Position numbers and translations under genes: made by a program. 64,000 nt of DNA. It comes from a phage. Positions 1 through 64,000 of this stretch are shown in pieces. Every line of letters begins with the position of its first letter. Positions within the stretch are counted from its first letter, which is position 1. The notes under the pieces are model-generated. The model did no database searches. It worked only from the letters and a program-made list of their open reading frames with translations, and was not told the DNA's origin. The stretch lies in assembly GCA_011911785.1 (NCBI GenBank), contig GCA_011911785.1_4084.1; one strand, given 5' to 3'.

Positions 1-20
1 GTATACGGCAAAATCTGATA

Positions 21-365
21 ATGGACAAAGATATTATGCAATACGATCAAGAGAACTTACGATTATTGGATAGGCATCTTGCTATTCTTATCGACCTTGT
101 GATGAAAAGTGATGTAAAAATTTTTGAAAGTAGATTTCTTGAGGATTATAAAACACAATTACAAGAACTGTACAAAGGTAAAAAAGTATTACTTAGTACT
201 GGTGACTATGGTAAAATTGAGTACGTGTATTATGAATGGAAAAAGGTTATATATTTTATAAAAACCAAAATAAAATACCAAAATAAAACAAGAACCTATA
301 AAGCATATTACGATTCAAATGAGATAGAGATTATATATGACCAACACGTTAATAACAAAAAGTGA
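21..365 (+). CDS. hypothetical protein
   Basis: 114-aa ORF in a tightly packed co-directional array; no recognisable motif. Confidence 0.4.
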   Translation: MDKDIMQYDQENLRLLDRHLAILIDLVMKSDVKIFESRFLEDYKTQLQELYKGKKVLLSTGDYGKIEYVYYEWKKVIYFIKTKIKYQNKTRTYKAYYDSNEIEIIYDQHVNNKK

Positions 366-660
366 ATTAGATTATTTGAATTATATAAACAGATACTTTC
401 TGATTCTATATAATATACTTCTTGAAGAACAATGCACTAAATCAAACCATCAGTTATATAACTATATTAACTGTATAATTAGTGAAATATATGAATCATT
501 GGAAAAGAGATTTAAGTACAGAACTATTAAGTGCGAAGATGATATTGTATATATTCATGGTGTTTTTGGTACAGGATATGGAATATTCGTTGATTATAAA
601 ATACACCCATTTGATCCGTACATAGAAAATAGTATGTACATAGAAGAGATTGAACTATGA
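337..660 (+). CDS. hypothetical small protein (possible paralog of 657..974)
   Basis: 107-aa ORF; C-terminal 'GTGYGIFVDY' resembles 'GTDYGLMIDC' in the next ORF. Confidence 0.4.
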   Translation: MTNTLITKSELDYLNYINRYFLILYNILLEEQCTKSNHQLYNYINCIISEIYESLEKRFKYRTIKCEDDIVYIHGVFGTGYGIFVDYKIHPFDPYIENSMYIEEIEL

Positions 661-974
661 CACAAGAAGAATATAATAAATTAATAATGTACGAGAATCA
701 TTTTAATTATTGTCTGAAATGGTTATTGTACATTGATAACGTTGAGATGGATATGTACAGAAAAGAGGTGAATAAACGTGTTAAAGATTTCTATTACGAA
801 TTGACTGATCTTTTTTATAATAATGTAGTATATGAAGCAAATACCAGTCGTGATTATGACCTTTATATCAAGCAAATATGGGGTACTGACTACGGTCTGA
901 TGATTGATTGCAGTACTGGTCCTAATATAGACAGACCCAGTACTACATTGTATCTGGATGAGATTTTCATATGA
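657..974 (+). CDS. hypothetical small protein
   Basis: 105-aa ORF, ATGA-type overlap with upstream ORF. Confidence 0.4.
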   Translation: MTQEEYNKLIMYENHFNYCLKWLLYIDNVEMDMYRKEVNKRVKDFYYELTDLFYNNVVYEANTSRDYDLYIKQIWGTDYGLMIDCSTGPNIDRPSTTLYLDEIFI

Positions 975-1273
975 ATGAACTATTACTTTGTCATAAAACA
1001 TACATTATGCTATTCAGAACGTGCCATGATATGCGAATTGAAGGTATACTAGACTACCCAACTATGATGATTAACTTCAGGGTGTTAATGGATTCATATT
1101 CACAATCTGTCATTGATGCATTTGAAGGTAGAGAAATAAAGTTCAAAAATGCCAGGACAAATAATGAGCTATGTGATACAATTAAATCAGTGGGGATTTC
1201 GGTTCCAAATGTGTACGTAATCCCATTGATGTACGGAAAAGTAGTATCCACTAACGAAATTATTAGTATATGA
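971..1273 (+). CDS. hypothetical protein
   Basis: 100-aa ORF, overlapping stop/start with neighbours. Confidence 0.4.
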   Translation: MNELLLCHKTYIMLFRTCHDMRIEGILDYPTMMINFRVLMDSYSQSVIDAFEGREIKFKNARTNNELCDTIKSVGISVPNVYVIPLMYGKVVSTNEIISI

Positions 1274-1569
1274 TTAAAACATTATATGAAGCAGAAGAAA
1301 CATATAAACTTCTGTGGGAAACTTTTATTTTTGACAAATACTATAATAGAACTGAATGGTTAGAGGTAAGTAAAATATATCTTCAAATTTTAAATGATTA
1401 TTTTTGTCCGTTAGTTGCTGAATGTAAAAATAATCCAATTGAAGAAATTAATATAATCGAAATAGTAGATGGGTTTGGTGCGTGGTTGATATACCAAGAC
1501 AACTATCACTTTTCTAATTATATCGAAGATATCGGTAAAATAACTGTAATTAAAGGAGTCATACTATGA
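1270..1569 (+). CDS. hypothetical protein
   Basis: 99-aa ORF in operon-like array. Confidence 0.4.
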   Translation: MIKTLYEAEETYKLLWETFIFDKYYNRTEWLEVSKIYLQILNDYFCPLVAECKNNPIEEINIIEIVDGFGAWLIYQDNYHFSNYIEDIGKITVIKGVIL

Positions 1570-2180
1570 TTTATGCACTATACGTACTATACGTACTTGG
1601 TCTGGTTATTGGTTGGTTTTTGGCAAAATCTTACAACCGTAATGCACTGGCATACACAGTATTTGGTATTATTTTTACGCCAGTACTAGAACTAGGTTTA
1701 CTCATTATTATGGGTCGCCGTGACATGACACCAGTCATTGACGATAATCGTGATAAAGCAGTACATGATGTACCAGTTTTTGAAGGATATACGCCAACTT
1801 TAACAGTTGATGACGTTTACATTGATGGTGCTGAAGAAGTTAAATCAGTTCAGGAAGAAGTTGAAGAAGTTCCAGTAAAAGAAGAACCACAACCAAAAGC
1901 ATCAACAACTAAAACAAAAGCAAAAACTTCTAAGAAAACAAAAGGTCGCAAGACTAGCACTAAAAATACCAAAAAAACCAGTACAACTCGCAAAAGCACT
2001 AAAACTGATAAGGAAGCATCTTCCAGTACTACCAGTACTGATGATGGTACAAGCACTGTTCTACTGACAGCAGCAACAACTGCCGCAATTATCAGTACTT
2101 CATCCTATAGCGACTCATCTTCCTCTTATGACAGTGGCTCTTGTGATAGTTCAAGCTCAAGTTCAGGAAGCTGTGATTAA
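1566..2180 (+). CDS. membrane protein with low-complexity K/T/S-rich tail
   Basis: Two N-terminal hydrophobic segments (LYVLYVLGLVIGWFLA, VFGIIFTPVLELGLLIIMG) followed by a K/T-rich basic stretch and an S-rich acidic C-terminus. Confidence 0.45.
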   Translation: MIYALYVLYVLGLVIGWFLAKSYNRNALAYTVFGIIFTPVLELGLLIIMGRRDMTPVIDDNRDKAVHDVPVFEGYTPTLTVDDVYIDGAEEVKSVQEEVEEVPVKEEPQPKASTTKTKAKTSKKTKGRKTSTKNTKKTSTTRKSTKTDKEASSSTTSTDDGTSTVLLTAATTAAIISTSSYSDSSSSYDSGSCDSSSSSSGSCD

Positions 2181-2524
2181 TGGTTCCGTTATCATCTGAA
2201 CTAAGGTACTTCGAATCTCTCCTTGATCTTCAATCAGAATTCGTTAGTACCTTAAAAAATAAATTAATAGGCAAAAAAGTAAAATTCACTCAAGAGTATA
2301 TTGACCACATCAATAAGGCTAAGGAGGATGAAGTAGATTCTGACTGGATTTATTGTGATGATGAAGCTTCTCATATCAACGAAAATACAGTTATGTTTAT
2401 TACTTTGTTGCGAGTAAAGAATTCATCAATCTATGTTGATGTTGAATATGAAAATCCAAAAAGTTCTGAATGGTACGGATTCACTTACCGTTTAGATCGT
2501 TTAGAACTAATAGAAGAGGAATAA
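2180..2524 (+). CDS. hypothetical protein
   Basis: 114-aa ORF. Confidence 0.4.
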   Translation: MVPLSSELRYFESLLDLQSEFVSTLKNKLIGKKVKFTQEYIDHINKAKEDEVDSDWIYCDDEASHINENTVMFITLLRVKNSSIYVDVEYENPKSSEWYGFTYRLDRLELIEEE

Positions 2525-2767
2525 ATGATTTTATTTTTTGCTTTGTATGGTGTAGGAGTACTGAGTACATTTATCAGTACTTTTCTTATCATCAATTGGG
2601 GTTCTTTTAAAGATACCCCTACCACAATGATTAATATTAGTACCTGCTCTATGTTATCAGTACTGTGGCCTGTGTCGTTGGTGTATCTTTTCATTTCAAT
2701 CTGTAAAGATTTTTACGATACACTAACAAAATTCAAGAAGAAGAAACATGACAAAGACGGAAATTGA
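2525..2767 (+). CDS. small membrane protein
   Basis: 80-aa ORF with two hydrophobic helices. Confidence 0.4.
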   Translation: MILFFALYGVGVLSTFISTFLIINWGSFKDTPTTMINISTCSMLSVLWPVSLVYLFISICKDFYDTLTKFKKKKHDKDGN

Positions 2768-3002
2768 ACAGTTAAAGATGTTACAATCGTTATCTGATGA
2801 TTTTGTCCAACGTGCTAAGCACAAATATATTGGTCAAGAAATTCTTCTTAAACACTCCAGAGGTTGGCAAAAAATATGCATAAGAGATATGGGAACATAT
2901 TATGGTGATGTGCGATATTACGTAGATTGCTATGTTAATGACCAAATTGCCAATACTCAAGTTGTCACCTATGATAAAATTATATGGATTAAAGAACAAT
3001 GA
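2748..3002 (+). CDS. hypothetical protein
   Basis: 84-aa ORF; start uncertain (overlaps previous ORF by 20 nt). Confidence 0.35.
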   Translation: MTKTEIEQLKMLQSLSDDFVQRAKHKYIGQEILLKHSRGWQKICIRDMGTYYGDVRYYVDCYVNDQIANTQVVTYDKIIWIKEQ

Positions 3003-3742
3003 AACATTTCTTAGAAGTAACAGTTCCTGATGAAAAAGATTTGTATATAGTAGGAGACATTCACGGTAATGCAAAACTATGGGAACATACCAAGAAAGAA
3101 TTTGGTATTACTCCTGAAGATTATGTATTCAGTTTAGGCGATTTAATTGACAGAGGTGAGCAAAGTGCTCACCTTTTGTTTGAGTTTTTATTCGCTGAGA
3201 ATCGATATATGATCATGGGCAATCATGAATCGATGTGTGTTGATTCTGCAACTCATCGTGACTGGTATCATTGCTGGACACAGAATGGGGGCGATAAGTT
3301 CCTGGAAGAAGTTGGTGTATCAGGAGTGGAATTCTTCCGTCAGTACTTGAACCAGCTACCTATGATTATCCAAATCAATCACAGAGGACTCAAGATTGGC
3401 CTCGTACATGCAAGTGTAGACCTTAAGCACACTGACTGGAATAAGTTCATTACTGGGACAAAATCAATGTCCAATGATACAATTGAGTCATGCCTATGGG
3501 ACAGAAAGACATTTGATTTCTGTAAAGCCAACAACGTCTTTAATGCATCACGTATTACCAACGTAGATTATGTACTTAGTGGGCATACTGCCGTGTTTGA
3601 TCCCCTCATTTATGGTAACCGTATCTGGATTGACAGTCAGTTTCTTACTGGTGATTTGACTATTGCTACCCCACAAGGTGGTAAGATGCGTTATTTGCGT
3701 AAAGAAAAAGACGAATATTCATTTAGTCGATTCAAAAGGTAA
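2999..3742 (+). CDS. Ser/Thr protein phosphatase (PPP-family metallophosphatase)
   Basis: Metallophosphatase motifs GDIHGN, GDLIDRG, GNHE in canonical order. Confidence 0.8.
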   Translation: MKHFLEVTVPDEKDLYIVGDIHGNAKLWEHTKKEFGITPEDYVFSLGDLIDRGEQSAHLLFEFLFAENRYMIMGNHESMCVDSATHRDWYHCWTQNGGDKFLEEVGVSGVEFFRQYLNQLPMIIQINHRGLKIGLVHASVDLKHTDWNKFITGTKSMSNDTIESCLWDRKTFDFCKANNVFNASRITNVDYVLSGHTAVFDPLIYGNRIWIDSQFLTGDLTIATPQGGKMRYLRKEKDEYSFSRFKR

Positions 3743-3747
3743 TTATT

Positions 3748-4026
3748 ATGCATGACATGATTGATAGTGCATTAACCGAATTTAACTTTTTTAAAAAATC
3801 ACTCGATACAATAATCAATGATACCAACCAACAAATGAAAGACCATTTAAGTGATAAATTGGTTGGTCGTTGGGTTGAGCTACCATATATAGATGGAACT
3901 ACTGTTGGTGTGATTCATAGAATTGTAACAATTCATGAAGTGAAGGTGTATGTTGAAATTCTGGTTGACAATGAAACTAACAAATGTTTTGTACAATTAA
4001 GCACTGAAGATTTAACTTTTTTATAA
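3748..4026 (+). CDS. hypothetical protein
   Basis: 92-aa ORF. Confidence 0.4.
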   Translation: MHDMIDSALTEFNFFKKSLDTIINDTNQQMKDHLSDKLVGRWVELPYIDGTTVGVIHRIVTIHEVKVYVEILVDNETNKCFVQLSTEDLTFL

Positions 4027-4035
4027 GGATATAAA

Positions 4036-4263
4036 ATGAAAGTAATTTATGTTCAGGTTGAAAAATATCAAACTGAAGATGGTCGCATTTTTGATTCAGC
4101 TAAACAAGCTGAGCATCATGAACGTATTATTTCTGGTGTTCGTCGCATTTGTCCTAAATGTAACGGAACACAACAAGTTCCCGATGAAGAATTTCGTCGC
4201 TATTATGCATGTCCAGATTGTGATGGTAAAGGATATGTAGAAAAACAAGAGGTATGGAAGTGA
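4036..4263 (+). CDS. small zinc-ribbon protein (DnaJ-type CxxCxGxG repeats)
   Basis: CPKCNGTQ ... CPDCDGKG, two CxxCxGxG elements; RBS 'aagga' upstream. Confidence 0.45.
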   Translation: MKVIYVQVEKYQTEDGRIFDSAKQAEHHERIISGVRRICPKCNGTQQVPDEEFRRYYACPDCDGKGYVEKQEVWK

Positions 4264-4673
4264 AACTATATTGCTTAACAAACATGTACTGTCAGGGTGT
4301 TCAGGCTGGCATTCAGGCATTTCATGCTGGTATTAAACTCGTCAAAGATTATGAAGGTTCAGTATTCAGTACTCTAATCGATGAATGGTATAATGAGCAC
4401 GAAACTATTGTAATTCTCAATGCTGGCAACCAAGATAAATTAACCACTCATTACGAGAATCTATCCAAACAGGGCAAGGTTCCATTTGCTAAATTCAATG
4501 AACCAGGTTTGAACGATACCCTCACTAGTGTAGCAGTACTATGCACTGAAGAAATGATTGATGACATGGCACTGATGCGTACTAACGACCCAATGACTGA
4601 TTTACAGCTATGTCACAAATACGGTCATATGTACGAAACACTAAAAGCTATGAGTACAATGAGGACTATTTGA
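4254..4673 (+). CDS. hypothetical protein
   Basis: 139-aa ORF. Confidence 0.4.
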   Translation: MEVKLYCLTNMYCQGVQAGIQAFHAGIKLVKDYEGSVFSTLIDEWYNEHETIVILNAGNQDKLTTHYENLSKQGKVPFAKFNEPGLNDTLTSVAVLCTEEMIDDMALMRTNDPMTDLQLCHKYGHMYETLKAMSTMRTI

Positions 4674-5869
4674 TGAATTTTCCTGAAAAGATTTTCGTCG
4701 CAAGACGTTTTGTTAGTGGGGATCAGGTTGACGGATATATTATCGACGCAACTAAAATGCACACTAAAGCATTTGAAACCAAGAAAGAACGTGTTGAGTA
4801 CTGGGCAAGAACCAATAATATGCCGTCACTTATACTCGACAATGAACCGAAAAAAGGTTTTGCTATTGTTCAAAAATTGATTCACAGTGGGCGTGATACC
4901 TATTTTGTTTGTCGTCACCCAGAAGGATTTGAGTTCAATATCACCGCAAACAATATGCTGGACTTAATCACACACAATGATATCGTTAATGGTGTATTCC
5001 AAGATGCTATGTTCTTTAATAATAATCTTGAACTCATCAATGGTAATACAAAAACATTTGCTAAGATGCAAGAGAAGCAAGAAAAAGCTGAAGAACGTAA
5101 AAGCGTTGTTGGTGAGTTGAAAGTTGGTGATGGATTCCTTTATAACAAAAAAGAGTACTACTATTGTGGTCGAGTTCATGCTCTTTGTTTGAAGAAAACT
5201 AAAGAATTCTCTTTACCTAACAAAAGTTCTTTCTATCATATGGTGTATTGTATCGCTGATGGTACATATGGTGTATGTGCAAGCCTTGACCGTTACGAAT
5301 TAACACCCAGAGCACTCCATAACGTTAAAACGACAATGGAAGCTGAAATTGTTAAAGCAAATGCGTATTTCAATACGTACCGAATGCGAACTGAGAACGC
5401 ATTAGGTGAATGCAATAGACCAGTACTGATCAGTACTAAATCATTTAAAAGTACTGATATGAAAGTAAAATACACTGAAATCACTAAAGACGTTCTTGTT
5501 AATGGTCGTTTCAATGAAAACGTATTATTCATGACTGAACAGAATGGTCAAAAATATCGTGTATTCTTTGGTATTTCAGATAACAACAGCAGAAATTCCT
5601 ATGGATATTATCGCCATGATTATTCTATAGCGTACAAGGGTGATTTTGAAAAATACTGCGGATACCCAGTGGAAGTTGATGCGAATGGTGTAATGTCAAT
5701 GGATGTTGATATCGATAAACATACATCTTTCAATACATGGCGTGGTTATAATTCACCTTTCTATCCACCGACCAAACGATATAGTAATAATTCATCAGAA
5801 TCTAATAAAAAAACTATGGTTCATATTAGCACTGACTGTCCTATTTTTTATGGAACCTATTATCTATAA
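4673..5869 (+). CDS. hypothetical protein
   Basis: Start moved to in-frame ATG at 4673, which forms an ATGA overlap with the upstream stop; no motif recognised. Confidence 0.45.
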   Translation: MNFPEKIFVARRFVSGDQVDGYIIDATKMHTKAFETKKERVEYWARTNNMPSLILDNEPKKGFAIVQKLIHSGRDTYFVCRHPEGFEFNITANNMLDLITHNDIVNGVFQDAMFFNNNLELINGNTKTFAKMQEKQEKAEERKSVVGELKVGDGFLYNKKEYYYCGRVHALCLKKTKEFSLPNKSSFYHMVYCIADGTYGVCASLDRYELTPRALHNVKTTMEAEIVKANAYFNTYRMRTENALGECNRPVLISTKSFKSTDMKVKYTEITKDVLVNGRFNENVLFMTEQNGQKYRVFFGISDNNSRNSYGYYRHDYSIAYKGDFEKYCGYPVEVDANGVMSMDVDIDKHTSFNTWRGYNSPFYPPTKRYSNNSSESNKKTMVHISTDCPIFYGTYYL

Positions 5870-5878
5870 GGGAATATA

Positions 5879-7297
5879 ATGAGCATTTTAGCAATTCTGG
5901 AACAAATCAAAAAGACTTCAAGTACACTTGGTAAGAAAGCAATCCTTGAAGAAAACAAAAACAATGAAACACTCAAAAAAGTACTGAAATATACGCTAGA
6001 CCCTACTATCGTAAGTGGCTATAAGAAGCTACCAGACGCTGCTGACGTGTATCAACATATGACGTTAGATGAAGCTATTGATAAGCTAGAATGCATCTAT
6101 AAGCGTGGTGTGACGGGTAATACGGGGCGTGATTTCATTGCTTCAGTACTGGGTTCCGTATCTGAAGATGATCAGGAAGTTCTCCGTAAAATGCTCACGA
6201 AGAACCTTGATTGTGGTATTCAGGAAAAGAACTGTAATGATGTATTCGGTAAAGGCTTTATTAAAGATGAACCTTATATGCGTTGTTCATTGATTGACAA
6301 GAAAACTGCTAAGAACATCAACTTCAAAGATTATGGTTATGCCGTTGCTGAAGTTAAGATGGATGGTCAGTACTTGAACCACGTTGTTATCAATGCATCA
6401 TTAACATCCACTTCCCGTAATGGTAAGATTTATGACTTCCTCGGTTGTCGTGATGCTGAAATGGCTGGACTTGCTCATCATATTCAAAGTACAGATGAAC
6501 GTTTCAGTAGTGGTGTAGTCTTTATGGGCGAGGGTTTAGTACTGGATACTGATGGGGAAACTATTCTTCCACGTACAACTGGTAACGGCATCATTCAGAA
6601 AGCAGGTAAAGATACTATCACCCAAAACGAAGCAATGCGTACAGTATTCGTTCTCTGGGATGTAGTGCCATATGATGCTTATTGTGCTGGTATCTGGGAT
6701 GTGAAACGTAAGGAACGTCGCGAGATTCTTGAAGGTGCAATCAATGCATTAGGTAGTGAATTCGTGCGTATGGTTGGATATCGTAAGGTGAAGGATCTCA
6801 AAGAAGCCTTTGCTTACAACTCTGAACTCATGAGTTCAGGTGAAGAAGGTTCAGTACTGAAATGTGAAGATGGTATCTGGAAATCTCATACTTCTCCTAA
6901 GCAGTTGAAAATGAAATTGAAAATGCAACTGGACTTGCGTATTGTTGGTTTCAATGAAGGTGAAGGTAAGCGTAAAGGTATGCTTGGTTCTTTACAACTG
7001 GAAAGTGCTTGTGGTACACTAAAAGTAAGCGTAGGAACAGGCATTAAAGAGAAAGATGCTGAATGGACATTTAAAACCATTTGGGAAAGAATGCAAGAAC
7101 TCATTGGTAAAGTTGTTACAATTGAGTGCAATGACGTAGTATATGATAAGCGTACTGGTGAACCGTCACTATTCTTACCAGTGTTTATTGAATTTAGATT
7201 TGACAAAAACACTTGTGACGATTATACTCGTATCTTAGAAATTCGCGATAGTGCAGTTGAGGTCTTCTCAAACAGTATTATTGAATCACTTGGCTAA
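5879..7297 (+). CDS. lig: ATP-dependent DNA ligase (T4 gp30-like)
   Basis: KxDG adenylation motif (EVKMDGQ), EGLVLD, EGSVLK, DLRIVGF; N-terminus MSILAILEQIKK..AILEENKNNE matches my recollection of T4 DNA ligase. Confidence 0.9.
   Translation: MSILAILEQIKKTSSTLGKKAILEENKNNETLKKVLKYTLDPTIVSGYKKLPDAADVYQHMTLDEAIDKLECIYKRGVTGNTGRDFIASVLGSVSEDDQEVLRKMLTKNLDCGIQEKNCNDVFGKGFIKDEPYMRCSLIDKKTAKNINFKDYGYAVAEVKMDGQYLNHVVINASLTSTSRNGKIYDFLGCRDAEMAGLAHHIQSTDERFSSGVVFMGEGLVLDTDGETILPRTTGNGIIQKAGKDTITQNEAMRTVFVLWDVVPYDAYCAGIWDVKRKERREILEGAINALGSEFVRMVGYRKVKDLKEAFAYNSELMSSGEEGSVLKCEDGIWKSHTSPKQLKMKLKMQLDLRIVGFNEGEGKRKGMLGSLQLESACGTLKVSVGTGIKEKDAEWTFKTIWERMQELIGKVVTIECNDVVYDKRTGEPSLFLPVFIEFRFDKNTCDDYTRILEIRDSAVEVFSNSIIESLG
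6850..6861. repeat. 12-bp palindrome TTCAGTACTGAA
   Basis: Exact 12-mer, inside the ligase CDS; same word at 40883, 42123, 59188 and within 62365..62378. Confidence 0.6.
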
Positions 7298-7316
7298 ACA
7301 TTTATTGGAGGTAATT

Positions 7317-8108
7317 ATGAAATTTGTCGTAACATCTGATGTGCACGGTGGCACTGATTACCTCCACAGTGGTGATTACAGTGATACAGTACTGATCATT
7401 GCAGGGGATTTCGATGAAGTTAAACGCAGCCGTTATCGTACTGGTATCGAATCACTGTGTAAGCAGTTCAAGAATGTAGTACTGGTTCCTGGCAACCACG
7501 AGTACTACGGTTCGAACATTTACAAAACGCATCAAGTACTGTCCGATATGCAAGATGAGTTTCCTAATTTCATCTTTTTGCAAAACAAATTTGTATGGCT
7601 GGATGGTGTTTTGCTCGTTGGTAGTACTCTGTGGACAGACTTTGACAAAGGTAATTCCATGACGAAGTTTGATGCTCGTCAGAAGATGAACGATTACAAA
7701 CACATCCGTCATGGAACAACATCCGAGCCTTGGCGTAAGAAACTGACACCAGAAGATACTGAGTTCATGCATCACAAAGATAAACAATTTATCAAAAATT
7801 CAGTTGACACAGTACGCTTAATGCAGGATAATGATTTCAAGGTCATCGTGATTACCCATCACGCACCGAGTTTTCAAAGTGTTTCACCAAAATATAAAAA
7901 CGATTCACTGAATGGTTGTTACTGTTCAGACATGGATCAGTACATTGAAGATTTGGGTGCTGATGTTTGGATTCATGGTCATGTTCATAGTAGCTTTGAT
8001 TACCACATCGGTAAGACACGTATCATTTGTAATCCAAGAGGTTACGAATCTTATAGTGGAGCTTGTGAGAATTTCGATTACAATCCTAAATTGGTATTCG
8101 AAATCTAA
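7317..8108 (+). CDS. calcineurin-like metallophosphoesterase
   Basis: Motifs TSDVHGG, GDFDE, GNHEYY, ITHHAP, HGHVHS; start set to ATG 7317 preceded by 'ggag'. Confidence 0.7.
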   Translation: MKFVVTSDVHGGTDYLHSGDYSDTVLIIAGDFDEVKRSRYRTGIESLCKQFKNVVLVPGNHEYYGSNIYKTHQVLSDMQDEFPNFIFLQNKFVWLDGVLLVGSTLWTDFDKGNSMTKFDARQKMNDYKHIRHGTTSEPWRKKLTPEDTEFMHHKDKQFIKNSVDTVRLMQDNDFKVIVITHHAPSFQSVSPKYKNDSLNGCYCSDMDQYIEDLGADVWIHGHVHSSFDYHIGKTRIICNPRGYESYSGACENFDYNPKLVFEI

Positions 8109-8117
8109 GGGATTACT

Positions 8118-8513
8118 ATGATATATACATTGCATACAAAAGACAAAATGATCGTAATCAATGGAAGTACTCGTATGTTCCAAAGATATGGTATGCGTCT
8201 GGTGACATATTGTGATAAAGTTCAATTCTATGATGATAAGAAAGGAATCAACTCAGTACTGAAAGATAGGTATCACTATAGTCGTGATATCCAGAGAGCA
8301 GATGATTTGGATTCTTTTAGTGGTAAAGTGTACGTTGTTGTTTGTGATGATAGTAAAGGTGATGTGTTACCTTTCAGTACTTTTGCATGTAATATGTTCT
8401 TTAGAAATGAACTCCCTGATTCATTAAGAATGATTGAGGTTGATTTTGATACCATACCATGTGGAATTCGTTTAGAATTTCTTAACGCACTGGTATCAAT
8501 TAGGGAGTACTGA
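8118..8513 (+). CDS. hypothetical protein
   Basis: 131-aa ORF. Confidence 0.4.
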   Translation: MIYTLHTKDKMIVINGSTRMFQRYGMRLVTYCDKVQFYDDKKGINSVLKDRYHYSRDIQRADDLDSFSGKVYVVVCDDSKGDVLPFSTFACNMFFRNELPDSLRMIEVDFDTIPCGIRLEFLNALVSIREY

Positions 8514-8896
8514 TGAAAATTATTACTGTGTACACAATTGTATATAATAACGAAATCAAGTACGTGTTAAATGCAAACTTACACCACACTAGAGGTGAAA
8601 CAAAGTTACAACAGAACAGTACAGAAATCTCTCACTACTGGCTGGATGATGATTCAGTTGAAGTGTATATTGATGGTCGTGCTGAATACTATGATGCAGT
8701 TTTCTTTGAAGATTTAGATAAATCGAACGAATTCTTCATTTATGTCAGTACTGACCAATATTATACGCATTCTTTGTTTGACATTACCAACACTTCTGTG
8801 TATGATACAGGTATGGTTAGGTTACTGAAGATAGACCCAACTCTGTACAACAAAGAAACAATTTACGGTTTACTAGATTTTACAAGAAAATTGTAG
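8513..8896 (+). CDS. hypothetical protein
   Basis: 127-aa ORF. Confidence 0.4.
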   Translation: MKIITVYTIVYNNEIKYVLNANLHHTRGETKLQQNSTEISHYWLDDDSVEVYIDGRAEYYDAVFFEDLDKSNEFFIYVSTDQYYTHSLFDITNTSVYDTGMVRLLKIDPTLYNKETIYGLLDFTRKL

Positions 8897-8921
8897 ACAA
8901 ATACGAACACTGTGATATAAT
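8894..8921 (+). promoter_or_regulatory. sigma70-like promoter (TAGACA-16 nt-TATAAT)
   Basis: -35-like TAGACA at 8894..8899 and perfect -10 TATAAT at 8916..8921, about 35 nt upstream of the clpP-like start. Confidence 0.4.
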
Positions 8922-8956
8922 ACTCACATCAATGAAACAATAGAGGAAAATATACA

Positions 8957-9652
8957 ATGACTCAACAATTTATGTTTGGTGGTTATGCGAATGGTGAAAC
9001 AACTAACATTTCAATTCCATATGTAGTTGAAAAAGTTAATGGCAACGAACGTACTTATGATCTAGCATCTCGTATGATGCAAGACCGTATCATTTTCCTT
9101 GATACTGATTTCAACGACCAGATGGCACATATCATCAAGCAACAATTGGTGTGGTTGGATTCTCAAGGTTCTGAACCAATTACTCTTTATATTTCCTCGC
9201 CGGGTGGTAGTGTTCATGCAGGTTTGGGTATTTCTGATATTGCTAAATCTTGTGTATCACCAATCCGCACAGTAGTGATGGGTTATGCAGCATCAATGGG
9301 TTGCTACACACAATCAGTAGTGGGTACTAAAGGTTATCGTCTTGGTGGTAAACGCTCGTACTTTATGTGTCACCAAGTAAGTTCTGGTACACAAGGTCTG
9401 ATCACTGATCAGAAAATTGCACTAAAACACTCTGATGCATTGAACACATTGCTGACGAAAGAAATCGCTGAAGCTGTAGGTGTTTCTCATGAAAAACTAC
9501 TAGAAGATGCGGACCGCGATTTGTGGTTGAGTGCAGATGAAGCACTTGAGTATGGTGAACTTGGATTTATCGATGGTATTATCCTTGGTCCACGTAATGA
9601 AAAAGGTCAATACCTAGTTAAACGTCGCGGTGGCGTGGAAGAGTGGGTATAA
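8957..9652 (+). CDS. clpP: ClpP-family serine protease
   Basis: ISSPGGSVHAGLGISD and MGYAASMG match ClpP signatures (INSPGG / GQAASMG), followed by a His-containing HQVSSG segment. Confidence 0.75.
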   Translation: MTQQFMFGGYANGETTNISIPYVVEKVNGNERTYDLASRMMQDRIIFLDTDFNDQMAHIIKQQLVWLDSQGSEPITLYISSPGGSVHAGLGISDIAKSCVSPIRTVVMGYAASMGCYTQSVVGTKGYRLGGKRSYFMCHQVSSGTQGLITDQKIALKHSDALNTLLTKEIAEAVGVSHEKLLEDADRDLWLSADEALEYGELGFIDGIILGPRNEKGQYLVKRRGGVEEWV

Positions 9653-9681
9653 TTCAGTACTAAAAACTTAAAATATATTAT

Positions 9682-9704
9682 GCCTCACTATGTGGGGCAT
9701 TTTC
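9682..9704 (+). terminator. rho-independent terminator
   Basis: Hairpin gcctcac-tat-gtggggc followed by attttc; shares a 15-nt core (cctcactatgtgggg) with the terminator at 60744. Confidence 0.55.
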
Positions 9705-9716
9705 TAAGGAGTTAAA

Positions 9717-10010
9717 ATGTCAAAGAAACTTGTACGAAACTCTAGCACTGAAGAAGTTGAAATTCTTGATGATTCGGAATTCATCAGTACTGCACTAGAG
9801 CAGATCAGTACTCAAGCGTTAGCACTAAAAGACATTAATGAATCAGAAGACCTACTGGTTGGTATGGCTGAAATTCTTGAATTGATGCAAGAAGTTCTTA
9901 TGAAGAACAATATTAAACCAATTGATGCAGTGCAATATGCTGCAAATTTGCGAGCCGAACACGGTTCATTCAACGAGAAAAAAGCTGTCAGCACAGAAGA
10001 TAAGGAATAA
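9717..10010 (+). CDS. hypothetical acidic protein
   Basis: 97-aa ORF with 'aagga' RBS. Confidence 0.4.
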   Translation: MSKKLVRNSSTEEVEILDDSEFISTALEQISTQALALKDINESEDLLVGMAEILELMQEVLMKNNIKPIDAVQYAANLRAEHGSFNEKKAVSTEDKE

Positions 10011-10014
10011 TACA

Positions 10015-10461
10015 ATGGCTAATGAACAACACAAAGAAGGTTATGACGCGTTTAAAAACAAAGTAGTTTTTAACAATGAACAGCTAAAATCACAGCACCC
10101 ACTATTCCGTCAAGGCTATCGTGCTGCACAAGCTGACGCAATGAAGAAAAACAATGTAACCTTCCCAACTACATTGTTTGATATTCCTAAACGTCCTGAA
10201 GTGTTTAAGGCTGATTGGACTGATATTATGGCAGCAACTAAACGACCACGTTTTGCAAAACTACATACCGACGAAGGTAAATGGCTGCTAATGGGTATCA
10301 TGAAAGCTGTTGAAAAACGTGCACATACTATTGTCCGTTATCGTGATGTTGTTACTATGGTAGATGAAGCATTTGATATTGTACTTCAGTACGGCTACGA
10401 TGAAGGTGTATTAACTGTTGAAGATTGTCAACAATATAACTATACACCGACCGAAAAGTGA
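10015..10461 (+). CDS. hypothetical protein
   Basis: Start set to ATG 10015 (MANEQHKEG) with 'aagga' RBS, immediately after the upstream stop. Confidence 0.4.
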   Translation: MANEQHKEGYDAFKNKVVFNNEQLKSQHPLFRQGYRAAQADAMKKNNVTFPTTLFDIPKRPEVFKADWTDIMAATKRPRFAKLHTDEGKWLLMGIMKAVEKRAHTIVRYRDVVTMVDEAFDIVLQYGYDEGVLTVEDCQQYNYTPTEK

Positions 10462-10510
10462 TTAAATAAATGGGAGTCATTGTACTCCCTTTTCGCATAG
10501 GTAAATTTAT

Positions 10511-10864
10511 ATGAGTAAAGTTTACATTTCTGTTGATATGGATTATTCATCTGATCCTATATGGACTTCTAAAACAGGAGACTATTGGATTAATGATGAT
10601 CTTGATGGATACAAAAAACTTTTTAGTGCAGGTTTAATGCATAGCTTGTATGTTTACCAGCAAATTTGGGAGGCATCCAATTGGAGTTCATATCTGTCAC
10701 CATCGGATATGATAAATGTGGAAGCACCTGGGATGTTTATGATCCAACAAGCATCACATATATTAAGTCAAGCTTGTGCAGTACAAATAAAGAAGGAGTT
10801 TCCTGACTGGCACGTCTTTTATTGGTGCGACGCAAGTAACACTAGGAAGGAGGTAATACTTTAA
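10511..10864 (+). CDS. hypothetical protein
   Basis: 117-aa ORF. Confidence 0.4.
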   Translation: MSKVYISVDMDYSSDPIWTSKTGDYWINDDLDGYKKLFSAGLMHSLYVYQQIWEASNWSSYLSPSDMINVEAPGMFMIQQASHILSQACAVQIKKEFPDWHVFYWCDASNTRKEVIL

Positions 10865-11373
10865 TGATCTTTAAAATCACTAAAGAAAGCAGTATTGAGT
10901 TCTCAAAAAATATGTTTTTAATAAATGAGTACGCAAAAAATATCAGTACTGAAGCAATAGAAATAACCAAGAAATGGTACGATAATTATTTGAATACAAG
11001 AAAATGGTATCATAAAATTAATGATTACCAGTGGTTTCTTACTACTATAACTGAGGGAGATGGACTAGTATTAAGATATAATTGTATGAATTTTAATTAC
11101 ATTGGACTTGATTTCAATTCAACAATTGTTGGTATGGATATTAAAAAAATTAGAAAATTAACATCAATCAATACTAAGGAAATATATGAAGAATCGGGTA
11201 AAGTTTGGGAAGCTGTAACATTTATGATTAAGCACTCGTCATTTATGTATAGAAATTATGATATTAGTATGGATTTACAAGGTCGTAATATCCCATATAC
11301 TTTAGATGAAAAACAATATCATCACATGAAAATGTGTGAAGAGATGGTTGAATCTTTAAAATTAAAGGAGTGA
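10864..11373 (+). CDS. hypothetical protein
   Basis: 169-aa ORF. Confidence 0.4.
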   Translation: MIFKITKESSIEFSKNMFLINEYAKNISTEAIEITKKWYDNYLNTRKWYHKINDYQWFLTTITEGDGLVLRYNCMNFNYIGLDFNSTIVGMDIKKIRKLTSINTKEIYEESGKVWEAVTFMIKHSSFMYRNYDISMDLQGRNIPYTLDEKQYHHMKMCEEMVESLKLKE

Positions 11374-11374
11374 T

Positions 11375-11896
11375 ATGAACTATAATCAATTATCACAAGA
11401 AGATACTGATATTTGGCTAAAGAACGTAAACAATACGTTGGAACTTGTGCGACAATGTATTTCGGAAGCTGACCGTGTATCAGACGAAGCTAAAGAAAAA
11501 ACATACAAACACTTTCACCGTAATATCTTCATGAAAATTTATGCACTTACTATGTATAATATGTACAAACCATCTGATATTTTTATTGGGTTGTATAGTG
11601 GGGCGATGTTCACATTAGGTGGGATTTTTTCAGATACTGGTCGCACATTAGAACAAAACGAAAAAGATGTTATCGTGGCAGTTGATAAGATTATGAATAA
11701 GGAAGTAGATTTCATTCTGGAAATCGTTCGTTGCTGGAATGTTTATAGCTCAAAACCATTTGACATTACACAGAAAGATATAGTAGACTATATGCGTATT
11801 TTACGTACACATCAGATCTGTAAAGAACTATTAACCAATTTAGGGACATATGATGAAACATACAACGTGGTTGAAGATAGCCAGTGTCGTTGCTGA
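11375..11896 (+). CDS. hypothetical protein
   Basis: 173-aa ORF. Confidence 0.4.
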   Translation: MNYNQLSQEDTDIWLKNVNNTLELVRQCISEADRVSDEAKEKTYKHFHRNIFMKIYALTMYNMYKPSDIFIGLYSGAMFTLGGIFSDTGRTLEQNEKDVIVAVDKIMNKEVDFILEIVRCWNVYSSKPFDITQKDIVDYMRILRTHQICKELLTNLGTYDETYNVVEDSQCRC

Positions 11897-12332
11897 GGAA
11901 AGTAAGTGTCTTTCCCAGAAAGTAGGTTGTGTTATTGTAAAGAATAACCGAGTATTGAGTACTGGATATAACGGTACACCATCAAAGCAACCTAACTGTT
12001 GTGATGTTAATAAACATCTCGTAAACAATGGTCAGTTTCAGGATTGGATTGATGAAGATGCAAAACACTTACATCACGAGTGGAGCAACATTCATGAGAT
12101 CCATGCGGAAATGAATGCATTACTATATAGTTCACCACAAGAACGTCAGGGTGCAACACTTTACACCACACTCCAACCGTGCTATACTTGTTCTAAGTTA
12201 ATCGCTGGTAGTGGTATTTCTCGTGTAATTTACGAAAAATCGTATCCTCGCACTCCACCAGAAGCTATTAAAGTACTGGAAGATGCTGGGATTATTGTAA
12301 ATTGTATCTATGATAATGGACTCAATAAATGA
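11850..12332 (+). CDS. cd: dCMP deaminase
   Basis: Zinc-deaminase motifs HAEMNA and PCYTCS; N-terminus VGCVIVKNNRVLSTGYNGTP matches my recollection of T4 cd. Confidence 0.9.
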   Translation: MMKHTTWLKIASVVAEESKCLSQKVGCVIVKNNRVLSTGYNGTPSKQPNCCDVNKHLVNNGQFQDWIDEDAKHLHHEWSNIHEIHAEMNALLYSSPQERQGATLYTTLQPCYTCSKLIAGSGISRVIYEKSYPRTPPEAIKVLEDAGIIVNCIYDNGLNK

Positions 12333-12589
12333 CAATGGTATATTTGTTTCTAGGTTGTATTGTTATATTTGTATTGTTTGCTATCTATTGTTTAGTTGAT
12401 ACTGATTATTCAATGCGTGGTAATAAGAATTATCAAGTACGTTTTTCCCCGCATAATAACAAGTACTACATTGTGAATGTTATCCACACTACTGGTCGTG
12501 AAATGAAAGTAACTGGTAGATTTGGCTTTACAATTTACTATGATAACCAAATTGATGTTGATTATGTTGTTGAAAAGTTAAATAAATGA
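12329..12589 (+). CDS. small membrane protein
   Basis: 86-aa ORF with N-terminal hydrophobic helix. Confidence 0.4.
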   Translation: MTMVYLFLGCIVIFVLFAIYCLVDTDYSMRGNKNYQVRFSPHNNKYYIVNVIHTTGREMKVTGRFGFTIYYDNQIDVDYVVEKLNK

Positions 12590-12594
12590 GAAAA

Positions 12595-12616
12595 GGAGCC
12601 TATGGCTCCTTTTTTA
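12595..12616. terminator. bidirectional rho-independent terminator
   Basis: Hairpin ggagcc-tat-ggctcc flanked by A-run and T-run, between convergent genes. Confidence 0.6.
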
Positions 12617-13030
12617 TTATGCTTTTTTACGTAGGATGTATTGTCCATTATGTAATTTAATTTTGTGAATCATGTACATAGTGCAAAACCCTTCAATACC
12701 TGCTTCTTCATCTTTCAATTTAATGAAGAAAGTATTATCTCTTAGGCTTTCTACAAGGCTTTCATCTGAATCTTCGAAATTCATGATATATGAATCTTTA
12801 TTTCTATACACCATCTGAACATATTCATAAACCTTACCGCTTTCATCGATTAGATCATAAGTATGTGCTGAACGTTGTTTTAAAATATATAGTTTACCAA
12901 GAATAGCTGCTCCATTAATTTTAGCACCAGTAATTTCGATACCATTAATAGAAAAAGGAAGTCTTCCGGTTAATGCAATTGGTTTACCCATTATTATACT
13001 TCTCCAAGTAAAGTGCATGAAAATTATCAT
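12617..13030 (-). CDS. stand-alone paralog of the N-terminal module of the large Ig-like proteins
   Basis: 137-aa protein; LPFSINGIEITGAKINGAA..YILKQRSAHTYDLIDE resembles the N-termini of the 13049..15475 and 21833..27478 products. Confidence 0.45.
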   Translation of the reverse strand: MIIFMHFTWRSIIMGKPIALTGRLPFSINGIEITGAKINGAAILGKLYILKQRSAHTYDLIDESGKVYEYVQMVYRNKDSYIMNFEDSDESLVESLRDNTFFIKLKDEEAGIEGFCTMYMIHKIKLHNGQYILRKKA

Positions 13031-13048
13031 GCACTATATTATTAAAAA

Positions 13049-15475
13049 TTAAGCACTGATTGTTACAGTTGCAGTATCAGTTTTATTGCCATTCGCAGTA
13101 GTCACTGTAATGACTACAGTACCTTCTTCTAGAGCAGTTACTAATCCATCATCACTAATAGATACTTTAGTAGGTTCATCTGCACTATAAGTTACTGATT
13201 TGTTAGTTGCGTTAGCTGGAAGAACTTCTGGAACTAGTTGAACTGTTTTAGTACCTGATAGTGAAAGATCAGTGGCTTTAGGTGTTAAACCAACGCTGGA
13301 TACTGGTACTGGAATATTAACAGTTACAGCACATTTTGCAGTTTTTGCACCATCAGTAGTTTTTACAGTGATATCAGCAGTACCGTTTGCAACAGCAGTG
13401 ATTAAACCACTTGCACTAACAGTTGCGACACCAGCAGCAGAAGTACTATAAGTTACTGCTTTGTTAGTTGCATTAGCTGGTAGTACAGTTGGTGTTAGTT
13501 GTTGAGTTGCACCAACAGATGTTAAAGTTGCTGTTGTTGGAGAAACAGAAACACTAGCTACAGGAACTGGGATTGACACAGTAATGACACCTTGACCTGT
13601 TTTACCACTTCCATCAGCGGCAGTTGCGATAATGTTTGCAGTACCGTTAGTTAACGCAGTTACAACACCAGTACTAGCATCAACTTTCGCTACAGCAGGT
13701 GCACTAGAAGACCATGTTACAGCTTTATTAGTTGCGTTAGCTGGAAGAACTTCAGCAGCCATTGCTTGAGTTGCGTTAACAGCAGTCAATGTTTTAGTTG
13801 CTGGTGTAACATTAATAGTTGTTACTGGAACTGGAATTGCTACAGTTACTGCACAAACCGCAGTTTTTGCACCATCAGCGGTTGTTACGGTGATGTTAGC
13901 AGTGCCATTTGCTACAGCAGTTATCAATCCTGAAGTGCTAACAGTTGCTACACCCGCATTAGAAGTACTATAAGTTACTGCTTTATTGGTTGCATTAGTT
14001 GGTGCAACCGATGGTGTTAGTTGTTGTGTTGCACCAACAGATTTTAAAGTTGCTGTTGTTGGAGAAACAGAAACACCAGTTACTGGTACTGGAATATTAA
14101 CAGTTACAGCACAAACTTTACTAAAGCCACCATCAGCAGTAGTAGCCGTGATATTAGCAGTGCCATTCGCTACCGCAGTGATTAAACCACTTGTACTAAC
14201 GGTTGCAACACCAGCAGCAGAAGTTGCGTATGTTACTGCTTTGTTACGAGCATTAGCTGGTAGAACAGTTGCAGTTAATTGCTGTGTTGCACCAACAGAA
14301 GTTAATGAAGCGGTTGCAGGTGTTAGGTTAATACCAGTTACTGGGATCGTCACATCAATAATTGATTGTGCGGTTTTTTCACCATCAATAGTTGTTACGG
14401 TAATAGTGGCAGTACCATTATTAACAGAAGTTACTAAACCGTCATCATCAACTTCTGCTACTGTAGGTGCAGAAGATTCATAACGAACTTCCTGATTTGA
14501 TGCAGTTCTTGGTAGTACCGTTGCTGTTAATGGTTCATTTGCACCAATAGTAGTGAATGTATATGTTTCAGGTGTTAACGTAACACCAGTTACTGCTGTT
14601 TGAACTTTAATAGAAGAAGTATCAGTAAATGAACCATCTTCAGATGTTGCAGTAATAGTAACATCACCATTGGATACACCTGTTACCAACCCAGAATCTT
14701 TATCAACTGTTGCAACGGATGGAGCAGATGAAGTCCATGTAACTTTCTTGTCTGTTGCTGAGGCCGGAGTAACTTCAGCTAACAATTGTTGAGTTGCCCC
14801 AACGTTTACAGTTGCAGTTTTAGGAGAAACGGTAACACCAGTAACACCAGTACTGACAACGATAGAACACACATCTGTGAAATCACCATCGTGAGTTGTT
14901 ACGGTTACATCAGCATTGCCATTTGCAAGTGCAGTTGCTAGACCTGTTTGAGCATCAACTTCAACGATTGTAGGAGCAGATGAAGAGTAGGTTACGGTCT
15001 TGTCTTTTGCATTAGATGGAACTACTTGGGCTGATAGTTGTTTTGTTGCACCAACTTTAAGAGATGCATCTTTGGGTGTAATTACAACACCAGTTACGGG
15101 GATATCAGCATTAACATAATCGCGTTTTACGATACGACCATTATTTAATTTAATAACACGACCCATATAAAGCATAGTATATCCCATACTAATACCATCA
15201 TCAACATAGATCATGAATGAATTGTCTTGAACCATATTAATTGCGTCTGCTGGCTCAACAGAATTTGGAATGTCGATACCACGAGTATCATACCAACGCA
15301 TGGAAACTTTGTAATAGATATCACCATTATCATTGATGAGATCATACACGTTACCGGAACGTTGACGGTTAATATATAAAGTTTCGGTTAACACCTTACC
15401 ATCGATTTTAGCGACAGAAACTTTAATACCACCAATACCAAAAGGCAATTTACCTTCACTAGATATTGCTTTCAT
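13049..15475 (-). CDS. Ig-like (Big_2-type) repeat virion-surface protein, putative adhesin or decoration protein
   Basis: 808 aa; shared N-terminal module then about 8 tandem ~85-aa repeats of Big_2 character (VTGVxVSP..ATQQL..V.P.NAT.K.VTY.SS...VATV...GL.TAV..G.A.IT). Confidence 0.6.
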   Translation of the reverse strand: MKAISSEGKLPFGIGGIKVSVAKIDGKVLTETLYINRQRSGNVYDLINDNGDIYYKVSMRWYDTRGIDIPNSVEPADAINMVQDNSFMIYVDDGISMGYTMLYMGRVIKLNNGRIVKRDYVNADIPVTGVVITPKDASLKVGATKQLSAQVVPSNAKDKTVTYSSSAPTIVEVDAQTGLATALANGNADVTVTTHDGDFTDVCSIVVSTGVTGVTVSPKTATVNVGATQQLLAEVTPASATDKKVTWTSSAPSVATVDKDSGLVTGVSNGDVTITATSEDGSFTDTSSIKVQTAVTGVTLTPETYTFTTIGANEPLTATVLPRTASNQEVRYESSAPTVAEVDDDGLVTSVNNGTATITVTTIDGEKTAQSIIDVTIPVTGINLTPATASLTSVGATQQLTATVLPANARNKAVTYATSAAGVATVSTSGLITAVANGTANITATTADGGFSKVCAVTVNIPVPVTGVSVSPTTATLKSVGATQQLTPSVAPTNATNKAVTYSTSNAGVATVSTSGLITAVANGTANITVTTADGAKTAVCAVTVAIPVPVTTINVTPATKTLTAVNATQAMAAEVLPANATNKAVTWSSSAPAVAKVDASTGVVTALTNGTANIIATAADGSGKTGQGVITVSIPVPVASVSVSPTTATLTSVGATQQLTPTVLPANATNKAVTYSTSAAGVATVSASGLITAVANGTADITVKTTDGAKTAKCAVTVNIPVPVSSVGLTPKATDLSLSGTKTVQLVPEVLPANATNKSVTYSADEPTKVSISDDGLVTALEEGTVVITVTTANGNKTDTATVTISA
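13250..14330. repeat. intragenic tandem DNA repeats (~250 bp units) encoding near-identical Ig-like domains
   Basis: Identical 31-mer ctggtactggaatattaacagttacagcaca at 13313..13343 and 14084..14114; flanking sequence also closely similar. Confidence 0.6.
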
Positions 15476-15511
15476 ATACTTTCCTTTATAAATTGTATTG
15501 TAGTGTTATAT

Positions 15512-15519
15512 TATTTATA
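15512..15519 (-). promoter_or_regulatory. T4-type late promoter element (TATAAATA on minus strand)
   Basis: Plus-strand tatttata at 15512..15519, about 40 nt upstream of the minus-strand gene start at 15475. Confidence 0.35.
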
Positions 15520-15543
15520 TTATACCAAAAGTATTTTAGGATT

Positions 15544-15566
15544 AAAAAAAGGAGTCCGAAGACTCC
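15544..15566 (-). terminator. rho-independent terminator (minus strand)
   Basis: Hairpin ggagtc-cgaa-gactcc; on the minus strand it is followed by a 7-nt U-tract; lies just downstream of gene 15580..17283. Confidence 0.55.
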
Positions 15567-15579
15567 TTAAAATATAAAG

Positions 15580-17283
15580 TTATTGGAAACGAGCATACGG
15601 TGGAAATCTGGTTTGGTCAGGTTCATCTTGTTGGATTACACCGAATACAACAGGAACAGCAATAAATTTCTCATCTGGACAAATAACTTCAATTAATTGA
15701 CCACGCATTTTTACAAAATTATCAGTCATTATTGGAATTGTATAGTCGTATACACAGTCAACTGGTGTATAATTAACTGTAACATAACGTCTTTCATTAG
15801 GCGACATATCTGAAACTTTTGCAGGGTCTAACGAAATACCAGTCATTGGAGTACTAGTACAATTAATTATTAGTACATCTGAGTTAAAGTTTGCTGCTGA
15901 TGTAGGTGGACATACATACGACACAGTGACTGGAGAATATGGTTTAGTTGTACCAAAAAACTTCAATGTTAAATCTGTATTAGATGAACCATTGTGTTTT
16001 GCCACATCCGATGATGATTGCCAATGACCATCAGGAAGATATGAATATTCTGGAATTAACACATAATCAAATTTTACATTATTTTTGTTATACGATGATG
16101 TTGAAATATCCCCTTGTACTTTAATAGTATGTTTTTGGTCTGGGAATTTCAATCCAGTTGCTTTTGGTAATATACCAGATGCACGAACAGTGTTAGAAGA
16201 TACTTTTCCATCCAGAGATACCGCAGTAACCATGATTGAAGGTTGTGTTGGATTGTATGATGGTCCATCCCCAACTGGCTTAGTTTTAAAATATGCTCTT
16301 TCTGGAGTACTTTTATCTGCTAGATATACTAGATTCGGTGCATCATTGAACTTACAACCGTGGAATGTATTATCTGGAACATATGAGATATCAACATAAA
16401 ATTCATCACCAAAATTTAAAGTTCCAGGAACTGGATTTGATAGATTTATTATTTGAACTGATGGATAAGTTGTGTGGCATGTAAATGAAGCAGATGAACT
16501 ACCATCACTTGTGTGCCATGTAGAAACGACAGGAGTACTGGATTCTTCAATTACTGTAAAATGTGCACGGTATGGAGTACTGTCTGTTTCAAGACTCAAT
16601 ACATCTTTTGGGAAATCCCAATAACCACTTTCATTACCTAAGTATGGGTCATATAATATATCCACATAAAAATCAGTACCTTTTGGAGAAGACACTATTG
16701 ATGGATTAATTTTAACTTTAACATCAGGTTTGATAATATTACAGGTAACACCATCATAATCACCACCAACGTTACACACTAGTGTTTTAGGTTCACTATC
16801 TTTAGGTAAGACTAACGCTTTGAAATGAGCACGAGTGTCAGTACTGTCATTAATTTTCTCAAAATAAGTTGTATCAAATACCCAAGATGGATATCCTTTA
16901 TTCTTATCATATTCAACATCAATAAAGAAGTCATCCCCGACAATTACAGTAACATTCTTAGGTGTTAACTTAATTGGAACTGGTGCATCAGGATCAACAA
17001 CTGTAACATTACAAATTAGAGTTTGTGTTTTATCATAGGTTGGTACATATGAAACTGGAAATTTACCCGCTTTAATTGCAGTAAGGATTATCAGTGTTGG
17101 TGTTTCAGTGGTTGCAATTAAGCTTTTTTTATCATAATTCCAGTCCCCGACTTTCTGGTTATCAGGTGTATCAGAACTGAAATCTGCGAAAATTTGTTTA
17201 GTGTCACCAATTTTCATTTCCAAATGGGATGGATTTAATGTAACTGAAAACAAATTCTCTATATTTTTTACTTTCTTAGACAT
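15580..17283 (-). CDS. Ig-like repeat protein (second repeat class)
   Basis: 567 aa; several ~90-aa repeats with consensus GDxFxIDIxYxPDxAxHxGxW.YD...STxxRAHFKxxK and a conserved Cys. Confidence 0.5.
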   Translation of the reverse strand: MSKKVKNIENLFSVTLNPSHLEMKIGDTKQIFADFSSDTPDNQKVGDWNYDKKSLIATTETPTLIILTAIKAGKFPVSYVPTYDKTQTLICNVTVVDPDAPVPIKLTPKNVTVIVGDDFFIDVEYDKNKGYPSWVFDTTYFEKINDSTDTRAHFKALVLPKDSEPKTLVCNVGGDYDGVTCNIIKPDVKVKINPSIVSSPKGTDFYVDILYDPYLGNESGYWDFPKDVLSLETDSTPYRAHFTVIEESSTPVVSTWHTSDGSSSASFTCHTTYPSVQIINLSNPVPGTLNFGDEFYVDISYVPDNTFHGCKFNDAPNLVYLADKSTPERAYFKTKPVGDGPSYNPTQPSIMVTAVSLDGKVSSNTVRASGILPKATGLKFPDQKHTIKVQGDISTSSYNKNNVKFDYVLIPEYSYLPDGHWQSSSDVAKHNGSSNTDLTLKFFGTTKPYSPVTVSYVCPPTSAANFNSDVLIINCTSTPMTGISLDPAKVSDMSPNERRYVTVNYTPVDCVYDYTIPIMTDNFVKMRGQLIEVICPDEKFIAVPVVFGVIQQDEPDQTRFPPYARFQ

Positions 17284-17295
17284 AATAGTTTTACC

Positions 17296-19185
17296 TCATC
17301 TATTATTGATTGTTAATATACAAGCATCTACTTTTGAATTTAACGTAATATACGTAATAGGTGTAGTAGTATCACCTGTAGATTTTAATGTTCTGAACTT
17401 TGCCTTATTAATTATACTACCATCATCTAGTCTCTCAACTAATGTATCATCGAACACCCATCTCCCTGCTGGATTTGCATCACTAGGTGTAAATGTTGCA
17501 ATAACATTAAACTCTTGATACAAATCTTTTGTTAGAGATTTTGGTGTTACAGCTACTGCTGTTGGTGACGGTTGTGCTTTAATAAGACAATATGCATCTG
17601 CACTTTTACCCTCCGAATTGTAAGTTATTTGTTGAAATTGATCTGATTCTTTTAGTGCTGTAAAATATCCAACGTCAGAGGTACTAATATCTTCTTTTTG
17701 GATGTAATTAGAATCATATGTCCAAGTTCCGCTATGGGCAGCAGTATCTGGTATATAATCTATGTTTATTGCAAATGTGGATGAAACAGTTACTGCTTGT
17801 GTTTGTGGTGAAAGTTTAATACTATCCAAGGGTTTATAGGGTGATATTCTACATATATTAGAATCATTTACGGATGCAGATGTATTTGATATAAATGTAA
17901 TAGTCATAGGGTCTGTATTATATTTCAATACTGTAAAAACACCACAATCATCAGTACTGGAATCGCTTAATTCAAATGTTTCTTTATCATATATCCATAT
18001 ACCACCATGAATGGAATAATCCGGTGTATAATTTACATTAATTTTAAAAGTATCACCTACATATACAGATTCAGTTTTCGGACTTAATGAAACACTACTT
18101 GGTGGTGTACTTGAATCGATTTTACATGTATTATACCCAATTCTATTAAGGGTTGAATATGATATTTGTAATGGTGTTGGAGTTTCATCTAAAACGAAGA
18201 ATCTTACATATTGACCAGCATTTGATTTATCTACCATACGAAGCTTTGTTGCATCATATAGCCATGTACCTAATGGATATGTACCAGGTGGATCGTATTC
18301 AACATTTATTGTGAAGTAGTCACCTTTTTTAACTTCTTCGGTTCCTGGTGAAAGTGTAATAGATTTAAGTTTTTGAATGTGGCATTTATTTTTAGCAGAT
18401 ACATTTCCAGAAACAAAGTAAGTTAAATCTATTCCTTCTGGTGGTGTTTCTTCTATTGCTTTAAAATGTGCTCTTACTGTTGAGTCAGTATCATTAATCA
18501 AAGATACTTTTGTTTGGTCATAGTTCCATATACCATTCTTTTCAGCATTACTTGGAACATATGTTATGTCAATATAAAAATCTTCATCTTCCGATACTAT
18601 TTCACTACTTGGGGATAGTATAACTTCTGACGCTTCTGTACTGGAAATATGACATTGGTTAGTGTCCTTAATATCATTGTATGAAAAAGATATTAATGTA
18701 GTTTGTTGTTCTGATGATATTACTTCAAATGTACCAACATCCATATCATCATTAATTAGTTTAAGCACTGCATGATCATATGTCCATTCACCAACATGTG
18801 GTGCATCATTTGGTGTGTAAGTCACATTTACATCAAATGTATCACCAAATGAAACAACTTCATTCTTAGGAGATAGCGTGATTTTTTCAAGTGGTGTTGT
18901 ATTAATATTCACATAGCAAACCCCTGATAGTAATGGATTTGTGTCTGGAATATAAGTTATTTTTGTTGATCCTTGTTTGAGTGCAGTGAATGAAAATGTA
19001 GTCGATGTAATATCAGGTGAATCACTACTAATAAATTCTGAATCATAAACCCACTTTCCTTTTTTATATGGATAGTTGACTGGATTGAAAACAACTTCTA
19101 ATACATCAGATTCTTGTATATCTATGTTTTCATACCTAGGTATAATTCTAACACTTATTAAAGTGTCGCTATTTTGATTAGTCAT
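17296..19185 (-). CDS. Ig-like repeat protein (second repeat class)
   Basis: 629 aa; about 7 repeats of the same ~90-aa unit. Confidence 0.5.
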   Translation of the reverse strand: MTNQNSDTLISVRIIPRYENIDIQESDVLEVVFNPVNYPYKKGKWVYDSEFISSDSPDITSTTFSFTALKQGSTKITYIPDTNPLLSGVCYVNINTTPLEKITLSPKNEVVSFGDTFDVNVTYTPNDAPHVGEWTYDHAVLKLINDDMDVGTFEVISSEQQTTLISFSYNDIKDTNQCHISSTEASEVILSPSSEIVSEDEDFYIDITYVPSNAEKNGIWNYDQTKVSLINDTDSTVRAHFKAIEETPPEGIDLTYFVSGNVSAKNKCHIQKLKSITLSPGTEEVKKGDYFTINVEYDPPGTYPLGTWLYDATKLRMVDKSNAGQYVRFFVLDETPTPLQISYSTLNRIGYNTCKIDSSTPPSSVSLSPKTESVYVGDTFKINVNYTPDYSIHGGIWIYDKETFELSDSSTDDCGVFTVLKYNTDPMTITFISNTSASVNDSNICRISPYKPLDSIKLSPQTQAVTVSSTFAINIDYIPDTAAHSGTWTYDSNYIQKEDISTSDVGYFTALKESDQFQQITYNSEGKSADAYCLIKAQPSPTAVAVTPKSLTKDLYQEFNVIATFTPSDANPAGRWVFDDTLVERLDDGSIINKAKFRTLKSTGDTTTPITYITLNSKVDACILTINNR

Positions 19186-19205
19186 ATAATAACCTCCGGT
19201 ATAAA

Positions 19206-19231
19206 AGATGCCACCGAAATGGCATCTTTTT
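19206..19231. terminator. terminator-like hairpin
   Basis: agatgcca-ccgaaa-tggcatct followed by ttttt on the plus strand; lies between two minus-strand genes, so orientation and function are uncertain. Confidence 0.35.
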
Positions 19232-19243
19232 GTTTATTTGTAA

Positions 19244-21742
19244 TTAACGAATTATGAAACAGGTGGCATATGCTTCAGGTGGGGTTTGGTCAGGATTAAT
19301 TGGAGTACTGACAAATCTCATAGAGGTTGGACCTGTTGGAGCATTATCTTTAACTTTAAAGTGTGCAACATCCATAGTACTATCCTGTTGATATTCCAAT
19401 ATAGTTTCATCGACATACCATGTACCTTTATGTTGTGCACTTTCTGGTTCATATATAACTGTAACATAGAAATCACTTCCACTTGATGTTGGAATGCGGG
19501 ATGGTGTTATAGATACACTATCGGTGTTTGAAAATTCAATTGTACATGTATGCACTGCTTTATTTTTCCCATCACCATAATCATAAGTGATATCAGTATC
19601 CCCTGCCTCAACATTTTTTAAGACATAGAAACCAACTTCATCATGAGGGTAATCACTTGGCAAAAATGCAATCTTATCCATATCATAAGTCCATGTACCT
19701 TTATGTTTAGCATCGTCAGGATCGTAACTAACAACTATATTAATTGCGTCACCTGGTTTCAAGGTAGACTTCGGTGGAATTAATGAGATTGATTCAACGT
19801 CAGGATATTTCACTATACATTTATAATTCACTGGGTCAACACCATCTGGCTGGAATGAAAGAATTACACCATCTTCAGTTGTTGGTTTTAATGCTCTAAA
19901 CACAGTAACATCAGGAGTACATTTTTCTTTAACAAACTCAACGATGTCCGCTGGGTAGTTCCATTGTAGACGACCAGTATGTTGTGCAGTTAGAGGCATG
20001 TAGGTCATATTGATGGTAAATTCTTCACCAACTTCATGTGCACCATTATCGGGGGATATAGCAACACTGTCCAAATATGAATACCCAACTGTAATGTTAA
20101 ATGCAACAGCATTTTCCTCTTTCACACTTTCAGGAATAAAATAGACATTTGTTGATTTTGATGTTGATTTAGAACTCTTAACATACCCAACATCAGCAGT
20201 TGTTCCGGTCCCCATTGCTGCAACATCTTCATCTTCTATTTTCCATGTACCTGCATGTTTTGCTGTTTCTGGATTATAATTCACCTTAACAATACTGATA
20301 TCATCATACGAAATTACATCACTAGGTGGTGTATAGGAATACGATATCAAATCAGAATAATCTATTTTACAAGGATAAGAATACTTAGAATATCCAGAAT
20401 CGAAAGTTAGATTAATTGTATCATTTGGTAATCCTGCGGCAAATGTGGATTTAAGGGAAGAGAATGTATATAGATCATCTTGTGGTGCACCTGAAAGTTT
20501 CACATATTGTTCAACATCTTGTATATCCCAAATACCACTATGTCTAGCAGTGTCTGGATTATATTTCACTTTAACATTGAATACATCTAGTGCTTTGATT
20601 TCTTTTGATGGGGGATCAAATTCTATTGAAATTAAATCCGAATAGTCAGGAACTATATTGATTGCGTTTGATTGAACCCCACCAGATGATTGGAAATATA
20701 TTGGTAATGCTGAATCGAACGGTTTGATAGTACTGAAATATCCACGGGTATCAGTTGATTTAGCAGATTCAAATTTGAAATGCTCTTCATCAAAAACCCA
20801 TTTACCAGTTTTGTTTGCAGACGCTGGTTCGAATACCATATCAATGAAAAAGCCATTTGGTACTTTGACGATCTTATCATCGGATTGTGCTGTAATTGAT
20901 TTAACTGGTGAATAAGTTACAGTAACGTTACATTCAGCTTTTGCTTTATCATTACAAATATAGCTAATAGTACTGGCAGTTTGTGGTGGTGTACTTTTAA
21001 GTGCAATGAAGGTTGCACCATCTAAGCCACTTTTTGTTTCATTAAGACTGAAGACTTCCTCATCATATTTCCAAATTCCCATTTTATCCGCAGTTGTTGG
21101 ATCATATGTTAATGCTAGATAGAATGATTCACCAACTTCACAACTTACTGTTTGTGGGTCAATTGTAACTGAATTGATTGGGTTATTAGTTAAGAAGTAA
21201 TTACATTCTGCACTTACTGAACCTACTGATGCAGTTATTTTACCATTACAAGGGTCGGTTGATATAACATTAAACAATCCAGATTTTCTAGAACTAAGCA
21301 TTGGCACTAACGCAATTTGTGTGTTATCATAATCCCATACTGGTACGTCTATACCATTATCGGGTGAATATTCCACTTCAATGGTGAATTTATTAGGACT
21401 AAGCCCCGATGTCATTAAACTTGGGGTGAGTTTCATTGAACTCACTGATTGGTTTAATACTGTAATTGTACAAGTCGCTGATGATGATTTATTATCATCT
21501 GGTGTAAATGTAATGGTTGCTGTTCCTGTTTTTAGAGCAGTATAATCACATTGTAAACCACTTCTATATCCTATTTTAACAACGTCAGGATTATCACAAT
21601 CCCATTGACCTGCTTTATGTGTCCATGATTGTGGTTCATAGACTACGTTTAATTCAGATGTATCGTTAACATAGACCACTGAAGACCTACCTTCCTTAAA
21701 ATGAACGGAACGCAATGTTTCGAATTGATTTGTATTTTTCAT
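19244..21742 (-). CDS. Ig-like repeat protein (second repeat class)
   Basis: 832 aa; about 9 repeats of the same unit. Confidence 0.5.
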   Translation of the reverse strand: MKNTNQFETLRSVHFKEGRSSVVYVNDTSELNVVYEPQSWTHKAGQWDCDNPDVVKIGYRSGLQCDYTALKTGTATITFTPDDNKSSSATCTITVLNQSVSSMKLTPSLMTSGLSPNKFTIEVEYSPDNGIDVPVWDYDNTQIALVPMLSSRKSGLFNVISTDPCNGKITASVGSVSAECNYFLTNNPINSVTIDPQTVSCEVGESFYLALTYDPTTADKMGIWKYDEEVFSLNETKSGLDGATFIALKSTPPQTASTISYICNDKAKAECNVTVTYSPVKSITAQSDDKIVKVPNGFFIDMVFEPASANKTGKWVFDEEHFKFESAKSTDTRGYFSTIKPFDSALPIYFQSSGGVQSNAINIVPDYSDLISIEFDPPSKEIKALDVFNVKVKYNPDTARHSGIWDIQDVEQYVKLSGAPQDDLYTFSSLKSTFAAGLPNDTINLTFDSGYSKYSYPCKIDYSDLISYSYTPPSDVISYDDISIVKVNYNPETAKHAGTWKIEDEDVAAMGTGTTADVGYVKSSKSTSKSTNVYFIPESVKEENAVAFNITVGYSYLDSVAISPDNGAHEVGEEFTINMTYMPLTAQHTGRLQWNYPADIVEFVKEKCTPDVTVFRALKPTTEDGVILSFQPDGVDPVNYKCIVKYPDVESISLIPPKSTLKPGDAINIVVSYDPDDAKHKGTWTYDMDKIAFLPSDYPHDEVGFYVLKNVEAGDTDITYDYGDGKNKAVHTCTIEFSNTDSVSITPSRIPTSSGSDFYVTVIYEPESAQHKGTWYVDETILEYQQDSTMDVAHFKVKDNAPTGPTSMRFVSTPINPDQTPPEAYATCFIIR

Positions 21743-21832
21743 TATATAATCTCCTATAAATGAATTTGTATTATGGGGAACTTATAATTAAGCTCCCCGT
21801 CGAACGAGTTTATATTATACACCTCCGATATT

Positions 21833-24800
21833 TTAAAAATCTGCTGTTATGGTTATTGTCTTGGTAATCCCAGCCTCTTTAACTTCATACGTAAGCGTAA
21901 TTGGATTCTCTGGCTTCTTGATTAGATAAAAATGAACTATCGTTTTCATTGGAGGCCAGTTCACTGAAAGATACGTCTCGTCATAAGTTAATGTACCAGT
22001 ATATAACGCATCGTCAGGATGGTTTGTAAGGAATGCAACATACATTTTACCTAATGCTGTGATGTTTACATGATCAGACTTTGTGGTCTTTTCAATAAAA
22101 TCAACTGATACCAAAGGTGACGCAGTTGATACAATATGAACAGAATTAGTTGAATATGCATCATGACCTGTACCTTGGGTGTACTTAAATTTTACATCAA
22201 TCCCTTCTGGTGGAGTTTCTAATATTGTCATTAAGTTATGAGAATCACTAAAAACCTTATAATCATATGGAGGAAGTGCAACAACTGATTCATGTAATCT
22301 ACCATCACCTATTGCATCAGGTGGATTTACGGTCATAACTACATAGTTTCCATATGAGTTTGCTTTTGTTGTAAACGAATCTGGTGTTATGGTGAATGAT
22401 TCAACATATGGTCTTAGTGGAGTTATCTGTGCTGTTGCAGGAGCGTAACCAGGAATTGTATAAACTAAATCAAACGGAGCACCAAGCACTTCAGCAGTTT
22501 TATCCACTGGTATTTCATCCTCGTCAAAATAATCTATACCGTAAACTGGTTGTTGATAATAACTATCACCAACAGATGGATCGTAAGCTGTAACTTTAAA
22601 ATATGCTTCAGTCAATGTACTCTTAGCTGGGATATATTCGCAGTAGTTTAATGCCTCACCACTAAATGTACCAGCAAGTGGTATAACATTAGATGGTTTG
22701 AAAACAATATTAACTTTAAATTCCATACCTTTGTGGTAATCATTTTTACCAGGCAAACCAAGACTTATTGATTGTATAATATCATGAACAACCGTACATT
22801 TGTTTGTTGCAGTTTTACCCGAACTTGTATAAATCAATGAAATTGGATTTGGATCTGATTTCAATGCTTTAAAATGTGCACGGTCAGGGGTACTGTCTGA
22901 AAGTAATTCAAAATACCCAACTGCAACTGACCCATCAGATAAACTATAAGACCAAGAACCTTTATGATCTGCTGTATCAGGTGTATATGTGATATCAATA
23001 TAGAAATCATCACCAGCATCCAACTCTTCTGTAGCTGGAGATAATGAAATAGATTCCAATACACTATAATCAACATAACATATAGTTTTATTCGAAACAA
23101 TGTTACCACAAATAAACTGCAATTCTAACTCATCAACCGTTTTAATAGCTTTAAAGTGTGCACGGTCTGGTGTACTATCACTCTCAAGTGTTAAGTACTG
23201 GTCAAATCCAGATGTATTCCACGTACCAGTATGTTCAGCACTATCTGGTGTATATGTAATATCAATATAGAAATCATCACCAGTCTTCACTTCTATAGTA
23301 CTTGGCGAAATAGTAATTGCAGACAATGCACTATGTTGTATTGTACAAGTAGATGAACTAGATTTACCAGAACTGGTATATGTCAGTGTTATTGGTGAAC
23401 TGCTATATTTTTTAACTTGGAAGTGTGCTTTATCTGGAGTACTATCACTTTCAAGAGATAAGTATTCTTCAAAATCACTGGTATTCCATGTACCAATATG
23501 CTGTGCAGTATCAGGTGTATATGTGATATCAATATAGAAATCATCGCCAATAGCTGGAGTTACCGATTCAGGGGACAATTTAACATCAGTTAATTGTGAA
23601 TAAGGTATAACTGTTACATCAGCACTTTTCTTTGCACTAGTAAATGTTAACTTTTTAGAATCAGGTAGCTGTTTGATTACATCAAAATAAGCTTCACTTT
23701 CAGTACTTCTAGAGGTTAGATATGAGAAATAATCAGTTTCATAACTCCATTTACCAGATTTCAAAGCGGTATCCGGCACATAAGTTATAGTAACATCAAA
23801 CGTATCACCATCATTAACATTAATACTAGGTGGATTTACTGATACAGATTCTAACTTGTCATAAAGAATAGAGCATGTATTTTCTGTGGTTACACCAGCA
23901 CTAGAGAATGATATTTGTTGTGTACTTTCGGTTGATGGTGGCTTTGCAATAACTTCAAATACCCCAACATCGGCGGTGCTTTTTGATGTATCTAACTTAA
24001 GATATGTTTCATCATACGCCCAATCACCTTTATGTTCAGCAGTGCTTGGTTCGTATGTTATAGCAATATCAATAATATCACCAACTGATACGGTTTCATT
24101 ATCAGGTGATAATGTCAATTTAACCAACTTGTCATATTTCGCAGTACATGTATTTTCAGCATATTTTCCATTAGTACTGGTATATTTCAATACAGTTGGT
24201 GTATCTGAACGTTTGAGTACTTGGAATTGCTGCTGTTCATAATTAATTGGTTCAATCAATTTAATCATATCAGTATCATATTCCCATGTACCAATATGCT
24301 GAGCACTATCTGGTGTATAGGATATGTCTATTGTGAATGTATCACCATTCAAAACAGTTTCAGAATCAGGAGTTAAATCCACTGATGTTAATAAATCATA
24401 ACGTGCATCACATGTATTAGTTTTAGTGATTCCTGCACTAGTAAAAGATATTACCAATGGTGTATCAGATTTTTTCAGCACTTTAAATTGTGGTTTATCG
24501 TAATCATCTGGGTTCAATAACTCCAAATGGTCTTTATCATAATCCCATGTACCAATGTGTTGTGCTGTATCAGGTGTATATGTAATATCAATTACAAATG
24601 TTTCACCCAATGGGACAATTTCACTAGCTGGTGTTATTGAGAAATCGGTTAATTTATCATACTTAGCATCGCAAATACTATTACCCTTAACACTACCTTG
24701 TTCAAATGTTATTGTTAATGGAGTATCAGACTTTTTGATTACTGTAAAATTACCTTTCTCGTACTCAACACTTTGAGCCGCATTATATTGTAAGTACTCT

Positions 24801-27478
24801 TTGTCATAAACCCATTCACCAATGTGTTGAGCCGTATCAGGTTCATATTTCACTTCAATATCAAAAGATTCACCCAACGGAACAGTTTCATTTGCAGGTG
24901 ATAAAGTAATCCCAGTAAGTGCATCATAACTTGCAACACATGTGTTTGTTGCGGAGTGTCCAGTTGACTTATATGTTAATGTTAATGGAGTATCTGATTT
25001 CTTAATAACCTTAAATATCCCTTTTTCATATTCTCCATTATTAAGATGTTCCAAATATTCATGGTCGAATAACCAAACACCAAAATGATATGCAGTATCA
25101 GGTTCATATTTTATATCAATAGTGAATGTTGAACCTAATGGGGCAATTTCGGATGTAGGAGAAAGTGAAATCCCAGTTAATACATCATGTGATGAATCAA
25201 CGTTAACATATGCTGGATATGCATTACCATTTTGGTAGCTCATACTAACATTTGGTGATTTCTCAATAATTTTAAAGTGAGCACGTTCAGGTGTACTGTC
25301 ATCTAAATGAGTCAAATAATATTGATTGTAATACCACGCACCAGCATGTTCTGCATTATCAGGTTCATATGTTAAATCAATATAGAAATCAGTTCCGACT
25401 GGTGCAATAATTTTAGAAGGATTTGCTGTTATTATAGTTGGTGTTACAAAAGGAACACTACCATAAATGGTATTACTTGTAATGGAACCAGACTTATAGG
25501 TAAATGCAAGTTTATCTTGTGTATCTTTAATAGCTAAGAATCTTGCATAATTTGGTGCTTCTGGGTCCATTCCTTGATACTCAAAATGTTCTTTGTCATA
25601 TTCCCATGTACCAGTGTGTTCTGCTTCATCAGGTGTATAAGTTAGTTCAATATATGCAAGTTCACCAACAGTTAATATTTGGAATCGTATAGGGTCATAA
25701 GCAGCAATTGTAAGTGATTCCAAATCTTTATAATCAACTTTACACTCATTAGTTGCAGTAACTTTACCTTCTGAGTACACTAAATCAATTTTATCAATAT
25801 GTTTTAATGCTTTAAAGTGTGCTTTATCAGCAGTTGACTTAGTACTATCAAATGTGATATATTCTTTAAACGTATCAGTATTCCATGCACCTTCGTGTTT
25901 AGCGGTGTCTGGTACATAAGATATCTCAATATCAAATTCATCACCAATCTTCACAGTTTCTGATGTAGGATTCAGTACTAGTGAAGTTAAATCAGAATAT
26001 AGGACATTGAAGCTAACTGTTTTAGCATCACCACCACCATCTGGGGTAAATGTTGCAGTTGTGGTTCCTTGCTTCTTGGCTACGTAGTACATTACATCAT
26101 CGGTACTTTTAGTTGTATCTTCTTCAACGATCCCAACTGGTTCAAATGTCCAAGTACCACCTTTTTGTGCATTGTTTGGTGTATAAGTAATGTCAATTTT
26201 ACCAGTACTTTCTGGTTTGATATTGGATACAGTACTAGGTGTTAACACTACACTTTTCAAATCAGCATACTCAACCGTGAAGTTGACTTCTGGTAAATCT
26301 TTAGTATAATCTGCACTTGGTGTAAATGTAGCTTTTGTACTACCATGTTCAAGTAGCTGGTAATCAAATTTAGTATCTGTATGCGAAATACTTTTTACTA
26401 TATTAGTATCATCAATTGACCATGTTCCACCTTGTTTGGCGTTATCAGGGGTATAGATTATTTCAATCGTGCCAGATGAACCCGCTTTGTCATCTACAGA
26501 GGCAGGTTTGAGTTCTACATTGTCCAACGCAGCATAAGTTATGTCAATTGTTGCAGCCGCAGTTTTAGTTTTATCTTCATTTAATGTGAAGAGTACACTG
26601 GTGGTTGGGTGAACATTTTCTTTGACAGCTATTGCTTTAAACGTTATACTATTTTCGTCTTCACTTACAACTTCAAGAACATTTGTGTTGTATCCACTCC
26701 ATACACCACCACGTTTAGCTGGGGCATAATCGACTGGATCATAAACAACAGATACAGTAAATGTATCATTAAGTTTTACATCAATTGGGTTTGGGTTGAG
26801 AGAAACACTAAAGAGGACGTTAGGATCATCATGTAAATGACCGAACGCGGTTGATTTTAAATGAGGTTTGTTTGTGGGAGTGAATGATATTTCTACTGGA
26901 ATATCACCATCAATGACTCCTGCTTGGAGGATAATACTATTTTTATCACTATGTACTTCAGTTAAATGTTCAGTTGGGTATGTCCATGTACCAGATTGGT
27001 CAGGCCAATCTTTCGGAGAGAAGTAAGCAGTGAATTGCATTTTATCATTTGAATAAAGAACAAAATCATCTGGCTTTATTATAACTTTAGACAACGAATT
27101 TGGCTCCACGTTCGTTCTTCTGAAAATTATTTCACCATTATGTAATTTTATTTTATTACTTTGATATTGAATACCAAAACCATACTTATTATTAATAGCA
27201 TCAGCTTCTTTTATGCAAAATGTATTATTTGCTAAAGATTTAGCAATTTCAGCATCGTCATCATCATACAACAATGTTGATTTATCTTTATTTCTACCTG
27301 TGATTTTTATATCTTTGTAAATCTTGAAATTTTCAGATATTAAATCATATGAATCGAATGTTCTTTGTTTTATAACATACAATTCTTTAACAAATACTTG
27401 CCCTTCTATCTTTGCAGCAGTAACCTGCAATCCACCTATAACAAATGGAAATTGATCTAAGCCAGCTATTGGTTTCAT
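21833..27478 (-). CDS. giant Ig-like repeat protein with shared N-terminal module
   Basis: 1881 aa; N-terminus paralogous to 13049..15475 and 12617..13030, then about 18 repeats of the ~90-aa unit. Confidence 0.55.
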   Translation of the reverse strand: MKPIAGLDQFPFVIGGLQVTAAKIEGQVFVKELYVIKQRTFDSYDLISENFKIYKDIKITGRNKDKSTLLYDDDDAEIAKSLANNTFCIKEADAINNKYGFGIQYQSNKIKLHNGEIIFRRTNVEPNSLSKVIIKPDDFVLYSNDKMQFTAYFSPKDWPDQSGTWTYPTEHLTEVHSDKNSIILQAGVIDGDIPVEISFTPTNKPHLKSTAFGHLHDDPNVLFSVSLNPNPIDVKLNDTFTVSVVYDPVDYAPAKRGGVWSGYNTNVLEVVSEDENSITFKAIAVKENVHPTTSVLFTLNEDKTKTAAATIDITYAALDNVELKPASVDDKAGSSGTIEIIYTPDNAKQGGTWSIDDTNIVKSISHTDTKFDYQLLEHGSTKATFTPSADYTKDLPEVNFTVEYADLKSVVLTPSTVSNIKPESTGKIDITYTPNNAQKGGTWTFEPVGIVEEDTTKSTDDVMYYVAKKQGTTTATFTPDGGGDAKTVSFNVLYSDLTSLVLNPTSETVKIGDEFDIEISYVPDTAKHEGAWNTDTFKEYITFDSTKSTADKAHFKALKHIDKIDLVYSEGKVTATNECKVDYKDLESLTIAAYDPIRFQILTVGELAYIELTYTPDEAEHTGTWEYDKEHFEYQGMDPEAPNYARFLAIKDTQDKLAFTYKSGSITSNTIYGSVPFVTPTIITANPSKIIAPVGTDFYIDLTYEPDNAEHAGAWYYNQYYLTHLDDSTPERAHFKIIEKSPNVSMSYQNGNAYPAYVNVDSSHDVLTGISLSPTSEIAPLGSTFTIDIKYEPDTAYHFGVWLFDHEYLEHLNNGEYEKGIFKVIKKSDTPLTLTYKSTGHSATNTCVASYDALTGITLSPANETVPLGESFDIEVKYEPDTAQHIGEWVYDKEYLQYNAAQSVEYEKGNFTVIKKSDTPLTITFEQGSVKGNSICDAKYDKLTDFSITPASEIVPLGETFVIDITYTPDTAQHIGTWDYDKDHLELLNPDDYDKPQFKVLKKSDTPLVISFTSAGITKTNTCDARYDLLTSVDLTPDSETVLNGDTFTIDISYTPDSAQHIGTWEYDTDMIKLIEPINYEQQQFQVLKRSDTPTVLKYTSTNGKYAENTCTAKYDKLVKLTLSPDNETVSVGDIIDIAITYEPSTAEHKGDWAYDETYLKLDTSKSTADVGVFEVIAKPPSTESTQQISFSSAGVTTENTCSILYDKLESVSVNPPSINVNDGDTFDVTITYVPDTALKSGKWSYETDYFSYLTSRSTESEAYFDVIKQLPDSKKLTFTSAKKSADVTVIPYSQLTDVKLSPESVTPAIGDDFYIDITYTPDTAQHIGTWNTSDFEEYLSLESDSTPDKAHFQVKKYSSSPITLTYTSSGKSSSSTCTIQHSALSAITISPSTIEVKTGDDFYIDITYTPDSAEHTGTWNTSGFDQYLTLESDSTPDRAHFKAIKTVDELELQFICGNIVSNKTICYVDYSVLESISLSPATEELDAGDDFYIDITYTPDTADHKGSWSYSLSDGSVAVGYFELLSDSTPDRAHFKALKSDPNPISLIYTSSGKTATNKCTVVHDIIQSISLGLPGKNDYHKGMEFKVNIVFKPSNVIPLAGTFSGEALNYCEYIPAKSTLTEAYFKVTAYDPSVGDSYYQQPVYGIDYFDEDEIPVDKTAEVLGAPFDLVYTIPGYAPATAQITPLRPYVESFTITPDSFTTKANSYGNYVVMTVNPPDAIGDGRLHESVVALPPYDYKVFSDSHNLMTILETPPEGIDVKFKYTQGTGHDAYSTNSVHIVSTASPLVSVDFIEKTTKSDHVNITALGKMYVAFLTNHPDDALYTGTLTYDETYLSVNWPPMKTIVHFYLIKKPENPITLTYEVKEAGITKTITITADF

Positions 27479-27611
27479 AACATCTCCTTACCTTAAAAAT
27501 GGGATTGTAAACTGCCTCCCAATATGATACCATAGTTCAAATGGTCAATTGGTAAATCAATGAACTTAACAAAAACACTTGATACTACAGTCATAATTGT
27601 TCAGTTTTGCA

Positions 27612-27640
27612 CTTGACATAATTGATCAATTATTGTACTA
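27612..27640 (+). promoter_or_regulatory. sigma70-like promoter (TTGACA-17 nt-TACTAT)
   Basis: Perfect -35 TTGACA at 27612..27617, 17-nt spacer, -10-like TACTAT; in the divergent intergenic region upstream of 27677. Confidence 0.45.
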
Positions 27641-27676
27641 TTATTTATGTTCCTTAACTCAAATCCGAGGTAATCA

Positions 27677-28282
27677 ATGAAACGAATCTTGAAAGAGATT
27701 GTACAAACCGTTGTTTTAATCGCTGCATTAAACTTTCCGGCAGCGGCAGAAGTTTCAAAAAAATCATCTGTTTTTCTATTAAATGAACATGTTGTGTCAA
27801 TTGATGGTGAACTAAATGATGAAACTGTACAAGAAGTGAAGAAGTTGTGGAAAGAAACAAGATTTAAAATTTTAACAATTACATCACCTGGTGGAGATTT
27901 TGATGCAGGATTAGATTTGGGATTGTTTGTGGCTGCTAAAAAGTTAACTGTTTATGTCCCAAAGCAATGTAATTCGTCTTGTAGTCTGGTTTTTTTCTCT
28001 GCATCATCTGAACGTAGGGATATGAGTGATACCGCAGTGATGGGTTTACATAACATCTCACTAGTATCTACGAATGGTGCAGATCCAGATACGACATTCG
28101 TTTCAGTTAGACAGTTGATGGAGTTTACACATCAAGTCTCAACTAAAGTTGGGTATCTTTTTACACTGTACGCACATAACGGTATCCCCGCTGAAACACT
28201 CATTGATATCAGTACTAAACATGGTGAGGATATCGTTGTCTTACGAAGATCAGATCTCGTTAAATGGGGAATCATTCAATAA
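27677..28282 (+). CDS. secreted ClpP-like protein
   Basis: N-terminal signal-peptide-like segment (VVLIAALNFPAAAEV); ILTITSPGGDFDAG resembles the ClpP SPGG motif. Confidence 0.4.
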   Translation: MKRILKEIVQTVVLIAALNFPAAAEVSKKSSVFLLNEHVVSIDGELNDETVQEVKKLWKETRFKILTITSPGGDFDAGLDLGLFVAAKKLTVYVPKQCNSSCSLVFFSASSERRDMSDTAVMGLHNISLVSTNGADPDTTFVSVRQLMEFTHQVSTKVGYLFTLYAHNGIPAETLIDISTKHGEDIVVLRRSDLVKWGIIQ

Positions 28283-28409
28283 AAAGTTGTATTTTTTATG
28301 AAGCAATGATATAATCCTAATACTAATTCATGATTTTGGTTAAGGGTGGTGTACTGCCACCCGATTTTAAGATATAATGGTTGTACATTATCAACCAAGG
28401 AAACAAAAA

Positions 28410-28673
28410 ATGACAGAATTATCACATCTTCAAGGCTGGACAGAGTTCATCTTCTATGCTACTATAGTTACATATGGAATCATTGTTCTTTTATCAGTGA
28501 TTATGGCAAGTGATTTCAAGAGTGGTTTTCTTGAAGAAAATGGTGAGTTTTCTTCTAAAACTGAAAAGTACTTTTATTATTTCTTTAAAATTTCGTATAC
28601 AATTTTACTCATAATTTTGGGTTTACTATTGTATTTCATGTACACAATCTTAGATGTAATGCATCTTTTATAA
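28410..28673 (+). CDS. small membrane protein
   Basis: Two hydrophobic helices; start set to ATG 28410 with 'aagga' RBS. Confidence 0.35.
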   Translation: MTELSHLQGWTEFIFYATIVTYGIIVLLSVIMASDFKSGFLEENGEFSSKTEKYFYYFFKISYTILLIILGLLLYFMYTILDVMHLL

Positions 28674-28684
28674 CGGAGATATCA

Positions 28685-29287
28685 ATGACTTGTATTATTG
28701 CTTACACTGATGGTAACACATCTTTTATCGCGGGTGACAAACTGGGTAGTAATGGTTTCACTAAAGCAATTCAAACTGAACCAAAAGTGTTTGAAAAAGA
28801 ATTCATCAAAATCGATGAAAGTGGATTGAATCGCACCAAAGAAGTTATGGCAATGGGATACACGTCGAGCTTCCGCATGGGACAATTGCTGACGTATAAA
28901 CTTGATTTACCTGAACAGCAATCAAACCAAACATTCTCACAGTACTTAGTACTTGAGGTAATCCCACGTATTCGCACACTCTTCAAAGAAGAATGGGGTG
29001 CTCGTGATACAACTCAAGACGTTGGTGGTGGACAGTTTATTATTCTCCACAATCATACAATTTATGAAGTTCAAGAGGATTTTTCAGTACTCCAACCTAA
29101 GACACAAATTACATCTGTTGGTAGTGGTACATATCATGCAATTGCAGCTATGCAAGCATATATTGAAGTTCAAAAAGAAACAGGTGTTAAGATGGTTGAT
29201 CGCACCGATTCTATCTTCAAAATTGTAAGTGATAATGTTACCAGCGTTAGTGCTGAGTATGATTTACTAAGCTATCCTAAGCTGTAA
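28685..29287 (+). CDS. HslV/proteasome-beta-like Ntn hydrolase
   Basis: N-terminus MTCIIAYTDGNTSFIAGDKLG resembles HslV (TTIVSV..NG.VVIAGDGQ) with Thr at position 2; C-terminal SVGSGTYHAIAA resembles the HslV GSGG..A motif. Confidence 0.45.
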   Translation: MTCIIAYTDGNTSFIAGDKLGSNGFTKAIQTEPKVFEKEFIKIDESGLNRTKEVMAMGYTSSFRMGQLLTYKLDLPEQQSNQTFSQYLVLEVIPRIRTLFKEEWGARDTTQDVGGGQFIILHNHTIYEVQEDFSVLQPKTQITSVGSGTYHAIAAMQAYIEVQKETGVKMVDRTDSIFKIVSDNVTSVSAEYDLLSYPKL

Positions 29288-29296
29288 TACAAAAAA

Positions 29297-29321
29297 GGGG
29301 ATTCTTATAATCCCCTATATT
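29297..29321 (+). terminator. rho-independent terminator
   Basis: Hairpin ggggatt-cttat-aatcccc followed by a T-rich tract. Confidence 0.5.
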
Positions 29322-29347
29322 AATTTAATAAGGAGAGTATTATAACT

Positions 29348-29560
29348 ATGATAACTATCAATTACTTTTCACTATGCTTTGTTTATTTTGTTGTTGTATT
29401 TCTAGCAGTTGTAGCGTACAATAATATTAAATGTATATATAAAATTATCAAAAACAAAGAGAAATTCAATGGATGGATGATATATCACATTGTCATCTCG
29501 GTTGTGTGTATCTTATTTGTATACGATTTGAGTTCATTAGGTACAGTAGGTAAGCTATGA
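29348..29560 (+). CDS. small membrane protein
   Basis: 70-aa ORF with two hydrophobic helices. Confidence 0.35.
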   Translation: MITINYFSLCFVYFVVVFLAVVAYNNIKCIYKIIKNKEKFNGWMIYHIVISVVCILFVYDLSSLGTVGKL

Positions 29561-30309
29561 TTTCTGACTCTTTTATAAAAAATAAAGGTAATAAACGTGT
29601 ATTGGTTATTTCCGGTGCAGGTCTATCCGTTGAAAGTGGGATGGAACCGTTTCGCATGGACGATGGCCTATGGGATCAATTTCAAATAAATGATGTATGT
29701 AACATTGCACGTCTTAGTACTAAGTATCATTTAGTACACACTTTCTATAATACATTACGTGTTAAAATGAAAGATTGTGTTCCTAATGATATGCATTATT
29801 ATATCAAATCTCTAGAAGATACATACGGTGATAACTTTTTACATATGACTTCGAATATGGATGATCTCTATACTCGTATTGGTGGCAATGAATTAAAGTT
29901 ACATGGTAATTTAAAAGAAGTTATTGAGAATTTTACAATTGGTGGTGACGATTATAGTATTGTGGATTGTGGTTATGAACCGTACATTCCGAAAGAAGGT
30001 GTCTTTGCGAAACCAAACGTAGTGTTCATTGGTGAATATTATCGTTATGTTGATGGTGAAAAACTCCCAATATACGATGAGCGTAATTTAGTATTGCAAT
30101 CCTTAACAGAAGATGATACAGTTGTAGTCATTGGTAGCAGTGACACAGTACTGAAATGGTCACATCTGGTTGCGTGTTTACCATGCTTTAGTGTTAATAT
30201 CAACATCAGAAAAAATGATAACGATTTCATGTTCAATGAAAAAATTATAAAACCAGCTACAAAAGCGATTCCAGTACTGGAAACTATCATTAAGGATAGA
30301 ATGAAATGA
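29557..30309 (+). CDS. SIR2-family (sirtuin-like) NAD-binding protein, no zinc ribbon
   Basis: GAGLSVESGMEPFR..GLW (sirtuin GAGIS.ESGIP.FR..GLW), TSNMDDLYTRIG (sirtuin TQNID.LH.RAG), catalytic-His context LHGNL; no CxxC pairs. Confidence 0.7.
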   Translation: MISDSFIKNKGNKRVLVISGAGLSVESGMEPFRMDDGLWDQFQINDVCNIARLSTKYHLVHTFYNTLRVKMKDCVPNDMHYYIKSLEDTYGDNFLHMTSNMDDLYTRIGGNELKLHGNLKEVIENFTIGGDDYSIVDCGYEPYIPKEGVFAKPNVVFIGEYYRYVDGEKLPIYDERNLVLQSLTEDDTVVVIGSSDTVLKWSHLVACLPCFSVNINIRKNDNDFMFNEKIIKPATKAIPVLETIIKDRMK

Positions 30310-30854
30310 TTCGAGAAGTACCTCTAGGTGAGTATGGTAAACGAGCAAACTTTGTATTCTGTTACTTCTTTGCTCGAAATTGTAACCCATATAAAGGTTA
30401 TGATTTAAATGATATCCCTGTTGTGAATCTGGTATTACTCCAGCTTCGTTGGGATGGTTTACTGGGTGGTTGTGGTGGAACAGTTGAAGATACCGATGCC
30501 ACCTTAGAAGATGCACTATTCCGTGAAATTCAGGAAGAGATGGATTATAATATTTTCATCGAACAACTGAAACCATTGAAAACTTACGAACTATATCCAG
30601 GAGCACATACTCATAGCTATAGTTATGAAGTTACTTACGAAGAATTGAAAGCGATTCGCGATGGATACAGTACTGCTAAACATGCAAGTGCAGAAGTGGC
30701 TGGTGTTAATTTATGTCACATTTCTCGTTATTCAAAGGGACAAAACCGAGAAGCAGGATATAATAATCTTATGACACAAAACTTCATAGGAACTGCTAAA
30801 ATGGAATTAGAACATCTTGTTCAATCCGAGAATTTACTGATTAGTTACTTATAA
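30306..30854 (+). CDS. hypothetical protein, possible degenerate Nudix hydrolase
   Basis: GGTVEDTDATLEDALFREIQEEMDY contains REIQEE resembling the Nudix box core, but spacing is non-canonical. Confidence 0.35.
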   Translation: MIREVPLGEYGKRANFVFCYFFARNCNPYKGYDLNDIPVVNLVLLQLRWDGLLGGCGGTVEDTDATLEDALFREIQEEMDYNIFIEQLKPLKTYELYPGAHTHSYSYEVTYEELKAIRDGYSTAKHASAEVAGVNLCHISRYSKGQNREAGYNNLMTQNFIGTAKMELEHLVQSENLLISYL

Positions 30855-30865
30855 GGTGAATTATA

Positions 30866-31198
30866 ATGTCTTACTCAATGTTTCTGGATGATATTCGTGA
30901 TCCTGAAAAGTATTATCCAAATCAAAACATGGTTTTATGTCGTGATTATGAAAGTGCATGTGCTTATGTAAATGAACATGGTTTACCACAATTTATTAGC
31001 TTCGATCATGACTTAGGTGATGTTGGGGAGGATGAAAAAACAGGGTATTCATTTGCAAAATTTCTAATTGATTATATGGTCGAAAACAATATCAGTACTG
31101 GATTCGATTATATTATTCATAGCAGTAATCCTGTAGGGAAGGTCAACATTGACACATACTTACAGAATGGTTTTAGATTTTTGAGAGGGGACAATTGA
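30866..31198 (+). CDS. hypothetical protein
   Basis: 110-aa ORF. Confidence 0.4.
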   Translation: MSYSMFLDDIRDPEKYYPNQNMVLCRDYESACAYVNEHGLPQFISFDHDLGDVGEDEKTGYSFAKFLIDYMVENNISTGFDYIIHSSNPVGKVNIDTYLQNGFRFLRGDN

Positions 31199-31494
31199 CA
31201 AAACATCATATACAAAGCTTTATAATCACAAGTGTTATATTTCTTGTTGTGTTTTGGTTCTTCTATCATCAAGATCAAACCAAGCACCGAAATATATACT
31301 ACCGTACTGCTGTTGTTACTGACATAGGGCAGTGTGAAGAAAATACATGTTCATTTACTTATAAGACTGAAGATGGGTCTATTAAGTATGGAGCATCAAG
31401 GAAACCAGTTTCAGTTGGGCAAATTGTTTACAATGAATGCTGGACAGAAAAGGCTCGCGGTCACCGCTGCTACGTTGACTATGAGCCACAATAA
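31195..31494 (+). CDS. hypothetical membrane protein
   Basis: 99-aa ORF with apparent TTG start and N-terminal hydrophobic helix; start uncertain. Confidence 0.35.
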   Translation: MTKHHIQSFIITSVIFLVVFWFFYHQDQTKHRNIYYRTAVVTDIGQCEENTCSFTYKTEDGSIKYGASRKPVSVGQIVYNECWTEKARGHRCYVDYEPQ

Positions 31495-31558
31495 GAAGTG
31501 TCTGAGTCTATAATCTACCGTAGAGCACAAGGATGTGCTCATAACTCAAGGATGTTTT

Positions 31559-32998
31559 ATGAAAAAATACACAATTGACACAAACGTACTACTATCCGAT
31601 CCAAATGCAACCGTAGCATTTGATGGGGCAGCAGTGATTCTACCATTCACTGTTCTTGAAGAACTTGATTCAATCAAGAGCCGTAATGTTGACGTATCAC
31701 GTGATGCACGTTTCGCAATCCGTAACATCGATGCAATTCTGAAAGATGCTACTCATGAAGAAATCAGCAGTACTGGTGTTAATATTGCCAATATCCACAA
31801 AAATATGGATGCATCCAGTAAGCTATTCGTTATGACGAATGAAGAAGCTGAAGCACTTATTCGTATGGGCGGCAGTGAAGATAAAGTAGAAACTCTACTT
31901 AAAAGTACTGTACCAGATGACAAAATCATTCTAGTGGCTTTGGCATCACAATCAGTACTGGTAACTCGCGACATTAACATGCGTATCAAAGCAATGAGCT
32001 ACGGTGTTGAGGTACAAGATTACCGTCATGACGTTGCAATCGAAGATAGTGAGTTGATTCATATTGGTCAGCACCACCTTGATATTGATTTCTGGAAAAC
32101 ATTCAGTGAAGTTAATAATGCTGAAATTAAATCCCAACAAGAAGGTCGCCGTCTATATCACTATATTCCAACCGCATTGATTCAAGATGTTCTACCAGAT
32201 AATCTATGTATTGGTGATTATCTATATGATAATGCTGATGTACTATTCGTATACGAAGGTCAATCTGCTATCGAAGAAGAAGACGGTTCACTAACACCTG
32301 AAGATATTTTGGTATTCCAGGATATTGGTCAAAGTATCGCTCTTCGTGCTAAAGTTTGGGATATTAAAGCAAAGAATATTCAACAGGCACTAGCAATTAA
32401 CAGTATTCTTGACCCTGATGTACATTTGACAGTACTACTCGGTTCAGCAGGTACTGGTAAAACATTGATTACTGTTGCTACTTCACTCGAATTAGTACTA
32501 GAGAAGCGTAAATACGATCGTATAATCTTCTCCAAAACACAAGATTCTCAATTTGAAGAAATTGGTTTCTTGCCTGGTTCTGAAGCTGAGAAGGTCATCC
32601 CATTCTGTGGGGCTGCAATTGATGCACTAGAGTATCTACACAAAGACGATGCTAACCCACAAGGTAGTATTGAAGAGATTCTCAAACGTAACGTAATGCA
32701 GTTTAAAGCATTGAACTTTATTCGTGGTCGTTCTTTTACTAATACAATTCTAATTGTTGATGAATTCCAGAACATCACCCCTGCACAGGCAAAAACTATT
32801 CTTACCCGTGCAGGTCAAAACTGTAAGGTTATCATTATGGGTAACTTAGCACAGATTGATAGTAAGTTTATTAGTCCAGTTAATAGTGGTTTGACATATG
32901 TAACTGAAAAATTCAAAGATTGGGAAGGGTGTCGTATCATTGAATTGGAAGGTGTTGTACGTTCTGCACTTGCAGAGTTTGCAGAAGAAAATATGTAA
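31559..32998 (+). CDS. phoH: PhoH-like ATPase with N-terminal PIN-like domain
   Basis: Walker A GSAGTGKT, Walker B-like VDEFQN; start set to ATG 31559 with 'aagga' RBS. Confidence 0.85.
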   Translation: MKKYTIDTNVLLSDPNATVAFDGAAVILPFTVLEELDSIKSRNVDVSRDARFAIRNIDAILKDATHEEISSTGVNIANIHKNMDASSKLFVMTNEEAEALIRMGGSEDKVETLLKSTVPDDKIILVALASQSVLVTRDINMRIKAMSYGVEVQDYRHDVAIEDSELIHIGQHHLDIDFWKTFSEVNNAEIKSQQEGRRLYHYIPTALIQDVLPDNLCIGDYLYDNADVLFVYEGQSAIEEEDGSLTPEDILVFQDIGQSIALRAKVWDIKAKNIQQALAINSILDPDVHLTVLLGSAGTGKTLITVATSLELVLEKRKYDRIIFSKTQDSQFEEIGFLPGSEAEKVIPFCGAAIDALEYLHKDDANPQGSIEEILKRNVMQFKALNFIRGRSFTNTILIVDEFQNITPAQAKTILTRAGQNCKVIIMGNLAQIDSKFISPVNSGLTYVTEKFKDWEGCRIIELEGVVRSALAEFAEENM

Positions 32999-33005
32999 TC
33001 TATTA

Positions 33006-33034
33006 TTGACATTAAATGTGTTCATTGCTATAAT
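33006..33034 (+). promoter_or_regulatory. consensus sigma70 promoter (TTGACA-17 nt-TATAAT)
   Basis: Perfect -35 at 33006..33011 and perfect -10 at 33029..33034; RBS aaggaag and ATG 33067 downstream. Confidence 0.6.
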
Positions 33035-33066
33035 GAACACACCATTATCGAAGAAGGAAGTAAATC

Positions 33067-33255
33067 ATGGCTAAACAACCTAAGAAAAAAGAACCAGAAG
33101 TTAAAGTTAAAAAAGTGAAAGTTATTCAATCCAAAGAACAACGCACTTATGAGCTACGTAAAGCTGAAACTTTAAGTGGGCTTCAGTCTCTACGTAAGCA
33201 AGGTGTACTAACACGTGCACAATATCGTGAACTGGTTGCACAAAAAGGTTTTTGA
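33067..33255 (+). CDS. small basic protein
   Basis: 62-aa K/R-rich ORF with strong RBS directly downstream of the consensus promoter. Confidence 0.45.
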   Translation: MAKQPKKKEPEVKVKKVKVIQSKEQRTYELRKAETLSGLQSLRKQGVLTRAQYRELVAQKGF

Positions 33256-33271
33256 TTTAACGCGTTTTTTT

Positions 33272-33334
33272 GGAGTTCTTAATAAATACTTTCATAAGAA
33301 TAATAATACTTTTTATGAATTTAAAAAGAACTCC
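33272..33334 (+). repeat. long inverted repeat (nested stem-loop)
   Basis: 9-nt arms ggagttctt / aagaactcc around a 45-nt AT-rich loop that contains a second inverted repeat (ttcataa / ttatgaa). Confidence 0.5.
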
Positions 33335-33358
33335 ATGTGTTATTTCAGTAAGTTTTTC

Positions 33359-33387
33359 ATCCCTGTCAATTGGCAGGGATTTTTTAT
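33359..33387 (+). terminator. rho-independent terminator
   Basis: Hairpin atccctg-tcaattgg-cagggat followed by tttttt. Confidence 0.6.
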
Positions 33388-33399
33388 TGGTGGTAAACT

Positions 33400-34146
33400 A
33401 TGGATCTTGAAAAACAAACCGAAGCAATCATCACCGAACTAATCAAAATTGGTTATAAATGTCCATTCATCTATGGTTCATGGAATACTTTTTGTTTGTA
33501 TAAGTATGATGACAAATTGCCAAATGATATTGATGTTATTAATATAGTACCAGAAGAGTATGAAGAAGGTGAATTCTCTGTAAAATTAGATTGTATTGAT
33601 ATACCTGTCAATATAGAATGTATGACTCTAAATCATCTTCGTGTAGAATTAATGCGTGGGGATGTTAAATACTATACCATTGGTTTTGGTACTATTGTAC
33701 CGAAATGTGCAAATCATCTTTTGATGTACCTTGGTCATATCGGTTCGGTTATGATGACCCGCCGTAACAGTGAGATTCGTAAAATTTGCAGTACTGCATC
33801 AGATAAAGCCTTTAATAAAGGAAAAAAGAAGTTGACAGTACTGGAAGATTACGATAAGATGTTAGGACTAAAGAACATCTGGCATAGCATTCACTTCATC
33901 TATATCATTACGCATTATTACAATCTGTACAGATCTAACACTGAACATGAAATGAATATTGCGTCGATGAAACAAGAGTTTGATGTGCTTGAAATGCTGA
34001 ACATTCGCGACAACATCTATAAGATATATGATGAAACATATGGTGATTATCATGTAAAAGCACAAGCTGTTATTGATTACGCGAAACCGATTCGTAACAA
34101 ACTGATGACTGAATTTAGAAAATTATACCCCAAGGAGGATGTATGA
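33400..34146 (+). CDS. hypothetical protein
   Basis: 248-aa ORF; a weak GS...DxD-like segment (YGSW..NDIDV) is too loose to call. Confidence 0.4.
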   Translation: MDLEKQTEAIITELIKIGYKCPFIYGSWNTFCLYKYDDKLPNDIDVINIVPEEYEEGEFSVKLDCIDIPVNIECMTLNHLRVELMRGDVKYYTIGFGTIVPKCANHLLMYLGHIGSVMMTRRNSEIRKICSTASDKAFNKGKKKLTVLEDYDKMLGLKNIWHSIHFIYIITHYYNLYRSNTEHEMNIASMKQEFDVLEMLNIRDNIYKIYDETYGDYHVKAQAVIDYAKPIRNKLMTEFRKLYPKEDV

Positions 34147-34209
34147 AAGATACTTTCAGAGGTCGCATGACTTTCCATTAAGGAACTTTAACTTAATGGA
34201 GAAAATAAT

Positions 34210-34767
34210 ATGTTCTTTGACCAAACATTTACGTTGTACCATGATTCTGGAAAAGTAGAGATTGTTGATAATCTTCTACAATATATTGCTGACCACGAAG
34301 GGGTTGATCGATTTCACAGCAAAATGAAATTTGATTTATCCGAGTTCAACAAGAAGAATCGTGAATCATTCTGGAAAAATCGTTTCTATTACGAAATGTA
34401 TCCTGAAAAGTTTGTTGGTTATTATCTCTGTACTGAAAAAGGTTTATTAGTATCGCCTGATTTACTTATGGGTGAATACATGGTTCTCTATAATGAGTAC
34501 TGGGAACATAAACGTAAGGCCCGTGACACCGAATGGCGACACAAACGCTCTTACATGTACAAGCATAACCATTCTCGCTACAAACGTCCTAAGACACAAC
34601 AAGAGCGTCGTATGGCGTGTGCAGTACTGAAGGATGATGGTGAACCTGATATTCGTGGAAAACGCAAGATGCGTTCACTACCGACATATTGGGACGATTT
34701 TAGAACAAGACACAGTACTGGCTGGAAATACAGTACTAAGCGTAAAAAACAATACAAAGGGAGCTAA
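34210..34767 (+). CDS. hypothetical protein with basic C-terminus
   Basis: 185-aa ORF. Confidence 0.4.
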   Translation: MFFDQTFTLYHDSGKVEIVDNLLQYIADHEGVDRFHSKMKFDLSEFNKKNRESFWKNRFYYEMYPEKFVGYYLCTEKGLLVSPDLLMGEYMVLYNEYWEHKRKARDTEWRHKRSYMYKHNHSRYKRPKTQQERRMACAVLKDDGEPDIRGKRKMRSLPTYWDDFRTRHSTGWKYSTKRKKQYKGS

Positions 34768-34795
34768 TGCTCCCTATTTTTATAGGTTAAACGTT

Positions 34796-35125
34796 ATGAA
34801 CAAAGTTGATGTTGATGTAGTTATTGGCTATATTGAAATTGAACAGTGTTGTATTGATACATTGATTGACACTCTTAATAAGTACCGTGCAGAGTACAAG
34901 GGACACATTAGTCTTTCACCGGACGGTGGTTACGGCGGTTTCGATGGATACAATGTAATTTGGACACGAGAAGAAACGGATGAAGAATACAATATCCGTT
35001 TGCAGTTAGAATCACAACGTCGCGAAGAAATTGAACGTCAAGAAATGAAACATTTAATGAACAAGAAATCATTATGTGCTGAAGAGAAATCTAAACTTCT
35101 AAAATATATCAAGGATTACATGTAA
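34796..35125 (+). CDS. hypothetical protein
   Basis: Start set to first ATG after the upstream stop (MNKVDVDVV). Confidence 0.4.
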   Translation: MNKVDVDVVIGYIEIEQCCIDTLIDTLNKYRAEYKGHISLSPDGGYGGFDGYNVIWTREETDEEYNIRLQLESQRREEIERQEMKHLMNKKSLCAEEKSKLLKYIKDYM

Positions 35126-35775
35126 TGAAAAATGTAACTCAAGAAAAGATTCTGTATCACGCTAAACATAACGGTTCTTTCAATATTATTAGCCGAGAAT
35201 ACGTTGGTCATATGGCTAAGTTGATTGATAATTTATTGGAATTTGATTTCCTGAATTGGGAAACTAATGTTCTTTGGTATGAATACGCTGGAAAGCAATG
35301 GGAAAGTGATTATGATAATGCAACACATTCATATACTATCACCAAAGCAGGTGAAGTTCGTTTAGCCATTATGCGTTGTGCATATGCTTACAAAAATCAC
35401 AAAGGTGAAGAAAAACATATTCGCAGAAATGAAGAGCTATTGCTTCTCATGGAATCAGCGAAAGTTACAATGTATGATTTGTTCAACCATCCACGTTGGT
35501 ATGAAAATCTAACCAAAGCAGAGTGCAAAGCGTTGCGTTACATTGATGAACAGACCAAAACGCCAATTTTAGTAGATGATGTAAGTGACGGTGAACTAAG
35601 CCTCAAATGTGTATTTGACAATTCCAGTACTGAAAGTATTACAGACATTTCTGTACAGATGGCACTAAAAGCAATGGAACTTTTCAAGACACAATATGAA
35701 GGACACAGTGCCGATGAAATTGAACGTGAGTTCATTACACGCGTACAGATTGCATTAGCTAAGACCAAAACTTAA
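35125..35775 (+). CDS. hypothetical protein
   Basis: 216-aa ORF. Confidence 0.4.
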   Translation: MKNVTQEKILYHAKHNGSFNIISREYVGHMAKLIDNLLEFDFLNWETNVLWYEYAGKQWESDYDNATHSYTITKAGEVRLAIMRCAYAYKNHKGEEKHIRRNEELLLLMESAKVTMYDLFNHPRWYENLTKAECKALRYIDEQTKTPILVDDVSDGELSLKCVFDNSSTESITDISVQMALKAMELFKTQYEGHSADEIEREFITRVQIALAKTKT

Positions 35776-35793
35776 AAACATTGGAAAATAATC

Positions 35794-35979
35794 ATGAAAA
35801 GACTTGCATATGTATTAGTATTAATGTTAATATCATCTTGTTCACTAATGGACTTTAAATACAGTACACAATACTATTCAGTGTTTGAAGAAGCACCAGA
35901 TAACTGTTTACTAGAAAGTAATCAGATGTATGTCATTAATGGTGAAACAAAATTACAATACATTTGCAAAGAGGATTAA
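35794..35979 (+). CDS. small putative lipoprotein
   Basis: N-terminal hydrophobic signal followed by Cys (LISSCS). Confidence 0.35.
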   Translation: MKRLAYVLVLMLISSCSLMDFKYSTQYYSVFEEAPDNCLLESNQMYVINGETKLQYICKED

Positions 35980-35982
35980 TTC

Positions 35983-36216
35983 ATGAAAAAGATTATCATT
36001 TCTTGTTTAGTTGCTGGGTCAACCTTACTCGTAGGCTGTGCACCTAAAGTTAACGAGATGGATGCAGAAATGATCCGTAAGGACTTAACTAAACTGAATC
36101 ATAATGGCACACTCTATGCCTGTCATGAGATGCGTCACGGACAGGATCTAAATCTTATGTGTCGCAAAATTGTTAACCGCAAACGCTTAACAACAGTTCC
36201 AAAGGATGCTCAATGA
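35983..36216 (+). CDS. small putative lipoprotein
   Basis: Signal peptide with lipobox-like LLVGC. Confidence 0.4.
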   Translation: MKKIIISCLVAGSTLLVGCAPKVNEMDAEMIRKDLTKLNHNGTLYACHEMRHGQDLNLMCRKIVNRKRLTTVPKDAQ

Positions 36217-36238
36217 AAGACGTAATGGGATATAAACT

Positions 36239-36598
36239 ATGAGTGATTATGTTGCATTCCTACATCGTTTTGGTAAAGCTGAAGAAAAGCACATCATTCG
36301 TCTACCAGCTTATGGTGAGAAAGACTGGTACAAAAGTACTATCAGCGTAGGTGCATTCCGTGACCGTGAAGCTGAATTCTTTCTCGGTAAGCAACATGAA
36401 CGAGCAGTGCTTTGTTCCCTTTGGCGTTTAGACGAATGGGATGAAGATAATGCAAGAACTGCGGTATCAATGCTTAAAAGTGTTGGCATTGCAAACTATC
36501 AGCACCCATATGATCTATTACCTACGTTTACCCATGCTTCATTGTTTGACTTTTATAAAGCAATCGGGTATGATTATAAAAAGAAACGTTATATCTGA
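36239..36598 (+). CDS. hypothetical protein
   Basis: 119-aa ORF. Confidence 0.4.
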   Translation: MSDYVAFLHRFGKAEEKHIIRLPAYGEKDWYKSTISVGAFRDREAEFFLGKQHERAVLCSLWRLDEWDEDNARTAVSMLKSVGIANYQHPYDLLPTFTHASLFDFYKAIGYDYKKKRYI

Positions 36599-36608
36599 GG
36601 ATCAATCC

Positions 36609-37412
36609 ATGTCGAATCCAATCTGTAAGCATTGTTCAAAAACTAAATTCTACCATGAACCACATACATTGAAATGTCCTAAACCTTCTCGTTCTCTTCT
36701 CGTCACTTATGAAGATGTTAATGTATATGATGAAGTAGTTTCTGAACCAAACGTTTTAGTTATTCCAGAAATCAATCAAACCGTAAGTCCATTACTAGAT
36801 TGGAAAGAACAGATTACCAATGTTGATGATTTTGTTATTCCGTTACATGACAAACAATGGGTTTTTGATACGATTTATAAAAATGCCGATGTTGATTGTG
36901 AAGAAGAAGCAGATGACCTAAAATGTGCATTAAACAATTGTGATGGAACTGTCGTTTTAGGTAAACCGGATACTGCAAATGATGGAACTTATCTAATGTT
37001 TGGTATGAAAACCAATATCGGTGAACTTGAAGATGATTACTGCCTTCTTGATAATATTACATTAATAGAATGGAGTAAGCTTTCTAATTTAGAATTGATT
37101 GAAATTGGCACTTTTGAAAGTCATATGGATATTGATGAAAGTAAGAATAAAGGTATTAATGCCTTTATGTCTGAAGTTATTGGGCGTTCATTGTATAGTC
37201 CCGATTCCGTTGATATCAAAACGACTGCTGATTGTAAAGCATTCCTAAAGCAAGAATATGATGTTGAAAAAGCAAAACGCATTAAAAAAGAAAAATGGGG
37301 TCAAATCGAATACCGCTTATTTGAATCAGATGAAGGTAGACATTACACCTTAGTATCGTATAACGATAAACTAATTTCTCATTACGCTTTTGCATATAAC
37401 GAAGACTACTAA
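36609..37412 (+). CDS. hypothetical protein with N-terminal zinc-ribbon-like motif
   Basis: CKHCSK...CPKP near the N-terminus; start set to ATG 36609 with 'gagga' RBS. Confidence 0.4.
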   Translation: MSNPICKHCSKTKFYHEPHTLKCPKPSRSLLVTYEDVNVYDEVVSEPNVLVIPEINQTVSPLLDWKEQITNVDDFVIPLHDKQWVFDTIYKNADVDCEEEADDLKCALNNCDGTVVLGKPDTANDGTYLMFGMKTNIGELEDDYCLLDNITLIEWSKLSNLELIEIGTFESHMDIDESKNKGINAFMSEVIGRSLYSPDSVDIKTTADCKAFLKQEYDVEKAKRIKKEKWGQIEYRLFESDEGRHYTLVSYNDKLISHYAFAYNEDY

Positions 37413-37456
37413 TAGTTCAGTACTGTCCATGTGGCAGTACTTTTTATGGAGACTAT

Positions 37457-38074
37457 ATGACTACATCACAAAAGTACTGGTGGATTTTGGGACACCCTGA
37501 ATTTATCAATAAAGACTACGTTGATGCTCGCATTGATGTTGAGCCACACGATGTATGTCCTATCACCAATCGTATTGAAGATTATCCGGTACTGAATACA
37601 AAAACACAGTACTGGATCGAAATGCTAACTCCGTTTTTCGATGAAGACGAAGGGAAGTTCGTTCGTGGACATGAGTACGAGTTGGATTGTGGTGGTGATA
37701 CATATGAAGAAGCAATTGATAATTTATACACCAAGATCCTAGAAAAGTACGGTGATTACACACAAGAAGAAGCGGAAGCTAAGTATGATGCTGTACATCA
37801 GCGTGTAGTGACGAAAAGTGCTTTTCCTTCATCAATGTTCCAACCAGAAGAACTTCGTAACACATGGGAGAACTCAAAATTATCTGAAATTGAACTTGAT
37901 TATATTCCAGGTGATATTGAAAACATTAAAGGTACAATAAAAGCCTTGAAAGAATTCCTCAAAACTTGTACAATAGAAGAACAAGAAGAGGCAAACAAAC
38001 ATTTACAATCCGAGGAATGTAAACTATGGGTGCTTGAGGAATCACTTAGAAAAGGCATAGACTACAACATATGA
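37457..38074 (+). CDS. hypothetical acidic protein
   Basis: 205-aa ORF. Confidence 0.4.
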   Translation: MTTSQKYWWILGHPEFINKDYVDARIDVEPHDVCPITNRIEDYPVLNTKTQYWIEMLTPFFDEDEGKFVRGHEYELDCGGDTYEEAIDNLYTKILEKYGDYTQEEAEAKYDAVHQRVVTKSAFPSSMFQPEELRNTWENSKLSEIELDYIPGDIENIKGTIKALKEFLKTCTIEEQEEANKHLQSEECKLWVLEESLRKGIDYNI

Positions 38075-38439
38075 ACCCGAAATTGCTTAAACTGGTAGAA
38101 GAACTCCGTGAGATGCCGCCGATTGAACAAGTTGGCAATTACAAACGGTATAGAGTAATTGCTCGTGCACTGGATAAGAAAGGTCGAGTACTGGCTACTC
38201 GTACCAACTCTTACACACAGACTCACCCTAAGCAGAAAGGCTTTGCAATTCGTGCGGGTCGCCCTCAAGGGGAATTTTTACACGCTGAAATTTCGTGTCT
38301 TCTTGCTGCTCGTGCTGAAGTACATACTCTTCTTATCGCTCGTGTAAGTAAAGATGGAATTCCAGTTCCAGCAAAACCTTGTGAGATTTGTACATTAGCA
38401 ATTCAGGAGTACGGGGTAAAAGAGATTATCCATACATGA
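38071..38439 (+). CDS. CDA-fold zinc-dependent deaminase (TadA / cytidine deaminase-like)
   Basis: HAEISCLLAA and PCEICTL, the H[AC]E ... PCxxC deaminase signature, in a 122-aa protein. Confidence 0.55.
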   Translation: MNPKLLKLVEELREMPPIEQVGNYKRYRVIARALDKKGRVLATRTNSYTQTHPKQKGFAIRAGRPQGEFLHAEISCLLAARAEVHTLLIARVSKDGIPVPAKPCEICTLAIQEYGVKEIIHT

Positions 38440-38657
38440 AAATTGAACGATATCAGCACCATACTGTACTGTTTGGTGAATCAATAATGTACTATTATAT
38501 TTTTGAGCCAAAACATTCGTTACAAATAACTATATACGAAAATGGTAAATTTAAAGATACCAATTTCCCATTACATGAATTGGCATTATATTCCAGTACT
38601 GATCACTTTAAGCATTTAGTATTTGTATATTGTATTCCAAATGAAAACGAGGAATAA
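38436..38657 (+). CDS. hypothetical protein
   Basis: ATGA overlap with upstream stop. Confidence 0.35.
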   Translation: MKIERYQHHTVLFGESIMYYYIFEPKHSLQITIYENGKFKDTNFPLHELALYSSTDHFKHLVFVYCIPNENEE

Positions 38658-38659
38658 CT

Positions 38660-39070
38660 ATGTTAGAAGATGAGTTTCTAAAATTAAGTAGAAAGATATT
38701 TGATATACTAGGTGATGAAACAGATTTCAATCTAAGCGATAAAGATATCCCATTGGAAGATGGTGGTTTCTTTTTCGCATTTGGATCTACGTATAATCTG
38801 GATATTTCAAAGCCTATCAGTGATGATAGTGATTATACTGCAACAACATATTTTGATTTCCAGCTTAATGGACACAAAGAGCGTTTACTAACGTACAGAC
38901 GTAAAGGTAGTTTCAATAGAACCGAGATTACATTAATGGATTTTGAGAAACGCATCGAACTCGCGAAGAAACATCCATTCATCAGTACTCATGCGTTTAA
39001 TAGGCTAATCGATCTATTAGACAGTTATCCAGAGACAATACGAGGGTCATTACGTTTAAATGCAGATTGA
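38660..39070 (+). CDS. hypothetical protein
   Basis: 136-aa ORF. Confidence 0.4.
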   Translation: MLEDEFLKLSRKIFDILGDETDFNLSDKDIPLEDGGFFFAFGSTYNLDISKPISDDSDYTATTYFDFQLNGHKERLLTYRRKGSFNRTEITLMDFEKRIELAKKHPFISTHAFNRLIDLLDSYPETIRGSLRLNAD

Positions 39071-39245
39071 AATTTTAAAAAAAGAATATGATGGTGAAAG
39101 TCTATATGATATCCAAAGAGATGTGCATGAAGCTTTTGATTCAAGATTTAACCCATTAGCTGAACAAATCCCACAAGATGAATATGGCTTCCAACAAGGT
39201 ACATTTACTGTAACTATTACATGGAGTCCAGATAAGACTAATTAA
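39060..39245 (+). CDS. hypothetical small protein
   Basis: 61-aa ORF. Confidence 0.3.
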   Translation: MQIEILKKEYDGESLYDIQRDVHEAFDSRFNPLAEQIPQDEYGFQQGTFTVTITWSPDKTN

Positions 39246-39346
39246 ACTATTCATTGGTTGCAGTGCAATTGCAATTTATATGTTATGCCCAGCACCAATT
39301 AACACTGTTATGCTAATATGGTCAGTTGTTATTTTGTCTATTCTAT

Positions 39347-39372
39347 AAAGCACCCAAGTGGTGCTTTTTGTG
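39347..39372 (+). terminator. rho-independent terminator
   Basis: Hairpin aaagcacc-caagt-ggtgcttt followed by a T-tract. Confidence 0.6.
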
Positions 39373-39503
39373 TTTGTACAGTACTTAATCAATTGCACTT
39401 TTCCTTGATTTAGGTCAAGAGAAAAAGGCCAATATGAGGCTATAATGCTCTTTGTTGAAGTTAAATAAATTCACCCAAACGAATAACATACAAGGAATGT
39501 GAA

Positions 39504-41309
39504 ATGCAAATAGATAAATTATATACGGACGTAACTAACTTCCTCAACCAGAGTAACGCTGATTTAACAAACGAAAATGCAAATAAAGACGCTAAATGTG
39601 TTAATACACATCGTGATTTATTGGCAGGTATTCTTTCTAAACATTATTCCCAAGATGTGATTCCTGATGAATTGATGAAGTGGCATAATGAAGGTTACGG
39701 TCATATTCATGATTTAGACTATTACATTAGCCCATTAACAAACTGTTGTTTAGTTAATTATCCTGATATGCTTGCTAATGGCTTCATGATTGGTTGTGCC
39801 AAGATTGAAGAACCAAAAAGCTTTGGGGTAGCTTGTACAGTACTAACACAGATTGTTCAGGCTGTGGCAAGTTCACAGTACGGTGGTCAGTCGTTGGCTC
39901 ACATTGACACTGGCCTTGCACCATATGTACAAAAGTCATGGGATAAACTTCTAGAAAAACAAAAGAAATACAATCTTAGTACTGAATTCATCGAAGATGA
40001 GTTGCGTAAGGAAGTTTATGACGGTTGTCAAACAATTCTATATCAAACAAACTCAATGATCAGTACTAATGGTCAGGCTGCGTTCATTTCTTTGAGTTTA
40101 GGATTAGGTACATCTAAATTTGAAAAACTAATCACTGAACAATATTTGAAAGTACATGAAAATGGACTAGGTAAAGATAAGATTACTCCAGTATTTCCTA
40201 AAGTAATATTCTTTCTTCAGGATGGAATTAATATGAACAGTACTGATTGTAATTATGACTTAAAACAATTAGCTATGCGTTGTGCAGCTAAACGCATCTA
40301 TCCTGATTTTGTATCAGTACCTTTGAATCAAAAAGTTACTGGAAGCACAACTATTCCTGTTACTCCTATGGGATGCAGAAGTTTCTTAGGGAAATGGGAA
40401 AATACACAAGGAGAAGAAAAATACAATGGTAGATTCAACCTTGGCGTTGTGTCTATCAACTTACCACTAATTGCTCTTGAGAGTGAGTCTGATGGTGATT
40501 TCTTTGATAAGATTGACGAGCACATGAATATTGCTTACAGAGCACAGATGAACCGTGTAGAACGTTTAAAAGGTACAAAGGCAAAACAAAACCCTATACT
40601 TTTCGCTGAAGGTGCGATTGCACGTCTTGATCCTGAAGACACTATTGACCATTTATTTTATAATGGTTATGCTAGTATCAGTATTGGTTATGTTGGGTTA
40701 TCTGAGTGTTCAGAGATCCTCACTGGTTCAATTAGTAAAGAGTTCTGTATGAGTATTTTGAACTACATGAAAGCAAAATGTGATGAATTCAAAAAAGAGA
40801 GTAACATTGCATTTAGTCTTTACGGTACACCAGCAGAATCACTATGTTATAAATTTGCACGTTGTATTGAGGCAAAACATCCTTCAGTACTGAAACGTGA
40901 CTTTATCACTAACTCATTCCATCAACCAGTATGGGTTGAAAGTACACCTTTTGCTAAATGGGATTATGAGGAAAACTTTGCTTATCTAAGCAATGGTGGT
41001 AATATTAGCTATGTCGAAACACCAAATCTAGCTAATAATATACAAGCACTTGAAACATTAATAAATTTTGCTTATACTAAAATTCCATATTTTGGTATTA
41101 ATCAGAAGGTCGATAAGTGTTTTGAATGTGATTTTGAGGGTGAATTTAGTGTAGATAAAAATGGTTTCCATTGTCCGGTATGTGACAACCGCAATGAACG
41201 CACAATGTCGGTTATTCGCAGAGTATCAGGATATCTTAGTGCACCAAATAGTCGCCCGTTCAATAAAGGTAAACAAGCTGAAGTTATTCAACGTATACAA
41301 CACATGTAA
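39504..41309 (+). CDS. nrdD: anaerobic ribonucleoside-triphosphate reductase
   Basis: 601 aa; C-terminal zinc ribbon (CFECDF ... CPVCDN) followed by glycyl-radical motif RRVSGYL; adjacent nrdG. Confidence 0.9.
   Translation: MQIDKLYTDVTNFLNQSNADLTNENANKDAKCVNTHRDLLAGILSKHYSQDVIPDELMKWHNEGYGHIHDLDYYISPLTNCCLVNYPDMLANGFMIGCAKIEEPKSFGVACTVLTQIVQAVASSQYGGQSLAHIDTGLAPYVQKSWDKLLEKQKKYNLSTEFIEDELRKEVYDGCQTILYQTNSMISTNGQAAFISLSLGLGTSKFEKLITEQYLKVHENGLGKDKITPVFPKVIFFLQDGINMNSTDCNYDLKQLAMRCAAKRIYPDFVSVPLNQKVTGSTTIPVTPMGCRSFLGKWENTQGEEKYNGRFNLGVVSINLPLIALESESDGDFFDKIDEHMNIAYRAQMNRVERLKGTKAKQNPILFAEGAIARLDPEDTIDHLFYNGYASISIGYVGLSECSEILTGSISKEFCMSILNYMKAKCDEFKKESNIAFSLYGTPAESLCYKFARCIEAKHPSVLKRDFITNSFHQPVWVESTPFAKWDYEENFAYLSNGGNISYVETPNLANNIQALETLINFAYTKIPYFGINQKVDKCFECDFEGEFSVDKNGFHCPVCDNRNERTMSVIRRVSGYLSAPNSRPFNKGKQAEVIQRIQHM
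40883..40894. repeat. 12-bp palindrome TTCAGTACTGAA
   Basis: Exact 12-mer inside nrdD. Confidence 0.6.
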
Positions 41310-41318
41310 GGAGATATT

Positions 41319-41681
41319 ATGTCAATTCAAGGTAAACAAGTCATGTCTGGTGAGCACCGTGGAACTATCATGCTAATAGAAAATGATATTGCACGTATTA
41401 TTGTATCAAAGACCTTTTCCGAAGATGATGAAGTACTTTTGAGTACTTTTGATGGTGAGGTACTGCGTGATGTGGAAATTCAACACGCACCGAATATTGA
41501 AGGTGGTCAGCACTTGAATGTAAATGTTCTATCTAAAGAACAACTAATTGATGCACAAAATAATCCAGAAAAGTATCCGCAACTTACAATTCGTGTTAGT
41601 GGTTATGCAGTTCGTTTCAATTCACTAACAAAAGAACAACAAGATGATGTAATCAATCGTACTTTTACTAAAGGTCTATGA
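41319..41681 (+). CDS. grcA: autonomous glycyl-radical cofactor (GrcA/YfiD-like)
   Basis: C-terminus [42 protein letters not shown] closely matches my recollection of E. coli GrcA. Confidence 0.85.
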
Positions 41682-42013
41682 TGGACTTAAAACCAATTGT
41701 AGTTAACAAATATAAAGAACCATATGATGTGTATATAGGTCGTGGGTCCAAATGGGGAAATCCATTTACCCACATTAATGACAAACAAACAAAGGCAGAG
41801 TTTATAGTTCCGACACGAGAAGAGTCGATTGAGAAGTTCAGAGAGTATCTTATCCAAAGAATTGAAAATGGTGAGGTTACTATCGAAGAACTACTTGAAT
41901 TGGCTGGGAAGCGTCTTGGGTGCTTTTGTAAGCCAAAATCATGTCATGGTGATGTTCTTGTAGAAATAGTGAGTGCAATATTAGATGAATTACCAGACGA
42001 TAATCAAGGATGA
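41678..42013 (+). CDS. conserved hypothetical protein (DUF4326-like)
   Basis: Motif [10 protein letters not shown] plus C-terminal [11 protein letters not shown]; family assignment is from memory and uncertain. Confidence 0.4.
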
Positions 42014-42464
42014 TTTAGTTAATGGGGAGGGAGTTAGATGCTCCCTTTTTGTTTCAGGGTGTAGCCACGGATGTGAAGAATGCTTCAACGAAAAAGCATG
42101 GGATTATCGCAGTGGTTCAGAATTCAGTACTGAAACAGTTGAAATCATCCTGAATGAACTTAACAAGCCATATGTACAAGGATTATCCCTTTTAGGTGGT
42201 GATCCATTGATGCCAAAGAATATCAGTACTGTTATTGAGTTATGTAAAGTAGTAAAAGAAAAATATCCAAATAAAGATATTTGGTGCTGGAGTGGTTATA
42301 CTTTAGAGGAAATAATAAATAATCATGCCTCCGTAATACTAGAGTACATTGATGTATTAGTTGATGGTAAATTTATTCTTGAAGAAAAGAATTTAGAATT
42401 ACCATTTAGAGGCTCTAATAATCAACGTATTCTTCGTAAAGGAGTAGATTATGCGTTATCTTGA
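41985..42464 (+). CDS. nrdG: anaerobic ribonucleotide reductase activating protein (radical SAM)
   Basis: N-terminus [35 protein letters not shown] matches the NrdG signature. Confidence 0.9.
   Translation: MNYQTIIKDDLVNGEGVRCSLFVSGCSHGCEECFNEKAWDYRSGSEFSTETVEIILNELNKPYVQGLSLLGGDPLMPKNISTVIELCKVVKEKYPNKDIWCWSGYTLEEIINNHASVILEYIDVLVDGKFILEEKNLELPFRGSNNQRILRKGVDYALS
42123..42134. repeat. 12-bp palindrome TTCAGTACTGAA
   Basis: Exact 12-mer inside nrdG, preceded by AA (aattcagtactgaa). Confidence 0.6.
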
Positions 42465-42609
42465 TATTATTTCGGAAAAGATACAGAAACGTGGAAATGA
42501 GTGGGTTGTTACTGACCACACAGGGAAGAAAGTTCTCGGTCGTCACCCAACAAGAAAAGAAGCACTTAAACAATTAAGAGCAGTTGAATTTTCTAAACAC
42601 GGCGGTTAA
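42451..42609 (+). CDS. small hypothetical protein (52 aa)
   Basis: ORF below the track threshold; ATG 42451 overlaps the nrdG 3' end; followed directly by a terminator. Confidence 0.35.
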   Translation: MRYLDIISEKIQKRGNEWVVTDHTGKKVLGRHPTRKEALKQLRAVEFSKHGG

Positions 42610-42616
42610 TATGAAG

Positions 42617-42641
42617 AAGCACCCTTTGGGTGCTTTTTTTA
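42617..42641 (+). terminator. rho-independent terminator
   Basis: Hairpin aagcaccc-ttt-gggtgctt followed by ttttt. Confidence 0.65.
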
Positions 42642-42647
42642 TACTAT

Positions 42648-42655
42648 TATAAATA
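42648..42655 (+). promoter_or_regulatory. T4-type late promoter element TATAAATA
   Basis: Exact tataaata 32 nt upstream of the ATG of the tail-fibre-like gene at 42687. Confidence 0.4.
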
Positions 42656-42686
42656 CACTATGGATATCTAGATAAAAGGGATATAT

Positions 42687-45386
42687 ATGGCAAAGAAAAT
42701 ATATGGTGGCATTGATGTTACACATAATGTAACAGTCAAAGGTAAGAGAAGTGTTCAGAGCATCAATGATAACGTATTTGATGAAAATGGCAATCTCACA
42801 ATAGATGCATATACACAAGATGATATGCTGGAAATGGTTGGTATGTTACCCATTTCTCGTTATGGTACACAAAACTATCTACCTGCTGGTGTCAATGGTA
42901 CAACAGTTGGTTCTTCAGAAAATGCTAGTTCCAGAAATACAAAATTATTTTTGGAAGATGATAACACTTTAGTAATGTTACGTCCGGGTACTAATGGAAG
43001 TTCACAGGGGATTTATTATAGTTATATGACCCAGGCGGTTGGTACAACAAATACAAGTCGTATGGTTAATACTACTCGTGCATATAAACCAAATTATTTT
43101 GGTGCTGGGTATGCAGTTTATTTGTATCCAAGCAGTGATGATATTACTTGTGGTTTGGTGAGAACTGAAAATTCTGATGGTACATATATTGATAGAGTTT
43201 TTGTTTCAGTCAATAATGGTACTATGAATGATACAATGCACACTGGTATTATTCTATCAGACCATACAGCCGTACAACCTTTTGGTGCAATACAATTTGT
43301 TATTCGTGCTGAAGATGGTTCATTATACTTTTTCAGTTTAGATACACCAAGCAATACTCTTAAAATATCCGTTACTAAAGTTACTTTTAGTCCAAGTAAT
43401 AACCCAGGTGGTGGTACTTATAGTACTACTAGAATTACTGGTTGGGCCACAAGAACTTTTTATAATGCAATGGTATATGATGACAATATTGTTCCAACTA
43501 TGAAAATAAATTCAACAAATACCAATGATAATCCATACGTTTTAATTCCAAGTGGTATTATTGGGTTTGGTGTTTATATGACAGATCCAGATTTATATGT
43601 TGCACAGAAATCTGGTACATCCGAATTCAGATTTAGATTATGTGGTGATATGTGGATGACAAATGGACGATATGACACACGCCCACAACACAGTTTTAGT
43701 ATGACTTTTGATGTTGTGACAAAACAATGTAAATTGGATAATATGTTAACGACTACACCAGTTGCTGTTAATGACACGGGTTCAAGTATGAATGTAACGG
43801 GTCAATGCATAACAAAAGATCCATTTTATCTTCACGCGGGTGGTCGTAATATTTTTAGTAATTATTGCTATGTACCATCAACTGGTGATGCATTTTGTTC
43901 ATTCTCACCAAACCTCGCAGAAGCATTGAATTTATCATACGCGAAATATCCACCACAGTCATTGTTTAATTTAATGAATGTTAGAAGTGTATCAGCAACT
44001 AATTTTATTAATGGTGTAGTATCACCAAGATTTGGTTCAGCAGTTGGATCATACCAAGTAGGCGTAGAGTTATTACCAAATAACAGTACTAAACAATATT
44101 CAAGACGTTCTGGTGATGGTCGTTTTTATCCATCCTATGCTGTACATAAAGCTACACCGAACTTCACATTTAAGTCTCTAGACTATGGTACTGTTCCTGG
44201 TTATGAACCAACACCAGACCGAGCGTTTATAACTACACCAGAATCTAGAATTTTTATAAGTTCAATTTCTGGATCAACGGTAACGACTAATGGTGGTGTT
44301 TTGGTGGCTGATAATAGAACATCAACTCCTATTAGTTTTGATTATAAAGGTAATGTACTGAATAATGGTACAATCAGTATGTCTCAAGATATAATGAATG
44401 CTATTCGAAATTCCGAATTTGCTAAAGTTGCTAGTTCATGGAATATATCACCAGAATCAATAAAAACATTATCTGTATTTGTTCCACAACAAACTGATAT
44501 TCCTGTTTTTGGTGTTCTTGCAGCATCTACTACAGCCCGTGGTTTATATGTACGAGTTGTTGAATTGAATGTCAATACAAGAACTGGTGATATTACAACA
44601 TGGTCGTTCAAACGTTTAGTACATGAAAGTGTTCAAGCTGGGGATTACAAAACAGATACCGCATATCATCTTGATAGTGGAAGTATTGGTATTACTATAT
44701 ATGATGCTGGTTCTTTCTACTTCATCGGTGGTGGTATTCCTGGGTTCTTTAATACTGTTGGTAATACAGCTTCACCATTTTTCCGTGCTACAGTAGATAA
44801 AGCAACTGCCCAATTTAATAATTTCCATATAGCGGGTCAGCGTCCGATCTATGCATTAGATGGTCAACCATTCGCTTTACCTAATATTGGGTTTGGTATT
44901 CTTCAAAGTATAGATAATACAAACAAAACAATTTTTAGAACATATGGTACTACATTAGCGGATTATAATGCATGGACTGATAAAGGAAATCCATTTATAT
45001 GTCTTGTTTCCCAAGATGTTGCTCAAGGTTTTATTATATACTTCACCGAAGAGACACCAGTACTGATATCCGGTAAACACTATACATTACCAATATCAAA
45101 TATAGATTTAACAACTGTGAAAGCAAATCCTGCCAATACTACATTTTATGTGTATATTAAATTAGTACAGGGTATTGCAAACTATCATATATCAACAACT
45201 GAATTAGCTGAAACTCATTCAATATTCTGGATTGGTACAGTGAAAACTGATAATTTACAAATAACCGAAATTAATATAGAAAAACGTTCTCGTTTAGACC
45301 TGTTTGGTTCATCATTCAACGCTGCCGGAAGTTCCTTCCCAGTAAGTTCTGGGTTCCCTTCAAGTTCTGGTAATGTGAATTGGTAA
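42687..45386 (+). CDS. putative tail fibre / receptor-binding protein (paralog A)
   Basis: 899 aa, Gly/Ser/Thr/Asn-rich; N-terminal (MLPISRYGTQNYLP) and C-terminal (SSGFPSSSGNVNW) modules shared with 45998..48739. Confidence 0.45.
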   Translation: MAKKIYGGIDVTHNVTVKGKRSVQSINDNVFDENGNLTIDAYTQDDMLEMVGMLPISRYGTQNYLPAGVNGTTVGSSENASSRNTKLFLEDDNTLVMLRPGTNGSSQGIYYSYMTQAVGTTNTSRMVNTTRAYKPNYFGAGYAVYLYPSSDDITCGLVRTENSDGTYIDRVFVSVNNGTMNDTMHTGIILSDHTAVQPFGAIQFVIRAEDGSLYFFSLDTPSNTLKISVTKVTFSPSNNPGGGTYSTTRITGWATRTFYNAMVYDDNIVPTMKINSTNTNDNPYVLIPSGIIGFGVYMTDPDLYVAQKSGTSEFRFRLCGDMWMTNGRYDTRPQHSFSMTFDVVTKQCKLDNMLTTTPVAVNDTGSSMNVTGQCITKDPFYLHAGGRNIFSNYCYVPSTGDAFCSFSPNLAEALNLSYAKYPPQSLFNLMNVRSVSATNFINGVVSPRFGSAVGSYQVGVELLPNNSTKQYSRRSGDGRFYPSYAVHKATPNFTFKSLDYGTVPGYEPTPDRAFITTPESRIFISSISGSTVTTNGGVLVADNRTSTPISFDYKGNVLNNGTISMSQDIMNAIRNSEFAKVASSWNISPESIKTLSVFVPQQTDIPVFGVLAASTTARGLYVRVVELNVNTRTGDITTWSFKRLVHESVQAGDYKTDTAYHLDSGSIGITIYDAGSFYFIGGGIPGFFNTVGNTASPFFRATVDKATAQFNNFHIAGQRPIYALDGQPFALPNIGFGILQSIDNTNKTIFRTYGTTLADYNAWTDKGNPFICLVSQDVAQGFIIYFTEETPVLISGKHYTLPISNIDLTTVKANPANTTFYVYIKLVQGIANYHISTTELAETHSIFWIGTVKTDNLQITEINIEKRSRLDLFGSSFNAAGSSFPVSSGFPSSSGNVNW

Positions 45387-45396
45387 TGGAGATAAT

Positions 45397-45987
45397 ATGG
45401 CTTATAAATTTAGATCTGATGTGGAAGCGTATGCTTCCGTTAAATCACAAGGAAAAAATACTGGGACCACGATAACTGATCGTTCTGGTAATGTGTATCA
45501 AGCTGATGCTAATGGGAATGTTGATGTACCACTCATGAGTACAGATGATGTGAATTACATTACCAGTTCCTTTCCGTTATCACAATTTGGTTCACTTTAC
45601 AGTACTGAACCATTGGGTATTTCTGCTGCTGGTTTCAATTTAACTTTCAGCAAAGAATTACCGTTATTCATGGCGGGAGCGGCGTATACCCTCCCAGCTA
45701 AAACAATAACAGATCCCGGTGTTTCTGGTACTAATATTGAAACACATTATGTATATGTTATATTAGATGTTGGGGTAGCTGACTACCTCATTTCTAAAAC
45801 TCAACGCCCTGAAAGTAGTGTTAATATGTACATAGGACAACTGACAGTTTTCCCAGATGGCATTACAGGGGTCAGTATAAATAAAGTGTCAAGATTTGAC
45901 GACTTCAGAGTAAGTGCTACAAAAATTGGTTCAGCTATCCCTATCAGTTCTGGTACACCAGATGTGAATAGTGGGACAGAATGGTAA
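45397..45987 (+). CDS. short tail-fibre-related protein
   Basis: 196 aa; C-terminus SSGTPDVNSGTEW is paralogous to the C-termini of both flanking large proteins. Confidence 0.4.
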   Translation: MAYKFRSDVEAYASVKSQGKNTGTTITDRSGNVYQADANGNVDVPLMSTDDVNYITSSFPLSQFGSLYSTEPLGISAAGFNLTFSKELPLFMAGAAYTLPAKTITDPGVSGTNIETHYVYVILDVGVADYLISKTQRPESSVNMYIGQLTVFPDGITGVSINKVSRFDDFRVSATKIGSAIPISSGTPDVNSGTEW

Positions 45988-45997
45988 AGGAATATAT

Positions 45998-48739
45998 ATG
46001 GCTTCGAGACGAATTATAGGAAACGCAGAAATACTAGGGAATTTGAAAATTAATGGAAAGTATGCATTACGTTCCTTTAATGGATTCCCTGCTGATTCTG
46101 CTGGTAAAATCACTTACCAATATTATGACAAAGCGGAAGTAGATCAGATGTTTGATATGCTTCCAGTTTCAAGGGTAGGTGATCAAGATTACCTACCGAT
46201 GAGTATTAACGGTACATTTGAAGGTGCTTCTTCCTTTTCATTTGAAAAAATAATGCAACCTTGTATCATTGAAAATGATGGTACTGGTGTAATTTTACGT
46301 GCAGGTACAAATGGAAGTTCTTATGGTTACTATTATGCTTATATTAAAAATATAAGAGATATAGAAACACTAACTCAAGATAATATAATTATAACCAACA
46401 CGATGTATAGACCTTCTGTGCTACCAAGTACTGATTACATTTATGAATTTTATGGGTCAAATGCATATGAATTACTATTTTGGGAATCAACTGATAGAGC
46501 ATCATACTACCTTACATTAACAAATGAAACATTAAATGAATCAGCACACAAACATTGCAGAATTCCAAAAACAGCAATAACAAATAAACCAATCTATGCA
46601 CACATCGTAAATGATTCAGTTTATATATGGTGTATGGATTCAAGTGTATTGAGTAGTGTTCGCGGGTGTGCATTTATCATATACACAGTACCTTTAACTG
46701 CATTTAATACTGGTTCAGTTTCGACAGTAACACAGATTAGTGGTTATTCAGGAAGAACTATAAGAAATGTAACATACACTGCATCTAATAATATTCGTGT
46801 TTATGATAGTTATTCAGTGTTGGGTTCAGGTGGTGATGCACTAATAGCATATGATAATGGTGTTTCCAGAATAGATTATTGGGAAAATAACGCATTTAAT
46901 ACCCAAGCAGTTCTTAGCCCTGATGGTACAAAAATAAGAGTAGCGATATATCCAGGGTTTCGTGTCTTTACCGCAACAAAAACATCTAGTGTATATGCAC
47001 TTGGTATCAGCTTTACATATGATATCAGTACTAAAACAATGACACTTGACGGTTCTGAACGTGGTCCAATCAGAGTATCAGCTAATACATCAACTGGTAG
47101 TATAACAGTGAGTAACCCGTTTTCAATCAATATGGAAAACTTTACAGGGTTTTATGATGGTGCACTTGGTAACTATGGTTCAATCTGTCAAACTTCTGAT
47201 GGTTTTGTTTTCACTACCAAAGCAAGATGGTCATCCATGCCGACCTATGCAGTACAAACATACAAAGTTTCTGGTACACCTTATGATAGTTGGGTTGCTA
47301 AAACACGTACTGGTAGTAATTTAAAACGTGTAGAAGTAATGCCAGTTTATGGCTCCCCTGTCGGTGAAAACTTAATAGGTGTTCGTTTCGTAGATAAACG
47401 TAAGATACTTGTTGCATGTTCTGGTACTGCTGATGGAATTTCTTATGGTTATGATAGTACAGTTTTTACTGAAATAGGTGAGAATCCAACTTATAGTTAT
47501 AAAAACTTGGAACAAAATACCACAATGAATGGTTTTGCACCATCAGGTAATAGACACTATTTAAGTACTGATTACAAATATGCAGGTATGGTAACATTGG
47601 TTGATGCCAATGGAAATGTCAGCACTTATGGATCTTCTTTAATAGAAGGTATCGATAAACCAGCTTATGGAAAATTCGACCCTGTTACAATGGACTTTAA
47701 CAGTGATAGATATGAAATTTCAGGAACTACATTATCAGGTATAGGTTATAATGCCGTTGCTAAAGCTGGATTGACTGGAATAACTGAACATAAAACTGTT
47801 TTTTATTATGTACCTGATACTACATATTCTAAATCTATTGCAGTCACTTCTGCACTAAACGGTACTACCAACGTGTGTTATATTATTTTTTCCGAAATAT
47901 CATGTAGTGCACTGGGTACAAGTGGTACTATAATTTTACGTGGTATTAGTGTTGATACAGCAAGATATACATCAATCACGAATACATTCCAAATTTCACC
48001 AAATGAAATGATCAAACGTTGGGCTGGTATGACTGTTGCTAAGTTTAGTGGTTTTAACTACTTAGGTGTGAACATTTTATATGGCATTGATACCCCAGGT
48101 TGGACTCGTTATCCTAACATGATTGCTAAAGTGAAAAATGGTATTATTTCAAGTCAACGATATATGGAAACAACTTATATTTCAAACGCACAATTTGATA
48201 TAGGTACAATTCCAGGGATTGGGTTTGGATATTACCAAATGAACAAAAACGATTATCAAACTAAATCAGTTTTTGCTGTATGTGGTACTACTGAAGCAGA
48301 TATGGATAAACTAATATCTGGTAATGAAACGATATCACAGTACTTAGTTGTTGCTTCACAGGATGTGGCACAAGGGTTCAACGTGTACTTTTCACAAGAA
48401 GTACCAGTTTTCTTGGGTGGAAAGTTTGCAAAGATACCACCGACTATGATAGACTTATCTACCATAAGTACTACACCAGATAATTCAACATTCTACATAT
48501 ATGCGGTTATGGATAGAGGTACATCTACAGCATCGTATCAGATATCACTATATCAATTATCAGAAACTATGACATCAACCTACATTGGTAAGATAGTAAC
48601 TGATGCTAATGGTATTGCATCAATCGAGTCTGAAAAAGTGTCCAGATTCTTGCTATACCGCCCAAGTACCTACAATCGTGGTTCTGCTATCCCAGCTAGT
48701 TCTGGGTTACCATCACAATCTGGTACTCGTTGGAGTTAA
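45998..48739 (+). CDS. putative tail fibre / receptor-binding protein (paralog B)
   Basis: Start set to ATG 45998 (MASRRIIGN) with aaaggaa RBS; MLPVSRVGDQDYLP and C-terminal SSGLPSQSGTRWS. Confidence 0.45.
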   Translation: MASRRIIGNAEILGNLKINGKYALRSFNGFPADSAGKITYQYYDKAEVDQMFDMLPVSRVGDQDYLPMSINGTFEGASSFSFEKIMQPCIIENDGTGVILRAGTNGSSYGYYYAYIKNIRDIETLTQDNIIITNTMYRPSVLPSTDYIYEFYGSNAYELLFWESTDRASYYLTLTNETLNESAHKHCRIPKTAITNKPIYAHIVNDSVYIWCMDSSVLSSVRGCAFIIYTVPLTAFNTGSVSTVTQISGYSGRTIRNVTYTASNNIRVYDSYSVLGSGGDALIAYDNGVSRIDYWENNAFNTQAVLSPDGTKIRVAIYPGFRVFTATKTSSVYALGISFTYDISTKTMTLDGSERGPIRVSANTSTGSITVSNPFSINMENFTGFYDGALGNYGSICQTSDGFVFTTKARWSSMPTYAVQTYKVSGTPYDSWVAKTRTGSNLKRVEVMPVYGSPVGENLIGVRFVDKRKILVACSGTADGISYGYDSTVFTEIGENPTYSYKNLEQNTTMNGFAPSGNRHYLSTDYKYAGMVTLVDANGNVSTYGSSLIEGIDKPAYGKFDPVTMDFNSDRYEISGTTLSGIGYNAVAKAGLTGITEHKTVFYYVPDTTYSKSIAVTSALNGTTNVCYIIFSEISCSALGTSGTIILRGISVDTARYTSITNTFQISPNEMIKRWAGMTVAKFSGFNYLGVNILYGIDTPGWTRYPNMIAKVKNGIISSQRYMETTYISNAQFDIGTIPGIGFGYYQMNKNDYQTKSVFAVCGTTEADMDKLISGNETISQYLVVASQDVAQGFNVYFSQEVPVFLGGKFAKIPPTMIDLSTISTTPDNSTFYIYAVMDRGTSTASYQISLYQLSETMTSTYIGKIVTDANGIASIESEKVSRFLLYRPSTYNRGSAIPASSGLPSQSGTRWS

Positions 48740-48746
48740 AAAAATT

Positions 48747-48777
48747 AAGCCTGTCTATTGACAGGCTTTTCTTTTAT
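48747..48777 (+). terminator. rho-independent terminator
   Basis: Hairpin aagcctgtc-tatt-gacaggctt followed by a T-tract. Confidence 0.6.
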
Positions 48778-48786
48778 CCGTATAAT
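48758..48786 (+). promoter_or_regulatory. consensus sigma70 promoter (TTGACA-17 nt-TATAAT) overlapping the terminator
   Basis: Perfect -35 at 48758..48763 (inside the terminator 3' arm) and perfect -10 at 48781..48786; RBS aggagg and ATG 48809 downstream. Confidence 0.55.
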
Positions 48787-48808
48787 GCTAAAAAACTAGG
48801 AGGAAACT

Positions 48809-49369
48809 ATGGTACAATCACGTTTTAGACCACCGCTGTCACCAGCACAGTTACAACGTTTAAAAGAAAAAGAGCAGCACTTTCAGAATACCCTAGTAGT
48901 TCGTTTGCTATGCAAAAGTGTAACTCTTAAAGATTTTGTGAAAACCGATAATGAACGTAAATCACTTATCGAACTTAAGTACAAGTTAAGTAAGCATAAA
49001 CTATATGGATTACTAGCAGAATACACCCAAAATCCATTCAGTGATCGTTGGTCTATGGTTCAAAAAAAACTGTGGGGTGGTGATGAAGAATTCACACTAC
49101 GTGATTTAAAAAATGCAATCATGTTTAAGGTCGATTATACACCAGCAGGGATTGAACACAGAACCGAAGAAACTATCATTCAATCAAGAGATTTATCATG
49201 TGTTGTTTCTTCAAACTTCGGTGTTCATTATGATATGCTTGATGACGATGAGTTAATGATCCTGTTCCATGTGATTATTGGTGCTGAAGATATTAAAGAA
49301 AAGTTATCACAAATTGAAGAAGAACAGCGTAAATTCAAAATCCAAAAGAGAATAACTGATTTATATTAA
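48809..49369 (+). CDS. hypothetical protein, tandem paralog family member 1
   Basis: Shares DNERKSLIELKYKLSKHKL and LFHVIIGAEDIKEKLSQIEEEQRKFK with the next two ORFs. Confidence 0.45.
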   Translation: MVQSRFRPPLSPAQLQRLKEKEQHFQNTLVVRLLCKSVTLKDFVKTDNERKSLIELKYKLSKHKLYGLLAEYTQNPFSDRWSMVQKKLWGGDEEFTLRDLKNAIMFKVDYTPAGIEHRTEETIIQSRDLSCVVSSNFGVHYDMLDDDELMILFHVIIGAEDIKEKLSQIEEEQRKFKIQKRITDLY

Positions 49370-49378
49370 GAGGTTACT

Positions 49379-49879
49379 ATGTTTTTCAAAAAGAAAAATA
49401 ATGATCACAAAAGAGAAAATGTAGAGTGGTGTACATTAATTCTTCCAGTACTGATGAAAAGCTATTCTTTAAAAGAAATTATCCGTACTGATGAAGATCG
49501 TAGAACTATACTTAAAATTAAAGAAATGTTAAGTTCTCATTCTCTAATGAAACTAATCACAGACCTAGTTAAAGAACCATACGGTGAACGTTGGTTATAT
49601 GAACCAGTATTCATATATGGTAATCATATCAACCGTGTAAAATTGTTTGATACCGAAACTAAGGTTGATTTTAATGCAGTAACATATTCATCTAAAGATT
49701 ATGATGAAAAACATACATTTGTTTATATTAACGGAGATGCGAATATTCTACCTAAACATGAACAAATGTTTTTGTTTCATTTACTCGTTGCACTTCGTGA
49801 GCTTGAAACAAAGTACAAGAAGTTAGAATACGAGCAGCATAAACTTAATGAATTTAATAAATTAAAAGGATTATACTAA
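49379..49879 (+). CDS. hypothetical protein, tandem paralog family member 2
   Basis: DEDRRTILKIKEMLSSHSL and LFHLLVALRELETKYKKLEYEQHKL. Confidence 0.45.
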   Translation: MFFKKKNNDHKRENVEWCTLILPVLMKSYSLKEIIRTDEDRRTILKIKEMLSSHSLMKLITDLVKEPYGERWLYEPVFIYGNHINRVKLFDTETKVDFNAVTYSSKDYDEKHTFVYINGDANILPKHEQMFLFHLLVALRELETKYKKLEYEQHKLNEFNKLKGLY

Positions 49880-50385
49880 TGTTCTTCGGTAAACATAAAG
49901 TAAAAGATGATGGTATTCTTCAGTACTTAGTTGCGTTGATTTTAAACAAAAGTACTTTATTAGTACCTAATATTAAATCAGACAAAGATCGCAGAGAAAT
50001 TATTCAAAACAAATATCTTCTTTCAAAATGTGATCCTGTTATCTATGCATTTTGTAAGTACTGTTCAAAAAACTTGTTCAGTATTCATGTAGATTTTGAA
50101 AGACAAGAAAGCAGCACACGAAATTCTTGTTTTAAAGTGTATATGATTAATGATTTAAATCGTGGGAATCGAGGGTTCATGTTCTGGATGGACGGACGTG
50201 ATATACGTGTGCGTATTAAAATGTCAGTTGGGTGGAAGGATTTTTCAACTTCTGTATCTGATTTTCTTGTACTTCACGCACTATATAACAGTATTACTAA
50301 CGTGAAAGATATCGACAAGAAAATTCAGGAACAAAAAGAATTGGATGATGCAAAGAACGAATACTTACAACATTACAGGAGTTAA
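49879..50385 (+). CDS. hypothetical protein, tandem paralog family member 3
   Basis: DKDRREIIQNKYLLSKCD and LVLHALYNSITNVKDIDKKIQEQKEL. Confidence 0.45.
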   Translation: MFFGKHKVKDDGILQYLVALILNKSTLLVPNIKSDKDRREIIQNKYLLSKCDPVIYAFCKYCSKNLFSIHVDFERQESSTRNSCFKVYMINDLNRGNRGFMFWMDGRDIRVRIKMSVGWKDFSTSVSDFLVLHALYNSITNVKDIDKKIQEQKELDDAKNEYLQHYRS

Positions 50386-50388
50386 TAT

Positions 50389-50790
50389 ATGGATCTTGAT
50401 GATGTGTATAGCACCATAAGACAGATGGATTCGTATAAAAAAGTATATAGTGGTTACAAGAGTGATAAACAATTTTATGGAATCGGGGAGTATGATGTAA
50501 TATCATTCGAATACGATGATACTGGTGAAAGTTCCATTAATATTGTTTGTCCTCGTGACCGTGAAAATAACTTCATGTACGTTGAAATCAATAATGATGG
50601 TTTACACTTTACTAAAATATTAAATGGTGGCAAACAATCTATTTCTCTGGATTTATCCGAAGAAGAAAAGTTCTTTCAAGAAGATACTATAATCAATCTA
50701 GGTTTTAGTTTATCAGAATACAAAGTTCTTCATAAAGATTTCATGAAGTACTATAATGGGTTTCTTAAGGAGCTAACATTACATCTATGA
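50389..50790 (+). CDS. hypothetical protein
   Basis: 133-aa ORF. Confidence 0.4.
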   Translation: MDLDDVYSTIRQMDSYKKVYSGYKSDKQFYGIGEYDVISFEYDDTGESSINIVCPRDRENNFMYVEINNDGLHFTKILNGGKQSISLDLSEEEKFFQEDTIINLGFSLSEYKVLHKDFMKYYNGFLKELTLHL

Positions 50791-53066
50791 ATAATAACAA
50801 ATTTCTTGAACAAACAATTGTGAAGCACTTAGCAGGTTCACAAGCGTATGGAACCAGTACACCTGAAAGTGATACGGATTATCGTGGTATTTTTCTTGCT
50901 AACAAAGAATTTATCCTTACACCTTTTTATAATGTCAAGGAAGTTTCTGATAAAAAAGAAGAAGATACTAAATTCTATGAACTAAATCAGTACTTAAGAC
51001 TATACACAGAGGCTAACCCAAATATCCTTGAATCACTATGGGTTGATCCTGAACACATCGTAGAAAGTACTGAAATCTATGATTATCTACGTACATTCAA
51101 TCAACAATTACTTAGTTCTAAGATTGCATTCTCTTATACCGGTTATGCATATAATCAGGTTAAACGTATGTCCAATCACCACGGGTGGATGGATAAAGAG
51201 CGTATTGCTGAAAAACGTCTAAATGAAATCTTAGAAGATTTTCCAGTAGATGAAACTTTAGCATGGATGTATGAAAACTTCCCACACTATTTGGTAGAAC
51301 GTTTAGATACTTCTAAACTACATCCATTTAATGCTAAGAAAATAGATTTTGAAAAATACATGCGTGATACTTCATTGCAGTTAGTTTCGACTCATCCGTT
51401 GAAACAGTATCATTTTGTACGTTTAGTACATAATTACAGTACTGATAAAGTACTAGACCGTGATTTCAACTTATTGGATTATAACAATGGGTACGAATTA
51501 ATTCATTACGGTGAAAATATCTTTGGTGTTATTATCAATCCTAATGAAAGTACAATTAACGCTGATGGTTCTTTACGTTATTTCAACAAAGAACGCAGTA
51601 CTGAAGAATTGAAAGTACGACCTGAACTCATTGTCAAATTCAATGAAAAAGAATACAGTGAGAACAGTGAGAACCGTAAAAGTTATCACAAATGGAAAGA
51701 GAATCGTAATGCTAAACGTGCAATTCTTGAATCCAAACACGGCTATGACTGTTATAGTTTTGATACTGAATTCTTAACTAAAGATGGTTGGAAATTGTTT
51801 GATGATATCACTGAAAATGATCTATTAGCAACATTTGATAAAAATCACAAAATAGAATATCAGAAATATACTGAACGTTTTGATAATTTATATAATGGCA
51901 ACCTATATCACTTCACTGGTTATCACCAAGATACTTTAGTGACTGCTAACCATCGAATGTATGTTAAGGATTATGCACGTAATCAGAAAAAAGATATGTC
52001 TGATTGGAAATTTGTGGAAGCTGCACAATTAAAAGAAACATATAAAATTTTGAATACATTATCCCCAATAACAAACGAATACCAAGATAAAAAAAGTCCA
52101 TTTGACTACATGGATATCAAAGTTTATCTTCAACTTATGGGATGGTTTATTTCAGATGGTAGTATAAGTTTCAGAGATGGTAAAGTAAAATCATTATATA
52201 TTTCCCAATCAAAAGCAAGTCCAGGTATGCGTTGTGCTTTAACAAAATACAAACAATCTGGTCAATTGGTTTTCCATGAATACATTGTAGAAAAGAAAGA
52301 TTATCAAGCGAATGATGAATCAAGATTTACATTCCCACGTGAAGTGGCTGAAGCATTATATAATGATTGTGGACATGGTTCATATAATAAACGAATTCCA
52401 AATTGGGTATTTGATTTAACAAAACGCAAAATGGATTTTCTACTGAAAGGTTTGTTACAAGGTGATGGTACAAAACGCAATTTAGTTAATGATAATGATA
52501 CATATGTATATTATACTGCGAATTCATTATTAGCAGATGATGTTCAAAAACTAGCATTACTGTGCGGGTATGAAACATCAAAATGGGGGCCGTACACAAA
52601 CGAGACTAATTTTGGACGTGTTGATATGTATCAAATTCATATCAACATGAAACCGAAATCCGAAAAAATGAACATGAAACAAAATCTTGAAAAAATTCCA
52701 GTTACTAATTACAGAACTGTTTGTTTTTCTGTTCCCAACGGCACACTCGTTACTCGTAGAAATGGTAAAATAGCATTACATGGAAACTGCAAACATGCTA
52801 TGCATACGATCAGACTTTTGAATACAGCCGAAGAAGCATTACAAAGCGGTATTATCCTCGTGAAACGTCCTGATGCTGATATGCTAATGGATATTCGCAA
52901 CGGTAAATGGAAATATGAAGAAGTCATGGATTATTTCAATGAAAAGGTTGACTATATTCGTAATGTAGTGTATCCTAAGTCAGTACTACCAAAGAAACCA
53001 GATATTGCATTAGCAGCGAAAGTACTTTTAGATATTCGTGAAATGCAATGGTATAGTTCAAAATAA
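50787..53066 (+). CDS. Pol-beta-superfamily nucleotidyltransferase-domain protein interrupted by a putative intein
   Basis: N-terminal NTase signature GS-x10-DTD (HLAGSQAYGTSTPESDTDYRG); central ~346-aa insertion with intein-like blocks. Confidence 0.55.
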   Translation: MNNNKFLEQTIVKHLAGSQAYGTSTPESDTDYRGIFLANKEFILTPFYNVKEVSDKKEEDTKFYELNQYLRLYTEANPNILESLWVDPEHIVESTEIYDYLRTFNQQLLSSKIAFSYTGYAYNQVKRMSNHHGWMDKERIAEKRLNEILEDFPVDETLAWMYENFPHYLVERLDTSKLHPFNAKKIDFEKYMRDTSLQLVSTHPLKQYHFVRLVHNYSTDKVLDRDFNLLDYNNGYELIHYGENIFGVIINPNESTINADGSLRYFNKERSTEELKVRPELIVKFNEKEYSENSENRKSYHKWKENRNAKRAILESKHGYDCYSFDTEFLTKDGWKLFDDITENDLLATFDKNHKIEYQKYTERFDNLYNGNLYHFTGYHQDTLVTANHRMYVKDYARNQKKDMSDWKFVEAAQLKETYKILNTLSPITNEYQDKKSPFDYMDIKVYLQLMGWFISDGSISFRDGKVKSLYISQSKASPGMRCALTKYKQSGQLVFHEYIVEKKDYQANDESRFTFPREVAEALYNDCGHGSYNKRIPNWVFDLTKRKMDFLLKGLLQGDGTKRNLVNDNDTYVYYTANSLLADDVQKLALLCGYETSKWGPYTNETNFGRVDMYQIHINMKPKSEKMNMKQNLEKIPVTNYRTVCFSVPNGTLVTRRNGKIALHGNCKHAMHTIRLLNTAEEALQSGIILVKRPDADMLMDIRNGKWKYEEVMDYFNEKVDYIRNVVYPKSVLPKKPDIALAAKVLLDIREMQWYSSK
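51750..52787 (+). mobile_element. putative intein with LAGLIDADG-type homing endonuclease domain
   Basis: Block A CYSFDTEFLT, block B TANH, two LAGLIDADG-like motifs (LMGWFISDGSIS, LLKGLLQGDGTK), C-terminal NGKIALHGN followed by Cys; in frame with the host ORF. Confidence 0.5.
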
Positions 53067-53078
53067 GAGGATATTGAT

Positions 53079-53504
53079 ATGCTGAATTCAAACATTGTTG
53101 AAGCTCTTCGTGTACTGAACCGTGAAGTTAGCCGTATCCATAAAAGTACTGATCGTTATAAAGTAATGCATGAAATTAAACTAGAATTAGAAGCTATCAA
53201 TAAGGGTGAATGGTTCCTTGAACCAGAATACCGTACACGTGGACCAACTGACGTTGAGAAAGCAATTGCAAAATTCATTTCTGGACGTTATGGTGATGTA
53301 TCAGAGGCAGATGTACTGATGAATTTACATTTAACCTCCTTAGAAATTGAAGATAAATTCAAATTTGATTCACTGGACTGGGTAGAAATGATCATGGAAC
53401 TTGAAGATGAATTTAAGGTTGAGATCGAAGATAAGTATGAATCAGGTGATACCAGAATCGTGCATCTCGTTGAACATGTACAAACAATGATCGATAAACG
53501 CTAA
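53079..53504 (+). CDS. hypothetical acidic protein
   Basis: 141-aa ORF. Confidence 0.4.
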   Translation: MLNSNIVEALRVLNREVSRIHKSTDRYKVMHEIKLELEAINKGEWFLEPEYRTRGPTDVEKAIAKFISGRYGDVSEADVLMNLHLTSLEIEDKFKFDSLDWVEMIMELEDEFKVEIEDKYESGDTRIVHLVEHVQTMIDKR

Positions 53505-53549
53505 TTTTAAGCACTCTAAATAATATCATCATCTATAGGAGATATTATT

Positions 53550-53924
53550 ATGAGTGTACTAGATATTATTGTTTCAAAAGTACTGATACCGTTCTGGAAA
53601 CCAATTGCGTTTGTTCTCCTGATGGCATCATGTACTTTTGGAGGCTGGAAGGCTAATACTTTTTATACTGGGTATAAAGAAAGTATTGAATTAAAAATAG
53701 AGAAGAAAGTAGATGCGGCTTTAAGTAAAATTGAAAGCCAAAATACTAAAAACTATGTAGAAACTAAACAGATAATGCAAAATAATGCAAAGGTAATAGA
53801 AACTAAAGTACCAGTTATTATTGAGCGTGAAGTGTATAGAAATGTATGTTTAGATGAAGAAGGGGTAAAACTTTTGAATGATCTAAAACAAAATTCACTT
53901 GCAGCTAGAGAGAAATTTAAATGA
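53550..53924 (+). CDS. putative i-spanin (Rz-like)
   Basis: Single N-terminal TM helix then charged periplasmic region; overlaps the downstream lipoprotein gene. Confidence 0.45.
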   Translation: MSVLDIIVSKVLIPFWKPIAFVLLMASCTFGGWKANTFYTGYKESIELKIEKKVDAALSKIESQNTKNYVETKQIMQNNAKVIETKVPVIIEREVYRNVCLDEEGVKLLNDLKQNSLAAREKFK

Positions 53925-54235
53925 AATACATATTAACATTCTTGATTACTTTTATGCTTATCACTGGGTGTTCTAATAAGGTTCCAGTTCAAGCGTCACC
54001 AATAATCACCCAGGAAATATTATTAGAACGATGCGAAGAAGATACACCAATTCCTAAAAAAATTGTTGTTGACTCACATGGTAATAGAGGATATGCTGGT
54101 GATGAAATTCTTAACGTTCTGACGCGTTGGGATTCCATGTACAATGAATGTGCACTGAGATATGATGCACTAATTGATACAATTCGCAAACTCCAAGACC
54201 AAAATATTCGTGTTAACATAAAAGTTAAGGAATAG
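53921..54235 (+). CDS. putative o-spanin (Rz1-like lipoprotein)
   Basis: Signal peptide with lipobox LITGC; ATGA overlap with the upstream TM protein gene. Confidence 0.5.
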   Translation: MKYILTFLITFMLITGCSNKVPVQASPIITQEILLERCEEDTPIPKKIVVDSHGNRGYAGDEILNVLTRWDSMYNECALRYDALIDTIRKLQDQNIRVNIKVKE

Positions 54236-54236
54236 T

Positions 54237-54848
54237 ATGTCTAAATATCATGTTTATTATGTAACCAAATTGAGTTTACTAGATGAACTCAATCATACTA
54301 GTACCAAAATGAAACGTTATACTTATAATGGTATTACTTTCAGATACTTTCCACAAAAAGTACTAACATTCGTTAAGAATTGTAAGTGCGTTGCTTGTGG
54401 CATCGAGGCTACAGAAGTTCGAATCGAACGTTCCAACTGTAGTGATCCGGTATATGGTAAACCGCATTTAAATGTGTATGCAGTATGTGGTCTTTATGAA
54501 GTTATGATGACTGTAGATCATAATCATCTTGCATCTAAAGGTGGTGCTGATTTGGAGTCAAACTTTAATACAATGTGTGCGAGATGTAATCAGTTGCGTT
54601 CAAATAAAACTGAAACGGTTGATGAATTCCTTGAGAAAGTCAAAAACCGAAATCTACTTGAAGAACATATGAATCGTTATTTCAATAAGATTGAGAAGGA
54701 AAGTAAACGTCCTACACCAGAAATGCTCGAAGAACGTAGATTGCGTCAAGAGCTATGGGATAACGATCATCTGTGGCATGTTCGTGAGTACGGGCGACAC
54801 ATGAAAGCATTAAAAAAGGCACAAAAGCTGTTGGATAAACATGAGTAA
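54237..54848 (+). CDS. HNH homing endonuclease
   Basis: HNH core VDHNHLASKGGADLESNFNTMCARCNQLRSN with upstream Cys pairs. Confidence 0.7.
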   Translation: MSKYHVYYVTKLSLLDELNHTSTKMKRYTYNGITFRYFPQKVLTFVKNCKCVACGIEATEVRIERSNCSDPVYGKPHLNVYAVCGLYEVMMTVDHNHLASKGGADLESNFNTMCARCNQLRSNKTETVDEFLEKVKNRNLLEEHMNRYFNKIEKESKRPTPEMLEERRLRQELWDNDHLWHVREYGRHMKALKKAQKLLDKHE

Positions 54849-54860
54849 TATCTTATAATA

Positions 54861-54888
54861 GGGACTTGAGAAATCAAGTCCTTTTTTA
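54861..54888 (+). terminator. rho-independent terminator
   Basis: Hairpin ggacttga-gaaa-tcaagtcc followed by tttttt. Confidence 0.65.
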
Positions 54889-54901
54889 ATGGAGAAAATA
54901 A

Positions 54902-55258
54902 ATGAAATCAAAAATCTTTTTACCACAGTTAATGTGGCATCTTGCAGAGTTAGATGAAGATGATGTGTATACTGACTATGGTACATGGGATGACAGTACT
55001 GAAACCTTTGGTCCAGATGTGCAGTACAAAATCATTTACAATGAAAGTAAAGGGCATAGACGATTTACTGAAGAATTTGATCTTGTTTTTCTTGACATGA
55101 ACGAGAACAAGTATTATCATTGTACGTATGAACGAGGTTTAACAGAATATCGACCACAACGACCATTCGAGTATGAAACGGATGGTGTTAAGTGCAATGA
55201 AGTTTCTGTTACCAGAGAAGAAATTATCACTTATAGAACTTTGTGGAAATATGTGTAA
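54902..55258 (+). CDS. hypothetical protein
   Basis: 118-aa ORF. Confidence 0.4.
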   Translation: MKSKIFLPQLMWHLAELDEDDVYTDYGTWDDSTETFGPDVQYKIIYNESKGHRRFTEEFDLVFLDMNENKYYHCTYERGLTEYRPQRPFEYETDGVKCNEVSVTREEIITYRTLWKYV

Positions 55259-55656
55259 TGCTTAAAGATTTAGATTTTTCAAACTTAGAAATTGTTAGTG
55301 CTGTGAAAAATATCTCTGACATGGGAGACGAAAAGACAGTACTGTTAACTATTACATTTGTCAAAGAAGAAGATAGTTATTTACATCTTACAGGTATTGA
55401 AGAACTAATTCATAAAACTAATCTACAAGATAATGGGAAGTTTATTAAGCTTCAGGCTTCCTATACGAAAAAAACGTCAAATTTTGTAGACCTAAATAGT
55501 GTAGTCAAGGTGGTATTCAATCACCCTGAACAAAAGTACAGAAATGTGTCACGTAATGAGACAGATGCCAGTACTCTACAGCTTCTTCAGGATATTGAGT
55601 TCATTGAAACAGTATTTGAACGAAGCAGCAAAGAATTGAAAAAAGTTTATATGTAA
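55258..55656 (+). CDS. hypothetical protein
   Basis: Start set to ATG 55258 (TAATG overlap); the track start at 55243 is a GTG. Confidence 0.4.
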   Translation: MLKDLDFSNLEIVSAVKNISDMGDEKTVLLTITFVKEEDSYLHLTGIEELIHKTNLQDNGKFIKLQASYTKKTSNFVDLNSVVKVVFNHPEQKYRNVSRNETDASTLQLLQDIEFIETVFERSSKELKKVYM

Positions 55657-55657
55657 T

Positions 55658-55686
55658 TGGGACAATACTTTATATTGTGCTATAAT
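55658..55686 (+). promoter_or_regulatory. candidate promoter with extended -10 (TGcTATAAT)
   Basis: tgctataat at 55678..55686 with a weak -35 (TGGGAC); points into the ORF-free region. Confidence 0.35.
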
Positions 55687-56232
55687 TATATTGTAATGGA
55701 AAATGTCAGTGGACGTTTTAACAACGGACAAGAAGAACCTACTTCTCTTGAAAATGTAAAGGATAGATGAGCCTTCCCACTGAGGCGATGAGCAAAAGAA
55801 ACCCGTTAGTACCATCCAAGTGCATTCATACAAACGCGAAATAAGACACGGATCACACGGCGACACGGCTCAATAAAGAACTCCGATAAGCATACAGAGA
55901 GTTCCTCGATAGATGTATAAGGATCGCACCTTACCAGATTTGCTAAGGGAGTTTTACTTAAAACCAGCGGTCAATTTTTCTACGGGAAAGTTGCACCCAA
56001 AATTTGAGTAAAACGAGTACTGAATTGATCGAATAGTTCCAGTACTTTAGTGCAGGGGATGAAAATACCTGCGACCGTTGCATATGACTGCGATAGAGAG
56101 AAACAGAGCAACCCGCTTTCGTTCTCCAAAAATTGGACACCCTTGATCCGTCCAAAATATGGAGAAATTCGCAATTCGATAAATTCCGATGCCATCAGCG
56201 TCAAAATCAAGAACCTTCATTGGTTCTTTTTT
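55687..56232 (+). ncRNA. candidate non-coding RNA locus (ORF-free, GC-elevated, highly structured)
   Basis: About 0.7 kb without a credible ORF on either strand, visibly more GC-rich than flanks, with multiple stem-loops and a repeated gggatgaaaat word; bracketed by a promoter-like element and a terminator at 56210..56232. Confidence 0.25.
56210..56232 (+). terminator. rho-independent terminator
   Basis: Hairpin agaacc-ttcatt-ggttct followed by ttttt. Confidence 0.5.
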
Positions 56233-56376
56233 AATATCATTCCCCTGCGGGGGGATGAAAATGTCCTCAACAAATCCCGTCAATCTTTAAAAGTACAATA
56301 TAATATTAATTAACATGAATGAGTGAGTTATCGTAGATAACGAAACGAATTCTTGAGTTACGAGAGAACGAAGTGA

Positions 56377-56793
56377 ATGAGTAACGCAACGAATATTAAA
56401 AATTCATCTGATTTAACCAAAGAATTGTTTAAAAAGTTTTTTGAGTATCAAATCAATGAAGAGCACGGAATTAAACAGAATTACATAAGTACAATAAAAA
56501 CCAATAATATCCGTACTGAAATCTATGATAGTGTAATCGAATTTATTAATGCTTTGAGTACTGAAAGACCTATAGTAGTTTTGTTTTTTAAACGAGATTA
56601 TCCAGTACAAGTCAACAGGAATGTTCATTTCATTACAGAAAATGATTTAAGTACTTACACAACGAGTTCTATTAGGAATTGTATACTGATAGTATGTGAT
56701 GACTCCGAGTATTTTAGTAAAGTTGTATGGGATAGAAGACGTAATTCAGTAATAAGAGATATGAATCCCGAATTTACATTTCTGATCAAATAA
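56377..56793 (+). CDS. hypothetical protein
   Basis: 138-aa ORF. Confidence 0.4.
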   Translation: MSNATNIKNSSDLTKELFKKFFEYQINEEHGIKQNYISTIKTNNIRTEIYDSVIEFINALSTERPIVVLFFKRDYPVQVNRNVHFITENDLSTYTTSSIRNCILIVCDDSEYFSKVVWDRRRNSVIRDMNPEFTFLIK

Positions 56794-56804
56794 ATAGACA
56801 TAGA

Positions 56805-57266
56805 ATGACTCCCTGGAGAGATTTTATGGAAAATATTAACGACTTGCGACATGTTATGGACTTCATTGGCTGTACTGAAGAAGACAGTGCTTATGATGAA
56901 GTACTATTGACATTTATTGAAAACAGCATTATACTACCAGCAATTGCACATAGCTGGCATTTACAAAGTAAACACTACACAAAACATCTACAATTAGATG
57001 AGTTGTATAAAGAGTTACCAGAATATGTCGATGCGTTCATTGAAGGCATTATGAACACTCGTGGTGCTTTACAAATTGGTACTGGACACAGTTATAAGTT
57101 CACACCAATTGAACAGTGTATTCCTATTCTTGAAGAATACTGTGAACAATGTAAGTACGTTCATGCTATGCTTGAAGAAGCTGAAGACTATGGCAGTACT
57201 AATACCCTTGAAGATATAATGAGTTTCATTGAGGGTACTTTATATAAACTTAAGTATCTTGAATAA
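56805..57266 (+). CDS. hypothetical protein
   Basis: 153-aa ORF. Confidence 0.4.
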   Translation: MTPWRDFMENINDLRHVMDFIGCTEEDSAYDEVLLTFIENSIILPAIAHSWHLQSKHYTKHLQLDELYKELPEYVDAFIEGIMNTRGALQIGTGHSYKFTPIEQCIPILEEYCEQCKYVHAMLEEAEDYGSTNTLEDIMSFIEGTLYKLKYLE

Positions 57267-57275
57267 TATAAACAT

Positions 57276-57305
57276 GGAGAGTCATTTTGACTCTCCTTTT
57301 CTTTT
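57276..57305 (+). terminator. rho-independent terminator
   Basis: Hairpin ggagagtc-atttt-gactctcc followed by a T-tract. Confidence 0.65.
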
Positions 57306-57320
57306 ACTATAAAAAAGAGG

Positions 57321-57680
57321 TTGACTATGAGTGATTATCGCATAACAGCAGGTCTTATTGCACGTTTAGTAGATCCAGTACCACGAGAAGATTGGGAATC
57401 TATCACTGACCGTCTGTTTCAAGCAGATGTAAACCTTCATATTTCTTATGATGGTATGCTAGTGTATAGTACTGATAAAGATGTTACAATGTACGAGTTT
57501 GATATTCTCATTGGAGAACCAAGTGACAGTACAGAATTCAGTACTAAATGTGAACGAGAAGGTCTTTGCATTGATACTTCTTCTATTAAGCCTTATGTAT
57601 CTTTATGGTATGATGGTGCTGATAGTCCAATGTCAACTACTGAAATCGGTGATTTCCTGAATGCAAATCAAAAAAATTAA
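57321..57680 (+). CDS. hypothetical protein
   Basis: 119-aa ORF. Confidence 0.4.
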   Translation: MTMSDYRITAGLIARLVDPVPREDWESITDRLFQADVNLHISYDGMLVYSTDKDVTMYEFDILIGEPSDSTEFSTKCEREGLCIDTSSIKPYVSLWYDGADSPMSTTEIGDFLNANQKN

Positions 57681-58053
57681 ATTCCATCAGCATTGCTCAA
57701 TTCATGAATGTGATGACTGTGGTATGTGTATGAGTGATATTTTTACAGTTTCCTGTAAAGGATTCAAATTCACACATGGTGAACCTGCGTATTGTTATGG
57801 TACTGAAGAAGGTGATATTGAAGTAGTACTGAAAGAGTTGTTCCAGTACTTGCAAAGTGCAGGGCATGATGTTACAATGCCCACATATTATGAAGATGAA
57901 TATGACACTCATGTGGAAGAAAACATTTACTATAATCAATTCGTTTATGGTAATGGTTTTATCACATACCTTCACGAGAATGGTATTGAGGTAAAAACTA
58001 AGTACACAAGTGACGATTATGATGATGATAATTCTATGGAGATTGAAGATTGA
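57661..58053 (+). CDS. hypothetical Cys-rich acidic protein
   Basis: 130-aa ORF with CSIHECDDCGMC at the N-terminus. Confidence 0.4.
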   Translation: MQIKKIKFHQHCSIHECDDCGMCMSDIFTVSCKGFKFTHGEPAYCYGTEEGDIEVVLKELFQYLQSAGHDVTMPTYYEDEYDTHVEENIYYNQFVYGNGFITYLHENGIEVKTKYTSDDYDDDNSMEIED

Positions 58054-58619
58054 AAGCAAAAGACTTAGCAGCGTTATTGATGCAAAATCCTGAAATGGAA
58101 GTGTATCATGAGCACATGCACATTGATGATATGTGTGAGGTTTACTATTCTGCTGAAAATGTCACTGGTATTGAAATTACTCCAAGTGGTGTATTCATCA
58201 GTACTGAACGTGTTGATTTCAATTCCCAGCAAGAAATCAAAACTCCACATAATAAACCTCGCATTGGTGCTATTGACCTAGTATTTCATCAGGACCGTTT
58301 GGTAGAATATGATGAAGACGATGGTACTACCAGAACTGATGTTGAGAATGTTGTTTTTCGTTTTTATAATGCATACGAAGACCCAACTACTGGGGAAGAC
58401 TTCTTCCGTGAGCTATTCGAGGATGGTCAAGTTTATGGTCAGGATGGAACAGTTTTTGTTCTGGACCCTAACTATGAGCCAGATCACAATACATGGCAAT
58501 TCTATACACCACAAGATGTAATGGAAGTTAAAGTACTGACTTCTGTTGACGATGCGTGGAATCCAGTATATACTTCAATGACCTTTGAAGAAGCACGTAA
58601 TTTCTTTGTAAACAAATAA
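58050..58619 (+). CDS. hypothetical protein
   Basis: 189-aa ORF. Confidence 0.4.
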   Translation: MKAKDLAALLMQNPEMEVYHEHMHIDDMCEVYYSAENVTGIEITPSGVFISTERVDFNSQQEIKTPHNKPRIGAIDLVFHQDRLVEYDEDDGTTRTDVENVVFRFYNAYEDPTTGEDFFRELFEDGQVYGQDGTVFVLDPNYEPDHNTWQFYTPQDVMEVKVLTSVDDAWNPVYTSMTFEEARNFFVNK

Positions 58620-58634
58620 TAAGGATTCAAATAT

Positions 58635-58916
58635 ATGAAAATTGTTGGCGTAGCATGGATGTTGATGAATGATGGTACTAAAGGCTTTGAAGAATATGCA
58701 ATTCTTGAAAATGTAAATGATTTAAAGCATTTCAAGAAAACCACTGACGATGATACATTCGATATCGTCTATACGTACCAGCTTATCCCTAATGACACAG
58801 ACTACGAAGCATTTGAGTATGATTCTGATTTGTTTAACTCTGTAATTATGGATTCAGCAGAGTCCCTTGATGAAAATGCAGTACTTCTAATGTTGAGTAC
58901 AGTACCAGCAATGTAG
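58635..58916 (+). CDS. hypothetical protein
   Basis: 93-aa ORF. Confidence 0.4.
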   Translation: MKIVGVAWMLMNDGTKGFEEYAILENVNDLKHFKKTTDDDTFDIVYTYQLIPNDTDYEAFEYDSDLFNSVIMDSAESLDENAVLLMLSTVPAM

Positions 58917-58923
58917 AGGTTTT

Positions 58924-59421
58924 ATGTATACAATTATATTATTGCGTAGTTCATATGGTGAATCTGATTGTGCAACTGATGGTATAATGAGTTTTGATTA
59001 CGCACATAGTACATCAGATGCGATTGATACCATTAAAGAGATTGTACGAACTGAACATTACCGTGTACGTTCTGAACCAACGAATGTATTTGCTGATATT
59101 GCAATCACTGCCTTGTATAATGGTAAAGTGTTCAGCACGTATCCACAATATTCTGAAGATATCTATATAGTTGCTGAAGCACCAGAATTCAGTACTGAAG
59201 AAGAAAAGTACATTTTCGATGTTGGTGATATAATGTTATCAGAAAGTAAGAAATTCTCAAAAAATTATGTTTTCTGTGAGCGAATTAAAAACGAAGAAAA
59301 TGTATTAGGTATAAAGTTAAAAACACTATATTCTAATAGCTTACTTGAAGAACAAGAACGTAAACGTCTTACTGAACTAATGGAAAAGTATCCTGATATG
59401 GTGAAAAATTATGGCACTTAG
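58924..59421 (+). CDS. hypothetical protein
   Basis: 165-aa ORF. Confidence 0.4.
   Translation: MYTIILLRSSYGESDCATDGIMSFDYAHSTSDAIDTIKEIVRTEHYRVRSEPTNVFADIAITALYNGKVFSTYPQYSEDIYIVAEAPEFSTEEEKYIFDVGDIMLSESKKFSKNYVFCERIKNEENVLGIKLKTLYSNSLLEEQERKRLTELMEKYPDMVKNYGT
59188..59199. repeat. 12-bp palindrome TTCAGTACTGAA
   Basis: Exact 12-mer inside CDS 58924..59421, preceded by GAA (gaattcagtactgaa). Confidence 0.6.
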
Positions 59422-59743
59422 AGGTAGTAAGAAATATAATGCTTTTGAAACATACGTTTCGAAAGATGGAAAACTACACCGAGATTTAAAGCCTGAGTGT
59501 AAGGTATTACTTGATACAGTGCGTGATGCACCTTATGGCGGGAAACGCCGCAAATTGATTTATGAAATTCTGAAAAGCGGTGCAGAATTACAGGTTAATG
59601 GTAAACATTGTGTCCAAACGAAGAATGATCCTGATATTTTACGTCTTCTTAAAGAAGGTAAGATTGAAATGTTCAATGAAGGTGTTTCTTATTACGGACA
59701 AAGAGTAAAATGTAAACATACTTTTTTGAGAATTAAAAATTGA
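59411..59743 (+). CDS. hypothetical basic protein
   Basis: 110-aa ORF. Confidence 0.4.
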   Translation: MALRGSKKYNAFETYVSKDGKLHRDLKPECKVLLDTVRDAPYGGKRRKLIYEILKSGAELQVNGKHCVQTKNDPDILRLLKEGKIEMFNEGVSYYGQRVKCKHTFLRIKN

Positions 59744-59917
59744 TGAAACAGATATAGAATTACTAATTCGAAATAATCTTAGTGTAGAAATAGAATCAGA
59801 AGATGTAGAACTGTGGAATAGTGATGGTAGTACTTCACCACATAAACGCATTACTGTAAAATTACTATACGGAGGTAGTGTAATTAGTACAACAGAAACA
59901 AGTTTATAAACTAAGGA

Positions 59918-60508
59918 TTGGTTATGGGTAAACTTATTTTCTTTAGTGGGAGTATGTCATCAGGAAAGAGTACACATCTTTTACAGAACGCATATAACCA
60001 CAAGAAGAACGGGATGAAAGTCATCTACTTAACGAGTGCATTAGATGATCGTTATGGTACTGGTAAAATAACATCGAGAATCGGTATAGAATCTGAAGCT
60101 CAAGTTATTCCAAAAGATGACCTAAGCGTTATTCATGACGTAATAAAACTATTACAGGTTGACAATGATTATAATAGTATCTACGTTGATGAATGTCAGT
60201 TTTTAAATCGAAAACAAATTGATTTATTAGCCGATATTGCTGATGAGCATATGGTTGATGTATATTGTTATGGTATTAAAACCGATTTTGAATCAAATAC
60301 ATTTGAAGGTTCTCAAAGGCTATTTGAAATAGCAGATGAGATCCATGAATTAAAGAACGTATGTGAAAATCAAAAGTGCGGAAGAAATGCTATAATGAAT
60401 GCTCGCATCGTAGATAGTACTGATAAAGTGTTTATTGGTGGTGATGAATCATATAAGAGCCTGTGTAGAAAATGTTATAAAAACTATATGAGGAATAAAA
60501 ATGGTTGA
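59918..60508 (+). CDS. tk: thymidine kinase
   Basis: P-loop GSMSSGKST, DECQFL, C-terminal zinc ligands (CENQKCG ... CRKCY); collinear with my recollection of T4 Tk. Confidence 0.9.
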   Translation: MVMGKLIFFSGSMSSGKSTHLLQNAYNHKKNGMKVIYLTSALDDRYGTGKITSRIGIESEAQVIPKDDLSVIHDVIKLLQVDNDYNSIYVDECQFLNRKQIDLLADIADEHMVDVYCYGIKTDFESNTFEGSQRLFEIADEIHELKNVCENQKCGRNAIMNARIVDSTDKVFIGGDESYKSLCRKCYKNYMRNKNG

Positions 60509-60734
60509 TAAACTACTTAAAAATATTGCAGTACGCTTGTTGGATGGTTTTGTTGATACAGTGAAACTACTATTCAGTACTGCAATGAGCATTTTAGTAA
60601 TATTGATGTTCGCATTAGTATTACATTTCGTACCAGTATGGATTGTAATTACTGCAATTGTCGTTCTACTTATCATCATCTCGTATTTCACATATCGTGA
60701 AGAATTGCAAGAGTTGCTTGATAAAGATGACTAA
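60501..60734 (+). CDS. small membrane protein
   Basis: 77-aa ORF with two hydrophobic helices. Confidence 0.4.
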   Translation: MVDKLLKNIAVRLLDGFVDTVKLLFSTAMSILVILMFALVLHFVPVWIVITAIVVLLIIISYFTYREELQELLDKDD

Positions 60735-60743
60735 AACTTTATA

Positions 60744-60769
60744 TTCCTCACTATGTGGGGAATATTTTT
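60744..60769 (+). terminator. rho-independent terminator
   Basis: Hairpin ttcctcac-tat-gtggggaa followed by tattttt; same 15-nt core as the terminator at 9682. Confidence 0.55.
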
Positions 60770-60780
60770 AAGGTAATATT

Positions 60781-61242
60781 ATGATTAATCGTGAAATATT
60801 GCAATGCTTGTATCGTTTGGTTGATGTTTGTAAAGATACTAATCTATTGAAAATGGATTTTTATGAACACAAAGCTAATATATTAGCTGAAATTCTTGGA
60901 TATACAAATCCTCAATTCCGATACTATGACGGTGCGATGTTTAGTGCATTTGATGGTGATTATTCAGTCCAATGCGTAGCACAAGAGTTATTTTATGTGT
61001 GGGATGACACAACGAATTGTCAGGTTATGATCGAAGTTAGATATCCAGATGGGAGTAATACACCAATGGGTGAATATAATAGATTAGATACATTTTATGC
61101 ATTACAACCATCCACACCTACACCTGTTCCATATCCTAATATTGAATCTGAAATTATCCATTATGAGATGATTCAGAAATGTAAATCACTCTCAACTTAT
61201 GATGAGATATATTTTCCATTAGTTTTTATAGGATCTAAATGA
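60781..61242 (+). CDS. hypothetical protein
   Basis: 153-aa ORF. Confidence 0.4.
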   Translation: MINREILQCLYRLVDVCKDTNLLKMDFYEHKANILAEILGYTNPQFRYYDGAMFSAFDGDYSVQCVAQELFYVWDDTTNCQVMIEVRYPDGSNTPMGEYNRLDTFYALQPSTPTPVPYPNIESEIIHYEMIQKCKSLSTYDEIYFPLVFIGSK

Positions 61243-61625
61243 TGAGATGGAAAAAGAGACATACTAAACGATTTACTGAGATCGTCAAAAAGTATTATAA
61301 TTCTAAAGATAGTTTTGCATCTATGTTGTATGAAAGTATTACACCTAGACGTTATCCACAATGCTATGTTAATGTAAGAAACAAAAGTAAGAACCGATAT
61401 ACAGTAGAGTTATATGGGGAAGGTACTACATTTCTTGGGACTCGTATTTCAGTACCTTCTTACCTGTACTCAAGAGTTAAACGCAGTCGTGTTCAGGGTG
61501 TACTAGTCGGATATCAAATGTTGTCCATTGATGAAGTTAATGATAAGCTCACACGAAACTTTTCTTACACAGATTTCGAAATTCATGATATAATCTTAGA
61601 TATCTTATCAGATTTGGGGAATTGA
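61239..61625 (+). CDS. hypothetical protein
   Basis: 128-aa ORF. Confidence 0.4.
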   Translation: MMRWKKRHTKRFTEIVKKYYNSKDSFASMLYESITPRRYPQCYVNVRNKSKNRYTVELYGEGTTFLGTRISVPSYLYSRVKRSRVQGVLVGYQMLSIDEVNDKLTRNFSYTDFEIHDIILDILSDLGN

Positions 61626-61674
61626 CCGTGGTATACGTAGAAGTCTTTATGTTTGATGTTAAAAAAGGAAAAAA

Positions 61675-61809
61675 ATGATGAAAGGATTAAAGAAATTTGG
61701 ATCGGATTTTGTTAAGTGTATTCGCTACACTTATGATGCAAATCCAGAAATGACCGCCATTGTCGGTGTGTTTATTACATTAGTTGTGTTAAGCTTTGTA
61801 GTGGTGTAA
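61675..61809 (+). CDS. small membrane protein (44 aa)
   Basis: Below track threshold; aaggaaaaaa RBS, C-terminal TM helix; ends 4 nt before the next gene. Confidence 0.3.
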   Translation: MMKGLKKFGSDFVKCIRYTYDANPEMTAIVGVFITLVVLSFVVV

Positions 61810-61812
61810 AAT

Positions 61813-62223
61813 ATGATTGAAATGGAAGGAACTCTGGTGTATGATCCAGACCGTGGCACTATGAAAAAGAAGAAGGACTTCTGGTTAGTACTGCAACTTC
61901 CATTACAGTTGGTTAGATACTACCAGTACTTCATCAGAACTGATCTCCACATTGATGTTAAAGACCCACAATGGGGAGCACACGTCAGTATTGTTCGTGG
62001 TGAAGTGCCACCAAATCCAGAGTACTGGAAAAAGTACGATGGTCAAAAAATTAAAATAAAATTCAATCCTGATATTGTTCAAGTGAAAGATAAAAAGAAA
62101 CCAGGCTCGTTCTTTATCATAGAGTTCGATGATGAATTCATTGGACACATTCGCAATGAACTAGGATTACAATCAAAGTACTTACGTTATCACCTCACAG
62201 TAGGGAGAACGTACTACGACTAA
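61813..62223 (+). CDS. 2H-phosphoesterase-like protein (candidate Acb1-like or LigT-like)
   Basis: Two H-x-S/T-x motifs (HVSIV and HLTVG) about 70 residues apart in a 136-aa protein. Confidence 0.45.
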   Translation: MIEMEGTLVYDPDRGTMKKKKDFWLVLQLPLQLVRYYQYFIRTDLHIDVKDPQWGAHVSIVRGEVPPNPEYWKKYDGQKIKIKFNPDIVQVKDKKKPGSFFIIEFDDEFIGHIRNELGLQSKYLRYHLTVGRTYYD

Positions 62224-62364
62224 CCTATAGGTTTGTCATACAATTGGCTAAATAAAATGGGTATTAATATACCCATAATTATAACCAAAAGAAATATCAA
62301 GATTTTACTTGATATGAAATTGAAAGATGCTATACTACTTACATGTACAGAATGAAAGTTACCT

Positions 62365-62378
62365 TTTCAGTACTGAAA
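62365..62378. repeat. 14-bp perfect palindrome TTTCAGTACTGAAA
   Basis: Intergenic, upstream of the lysozyme gene; extended form of the recurrent AGTACT core. Confidence 0.6.
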
Positions 62379-62470
62379 GTATTGTAGAAAGTCCGATGAG
62401 GCTTTTGCAAATGGCCTCATAAGCCCTCTTTGTAATTGCTCATCATAACACGCAAACAAAGGAGGCGTTT

Positions 62471-63397
62471 TTGACAATAGCGATACAAACACCTAAAACT
62501 AAGACAGCTATAGGCTTATTAGTTTCACTTGTTATCATCGCTGCGTTTGGATTTTATGGTTTTTCTCAACATGATCGTGCATCATCATCGGGCGAAAGTC
62601 AGGTGCACAATTTAAAACCGCAAGTTACACAAATTCAAAAGCAGGAATTACCTAAAGGGTATACACCTAAAGTAGTTCCAGGCAGCGAGAAACATTATAC
62701 TGTTGAATACGGTGATAGTTATCATTCGATAGCTAAGAAGTTTAAACCGCATAATGTGTTGTTTGAAGATTACGTTACAGTATTGAAGAATATCAATCTT
62801 AATGCTAAACTTCATACATCGCAGGGTATCTTTATCCCAACAAAAGAGGATTTGAAAGACGTACTGTTACCTGATGTGGTAGTACTTTTCGATTATAATG
62901 ATCCTGAAATAGTAGCACACATCAAAGAAGCTGAAGGTTCAATTGAATTTCAGTCCAAGAACAAAAGACGTTTACTTGGGGGAAAAGTTGGAGTTCCTTT
63001 CTACAATTCAAAATTTCATCCTTATAAGGATATGAAAGGTAATTATACAATAGGTTATGGACATTACTTAGGTAAGAACGAATCTGATGCAATTAAGTAC
63101 AGAAACGGTATTACCAAAGCACAAGCACATAAACTATTACTTCAAGATTTGAAAAGGACATATAATGACTTTACAACTCTAATGAAGAAAAAAAATGCAG
63201 TAAATCTTACAAAAGACCAACAACGTATTCTCTTTGACATGGCTTACACGATGGGTGTTGATAAGTTGGCCTCATTTAATAAACTATGGAGAAGTGCTGA
63301 AGCTGAAAATCATAAGAAGTTTAAAAGAGAAATCAAAAATTCCTTATGGTATAGGCAAGTAACAAACAGAGCGGATACTTTGTTAAGCTCAATCTAA
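62471..63397 (+). CDS. membrane-anchored LysM-domain lysozyme (T4-lysozyme-like)
   Basis: N-terminal TM helix, LysM-like HYTVEYGDSYHSIAKKF, C-terminal YTIGYGHYL and SLWYRQVTNRADTL resembling T4 lysozyme; apparent TTG start 5 nt after aaaggagg. Confidence 0.75.
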   Translation: MTIAIQTPKTKTAIGLLVSLVIIAAFGFYGFSQHDRASSSGESQVHNLKPQVTQIQKQELPKGYTPKVVPGSEKHYTVEYGDSYHSIAKKFKPHNVLFEDYVTVLKNINLNAKLHTSQGIFIPTKEDLKDVLLPDVVVLFDYNDPEIVAHIKEAEGSIEFQSKNKRRLLGGKVGVPFYNSKFHPYKDMKGNYTIGYGHYLGKNESDAIKYRNGITKAQAHKLLLQDLKRTYNDFTTLMKKKNAVNLTKDQQRILFDMAYTMGVDKLASFNKLWRSAEAENHKKFKREIKNSLWYRQVTNRADTLLSSI

Positions 63398-63411
63398 AAG
63401 GAAGGTGAAGT

Positions 63412-63744
63412 ATGCTAAATCTAGTTATTCAAGGTAATGTTGATATTACTCCAGCAATCCATGACGCAATTCATCAAGAAGCAAACACTCTAAATAAATT
63501 TAGTGATTCTTCAGTACTGAATATTGGTGTTCATGTGAAAAAAGAGCATAAGACACAGTACGCAGTAACTTTAACATCAGGTGGTAAGTCTGTTACTGCC
63601 GATGATGCAGATTTATACAAGGCGATTGTCGATTCATTCGAAAAAATGGAAACTGTATTCAGTAAAGACAAAAGCATTAAATTGCACCGCCGAAACCATC
63701 CAGACCGTCCAGTTGTAGTTGATGTAACTGACGAAGAAGAGTAA
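63412..63744 (+). CDS. hpf: ribosome hibernation / translation inhibitor factor (HPF/RaiA family)
   Basis: VDITPAIHDAI ... TLTSGGKSVTADDADLYKAIVDSFEKME and acidic C-terminus match my recollection of E. coli RaiA/HPF (ITPAI, HEDMYTAI). Confidence 0.8.
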   Translation: MLNLVIQGNVDITPAIHDAIHQEANTLNKFSDSSVLNIGVHVKKEHKTQYAVTLTSGGKSVTADDADLYKAIVDSFEKMETVFSKDKSIKLHRRNHPDRPVVVDVTDEEE

Positions 63745-63753
63745 TATAATAAA

Positions 63754-63781
63754 GGGACAGATTGATTCTGTCCCTTTTCTT
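63754..63781 (+). terminator. rho-independent terminator
   Basis: Hairpin gggacag-attgatt-ctgtccc followed by a T-tract. Confidence 0.65.
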
Positions 63782-63795
63782 ATGGAGTTTTAATT

Positions 63796-64000
63796 ATGAA
63801 TTATGCTTGGATGGAAATTGTAAAATCTCTCGTATCAACACATGATGTTGATTTACCAGATAGTCTAGTATTTAATAGATGGTACTATCCATATCCAGAG
63901 GACCGTAGGGTTGGAATTGGATTTTTTATTAATGATAAATCTAATTTGATTGGATTAATTGAAGATATGAAATCCAACGCAGTATCAATCTCTATTGAGT
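63796..64000 (+). CDS. hypothetical protein (3' end beyond window)
   Basis: ATG 63796 after a ggag RBS; ORF runs to the window edge. Confidence 0.3.
   Translation, partial: MNYAWMEIVKSLVSTHDVDLPDSLVFNRWYYPYPEDRRVGIGFFINDKSNLIGLIEDMKSNAVSISIE

Follow-up and report, generated by a model that had tools for sequence, protein, structure and literature searches.

Genomic context of the palindrome

Palindrome avoidance is a textbook trait of phages, and the question raised by the stretch of DNA analysed here (64,000 nucleotides, in the following called the window) is why one 6-bp palindrome, AGTACT, recurs throughout it, and which function at the DNA level such a word may serve. The window belongs to an Asteriusvirus, a "Rak2-like" jumbo coliphage of ~350 kb, and reveals 98% identity to phage A4. 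The original prediction had discussed the motif in a T4-like context, which needs correction, as T4 is only distant kin and itself motif-poor (3 AGTACT versus 8.5 expected). Its remark that the feature is not a described one stands: no prior report was found in the literature searched.

The Asteriusvirus genome follows the rule of palindrome avoidance to an extreme, AGTACT excepted. GCGC is missing from the entire 350 kb, about two dozen (~25) GC-containing hexamer palindromes stand at zero, and AGTACT is the only 6-bp palindrome that is strongly enriched. A segment of large genes that is missing from A4, the closest relative, still carries 21 copies, i.e., 1.8 per kb or ~5 times the expectation.

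1..64000, unstranded: AGTACT, 156 dispersed copies (one per 410 bp), 145 in CDSs and 11 in non-coding DNA
15630..26995, minus strand: segment of large genes (11.4 kb) without counterpart in A4

Abundance of AGTACT and independence from coding

Against the 156 copies observed, an order-0 model predicts 21.7, dinucleotide shuffles 18.9 ± 4.5 (maximum 30) and third-order Markov simulations, which had been proposed as a check, 59.3 ± 7.6 (maximum 78). The genome-wide fold excess of AGTACT amounts to 7.1-7.6. The original counts by eye were reliable, since each of the ten positions named within the first 2.7 kb was confirmed and 9 copies were counted at 30.1-32.5 kb, where about 10 had been given. 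Spacing is near Poisson, each 4 kb holding 6-17 copies, and sites occur, as claimed, within genes of both strands as well as between genes. Non-coding DNA makes up 7% of the sequence and holds 7% of the sites (11 versus 1.5 expected), so that its ~7-fold excess equals that of the window as a whole. A promoter, terminator or operator element was rejected, given the lack of intergenic preference and the near-Poisson spacing.

Might the excess be a by-product of codon usage, of a repeated peptide motif or of the avoidance of other words? Half of the coding sites read Ser-Thr (AGT-ACT), many other palindromes are avoided, and Ser-Thr dipeptides are themselves in excess (174 versus 113 expected), being written AGT-ACT in 44% of cases versus 13% expected. 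However, the called CDSs hold 145 sites, whereas shuffling synonymous codons without altering the protein yields 38.9 ± 5.7 and shuffling the order of codons 24.0 ± 4.7. In each of the three codon phases the count (77 versus 23.5, 25 versus 4.8 and 43 versus 10.4) lies above the maxima of the synonymous shuffles, non-coding DNA is enriched 7-fold, and the sites are spread over many unrelated genes, with no repeat element in their flanks. These controls refute a codon or peptide by-product, in good agreement with the initial view that no dipeptide or codon-usage effect is at work, and we assign this explanation next to no probability.

Extended palindromes and site structure

The longer palindromes reported around the motif are genuine. 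CAGTACTG occurs 44 times in the window versus 0.7 expected and 203 times in TH47 versus 3.7 expected, an excess of about 55- to 75-fold. In TH47, a whole Asteriusvirus genome, it is the most over-represented 8-mer. TTCAGTACTGAA is present in six copies versus 0.01 expected; its exact recurrence had been recognized, although the copy at 63510 had been missed. The longest form, TTTCAGTACTGAAA, is located at 62365 as given.

911..63519, unstranded: CAGTACTG, 44 copies from a window scan, first-base positions as follows
911, 2033, 2658, 5421, 6144, 6852, 7387, 8254, 8746, 9785, 10944
14848, 16839, 17952, 30146, 30272, 30668, 31093, 31768, 31953, 33789, 33836
34622, 34713, 35625, 37418, 37607, 38594, 40238, 40885, 42125, 42224, 45058
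45600, 49446, 51437, 51596, 54994, 55337, 58199, 59190, 60575, 62368, 63512
6850..6861, unstranded: 12-bp palindrome TTCAGTACTGAA
40883..40894, unstranded: 12-bp palindrome TTCAGTACTGAA
42123..42134, unstranded: 12-bp palindrome TTCAGTACTGAA
59188..59199, unstranded: 12-bp palindrome TTCAGTACTGAA
63510..63521, unstranded: 12-bp palindrome TTCAGTACTGAA, absent from the earlier list
62365..62378, unstranded: 14-bp palindrome TTTCAGTACTGAAA, non-coding, including a TTCAGTACTGAA copy that starts at 62366

The preferred context is a T-rich stretch, C or A but not G, AGTACT, G or T but not C, and an A-rich stretch. This information is symmetric and limited to ±4 bp around the motif centre, which is the footprint of compact dimeric recognition and not of a repeat element or promoter. 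The palindromic GTAC centre is needed for enrichment, because CAGTAC stands at 7.5 of expectation and CAGTA followed by A, G or T at 0.96-1.33.

Conservation and distribution among Rak2-like phages

Between the window and PBECO4, 39 of 75 AGTACT sites (52%) are conserved, compared to 27.9% of all hexamers, and of 102 codons inside the sites whose amino acid is conserved, 83 are identical, versus 61.7 expected. This purifying constraint, acting on sites and on synonymous positions, is in line with the claim that the motif is under selection at the DNA level. The proposed survey of related genomes revealed a 7- to 10-fold excess in all Rak2-like genera sampled, whose members infect six host genera, namely Escherichia, Cronobacter, Pectobacterium, Yersinia, Erwinia and Xanthomonas; Erwinia phage Hallingskeid, for example, shows 65 AGTACT versus 6.2 expected. 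Among the genomes compared, the excess is absent in T4, PA5oct and phiKZ-like phages. A 50-kb sample of E. coli K-12 contains 3 copies, whereas the same length of phage DNA holds about 120; with ~900 copies per genome, the phage reaches ~40 times the density of the E. coli sample. As one palindrome is kept 7- to 10-fold up at a synonymous and amino-acid cost, a strong DNA-level function is implied, and the presence of the same motif in all Rak2-like lineages across six host genera points to a phage-encoded rather than a host reader.

A host protein that binds AGTACT, e.g., SlmA, LexA or TrpR, is accordingly a very remote alternative. SlmA, a nucleoid-occlusion factor that reportedly starts from its sites and spreads over the neighbouring DNA, recognizes the consensus GTGAGTACTCAC, whose central six bases match the motif, and LexA and TrpR have similar half-sites. 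However, the flanks that SlmA requires are disfavoured in the phage: G at -1 is found in 5-12% of sites (19 of 156 in the window), and 350 kb contain GAGTACTC three times versus 3.7 expected and the full site not once. Furthermore, the motif is the same in Xanthomonas, Yersinia, Erwinia and Escherichia phages. With the flanks GTG...CAC missing, an SlmA-binding site was rejected and is close to refuted.

Modification and nicking

The original prediction had offered three functions, a dimeric phage DNA protein, DNA modification, and nicking or recombination. The first fits best, as far as can be inferred, whereas modification and virion nicking are disfavoured. Several arguments speak for a modified site, methylated for example by an M.ScaI-like N4-cytosine enzyme or by an adenine methylase acting on GTAC, or for a site nicked in the virion, with enrichment due to the usefulness of the mark as such. 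A 6-bp unspaced palindrome is the usual format of type II methyltransferases and endonucleases, and ScaI/Eco255I-type sites are identical to the phage motif in their six bases and compact two-fold symmetry. Rak2-like phages encode two or three DNA methyltransferases, and a genome that tolerates ~900 ScaI/Eco255I-type sites while nearly all other palindromes are purged may need protection. Yet phages usually purge type II sites, whereas here AGTACT is enriched 7-fold and about 25 other palindromes are purged, and a cognate enzyme pair was not found. A native-versus-amplified nanopore screen of motif-rich Hallingskeid showed signal shifts at GATC and CCWGG only, with TGCAT in addition in the relative Kaldavass, and listed a nick motif for neither (PMC11780129). 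Contrary to what a restriction-modification target would show, no modification at AGTACT was reported for Hallingskeid. The GAP32-type N6/N4 methylase (PF01555), present in GAP32 and Yen9-04, is not clade-wide, as close relatives turn up in only about 18 phage records. Modification alone would also leave the enrichment itself unexplained, together with the terminal-repeat gradient and polar block described below, and we judge this explanation to be quite improbable. Bulk base modification is apparently absent in Rak2-like jumbo phages, which moreover lack a nucleus-like shell, as reported for Sharanji (PMC11895373).

Terminal repeats and a strand-polar block

The density of AGTACT peaks in the terminal repeats. 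The annotated terminal repeat of CBB contains 6.4 copies per kb, and in TH47 a zone of 6-7 copies per kb corresponds to the initial ~7-24 kb of the record of G17, for which ~20-kb terminal redundancies were reported. This maximum could stem from weak protein constraint on small early genes instead of a role at the genome ends.

Three Asteriusvirus genomes contain, outside the window, a block of 7-8 kb with no AGTACT at all, in which a strand-polar variant, AGTACA, takes its place; the variant is enriched 16-fold and confined to the block. In TH47 the antisense strand of the block carries 48 TGTACT versus 1 AGTACA, in all codon phases and across about 18 genes. One orientation is favoured (48-54 copies) while the other is nearly excluded (1 versus about 9 expected), and the base after AGTAC is A in 48 of 54 cases, not merely "not T". 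This composition suggests that half-sites are read separately and that orientation matters. The block is genus-specific, with none seen across the initial 50 kb of CBB, and may thus reflect a separate system. It resembles the bias of T7, whose EcoP15I sites all lie in one orientation because type III enzymes need inversely oriented sites; in T7 the single orientation does away with an outcome for which two half-sites must face each other. The T7 bias, however, is an escape from a host enzyme with unenriched sites, unlike the 16-fold enrichment of AGTACA.

Alternatively, a DNA-tracking enzyme might read a single strand, the functional unit being the half-site 5'-(C)AGTAC-3' in a given orientation. 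It would serve either as a Chi-like word for a helicase-nuclease that comes in from DNA ends or breaks, or as a primase site of the T4/T7 type (GTT in T4, GTC in T7, here GTA(C)), the palindrome being an economical placement on two strands. In favour of this reading are the orientation of the block in all codon phases and the density peak in terminal repeats, since both replication of the ends and nucleases that enter there are relevant to them. An unenriched 6-mer, at ~once per 6 kb per strand, would be too sparse for priming or protection, which gives a reason to enrich it. Chi of E. coli (GCTGGTGG) is likewise over-represented in all reading frames, and Chi, KOPS and DNA uptake sequences are, like the 8-mer CAGTACTG, over-represented genome-wide and independently of frame; they mark "self" DNA for a machine that processes DNA, and their orientation matters, as it may in the block. 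They are, however, asymmetric and replichore-skewed, whereas the bulk signal in the phage is a true palindrome with coupled halves, and its reader, unlike that of Chi-type words, would need to be phage-encoded, given the same word across hosts. Against the half-site, T comes next after AGTAC in 64-86% of its occurrences in the bulk genome, a coupling well beyond that expected if the two strands carried sites independently; outside the block, half-sites that are not palindromic favour neither strand, and the preference for A inside the block is specific. A helicase-bound primase, moreover, never meets the leading-strand template, and the avoidance of the opposite orientation would be unexplained. 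We consider the oriented half-site unlikely.

A symmetric phage protein as putative reader

We favour, tentatively and at somewhat less than an even chance, the reading that AGTACT is a selected DNA-level signal specific for the Rak2-like clade, likely the site of a phage-encoded, two-fold-symmetric protein acting on double-stranded DNA. This putative reader, which we infer from the symmetry and distribution of the sites, would be a binder or a tightly controlled nickase, to which each half-site (C)AGTAC may contribute on its own; site turnover could explain the graded enrichment of partial sites just as well. With sites this dense, a phage process could favour phage DNA as its substrate, and the terminal-repeat peak with the adjoining block of hemi-sites would tie that process to genome ends and make it orientation-sensing. 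Which process this is can only be speculated upon; recombination-dependent replication, concatemer formation, end protection, and DNA handling at entry or packaging are candidates.

54237..54848, plus strand: HNH endonuclease gene, candidate motif reader

The HNH gene is syntenic in Asteriusvirus, RaK2, 7t3, Yen9-04, XaC1 and Hallingskeid. As a reader of AGTACT it is a weak and unproven candidate, and it speaks against the symmetric reader that this sole nuclease candidate examined was not detected in GAP32 or CBB, which are motif-rich. Classical dimeric regulators as a rule bind longer, spaced sites, and a 6-bp unspaced palindrome rather fits restriction or modification enzymes. An uncontrolled double-strand cutter would kill the phage, and modification is unseen in the relative Hallingskeid, which likewise argues against such a reader.

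A bolder possibility, which we hold to be more doubtful, is that the ~900 palindromes form a sequence "self-code" that a putative phage machine reads half-site by half-site and with a sense of orientation. Full palindromes would license symmetric action everywhere, most strongly in the terminal repeats, while the one-sided AGTACA block near the genome end would set polarity, by unidirectional initiation, a barrier or protection.

Comparison with HIP1 and implications

The closest analogue of the phage signal appears to be HIP1, the highly iterated palindrome GCGATCGC of cyanobacteria, which occurs roughly once per kb and whose function has been debated for decades. Both are short, unspaced palindromes, many-fold over-represented, present in all frames of coding DNA and shared by a clade. 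The more than 10-fold genome-wide excess typical of HIP1 is found for CAGTACTG (44 versus 0.7 in the window, 203 versus 3.7 in TH47), and the phage motif likewise occupies all frames and non-coding DNA with no information beyond ±4 bp. A HIP1-like palindrome would also be expected to go with a cognate DNA methyltransferase and to be methylated, but methylation is not seen in Hallingskeid, where the literature on this one relative lists only GATC and CCWGG. The carrier is a virus instead of a cell, the sequence differs and is AT-rich, and the terminal-repeat density gradient and the strand-polar variant block set AGTACT apart from HIP1.

For HIP1, a drive by very-short-patch repair was proposed as origin. 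Neutral molecular drive, i.e., sequence-biased mismatch repair or gene conversion acting on a functionless motif, would conserve sites, act across codon phases and in non-coding DNA, and peak where recombination is most frequent, e.g., in terminal repeats; the resemblance to HIP1 adds to its appeal. The clearest trace of very-short-patch repair in E. coli is a depleted donor word. No depleted one-mismatch donor was found here: the deamination product AGTATT/AATACT, the neighbour that repair of the very-short-patch type would be expected to deplete, stands at 1.1 of expectation in the window and 1.29 in TH47, and all other one-mismatch neighbours except AGGACT at 1.1 or above. Drive also explains neither a block that lacks the palindrome while its polar variant is 16-fold up nor the shift in amino-acid composition, and we regard it as improbable.

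Our findings imply that AGTACT serves a strong, hitherto unrecognised function at the DNA level in a large jumbo-phage group that comprises several genera and infects six host genera. The AGTACT excess provides a simple signature to spot the Rak2-like clade in metagenomes, and it predicts either extreme sensitivity to restriction of the ScaI/Eco255I type or some protection from it. The search for the reader is experimentally tractable, and the phage could be a much easier model than HIP1 for the build-up of an iterated palindrome. If true, the self-code would be a new genome-architecture signal in viruses, a functional counterpart to Chi or HIP1.

Excess of AGTACT in the Window

The 64-kb window contains 156 copies of the palindrome AGTACT. 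Dinucleotide-preserving shuffles of the window contain 18.9 ± 4.5 copies (maximum 30), base composition predicts 21.7, and a third-order Markov model, which itself soaks up much of the signal, yields 59.3 ± 7.6. The enrichment is real: the over-representation asserted in the original prediction, which was made by eye, holds against each of these expectations, and all AGTACT positions listed there match exactly. No other 6-bp palindrome is strongly over-represented in the window, and about two dozen GC-containing palindromes have zero copies.

Enrichment in the window increases from the GTAC centre outward, through the extended 8-bp core CAGTACTG to the 12-bp palindrome TTCAGTACTGAA. The latter recurs as claimed; a copy at 63510 had been overlooked.

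Table. Nested motifs in the window (motif: observed; expected)
GTAC: 456; 204
AGTAC: 244; 69
AGTACT: 156; 22
CAGTACTG: 44; 0.7
TTCAGTACTGAA: 6; 0.01

CAGTA without a following C is not enriched. Flanking information is confined to positions -1/+1 (C/G favoured, G at -1 disfavoured) and a weak T-rich/A-rich symmetry. As the flanks hold nothing further, AGTACT is not a dispersed repeat element, and an origin from a repeat or MITE was rejected. Spacing of the sites is near Poisson with a mild excess at 15-30 bp only; clustering and helical phasing were rejected on this ground.

Coding Context and Evolutionary Constraint

The 91 called ORFs, covering 93% of the window, contain 145 AGTACT sites, compared to 38.9 ± 5.7 when synonymous codons are shuffled with the protein unchanged and 24.0 ± 4.7 when codon order is shuffled. 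All three codon phases exceed the synonymous shuffle (77 versus 23.5, 25 versus 4.8, and 43 versus 10.4), and non-coding DNA, with 11 sites versus 1.5 expected, is enriched by the same factor as coding DNA. The earlier statement that no dipeptide or codon-usage effect is at work is thus borne out. In the window, a preference of the sites for gene boundaries was looked for and not found; a role as promoter or terminator was discarded due to the lack of intergenic preference. The DNA motif has apparently shaped the protein sequences: Ser-Thr dipeptides number 174 versus 113 expected from amino-acid composition (1.5x), and 44% of them are written AGT-ACT, versus 13% predicted by codon usage.

Window and PBECO4, a related phage, share 78% identity in their aligned parts. 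Between them, 39 of 75 AGTACT sites are retained, versus 27.9% for all hexamers. Where the third base of a codon lies in a site and the amino acid is conserved, 83 of 102 codons are identical, while the same codons outside AGTACT sites predict 61.7. At the same time, 36 sites were lost and 22 gained. Retention and turnover together indicate that both the density and the individual sites are maintained. Depleted one-mismatch neighbours of AGTACT were sought in the window and in one whole genome, and none was found. This argues against a drive by very-short-patch-type repair, which was rejected. A neutral conversion drive behind the motif has a low probability.

Distribution among Phages and Hosts

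The window shares 98% identity with Escherichia phage A4 (Asteriusvirus), from which few breakpoints separate it. Asteriusvirus comprises jumbo phages of ~350 kb, termed 'Rak2-like' or group 2.2. In the ordinary use of the term, the genome is not T4-like; the Rak2-like clade is viewed as a remote branch of the T4 relatives (PMC11780129). The following window regions are referred to here:

15630-26995, 11.4-kb replacement relative to A4, with large minus-strand genes that are probably tail-fibre-like
51751-53100 (near 52-53 kb), second difference, A4 being longer by ~3.6 kb
53.5-54.8 kb, syntenic spanin-HNH cluster
54237-54848, HNH gene
56805-57266 and 55258-55656, conserved proteins DUF5856 and DUF7325 without assigned function

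Both differences from A4 look like mosaic exchange of host-range modules. The DUF5856 and DUF7325 genes lie directly downstream of the spanin-HNH cluster, and DUF5856 homologues in relatives are labelled inconsistently, either as 'structural protein' or as 'starvation-inducible transcriptional regulator'.

Across the 350-kb genome of the Asteriusvirus TH47, 909 AGTACT sites face 120 expected, and CAGTACTG (203 versus 3.7) is the top over-represented 8-mer.

Table. AGTACT in further phages (observed versus expected, or fold)
A4: 96 versus 11.3 (33 kb); 86 versus 11.1 (32.5 kb)
PBECO4: 102 versus 14.7
GAP32 (Cronobacter): 115 versus 14.6
fHe-Yen9-04 (Yersinia): 65 versus 7.7
XaC1 (Xanthomonas): 80 versus 7.9
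CBB (Pectobacterium): 59 versus 7.3
Hallingskeid (Erwinia): 65 versus 6.2
Metagenomic relatives, marker protein 31-50% identical to the query: 7-9 fold
More distant jumbo phages, marker protein 26-29% identical: 0.2-1.2 fold
RAY (Erwinia, Agricanvirus): 2.3 fold
PA5oct, sister jumbo phage (100-122 kb): 0 versus 7.5
T4 (100-125 kb): 3 versus 8.5; GTAC 37 versus 83

In 50 kb sampled from E. coli K-12, AGTACT occurs 3 times versus 11.6 expected. With under-representation in PA5oct, T4 and K-12, the enrichment runs counter to the local trend. The word stays the same over six host genera, which is most simply explained by a reader encoded in the phage. A free double-strand endonuclease reading AGTACT is improbable: given the K-12 count, it would strike the phage ~40x more often than the host.

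The consensus of SlmA has AGTACT at its centre. In the phage, SlmA flanks are disfavoured around AGTACT, the SlmA-type flanked form GAGTACTC matches its expected count, and no full SlmA site occurs. Look-alike sites of SlmA, LexA and TrpR were rejected because of their mismatching flanks and because the motif does not depend on the host.

That AGTACT is a target of modification or of virion nicking can be given little weight. In a native-versus-amplified nanopore screen of the motif-rich Hallingskeid, signal shifts occurred only at GATC and CCWGG, and no nick motif was given (PMC11780129). A GAP32-type N4/N6 methylase was dismissed as determinant, as it is not clade-wide. The syntenic HNH gene of the window matches the phyletic pattern imperfectly and was likewise dismissed as determinant; its candidacy as reader of the motif is weak, since no homologue is detectable in GAP32 or CBB.

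Other words also deviate. In the 350 kb of TH47, 331 copies of GCGC are expected and 0 occur; in the window and TH47, the counts of about 25 hexamer palindromes (CAGCTG, CTGCAG, GGTACC, GGATCC, etc.) are at or near zero. This extreme purge of GC-containing palindromes points to heavy reliance on restriction-site avoidance and to largely unmodified DNA. For the Chi sequence of E. coli, GCTGGTGG, whole TH47 has 23 copies versus ~2 expected, 17 of them on the sense strand, and the window has none; the TH47 excess could be genuine or could stem from codon usage (GCT-GGT-GG). Two IMG/VR contigs (L015 and L016; 53% GC, marker protein 29% identical) show TTCGAA 27 times and ATCGAT 21 times, versus 4.8 expected for each. 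With this different jumbo-phage lineage having an excess of its own, iterated palindromes may extend beyond the Rak2-like clade.

Terminal Repeats and a Polar Block outside the Window

The annotated 22.5-kb terminal repeat of CBB (L033:1-22456) carries 6.4 AGTACT per kb, and AGTAC is followed by T in 86% of cases. In TH47, 6-7 per kb are reached at 88-112 kb, a zone whose counterpart is the initial ~7-24 kb of the G17 record; G17 reportedly has terminal redundancies of ~20 kb (PMC6563267). The AGTACT maximum (6-7 per kb, ~20x chance) lies in or near long terminal repeats in two genera, and is also seen in A4 at 17-25 kb.

Two kinds of deviating region were found:

TH47, 82.6-87.6 kb, stretch without enrichment
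A4, ~25-29 kb (L032:8000-12000), stretch without enrichment
TH47 (MT446416), 71.8-80.2 kb, AGTACA block
A4 (ON286972), ~31-39 kb (L032:14000-22000), AGTACA block
ECO103 4-12-1, L031:3915-12201, AGTACA block in an independent assembly

The first is a stretch of 4-5 kb next to the repeat, made up of tiny genes, in which AGTACT is missing and GTAC does not rise above background; this DNA may have been acquired recently or be subject to another constraint. The second is a sharp-edged block of 7-8 kb in which, in TH47 and A4, AGTACT is absent and GTAC is still 3.5-fold enriched. The plus strand of the TH47 block has 48 TGTACT versus 1 AGTACA, such that the sense strand reads (TTC)AGTACA. The block holds ~20 small genes; the variant is found in ~18 genes, in all three codon phases and in non-coding DNA as well. 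The TH47 record is flagged 'UNVERIFIED'; recurrence of the block in ECO103 4-12-1 and A4 excludes an assembly artefact, and the spread over phases, genes and non-coding DNA excludes a peptide motif or a coding side-effect. The block genes are confined to Asteriusviruses, have no Pfam matches and match only PHROGs of unknown function. In records with both terminal repeats, the block is separated from the physical end of the genome by ~31-33 kb. No comparable block was found in CBB over its first 50 kb or in the rest of TH47. The block shows that half-sites are selectable separately and that some process tells their orientation apart.

Relation to Known Systems and Proposed Role

The closest analogue is HIP1, the cyanobacterial highly iterated palindrome, and AGTACT has the descriptive features of such a palindrome. 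HIP1 is linked with methylation and donor-word depletion; AGTACT differs in having neither donor-word depletion nor, judging from the screen of a relative, methylation, while its terminal-repeat gradient and polar variant block are not known for HIP1. Partial parallels exist in Chi, in uptake sequences and in T7, whose EcoP15I sites have a single orientation. The searchable literature contains no prior report of AGTACT or CAGTACTG enrichment in phages, and the searched passages of the Sharanji, G17, CBB, RaK2, GAP32 and Asteriusvirus papers and of a comparative overview of jumbo phages do not mention it.

The main rival to a palindrome read as a whole is an oriented half-site, (C)AGTAC, read by a tracking enzyme in the manner of Chi or of a GTA-type primase. 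It accounts well for the AGTACA block, but poorly for how strongly the two halves are coupled in the bulk of the genome. The compact symmetric footprint limited to 8 bp, the dependence on the palindromic centre, host independence and site-by-site constraint fit a symmetric phage protein. AGTACT would accordingly be a word recognised by a phage-encoded DNA protein of two-fold symmetry, its dense sites marking phage DNA. From the maximum in the terminal repeats and from the polar block, one may infer a process that is tied to the genome ends and senses orientation; it could be recombination-dependent replication or concatemer formation, protection of the ends, or DNA entry or packaging.

What the first reader, a model, noticed from the sequence alone, without database searches (positions are those of the whole stretch)
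12617..27478. 15 kb block of giant Ig-like repeat proteins sharing a modular N-terminal domain, with near-identical intragenic tandem repeats
Six consecutive minus-strand genes encode proteins made almost entirely of tandem ~85-90-aa Ig-like repeats (about 45 repeats in total), in two repeat classes. Three of them, including a 137-aa stand-alone copy, share an N-terminal ~130-aa module that probably anchors them to the virion. Within 13049..15475 several repeats are nearly identical at the DNA level (exact 31-mer at 13313 and 14084), which predicts frequent in-frame expansion or contraction by recombination. Such an investment in surface Ig-like arrays suggests adhesion to host envelope, mucus or particles, in the manner of Hoc-like decoration proteins.
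Basis: partly seen in the sequence, partly recalled or inferred. Interest (0 to 1): 0.6.

Follow-up and report, generated by a model that had tools for sequence, protein, structure and literature searches.

The report
Giant Ig-repeat virion decoration cassette
A giant E. coli phage carries a 15-kb, unusually variable block of genes for long strings of antibody-like domains, and three of the genes start with a small module that related phages carry in their particles, which makes it an extreme version of the known "sticky hair" decoration proteins of phages rather than a new kind of system.

Summary
The block is real. Six minus-strand genes (12617-27478) lie in an Asteriusvirus (121Q/PBECO4-like jumbo coliphage). 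Five are Ig-like arrays with 47-50 domains in all: 8 canonical Big_2 and about 40 of a divergent Big_2-like class (AlphaFold pLDDT 95). Three genes share a ~125-aa N-terminal module. The claimed exact 31-mer is wrong; the exact repeats are 33-mers at 13301/14081 and 13522/14044. The most similar repeats are 72-82% identical in DNA, not nearly identical.

The module belongs to a small family (93 clusters in 1.84 billion representatives) that is always N-terminal. Homologues were found in virions by mass spectrometry: phAPEC6 gp347 (75% coverage) and CBB_112. Its predicted fold, two small SH3/Tudor-like barrels, matches no solved structure.

The slot is conserved across Rak2-like phages, but its content runs from one 125-aa gene to this 15-kb cassette. 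Phage A4, 98-99% identical in the flanks, has an 11.4-kb deletion at a 9-bp microhomology and lacks exactly one Big_2 repeat. Flanking genes are 96-100% identical between relatives, while the anchorless arrays are 28-38% identical.

Best reading: non-essential, Hoc/pb10-like virion "hairs" with a different anchor. Where they attach, what they bind and how the three anchorless proteins behave are unknown. It is a new variant of a known kind.

The parts
12617..12991 (-). Stand-alone N-terminal anchor module gene (124 aa, pI 8.6). The mechanical ORF extends to 13030 (137 aa), but the RBS-supported start is the ATG at 12991.
   Evidence: (phrog_10468 and phrog_33171). It is 99% identical to A4_463.
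12591..12613 (.). Bidirectional hairpin terminator that closes the cassette against the converging + strand genes.
13049..15475 (-). 808-aa protein: anchor module (15095-15475) followed by 8 canonical Big_2 repeats (13052-15103). Repeats 4, 5 and 7 are recent duplicates.
   Evidence: (Big_2 E 3e-135, 8 stretches)
15512..15525 (-). GTATAATATAAA motif containing TATAAATA (the T4-type late-promoter octamer), 37 nt upstream of the 808-aa gene.
   Evidence: only 3 TATAAATA in 64 kb against 11.2 expected
15549..15568 (-). Intrinsic terminator after the 567-aa gene.
15580..17283 (-). 567-aa anchorless array: 4 clear class-2 Ig-like repeats plus a divergent C-terminal ~220 aa.
17296..19185 (-). 629-aa anchorless array: 7 class-2 Ig-like repeats.
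19203..19230 (.). Hairpin terminator after the 832-aa gene.
19244..21742 (-). 832-aa anchorless array: 9 class-2 Ig-like repeats. The first repeat passes the Pfam Big_2 threshold.
21809..21820 (-). Second exact copy of GTATAATATAAA, upstream of the 832-aa gene.
21833..27478 (-). 1881-aa (209 kDa) protein: anchor module (27098-27478) followed by 18-20 class-2 Ig-like repeats (residues 123-1868).
15613..15621 (.). Left copy of the 9-bp microhomology TTGGTCAGG at which phage A4 has lost 11,383 bp.
26996..27004 (.). Right copy of the same 9-bp microhomology (A4 deletion junction).
23508..23545 (-). Exact 38-mer, repeated at 22974-23011, that encodes the conserved GDDFYIDITYTPD motif. Similarity to the L008 homologue collapses about 22 nt downstream of it, which marks a mosaic breakpoint.

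Best explanation
The block is an accessory cassette for virion-surface decoration in an Asteriusvirus jumbo coliphage.

Proposed mechanism:
- A conserved ~125-aa N-terminal module, predicted to form two small SH3/Tudor-like beta-barrels, docks the protein on a conserved site of the particle. This is inferred. The most likely site is one of the still unassigned decoration sites on the T=28 capsid, such as the hexamer centre. A ring on the tail sheath is the less likely alternative.
- From the module, flexible acidic strings of 8 or about 19 Ig-like domains project outwards. At about 4 nm per domain (established knowledge of Ig arrays) that is roughly 30 and 75 nm.
- Three paralogous anchors in the window (on the 8-domain string, on the ~19-domain string, and bare) compete for or share binding sites. 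The phage would therefore display a mixture of long hairs, short hairs and plain 'caps'.
- The arrays give weak, multivalent adhesion to glycans on host cells or gut mucus, as proposed for T4 Hoc. They are dispensable for lytic growth.
- The distal third of the big protein and the three anchorless array genes are exchanged wholesale between related phages by recombination at conserved motif-coding DNA. The Big_2 gene gains and loses whole repeats by unequal recombination between similar repeats.

What is shown: domain identity, module sharing, virion presence of module homologues, variability, the deletion, and purifying selection.
What is inferred: attachment site, adhesion, ligand, and virion association of the anchorless proteins.
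For: - Ig fold: Pfam Big_2. The class-2 repeat model has pLDDT 95.4, and its top PDB matches are the lambda gpV Ig domain, Big/Big_2 domains and a phage SU10 surface protein.
- Anchor module: present in three genes. The family has 93 clusters among 1.84e9 representatives, is always at residues 1-~125, and is followed by Big_2 in 43, or by Big_1 or invasin domains, or by nothing.
- Virion presence of homologues: phAPEC6 gp347, 8 peptides and 75.2% coverage, equal to the major capsid protein (PMC7247149). CBB_112, 4 peptides and 24.3% coverage (PMC5259590).
- Unassigned sites: 121Q and phAPEC6 have unassigned decoration densities at hexamer centres and local two-folds, and fibres on capsid and sheath.
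- Late-gene signal: a TATAAATA octamer lies 37 nt before the 808-aa gene. The octamer is otherwise depleted (3 observed against 11.2 expected), and the other two copies precede large ORFs.
- Dispensability: phage A4 is a plaque-forming isolate with 98-99% identical flanks. It lacks 11.4 kb of the cassette, and its anchor remnant is broken.
- Functional constraint: dN/dS is 0.09-0.17 for the proximal arrays and the module, and 0.3-0.5 for the distal and anchorless parts, against 0.02-0.07 for flanking genes.
- Modular variation: the anchor is 95-100% conserved between relatives, while the anchorless arrays are 28-38% identical next to flanks at 96-100%. There is a sharp break at residue ~1330 of the big protein.
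- Repeat-number variation: 8/7/7/6/4/1/0 Big_2 repeats in relatives, and A4 lacks exactly repeat 5.
- Close analogy to Hoc: a conserved capsid-binding domain, variable acidic Ig strings, several paralogues per phage, non-essential (PMC10385173). Analogy to T5 pb10 (PMC5292684).
Against: - There is no proteomic or imaging data for this phage.
- The 832-, 629- and 567-aa proteins have no anchor and no conserved terminal docking peptide, so their place in the particle is pure inference.
- 121Q and phAPEC6 are 'hairy' although they carry only the bare module in this slot. The hairs seen there are therefore encoded elsewhere, and the arrays here cannot simply be equated with them.
- No ligand is known. 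Only one clear T4-type late promoter was found for five transcription-unit candidates.
Confidence: 0.6

Rival explanations
1. The arrays are tail-borne fibres ('whiskers'), anchored by the module in rings on the sheath or collar. They act in primary host recognition, so the cassette would be a host-range determinant rather than a general adhesion coat.
For: - phAPEC6, CBB and 121Q carry fibres at defined rings on the sheath, and the genes for them are unassigned.
- The pattern of a conserved proximal part and a swapped distal part is typical of tail-fibre mosaicism (established knowledge).
- Databases label homologues 'major tail protein'.
Against: - The 'major tail protein' label comes only from the Ig repeats, which resemble the lambda gpV C-terminal domain. 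No tail-tube domain is present.
- phAPEC6 and 121Q have sheath fibres yet carry only the bare 125-aa module here.
- The 75% coverage of gp347 points to a copy number like that of the capsid protein.
- A4 plates on E. coli without the class-2 arrays.
- No receptor-binding tip domain, such as a lectin, beta-helix or depolymerase, was detected.
Confidence: 0.2
2. Only the module-bearing proteins are virion parts. The three anchorless array proteins are soluble late proteins released at lysis, for example decoys or matrix and cell-surface binders acting away from the particle. Alternatively they are leftover, slowly decaying duplicates.
For: - They have no anchor module and no conserved terminal peptide.
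- Their dN/dS is higher, at 0.30-0.41.
- They are the part removed in A4 and replaced in L007-L009.
Against: - Gene number, order and approximate length are kept in all four cassette-bearing relatives (836-874, 541-714 and 567-733 aa) despite about 30% identity.
- All are intact ORFs of 541-874 codons with dN/dS below 1.
- They sit in the same transcription direction, between anchored genes, with their own RBS and terminators.
- They have no signal peptide, so they cannot be exported before lysis (sequence).
Confidence: 0.15
3. The module is a capsid cement protein whose job is mechanical stabilisation. Under this reading the Ig strings are selectively almost neutral passengers that expand and contract by recombination, the 'promiscuous' Ig domains of Fraser et al. 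2006.
For: - In most Asteriusviruses the slot holds the module alone, and that form is abundant in virions.
- Arrays are lost without loss of viability.
Against: - 14 kb of array coding sequence stays open, with dN/dS 0.09-0.17 over 1,175 codons at dS 0.46-1.2.
- Arrays recur across the whole module family.
- A neutral passenger of this size would decay quickly in a lytic phage genome (inference).
Confidence: 0.05

Closest known systems
Module+Ig 'structural proteins' of Rak2-like jumbo phages: RaK2 gp496, CBB_112, GAP32 Ig-domain protein, 121Q gp471, phAPEC6 gp347 (phrog_33171 / phrog_10468 / phrog_215)
   Same: - The N-terminal module is homologous: tblastn 31-54% identity, PHROG E 1e-13 to 1e-18.
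- The genome slot is the same, opposite in strand to the neighbouring dCMP deaminase and ClpP-like genes.
- It is followed by Big_2 domains where any are present.
- Two homologues were found in virions by mass spectrometry.
   Different: - Known members carry 0-7 Ig domains in one or two genes. Here there are six genes, 47-50 domains and a 1881-aa member.
- About 40 domains belong to a divergent class with no tblastn match in 50,697 phage genomes.
- Three array genes have no module.
T4 Hoc and Hoc-like fibres (PMC10385173)
   Same: - A conserved particle-binding domain is joined to a variable, acidic string of Ig-like domains.
- There are several paralogues per phage sharing the binding domain.
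- They are non-essential.
- The number of domains varies greatly between relatives; the largest described is 10 domains in 1174 aa.
   Different: - The anchor is N-terminal rather than C-terminal, and its predicted fold is unrelated and all-beta.
- No significant sequence match was found. The best was a Hoc-like ORF90 at E 0.08, over an Ig repeat only.
- About 19 domains in one chain.
- The binding site is unknown.
T5 pb10 (PMC5292684)
   Same: The order of parts is the same, with an N-terminal capsid-binding domain followed by C-terminal Ig-like domain(s). pb10 sits at hexamer centres, a site that is occupied by an unassigned protein in 121Q and phAPEC6.
C-terminal Ig-like (Big_2) domain of lambda tail tube protein gpV
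   Same: It is the best structural match of the class-2 repeat (7t4f_A, TM 0.74, probability 1.00; 2l04).
   Different: In lambda it is one accessory domain on a tail-tube protein. No tail-tube domain exists here, so the 'major tail protein' labels on homologues are annotation carry-over.

Membership tests
Big_2 bacterial Ig-like domain (PF02368) | A match to the Pfam profile above the gathering score. | tested here: met
   The 808-aa protein scores 440.8 bits against a cut-off of 22.8, with 8 stretches. The first repeat of the 832-aa protein scores 46.2 bits.
Big_2 bacterial Ig-like domain (PF02368) | The same, for the ~40 class-2 repeats. | tested here: not met
   There is no Big_2 hit in the 1881-, 629- or 567-aa proteins. 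The only hits are Ig-like profiles whose individual repeats stay sub-threshold (HYDIN/VesB, ASH, Cep192_D3). My class-2 HMM does cross-hit the Big_2 repeats at E 1e-5 to 1e-11, so the two classes are related but divergent.
Ig-like beta-sandwich fold | A confident structure model with the Ig-like topology and matches to solved Ig-like domains. | tested here: met
   The class-2 repeat model has pLDDT 95.4 and 8 strands. Top PDB matches are the lambda gpV Ig domain (TM 0.74), a Leptospira Big domain, Big_2-CBM56 and an SU10 surface protein, each with probability 1.00. Foldseek E-values are only 0.02-0.2.
Rak2-like phage virion module family (phrog_33171 / phrog_10468) | Sequence match to the family profile, at the N-terminus. 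| tested here: met
   E-values are 1.7e-18 (1881-aa), 1.5e-13 (808-aa), and 2.7e-16 / 2.8e-18 (137-aa). The module is always at residues 1-~125 in 93 representative proteins.
Rak2-like phage virion module family (phrog_33171 / phrog_10468) | A conserved genome slot beside the dCMP deaminase gene, on the opposite strand. | tested here: met
   The slot is the same in A4, UE-S1, 121Q, phAPEC6, RaK2 and CBB.
Rak2-like phage virion module family (phrog_33171 / phrog_10468) | Physical presence in the virion. | not testable with these tools
   This is shown only for homologues: phAPEC6 gp347 and CBB_112, by mass spectrometry. No data exist for this phage.
T4 Hoc family | A homologous C-terminal capsid-binding domain. 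| tested here: not met
   The shared module is N-terminal. No Hoc-related family appears in Pfam or PHROGs for the module. There is no PDB sequence match and no fold match.
T4 Hoc family | One copy bound at the centre of each capsid hexamer. | not testable with these tools
   This needs cryo-EM. An unassigned hexamer-centre density exists in 121Q and phAPEC6.
T4 Hoc family | Not essential for plaque formation. | tested here: inconclusive
   The natural relative A4 lacks the class-2 arrays and has a broken first anchor, but it keeps the 722-aa and 124-aa genes. 121Q-type phages keep only the bare module. Nothing shows that the module itself is dispensable.
T5 pb10 | An N-terminal capsid-binding domain homologous to that of pb10. 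| tested here: not met
Phage major tail (tube) protein, as homologues are labelled in databases | A tail-tube domain. | tested here: not met
   All PHROG 'major tail protein' hits align only to the Ig repeats (for example residues 122-209 and 636-720), never to a tube domain.

The most novel reading that the evidence does not exclude
The ~125-aa module is the so far unidentified 'fibre-anchoring' decoration protein at the hexamer centres of the T=28 Asteriusvirus capsid. In this sub-lineage it has been fused to strings of up to ~19 Ig domains, so about 270 sites per head would carry hairs of up to ~75 nm. That would be the largest Hoc-type decoration known, built on an anchor fold with no solved relative. 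The three anchorless array proteins would join the coat in trans, by Ig-Ig contacts or through the bare module. The result would be a multi-gene, recombination-shuffled surface coat whose distal parts are swapped between phages in the way tail-fibre tips are.
Probability: 0.25. Interest if true: 0.65.

Novelty: new variant of a known kind. Interest (0 to 1): 0.45.

Why it matters
Ig-like decoration proteins are thought to let phages hold on to mucus or cell surfaces, but testable natural systems are few.

- **A natural experiment.** The window's phage and the isolate A4 are 98-99% identical around the cassette. They differ by a clean 11.4-kb loss of four array genes and by one Big_2 repeat. 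That allows a direct test of what such arrays do in the gut.
- **A candidate for an open structural question.** The module is an abundant virion protein with a predicted fold that has no solved relative. It is a concrete candidate for one of the unassigned decoration densities of 121Q and phAPEC6.
- **Size and dynamics.** At about 19 domains in one chain, the big protein is nearly twice the largest Hoc-like fibre described in PMC10385173. The cassette also shows how such coats evolve: a conserved anchor, shuffled distal domains, repeat slippage and microhomology deletions.
- **Possible use.** A small high-occupancy anchor could serve as a display handle on a very large capsid.

Tried and rejected
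- **The 31-mer at 13313/14084.** The two sequences are not identical. They were replaced by the true exact repeats.
- **One giant gene split by errors or read-through?** The gene pairs 1881/832, 629/567 and 808/137 are each in the same frame. However, several stops, RBSs, hairpins and terminators lie between them, and the same gene boundaries recur in three or four relatives. Rejected.
- **Homologues of the class-2 arrays.**
  - tblastn of two array queries against 50,697 phage genomes gave nothing.
  - A profile of 38 repeats against 5.8e9 protein clusters gave nothing at E <= 1e-3.
  - IMG/VR, GTDB genomes and JGI metagenomes gave no relative.
  - Only four relatives of the 1881-aa protein turned up.
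- **Complete E. coli genomes.** No match.
- **Conserved terminal docking peptides in the anchorless proteins.** None found.
- **tRNAs and Rfam families in the window.** None.
- **Sigma-70-type promoter scan.** Fewer sites than in shuffles, so uninformative.
- **Diversity-generating retroelement as the source of variability.** Not pursued. The divergence consists of whole domains at about 30% identity with sharp mosaic breaks, not adenine-specific changes in a short variable region.
- **Foreign origin judged by base composition.** No sign. G+C is 0.33-0.375, as in the rest of the window, and only the skew follows the strand switch.


Full report
**What is there.**
The interval 12617-27478 holds six consecutive minus-strand ORFs of 137, 808, 567, 629, 832 and 1881 codons. 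They are embedded among + strand genes. The GC skew flattens over the block, as expected for a strand switch, and G+C does not depart from the rest of the window. The ORFs total 4,854 codons in 14,862 bp.

The window comes from an Asteriusvirus, a 121Q/PBECO4-like jumbo coliphage of about 350 kb. The flanks match phage A4 (ON286972) at 98-99% DNA identity and other members at about 82%. The identical 1881-aa protein is on record from a 358,987-bp contig of an E. coli isolate assembly.

**Check of the observation.**
- Pfam finds eight Big_2 domains in the 808-aa protein (E 3e-135). In the other four large proteins it finds only weak Ig-like profiles.
- I built an HMM from 14 repeats of the 1881-aa protein and iterated it twice. 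It finds 18 significant domains there (plus one or two weak ones), 9 in the 832-aa protein, 7 in the 629-aa protein and 5 in the 567-aa protein. It cross-hits the Big_2 repeats weakly.
- The 137-aa product is not a repeat protein but the N-terminal module alone. Its RBS-supported start is the ATG at 12991, which gives 124 aa as annotated in A4.
- The module is shared by the 1881-, 808- and 124-aa products at 33-42% identity.
- The stated exact 31-mer (13313/14084) is not exact. The true exact repeats are 33-mers at 13301/14081 and 13522/14044, and a 38-mer at 22974/23508.
- Repeats 4, 5 and 7 of the Big_2 gene are 72-82% identical in DNA and the remaining pairs 54-65%. Class-2 repeats reach at most 68% DNA identity, with a median of 27% protein identity.
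- 'Nearly identical' is therefore an overstatement. Most of the block consists of old, diverged domains.

**The repeats.**
An AlphaFold model of one class-2 repeat, with the other 37 repeats as its alignment, has pLDDT 95.4 and an eight-stranded sandwich. Its best PDB matches are:
- the Ig-like domain of lambda gpV (TM 0.74);
- a Leptospira Big domain;
- Big_2-CBM56;
- a phage SU10 surface protein.

Foldseek gives each a probability of 1.00, although the E-values are only 0.02-0.2. A sequence profile of the repeats also finds the SU10 surface protein (E 1.7e-4). All five arrays are acidic (pI 4.5-5.05), and the bare module is basic (pI 8.6).

**The module.**
PHROGs places it in phrog_33171 and phrog_10468, 'virion structural protein'. 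A profile search of 1.84 billion representative proteins finds only 93 clusters. The module is at residues 1-~125 in every case, in proteins of 76-1859 aa. Of these, 43 carry Big_2, others carry Big_1 or invasin domains, and about a dozen are the module alone.

tblastn finds it only in Rak2-like jumbo phages, often in two or three copies per genome: Asteriusvirus, RaK2/K64-1, GAP32/CBB, Serratia BF, Yersinia fHe-Yen9, Erwinia and Xanthomonas phages.

Two homologues have direct proteomic support:
- phAPEC6 gp347, which is the module alone at 14.1 kDa, was found in virions with 8 unique peptides and 75.2% coverage. That is the highest coverage in the table and equal to the major capsid protein (PMC7247149).
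- CBB_112, module plus one Big_2, was found with 4 peptides and 24.3% coverage (PMC5259590).

The RaK2 authors had already suggested that gp496 acts in phage-host interaction.

**The slot and its variability.**
In every relative examined the same slot, between the dCMP-deaminase side and a ClpP-like protease gene, holds module genes on the opposite strand. The content differs greatly:

| Phage or contig | Content of the slot (aa) |
|---|---|
| 121Q, phAPEC6 | one 125-aa module gene plus a 46-aa module scar |
| RaK2 | 212 aa (module + 1 Big_2) |
| CBB | 218 aa (module + Big_2) |
| UE-S1 | 633 aa (6 Big_2) plus a module scar |
| A4 | 124 + 722 (7 Big_2) plus scars |
| L009 (Logan contig) | 1859, 874, 713, 84, 680, 465 (4 Big_2), 124 |
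| L008 (Logan contig) | 1872, 836, 714, 84, 669, 722 (7 Big_2), 124 |
| L007 (second E. coli assembly) | 1095, 839, 541, 733 |
| this window | 1881, 832, 629, 567, 808 (8 Big_2), 124 |

The class-2 arrays have no tblastn match in 50,697 deposited phage genomes. None were found in IMG/VR, GTDB genomes or JGI metagenomes. Only four relatives appear among 5.8 billion protein clusters.

**Three kinds of change can be read directly.**
1. *Large deletion.* A4 has lost 11,383 bp (window 15613/15622 to 26995/27004) at the 9-bp microhomology TTGGTCAGG. This joined codon ~160 of the big gene to the last codons of the 567-aa gene, and the remnant has since been broken. A4 is a plaque-forming isolate, so the four class-2 genes are dispensable in the laboratory.
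2. *Repeat loss.* The A4 Big_2 protein is identical to the window's protein over residues 1-459 and 546-808 and lacks exactly repeat 5. The junction lies in the CAVTV-IPVPVT boundary shared by repeats 4 and 5.
3. *Mosaic replacement.* Against L008, the big protein is 92% identical over residues 1-1300 and about 28% identical from 1350 to the end. The break lies about 22 nt past the exact 38-mer that encodes the conserved GDDFYIDITYTPD motif. Against L007, DNA identity of 98.5% stops at window 27119, which is the linker after the module.

Flanking genes are 96-100% identical in protein between the window and L007 or L008. The anchorless array proteins are only 28-38% identical to their positional counterparts.

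**Selection.**
I computed Nei-Gojobori dN/dS values:

| Region | dN/dS |
|---|---|
| module | 0.14-0.15 |
| proximal array of the big gene (1,175 codons, dS 0.46-1.2) | 0.09-0.17 |
| Big_2 array | 0.17 |
| anchorless genes, L008 vs L009 | 0.30-0.41 |
| distal third of the big gene, L008 vs L009 | 0.49 |
| flanking Sir2 and NUDIX genes | 0.02-0.07 |

dS in the L008-L009 comparison is near saturation, so those values are rough. The arrays are constrained, which argues that they are functional proteins. The distal and anchorless parts evolve faster. The extreme differences between relatives come from replacement, not from point mutation.

**Expression signals.**
The intergenic regions carry RBSs and hairpins. 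Terminators follow the 832-, 567- and 124-aa genes. The 12-mer GTATAATATAAA occurs exactly twice in the window, upstream of the 832- and 808-aa genes. The second copy contains TATAAATA, the T4 late-promoter octamer. A related ATAAATA motif was reported before structural genes in CBB and GAP32.

TATAAATA is depleted in the window, with 3 copies against 11.2 expected. The other two copies sit 32 and ~90 nt before two large paralogous ORFs. This fits late expression but is thin evidence.

**How it most likely works.**
- *Shown:* the Ig-like arrays, a shared N-terminal module whose homologues are virion proteins, dispensability of most arrays, purifying selection, a conserved anchor and shuffled distal parts.
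- *Inferred:* the module docks on a conserved site of the particle, and the acidic Ig strings project as flexible hairs. At about 4 nm per Ig domain (established knowledge of Ig arrays) these would be roughly 30 nm for 8 domains and 75 nm for 19. They would mediate weak multivalent adhesion to glycans on cells or mucus, as proposed for Hoc (PMC10385173, PMC5292684).

121Q and phAPEC6 have unassigned decoration densities at hexamer centres and across local two-folds, and fibres on capsid and sheath. The high coverage of gp347 favours a high-copy site, hence the capsid. However, those two phages are hairy with only the bare module in this slot, so the arrays here cannot be equated with their hairs. 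How the three anchorless proteins would join the particle is unknown. They have no conserved terminal peptide.

**Comparison with known systems.**
- The block belongs to the module+Ig family of Rak2-like phages by sequence, position and synteny.
- It works like Hoc: a conserved binding domain, variable acidic Ig strings, several paralogues and non-essentiality. It is not a Hoc family member, because the anchor is at the other end and unrelated.
- It shares the order of parts with T5 pb10, with no sign of homology.
- The 'major tail protein' labels on homologues come from the Ig repeats alone.
- What is new is the scale, the divergent repeat class, the anchorless array genes, and the documented dynamics. 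The scale is six genes, about 48 domains and about 19 domains in one chain, against 10 in the largest Hoc-like fibre described.

I therefore rate it a new variant of a known kind, of moderate interest. Its main value is the natural near-isogenic pair with phage A4 and a candidate identity for an unassigned jumbo-phage decoration protein.

Noticed in passing
window 15512-15519 (-), 42648-42655 (+), 45876-45883 (+): The T4-type late-promoter octamer TATAAATA occurs only 3 times in 64 kb, against 11.2 expected from shuffles. Each copy lies 30-90 nt upstream of a large ORF: the 808-aa gene, ORF 42687-45386 (899 aa) and ORF 45971-48739 (922 aa). This suggests a real signal that is avoided elsewhere.
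   Followed up: partly
window 42687-45386 (+) and 45971-48739 (+): Two paralogous ~900-aa proteins of unknown function (both phrog_3573, E about 1e-195 to 1e-207), separated by a 196-aa ORF. The size matches the 98.6-kDa virion protein gp323c of phAPEC6, but I did not test that link.
   Followed up: partly
L006 ~10320 (corresponds to window ~27151-27154, an A-run in codon ~108 of the 1881-aa gene): A close relative (98% identical, Logan SRR30543657) has one extra A in an A-run. This splits the gene into a 112-aa module ORF and a separate array ORF of more than 1,220 aa. It could be an assembly error or a natural uncoupling of anchor and array.
   Followed up: partly
L006 3661-4422 and L008 3646-4467 (position corresponds to the gap at window 32998-33400): Relatives carry a 253-273-aa ORF with Collagen and YadA_anchor Pfam hits next to the PhoH-like gene. 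The window has no such gene there. This is a second variable spot, holding a trimeric-autotransporter-like protein in a phage.
   Followed up: no
whole window: The identical 1881-aa protein is on record from a 358,987-bp contig of an E. coli isolate assembly (EES8153972.1 / EOR9074221.1, FOI42_RS03805). A second cassette variant comes from a 357,761-bp contig of GCA_012813795.2. These are whole lytic jumbo-phage genomes inside bacterial assemblies, as described in PMC12768965. Neither is in the complete-genome E. coli collection.
   Followed up: partly
L004 3864-4004 (121Q), L002 15563-15712 (UE-S1), L001 17021-17524 (A4): Short ORFs of 46-65 aa next to the slot genes are fragments of the anchor module or of a class-2 repeat. 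They are scars of earlier, larger cassettes in phages that now have a small one.
   Followed up: yes
L008 20366-20620 and L009 17340-17594: Relatives have an extra 84-aa gene encoding a single free-standing Ig-like domain between the third and fourth array genes. The window has only a 12-nt spacer at that place (17284-17295).
   Followed up: partly
window 13986-14483 (+): A 165-aa ORF antisense to the Big_2 gene has an Ala/Val/Thr-rich repetitive product. It is a by-product of the repeat composition on the other strand and not a gene.
   Followed up: yes
window 8957-9652, 27677-28282, 28685-29287 (+): Several ClpP-like or protease genes flank the cassette, next to Sir2-like, NUDIX, PhoH-like and anaerobic ribonucleotide reductase genes. 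The late, opposite-strand decoration cassette therefore sits in the middle of a metabolic and early-gene region.
   Followed up: no

What the first reader, a model, noticed from the sequence alone, without database searches (positions are those of the whole stretch)
27612..30854. Accessory module: secreted ClpP-like protein, HslV-like Ntn hydrolase, SIR2-family protein and possible Nudix hydrolase
Downstream of a sigma70-like promoter (27612) lie a signal-peptide-bearing ClpP-like protein, a small membrane protein and an HslV/proteasome-beta-like protein, ended by a terminator (29297). Next come a small membrane protein, a protein with clear sirtuin motifs (GAGLSVESG..FR..GLW; TSNMDDLYTRIG; LHGNL) lacking the zinc ribbon, and an ORF with a degenerate Nudix-like REIQEE box. 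SIR2 and Nudix enzymes both act on NAD+ or ADP-ribose, so the pair could manipulate host NAD+ metabolism or ADP-ribosylation, conceivably countering NAD-depleting defences. The combination with two protease-fold proteins is not a module I recognise.
Basis: partly seen in the sequence, partly recalled or inferred. Interest (0 to 1): 0.75.

Follow-up and report, generated by a model that had tools for sequence, protein, structure and literature searches.

The report
Phage sirtuin–Nudix block beside unrelated proteases
The genes are real and mostly correctly named, but they are two or three separate units of a known giant E. coli phage: two add-on protease-like genes, and an already described, still untested sirtuin–Nudix–cREC cluster that probably uses NAD+ to process damaged RNA ends.

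Summary
The window comes from an Asteriusvirus jumbo coliphage. It is 98.9% identical to phage A4 over the locus, and the same genes are already annotated in A4 and 121Q.

All the ORFs exist at the stated coordinates.
- SIR2 is supported: Pfam 2e-19, closest to E. coli CobB, catalytic N/D/H intact, Zn-ribbon cysteines absent.
- The "possible Nudix" is a clear NUDT16-like Nudix with intact catalytic glutamates.
- The HslV-like protein is confirmed: Thr2/Asp18/Lys34/GSG invariant, AF2 pLDDT 91, and top PDB matches are HslV and BPH.
- The ClpP-like protein is supported only indirectly.

The six genes are not one module. Across 15 complete Rak2-like jumbo-phage loci, the collinear block is Sir2–Nudix–cREC–small exported protein–PIN/PhoH2. 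It runs to 32998, beyond the finding's end. The ClpP-like gene is confined to Asteriusvirus, and the HslV-like gene to two clades.

This sirtuin–Nudix–cREC–PIN neighbourhood was described by Iyer et al. 2022 (prototype Serratia phage BF). They predicted NAD+-dependent RNA-end repair, with the sirtuin acting like Tpt1/KptA and cREC plus Nudix degrading ADP-ribose cyclic phosphate. I adopt that reading at moderate confidence. A CobB-like protein deacylase with O-acyl-ADP-ribose clean-up is the main rival. No experimental test was found. Interest is modest.

The parts
27613..27641 (+). Sigma-70-like promoter match (TTGACA-17-TACTAT) in the divergent intergenic region ahead of the + strand gene run
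   Evidence: (10 of 12 matches). A similarly placed match lies upstream of the 121Q orthologue. It is a pattern match only; site counts in the region are near the shuffle expectation.
27677..28282 (+). ORF A, 201 aa: exported ClpP/NfeD-superfamily-like protein. Invariant SPGGDFD, C98-N-S100-x-C102, H125 and D138. Restricted to Asteriusvirus and fast-evolving.
   Evidence: phrog_26024 2.4e-60. Pfam CLP_protease E 0.023 and NfeD1b_N E 0.025, both below cut-off. NCBIfam ClpP 0.003. Only 6 close homologues. Profile search: 1758 representatives, and 11 of 50 distant hits match CLP_protease at up to 2.4e-7. Hydrophobic N-terminus. AF2 model unusable, pLDDT 45.
28377..28673 (+). ORF B, 98 aa (87 aa from the A4 start): two-TM membrane protein, found only together with ORF A
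28685..29287 (+). ORF C, 200 aa: orphan HslV/proteasome-beta-family Ntn threonine peptidase homologue
   Evidence: phrog_1040 3.6e-21. Invariant M1-T2-C3, D18, K34, G146 and G148 in 29 homologues. hhalign against E. coli HslV: probability 96.5%, E 7.8e-10. AF2 pLDDT 91.4. Foldseek top hits are HslV at 3.5e-10 and BPH with TM 0.68-0.75.
29296..29316 (.). 8-bp GC-containing hairpin between the protease genes and the Sir2 block. A possible, weak terminator that reads on both strands.
   Evidence: dG -11.2, z -1.6. No terminator-like site at that position in 121Q.
29348..29560 (+). ORF D, 70 aa: two-TM protein whose stop overlaps the Sir2 start. Found only in A4-type phages.
29557..30309 (+). ORF E, 250 aa: CobB-like (class III/U-type) sirtuin of the phage clade. 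Catalytic residues are intact and the Zn ribbon is lost.
   Evidence: Pfam SIR2 1.9e-19. phrog_2162 2.5e-72. PDB best hit is E. coli CobB 6rxj, 1.7e-21. NCBIfam CobB models 2e-26 but below equivalog cut-offs. Invariant GAG, E26-S27-G28, F32-R33, N100, H116 and E160 including CobB, and D103 within the phage clade; CobB's ribbon cysteines have no counterpart. Homologues in 975 phage records. No PADLOC defence-SIR2 hit.
30306..30854 (+). ORF F, 182 aa: NUDT16-like Nudix hydrolase, start overlapping the Sir2 stop
   Evidence: Pfam Nudt16-like 3.9e-19 and NUDIX 3.7e-6. phrog_9999 3.9e-85. PDB human NUDT16 about 3e-13. R73-E74-x2-E77-E78, E68, H103, E130 and FIG160-162 invariant with NUDT16. Fused to cREC in GAP32.
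30866..31198 (+). ORF G, 110 aa: cREC (cyclic-phosphate-processing receiver-like) domain protein. Lies outside the finding's coordinates but is the Nudix partner.
   Evidence: Pfam PF20274 4.7e-22. Invariant D8-D9, R11-D12, D47-x-D49, H85 and N88-P89. Nudix-cREC fusion in GAP32; the 302-aa BF orthologue is also a fusion by annotated length and per PMC9503650.
31195..31494 (+). ORF H, 99 aa: small exported or membrane-anchored protein with four invariant cysteines. Always sits between cREC and PIN-PhoH in Rak2-like phages.
   Evidence: phrog_14661 1.1e-34.. Alignment with a lipobox-like LVSSC in fENko-type homologues.
31535..32998 (+). ORF I: PIN + PhoH (PhoH2-type) RNA helicase/RNase homologue. 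The likely true start is ATG 31559, giving 479 aa as annotated in A4.
   Evidence: Pfam PhoH 1e-43 and PIN_4 1.2e-21. NCBIfam 'RNA 5'-3' helicase PhoH2' 1.7e-47, below the equivalog cut-off. 69-86% identical across Rak2-like phages. A 53-kDa PhoH-like protein was detected in phAPEC6 virions (PMC7247149).
33006..33034 (+). Perfect sigma-70 consensus (TTGACA-17-TATAAT with TG), 8 nt after the PIN-PhoH stop. Marks the start of the next unit and so the 3' end of the block.

Best explanation
The interval is not one module. It is three layers of a Rak2-like (Asteriusvirus) jumbo-phage genome.

(1) A lineage-specific pair. An exported ClpP/NfeD-like putative serine peptidase sits with a two-TM protein.

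(2) An orphan HslV-type threonine peptidase.

(3) A conserved block, Sir2 - NUDT16-like Nudix - cREC - small exported Cys-rich protein - PIN/PhoH2. This is the type-1 phage sirtuin neighbourhood of Iyer et al. 2022.

Shown here: the folds, the intact catalytic residues, the gene order and its conservation, and the Nudix-cREC fusion in relatives.

Inferred mechanism. The Zn-ribbon-less CobB-derived sirtuin uses NAD+ as an ADP-ribose donor. The most likely acceptor is a 2'-phosphate (or other phosphate end) left on tRNA or mRNA after cleavage by metal-independent host nucleases, as with Tpt1/KptA. [quoted passage not shown] The Nudix enzyme splits the pyrophosphate to give AMP plus a ribose bisphosphate. 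That clears a toxic or inhibitory by-product and recycles adenylate. The phage's own RNA ligase and Pnk, seen in A4 just upstream of the window, would do the sealing. PIN-PhoH2 handles RNA substrates independently, possibly from the moment of injection. The protease-like genes act elsewhere, in the periplasm and in cytoplasmic proteolysis, and are neighbours only by position.
For: Architecture.
- E-F-G-H-I are contiguous and collinear in all 15 complete Rak2-like loci, down to 38% Sir2 identity. A and B occur only in Asteriusvirus, C in two clades, D only in A4.
- Start and stop codons overlap for D/E, E/F and G/H.
- Nudix and cREC are one polypeptide in GAP32; the 302-aa BF orthologue is also a fusion by annotated length and per PMC9503650.
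- Serratia phage BF, the published prototype, has the orthologous block (PMC9503650 section 3.7.3).

Link to RNA repair.
- In rV5 the same sirtuin clade sits in Rnl1 - cREC - Sir2, next to a kinase, a metallophosphoesterase and a tRNA cluster. Ten of 80 Sir2 loci show this arrangement.
- A4 encodes RNA ligase and Pnk about 20 kb upstream of Sir2.

Enzymes look active.
- Sir2 keeps GAGxSxESG, FR, N100, D102/103 and H116.
- Nudix keeps RE-x2-EE and other NUDT16 invariants.
- cREC keeps its Asp pairs.

Nicotinamide recycling.
- NAMPT lies within 10 kb of this Sir2 in 21 of 80 loci, including Rak2-like and rV5-like ones.

Not a defence-type NADase.
- No PADLOC SIR2 hit.
Against: - No experiment on any phage sirtuin, cREC or this Nudix was found. 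The RNA-repair reading is purely contextual.
- No sirtuin is known to use a phosphate nucleophile.
- The closest relatives by sequence are bona fide protein deacylases (CobB, SIRT5), and the FGE loop and catalytic His used for deacylation are retained.
- The protein is acidic (28 K+R against 36 D+E), which is unlike RNA-binding Tpt1.
- T4-type Pnk removes 2',3'-cyclic phosphate completely, so a 2'-phosphotransferase is not obviously needed.
- This window lacks the 2H/Acb1-like enzyme, RNA ligase, Pnk, NAMPT and any tRNA gene.
- T5-like phages, the largest Sir2-bearing group, show no Nudix, cREC or ligase within 10 kb at tblastn sensitivity.
- PIN nucleases do not make cyclic-phosphate ends, and PIN-PhoH occurs in 283 phage records, among them T4-like genomes such as KP15.
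Confidence: 0.4

Rival explanations
1. The sirtuin is what its closest relatives are: a CobB-like NAD+-dependent protein lysine deacylase. It would reset host or phage protein acylation during infection. Nudix (with cREC) would simply destroy the O-acyl-ADP-ribose/ADP-ribose product, and NAMPT would recycle the nicotinamide that inhibits sirtuins.
For: - Best matches are E. coli CobB (1.7e-21, high similarity over residues 13-123) and SIRT5. NCBIfam CobB/deacylase models score 2e-26.
- Catalytic His116, N100, D102 and the FGE loop are conserved.
- NUDT16-family and other Nudix enzymes hydrolyse ADP-ribose derivatives. Hydrolysis of O-acetyl-ADP-ribose by Ysa1/NUDT5 is my recollection, not tested here.
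- NAMPT is nearby in 21 of 80 loci.
Against: - The whole Zn-ribbon module, which forms half of the acyl-peptide cleft in canonical sirtuins, is missing across the phage clade.
- The window protein falls far below all CobB equivalog cut-offs (92 bits against 318).
- This reading does not explain the tight fusion or linkage with cREC, a domain reported only in RNA-repair and cyclic-ADPr contexts (PMC9503650).
- It does not explain the Rnl1-cREC-Sir2 arrangement in rV5.
Confidence: 0.3
2. One reading: Sir2 plus Nudix (plus cREC) are counter-defence enzymes. They would manipulate host NAD+ or destroy NAD-derived immune signals (cADPR isomers of Thoeris and the like), or reverse ADP-ribosylation.
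For: - In GAP32, BF and fENko-Kae01 the block lies directly downstream of NAMPT, NMNAT and a 2H protein that Pfam assigns to Acb1, the anti-CBASS family (E about 1e-16). That looks like an NAD/anti-signalling island.
- Iyer et al. propose that phage Nudix and cREC counter soluble ADPr derivatives.
Against: - A sirtuin consumes NAD+, which works against rescue from NAD depletion.
- It matches no defence-type SIR2 model.
- NAMPT, NMNAT and Acb1 are absent from this window and from the 121Q locus, so the trio does not depend on them.
- No known anti-Thoeris or anti-DSR protein has these folds, as far as the papers searched show.
Confidence: 0.12
3. RNA decapping and decay. The NUDT16-like enzyme would remove 5' caps (NAD, ADPr or triphosphate) from host RNA, creating 5'-monophosphate entry sites for the PIN-PhoH2 5'-3' helicase/RNase. 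Sir2 and cREC would be accessory.
For: - NUDT16 is a decapping enzyme family (Pfam PF22327 'U8 snoRNA-decapping enzyme-like'; PDB hits).
- ORF I matches the 'RNA 5'-3' helicase PhoH2' model.
- Nudix and PIN-PhoH are always syntenic in Rak2-like phages.
- PhoH-like protein is virion-associated in phAPEC6, which fits an early attack on host RNA.
Against: - It leaves the most tightly linked partners (Sir2 overlapping Nudix, the Nudix-cREC fusion) unexplained.
- Full-length PIN-PhoH occurs in 283 phage records, among them T4-like genomes such as KP15, and T5-like Sir2 loci have PhoH but no Nudix nearby.
- An exported protein gene separates cREC from PIN-PhoH.
Confidence: 0.1
4. One reading: all six genes (ClpP-like, TM, HslV-like, TM, Sir2, Nudix) form one co-functioning accessory module coupling proteolysis to NAD+ chemistry.
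For: - The genes are adjacent on the same strand, downstream of one promoter-like site.
- The HslV-like gene lies near the Sir2 block in two clades, and near PhoH in two unrelated phage contigs.
Against: - The genes are not co-conserved. A and B are absent outside Asteriusvirus, C is absent from GAP32-type loci within 10 kb, and D occurs only in A4.
- A diverges to 43% identity where its flanks stay at 78-86%.
- A is predicted to be exported, while Sir2 and Nudix are cytoplasmic.
- A hairpin separates the two groups.
Confidence: 0.03

Closest known systems
Type-1 phage sirtuin 'RNA-repair' neighbourhood of Iyer, Burroughs, Anantharaman & Aravind 2022 (Viruses 14:1977, PMC9503650; prototype Serratia phage BF, AQW88637.1)
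   Same: [quoted passage not shown] The block is orthologous and collinear with BF, GAP32 and fENko-Kae01.
   Different: - Nudix and cREC are separate genes here but fused in BF and GAP32.
- The 2H (Acb1-like) gene and the NAMPT/NMNAT genes found upstream in those phages are absent from this window.
- The paper does not mention the conserved exported Cys-rich protein between cREC and PIN-PhoH.
- The system is a computational prediction and has not been tested.
E. coli CobB / human SIRT5 (class III sirtuin protein deacylases)
   Same: NAD-binding Rossmann core, GAGxSxESGIxxFR, the N/D pair, catalytic His and the FGE loop. Residues 13-123 align to CobB with high similarity.
   Different: - All four Zn-ribbon cysteines are missing, replaced by a short conserved segment (Y-x-V-I-D-x-GY).
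- Scores are far below CobB equivalog thresholds.
- The genomic context is ADPr/RNA-end enzymes rather than acetyl-CoA synthetase-type substrates.
Tpt1/KptA RNA 2'-phosphotransferase with 2H/cyclic phosphodiesterase clean-up (the functional analogue proposed)
   Same: [quoted passage not shown]
   Different: The fold is unrelated (sirtuin Rossmann versus ART). No sequence or structural similarity was tested or expected. The analogy is inference only.
Human NUDT16 / Xenopus X29 (U8 snoRNA decapping, ADP-ribose and protein-ADPr hydrolase)
   Same: Passes Pfam Nudt16-like (69.6 bits against a cut-off of 27). About 30% identity. The Nudix helix RE-x2-EE and other family invariants are conserved.
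   Different: It is a phage protein operonic with, or fused to, cREC and a sirtuin. The final Gly of the Nudix box is Asp. The substrate is unknown.
HslV (ClpQ) and the beta-proteobacterial proteasome homologue BPH
   Same: Ntn fold with N-terminal Thr directly after Met, Asp17/Lys33/GSG equivalents, Foldseek E 3.5e-10 and TM up to 0.75.
   Different: - Only 13-18% identity to solved HslVs.
- It carries a family-specific TSSFRMGQ motif and a roughly 20-aa insertion.
- No HslU-like ATPase gene is adjacent.
- It belongs to a phage-borne family of 65 clusters.
ClpP / NfeD (S14/S49-type ClpP-crotonase serine peptidases) and mycobacterial PhoH2
   Same: - ORF A shares the xSPGG oxyanion motif and the Ser and His positions with ClpP/NfeD, through intermediate sequences.
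- ORF I shares the PIN+PhoH architecture with PhoH2.
   Different: - ORF A is exported, has a CxSxC signature, fails the Pfam thresholds directly and has no reliable model.
- ORF I scores 162 bits against a PhoH2 equivalog cut-off of 680, and its upstream gene is an exported protein rather than an antitoxin-like ORF.

Membership tests
Sirtuin (SIR2, PF02146), CobB-like | Profile match above the curated threshold | tested here: met
   70.8 bits against a cut-off of 24, E 1.9e-19; phrog_2162 2.5e-72
Sirtuin (SIR2, PF02146), CobB-like | NAD-binding GAGxSxxSGIxxFR motif, the N/D pair and the catalytic His | tested here: met
   G20-A21-G22, E26-S27-G28, F32-R33, N100, D102/103 and H116 are conserved; all except the Asp are invariant in the alignment that includes CobB, and D103 is invariant among the phage sequences
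Sirtuin (SIR2, PF02146), CobB-like | Four-cysteine Zn-ribbon small domain | tested here: not met
   CobB's cysteines have no counterpart in any of six phage sequences
Sirtuin (SIR2, PF02146), CobB-like | CobB equivalog score (NCBIfam) | tested here: not met
   Best score is 92.5 bits against a cut-off of 318
Sirtuin (SIR2, PF02146), CobB-like | NAD+-dependent deacylase activity | not testable with these tools
   Needs a biochemical assay
Defence-type SIR2 NADases (ThsA, DSR, SIR2-HerA and others) | Match to PADLOC defence SIR2 models | tested here: not met
   No family at E <= 0.01
NUDT16-like Nudix (PF22327 / PF00293) | Profile match above the curated threshold | tested here: met
   Nudt16-like 69.6 bits against 27; NUDIX 27.4 against 21.1; human NUDT16 structures at about 3e-13
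NUDT16-like Nudix (PF22327 / PF00293) | Nudix box catalytic residues RE-U-x-EE | tested here: met
   R73, E74, E77, E78 and E68 are invariant with NUDT16. Only the terminal Gly of the box is replaced by Asp.
cREC (PF20274) | Profile match and the conserved aspartate pairs of the receiver-like active site | tested here: met
   78.9 bits against 27; D8-D9 and D47-x-D49 invariant, including in rV5
Type-1 phage sirtuin neighbourhood (Iyer et al. 2022) | Sirtuin linked to Nudix, cREC and a PIN endoRNase | tested here: met
   Contiguous at 29557-32998 and orthologous to the BF prototype
Type-1 phage sirtuin neighbourhood (Iyer et al. 2022) | Linked 2H phosphoesterase | tested here: not met
   The Acb1/2H gene lies upstream of Sir2 in GAP32 and fENko and in BF by annotation. 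No homologue is found in the window or in the 121Q locus.
Type-1 phage sirtuin neighbourhood (Iyer et al. 2022) | RNA 2'-phosphate / cyclic-phosphate processing activity | not testable with these tools
   This is a prediction only; no experimental paper was found
HslV / proteasome-beta Ntn peptidases | N-terminal Thr nucleophile plus the Asp17, Lys33 and Gly-Ser-Gly equivalents | tested here: met
   M1-T2, D18, K34 and G146-S-G148 are invariant in 29 sequences and align to E. coli HslV from residue 1
HslV / proteasome-beta Ntn peptidases | Alpha-beta-beta-alpha Ntn fold | tested here: met
   AF2 pLDDT 91.4. Top 28 PDB hits are HslV or BPH, E down to 3.5e-10.
HslV / proteasome-beta Ntn peptidases | Curated profile thresholds (Pfam PF00227, NCBIfam HslV) | tested here: not met
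   No PF00227 hit for the window protein. HslV models score 20 bits against 137. Three distant homologues carry PF00227.
HslV / proteasome-beta Ntn peptidases | Partner HslU-type AAA+ unfoldase | tested here: inconclusive
   None is adjacent in the window or in relatives. The whole genome was not searched, and host HslU could serve.
ClpP / NfeD (ClpP-crotonase serine peptidases) | Profile match above the curated threshold | tested here: not met
   CLP_protease 15 bits against 20.2; NfeD1b_N 14.6 against 40; hhalign probability 3-19%
ClpP / NfeD (ClpP-crotonase serine peptidases) | Homology through intermediates; oxyanion xSPGG motif; Ser/His/Asp candidates | tested here: inconclusive
   11 of 50 distant relatives hit CLP_protease (2.4e-7) and 8 of 50 hit NfeD1b_N. 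S70-PGG, S100, H125 and D138 are invariant. There is no usable structure.
PhoH2 (PIN + PhoH RNA helicase/RNase) | N-terminal PIN plus C-terminal PhoH ATPase | tested here: met
   PIN_4 77.8 bits against 21.9; PhoH 149.7 against 27
PhoH2 (PIN + PhoH RNA helicase/RNase) | Equivalog score to characterised PhoH2 | tested here: not met
   162.4 bits against a cut-off of 680

The most novel reading that the evidence does not exclude
The Zn-ribbon-less, CobB-derived sirtuin would be the first sirtuin whose physiological substrate is nucleic acid. It would ADP-ribosylate RNA phosphate ends (2'-PO4 removal or reversible ADPr capping), with the NUDT16-like/cREC pair as its dedicated by-product or eraser enzymes. 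Homologues occur in about 975 deposited phage genomes, including T5 and rV5. A secondary possibility is that the orphan HslV-like peptidase recruits host HslU to degrade host proteins. Neither is excluded by my evidence, and neither is original to this window, since the first was proposed in 2022.
Probability: 0.3. Interest if true: 0.75.

Novelty: already known. Interest (0 to 1): 0.3.

Why it matters
If the published prediction is right, a large family of phage sirtuins works on RNA rather than protein. That would be a new substrate class for sirtuins and a second, non-homologous solution to the Tpt1 reaction, relevant to how phages survive tRNA-cleaving defences.

For this scan the practical value is corrective.
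- The interesting unit is Sir2-Nudix-cREC, with syntenic PIN-PhoH2, and not the protease-plus-NAD combination.
- It is already annotated and discussed in the literature.
- What is missing is biochemistry, not discovery.

The two protease-like proteins belong to uncharacterised families and are minor leads in their own right.

Tried and rejected
- AF2 model of the ClpP-like ORF A from its 7-sequence alignment gave pLDDT 44.7 and was not used for fold search.
- phmmer of ORFs A and C against PDB sequences found nothing meaningful.
- hhalign of ORF A against E. coli ClpP and against the window's true ClpP was weak, at probability 3-19%.
- Rfam scan of 27000-33500 gave no credible RNA family.
- There is no tRNA in the window.
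- PADLOC gave no defence-system match for Sir2, cREC or the proteases.
- A tblastn search of the window for Acb1/2H, NAMPT, RNA ligase and Pnk homologues found none.
- Three literature searches for experimental work on phage sirtuins, phage NUDT16-like enzymes or phage HslV found none.
- fENko-Kae01 proteomics detected the HslV-like, Acb1-like, TM99 and PIN-PhoH homologues. The sample was only a >300-kDa filtrate, so virion association cannot be concluded.
- I considered and rejected reading ORF H as a PhoH2 antitoxin analogue. It has a signal/anchor or lipobox and four invariant cysteines, which indicates export.
- I considered treating the promoter and hairpin as firm operon boundaries and rejected that, because site counts are near the shuffle expectation and no terminator-like site is found there in 121Q.
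The conclusions drawn from them are backed independently by PDB searches.

Full report
**Origin of the window.** Megablast of 27600-31500 finds Escherichia phage A4 (Asteriusvirus, 355 kb) at 98.9% identity over 100% of the query. 121Q, PBECO4-type and other Rak2-like jumbo phages match at 75-86% over parts of it. The deposited annotations already name these genes.
- A4: 'ClpP/crotonase-like domain protein', 'protease', 'Sir2-like protein', 'PhoH-like protein'.
- 121Q: 'protease (ClpP-like)', 'peptidase HslV family', 'Sir2', 'nudix hydrolase', 'membrane protein', 'PhoH-like'.
- ELP-22: likewise.

**The observation.**
- The promoter-like TTGACA-17-TACTAT sits at 27613-27641 in a divergent intergenic region. 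A 15-kb block of minus-strand Ig-repeat protein genes ends at 27478, and the plus-strand run begins at 27677.
- The hairpin at 29296-29316 has an 8-bp stem, dG -11.2 kcal/mol and z -1.6. Its T-tail is poor on the + strand.
- Both signals are plausible, but site counts in this AT-rich DNA are close to the shuffle expectation. No terminator-like site is found at that position in 121Q.
- A perfect consensus promoter lies at 33006-33034, directly after the PIN-PhoH stop.

**Fold checks.**
- Sir2 (ORF E): Pfam SIR2 1.9e-19 and PHROG 2.5e-72. The best solved relatives are E. coli CobB (1.7e-21) and SIRT5. Among the NCBIfam matches are CobB/deacylase models at 2e-26, far below equivalog cut-offs.
- Sir2 alignment: against five other phage sirtuins and CobB, the GAG, E-S-G, F32-R33, N100, H116 and E160 positions are invariant; D103 is invariant among the phage sequences. 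None of CobB's Zn-ribbon cysteines is present in any phage sequence. The protein matches no PADLOC defence-type SIR2 model.
- Nudix (ORF F): this is not a doubtful Nudix. It passes Pfam Nudt16-like (3.9e-19) and NUDIX (3.7e-6), PHROG 3.9e-85, and hits human NUDT16 structures at about 3e-13. R73-E74-x2-E77-E78 and a dozen other positions are invariant between the phage orthologues and NUDT16.
- HslV-like (ORF C): PHROG 'peptidase HslV family' 3.6e-21. There are 65 homologous clusters, three of them carrying PF00227. M1-T2-C3, D18, K34 and G146-x-G148 are invariant. hhalign to E. coli HslV gives probability 96.5%, E 7.8e-10, aligned from residue 1. The AF2 model has pLDDT 91.4, and its best PDB matches are HslV (3.5e-10) and BPH (TM 0.68-0.75).
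- ClpP-like (ORF A): direct evidence is weak. Pfam CLP_protease scores 0.023 and NfeD1b_N 0.025, NCBIfam ClpP 0.003, and hhalign probability is at most 19%. All of these anchor on the SPGG motif. Only six close homologues exist in 5.8 billion clusters, and the AF2 model failed.
- ClpP-like, indirect evidence: a profile search of 1.84 billion representatives found 1758 relatives. In a sample of 50 distant ones, SxGG is invariant and CxSxC and a His are near-invariant. Eleven hit CLP_protease (best 2.4e-7) and eight hit NfeD1b_N. Named members are 'hypothetical' or 'ClpP class serine protease'. The N-terminus is a signal-peptide-like hydrophobic segment ending AAA|EV. 'Secreted ClpP-like' is therefore reasonable but not proven.

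- The next gene, 30866-31198, is a cREC domain protein (PF20274, 4.7e-22).
- Next comes a 99-aa exported or anchored protein.
- Then a PIN_4 + PhoH protein (1.2e-21 and 1e-43), which NCBIfam relates to 'RNA 5'-3' helicase PhoH2'.

**Co-conservation.** I fetched 80 viral-contig loci encoding this sirtuin clade, plus annotated loci, and ran tblastn with all nine window proteins against them.
- Sir2-Nudix-cREC-TM99-PIN/PhoH is contiguous and collinear in every complete Rak2-like locus. These are 15 loci covering Asteriusvirus, fENko-Kae01-type, GAP32/Mimasvirus-type and metagenomic relatives, down to 38% Sir2 identity.
- ORFs A and B occur only in Asteriusvirus. They are only 43% and 39% identical between A4-type and 121Q-type phages, where their neighbours are 74-86% identical.
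- ORF C is present in Asteriusvirus and fENko-type phages (about 70%) but is absent within 10 kb in GAP32-type phages.
- ORF D occurs only in A4.

**Relatives add information.**
- In GAP32, Nudix and cREC are one 301-aa protein (Nudt16-like 2.4e-16 plus cREC 3.7e-24). The BF orthologue is 302 aa and the paper describes it as a fusion. That is classic evidence of a functional link.
- Immediately upstream of Sir2, GAP32, BF and fENko-Kae01 carry a 148-aa 2H protein. Pfam assigns it to Acb1 (about 1e-16) in GAP32 and fENko; in BF it is annotated 'RNA ligase'. Further upstream are NAMPT and an NMNAT/cytidylyltransferase.
- None of these, nor RNA ligase or Pnk, is in this window. A4 does encode RNA ligase and Pnk about 20 kb upstream of Sir2, just beyond the window start.
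- In rV5 the same sirtuin clade lies in Rnl1 - cREC (9e-14) - Sir2, beside an AAA_33 kinase, a metallophosphoesterase and a tRNA cluster.
- Across the 80 loci, within 10 kb of Sir2: PhoH in 42, NAMPT in 21, cREC in 18, and RNA ligase, Nudix, PIN and Acb1 in 10 each. tblastn sensitivity means divergent homologues may be missed.
- The sirtuin clade is in 975 deposited phage records, including T5.

**Literature.** Iyer, Burroughs, Anantharaman & Aravind (Viruses 2022, PMC9503650, section 3.7.3) describe exactly this. [quoted passage not shown] In rV5-like phages it is linked to T4-like tRNA ligase, cREC and a kinase.
- They propose that the sirtuin acts like KptA/Tpt1 to remove RNA 2'-phosphates, and that the associated enzymes open cyclic phosphates or process ADPr>P.
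- Their 2021 jumbo-phage survey defines cREC and calls the role of PIN-PhoH 'enigmatic'.
- I confirmed that BF's locus is orthologous to the window's.
- I found no experimental study of a phage sirtuin, cREC or this Nudix.

**Mechanism.** I commit to the published reading at moderate confidence (0.4).
- Shown: the folds, the retention of catalytic residues in all three enzymes, tight translational coupling (overlapping D/E, E/F and G/H codons), the Nudix-cREC fusion, the recurrent RNA-ligase or tRNA context in an independent lineage, and the recurrent NAMPT linkage. NAMPT fits any reaction that releases nicotinamide.
- Inferred: that the acceptor is an RNA phosphate, that cREC opens ADPr-1'',2''>P, and that Nudix then yields AMP.
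- Against: the nearest relatives are protein deacylases and the deacylase-relevant residues are retained. The protein is acidic. T4-type Pnk makes a 2'-phosphotransferase unnecessary. This phage lacks the 2H enzyme. T5-like phages show Sir2 without Nudix or cREC nearby.
- The deacylase plus O-acyl-ADPr clean-up rival therefore gets 0.3.
Its support is the NAMPT/NMNAT/Acb1 island in relatives. Its weakness is that a sirtuin consumes NAD+.
- A decapping/RNA-decay reading that links Nudix to PIN-PhoH2 gets 0.1.

**PIN-PhoH and ORF H may be only syntenic.**
- Full-length PIN-PhoH occurs in 283 phage records, among them T4-like genomes such as KP15.
- A 53-kDa PhoH-like protein was found by mass spectrometry in mature phAPEC6 virions, an Asteriusvirus (PMC7247149).
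- ORF H has a signal/anchor, or in fENko-type homologues a lipobox-like LVSSC, plus four invariant cysteines. That points to a periplasmic disulfide-bonded domain.

**The protease-like genes.**
- ORF C is a bona fide HslV-family homologue with a complete catalytic set and no adjacent unfoldase. It could work with host HslU or alone, as BPH does. Its distant homologues sit beside PhoH in two unrelated phage contigs, which may be ancestral synteny.
- ORF A belongs to a large uncharacterised family of exported ClpP/NfeD-like proteins with a CxSxC signature. Its rapid divergence suggests an interface with the host envelope.
- Neither gene is tied to the NAD+ genes by any evidence other than adjacency.

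**Verdict.** The thing is already known at the level of annotation and published prediction, and its biochemistry remains open. Interest is 0.3.

Noticed in passing
window 33006-33034: Perfect sigma-70 consensus promoter (TTGACA-17-TATAAT with an extended -10 TG), 8 nt after the PIN-PhoH stop. It is the only 12/12 match in the region scanned.
   Followed up: no
window 12617-27478 (- strand): A block of large Ig-like-repeat proteins of 808, 567, 629, 832 and 1881 aa (Big_2, HYDIN/ASH-type Ig). It is much larger than the corresponding A4 region, which holds a 723-aa protein plus small ORFs. It is probably a hypervariable fibre or decoration locus and is the main difference between this phage and A4.
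   Followed up: partly
window 31195-31494; L005, L010, L011 homologues: The 99-aa protein conserved between cREC and PIN-PhoH has four invariant cysteines (GQC-x5-C ... ECW-x9-C). In fENko-type phages it has a lipobox-like LVSSC, so it is probably an exported lipoprotein or anchored protein. The published description of the neighbourhood does not mention it.
   Followed up: partly
window 27677-28282: ORF A defines a large uncharacterised family: 1758 representatives at E <= 1e-3, including Ferrimonas and Aliiglaciecola chromosomes. Members share SxGG, CxSxC and His motifs, and most have no Pfam assignment. Within Asteriusvirus it is only 43% identical between types, while flanking genes are 74-86% identical.
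   Followed up: partly
L090 3868-6558; L092 329-2053: Distant homologues of the HslV-like protein lie next to or near a PhoH gene, and near dCMP deaminase, DNA ligase and a YAcAr/SLOG protein, in unrelated phage contigs. This echoes the gene set of this window.
   Followed up: no
L004 4300-4746; L005 4531-4977; L094 2736-3182: The '2H' gene just upstream of Sir2 in GAP32 and fENko-Kae01 scores as Pfam Acb1 (anti-CBASS) at about 1e-16, against only 1e-3 to 1e-5 for 2_5_RNA_ligase2. NAMPT and NMNAT lie a few kb further upstream. In BF the corresponding gene is annotated 'RNA ligase' and was not scanned. This looks like an NAD/anti-signalling island that Asteriusvirus lacks at this position.
   Followed up: partly
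80 Sir2 loci L008-L087: NAMPT lies within 10 kb of the phage sirtuin in 21 of 80 loci, including Rak2-like and rV5-like ones, and PhoH in 42 of 80, including T5-like phages where it is on the opposite strand 3-4 kb away.
   Followed up: partly
window 31559-32998 (orthologue phAPEC6 gp341c): A 53-kDa PhoH-like protein is listed among 62 virion-associated proteins of the Asteriusvirus phAPEC6 (8 peptides, 30.9% coverage; PMC7247149). The PIN-PhoH protein may therefore be packaged and injected. Orthology is inferred from size and annotation only.
   Followed up: partly
window 8957-9652, 5879-7297, 7251-8108: The window also encodes a canonical ClpP homologue (CLP_protease 7.7e-42, annotated as head maturation protease in 121Q), an ATP-dependent DNA ligase and a calcineurin-like phosphoesterase. 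That makes three protease-fold genes within 20 kb.
   Followed up: no
window 31535 vs 31559: The longest ORF for PIN-PhoH starts at GTG 31535. A4 annotates the ATG at 31559 (479 aa), which places the PIN motif IDTNVLL near the N-terminus.
   Followed up: partly
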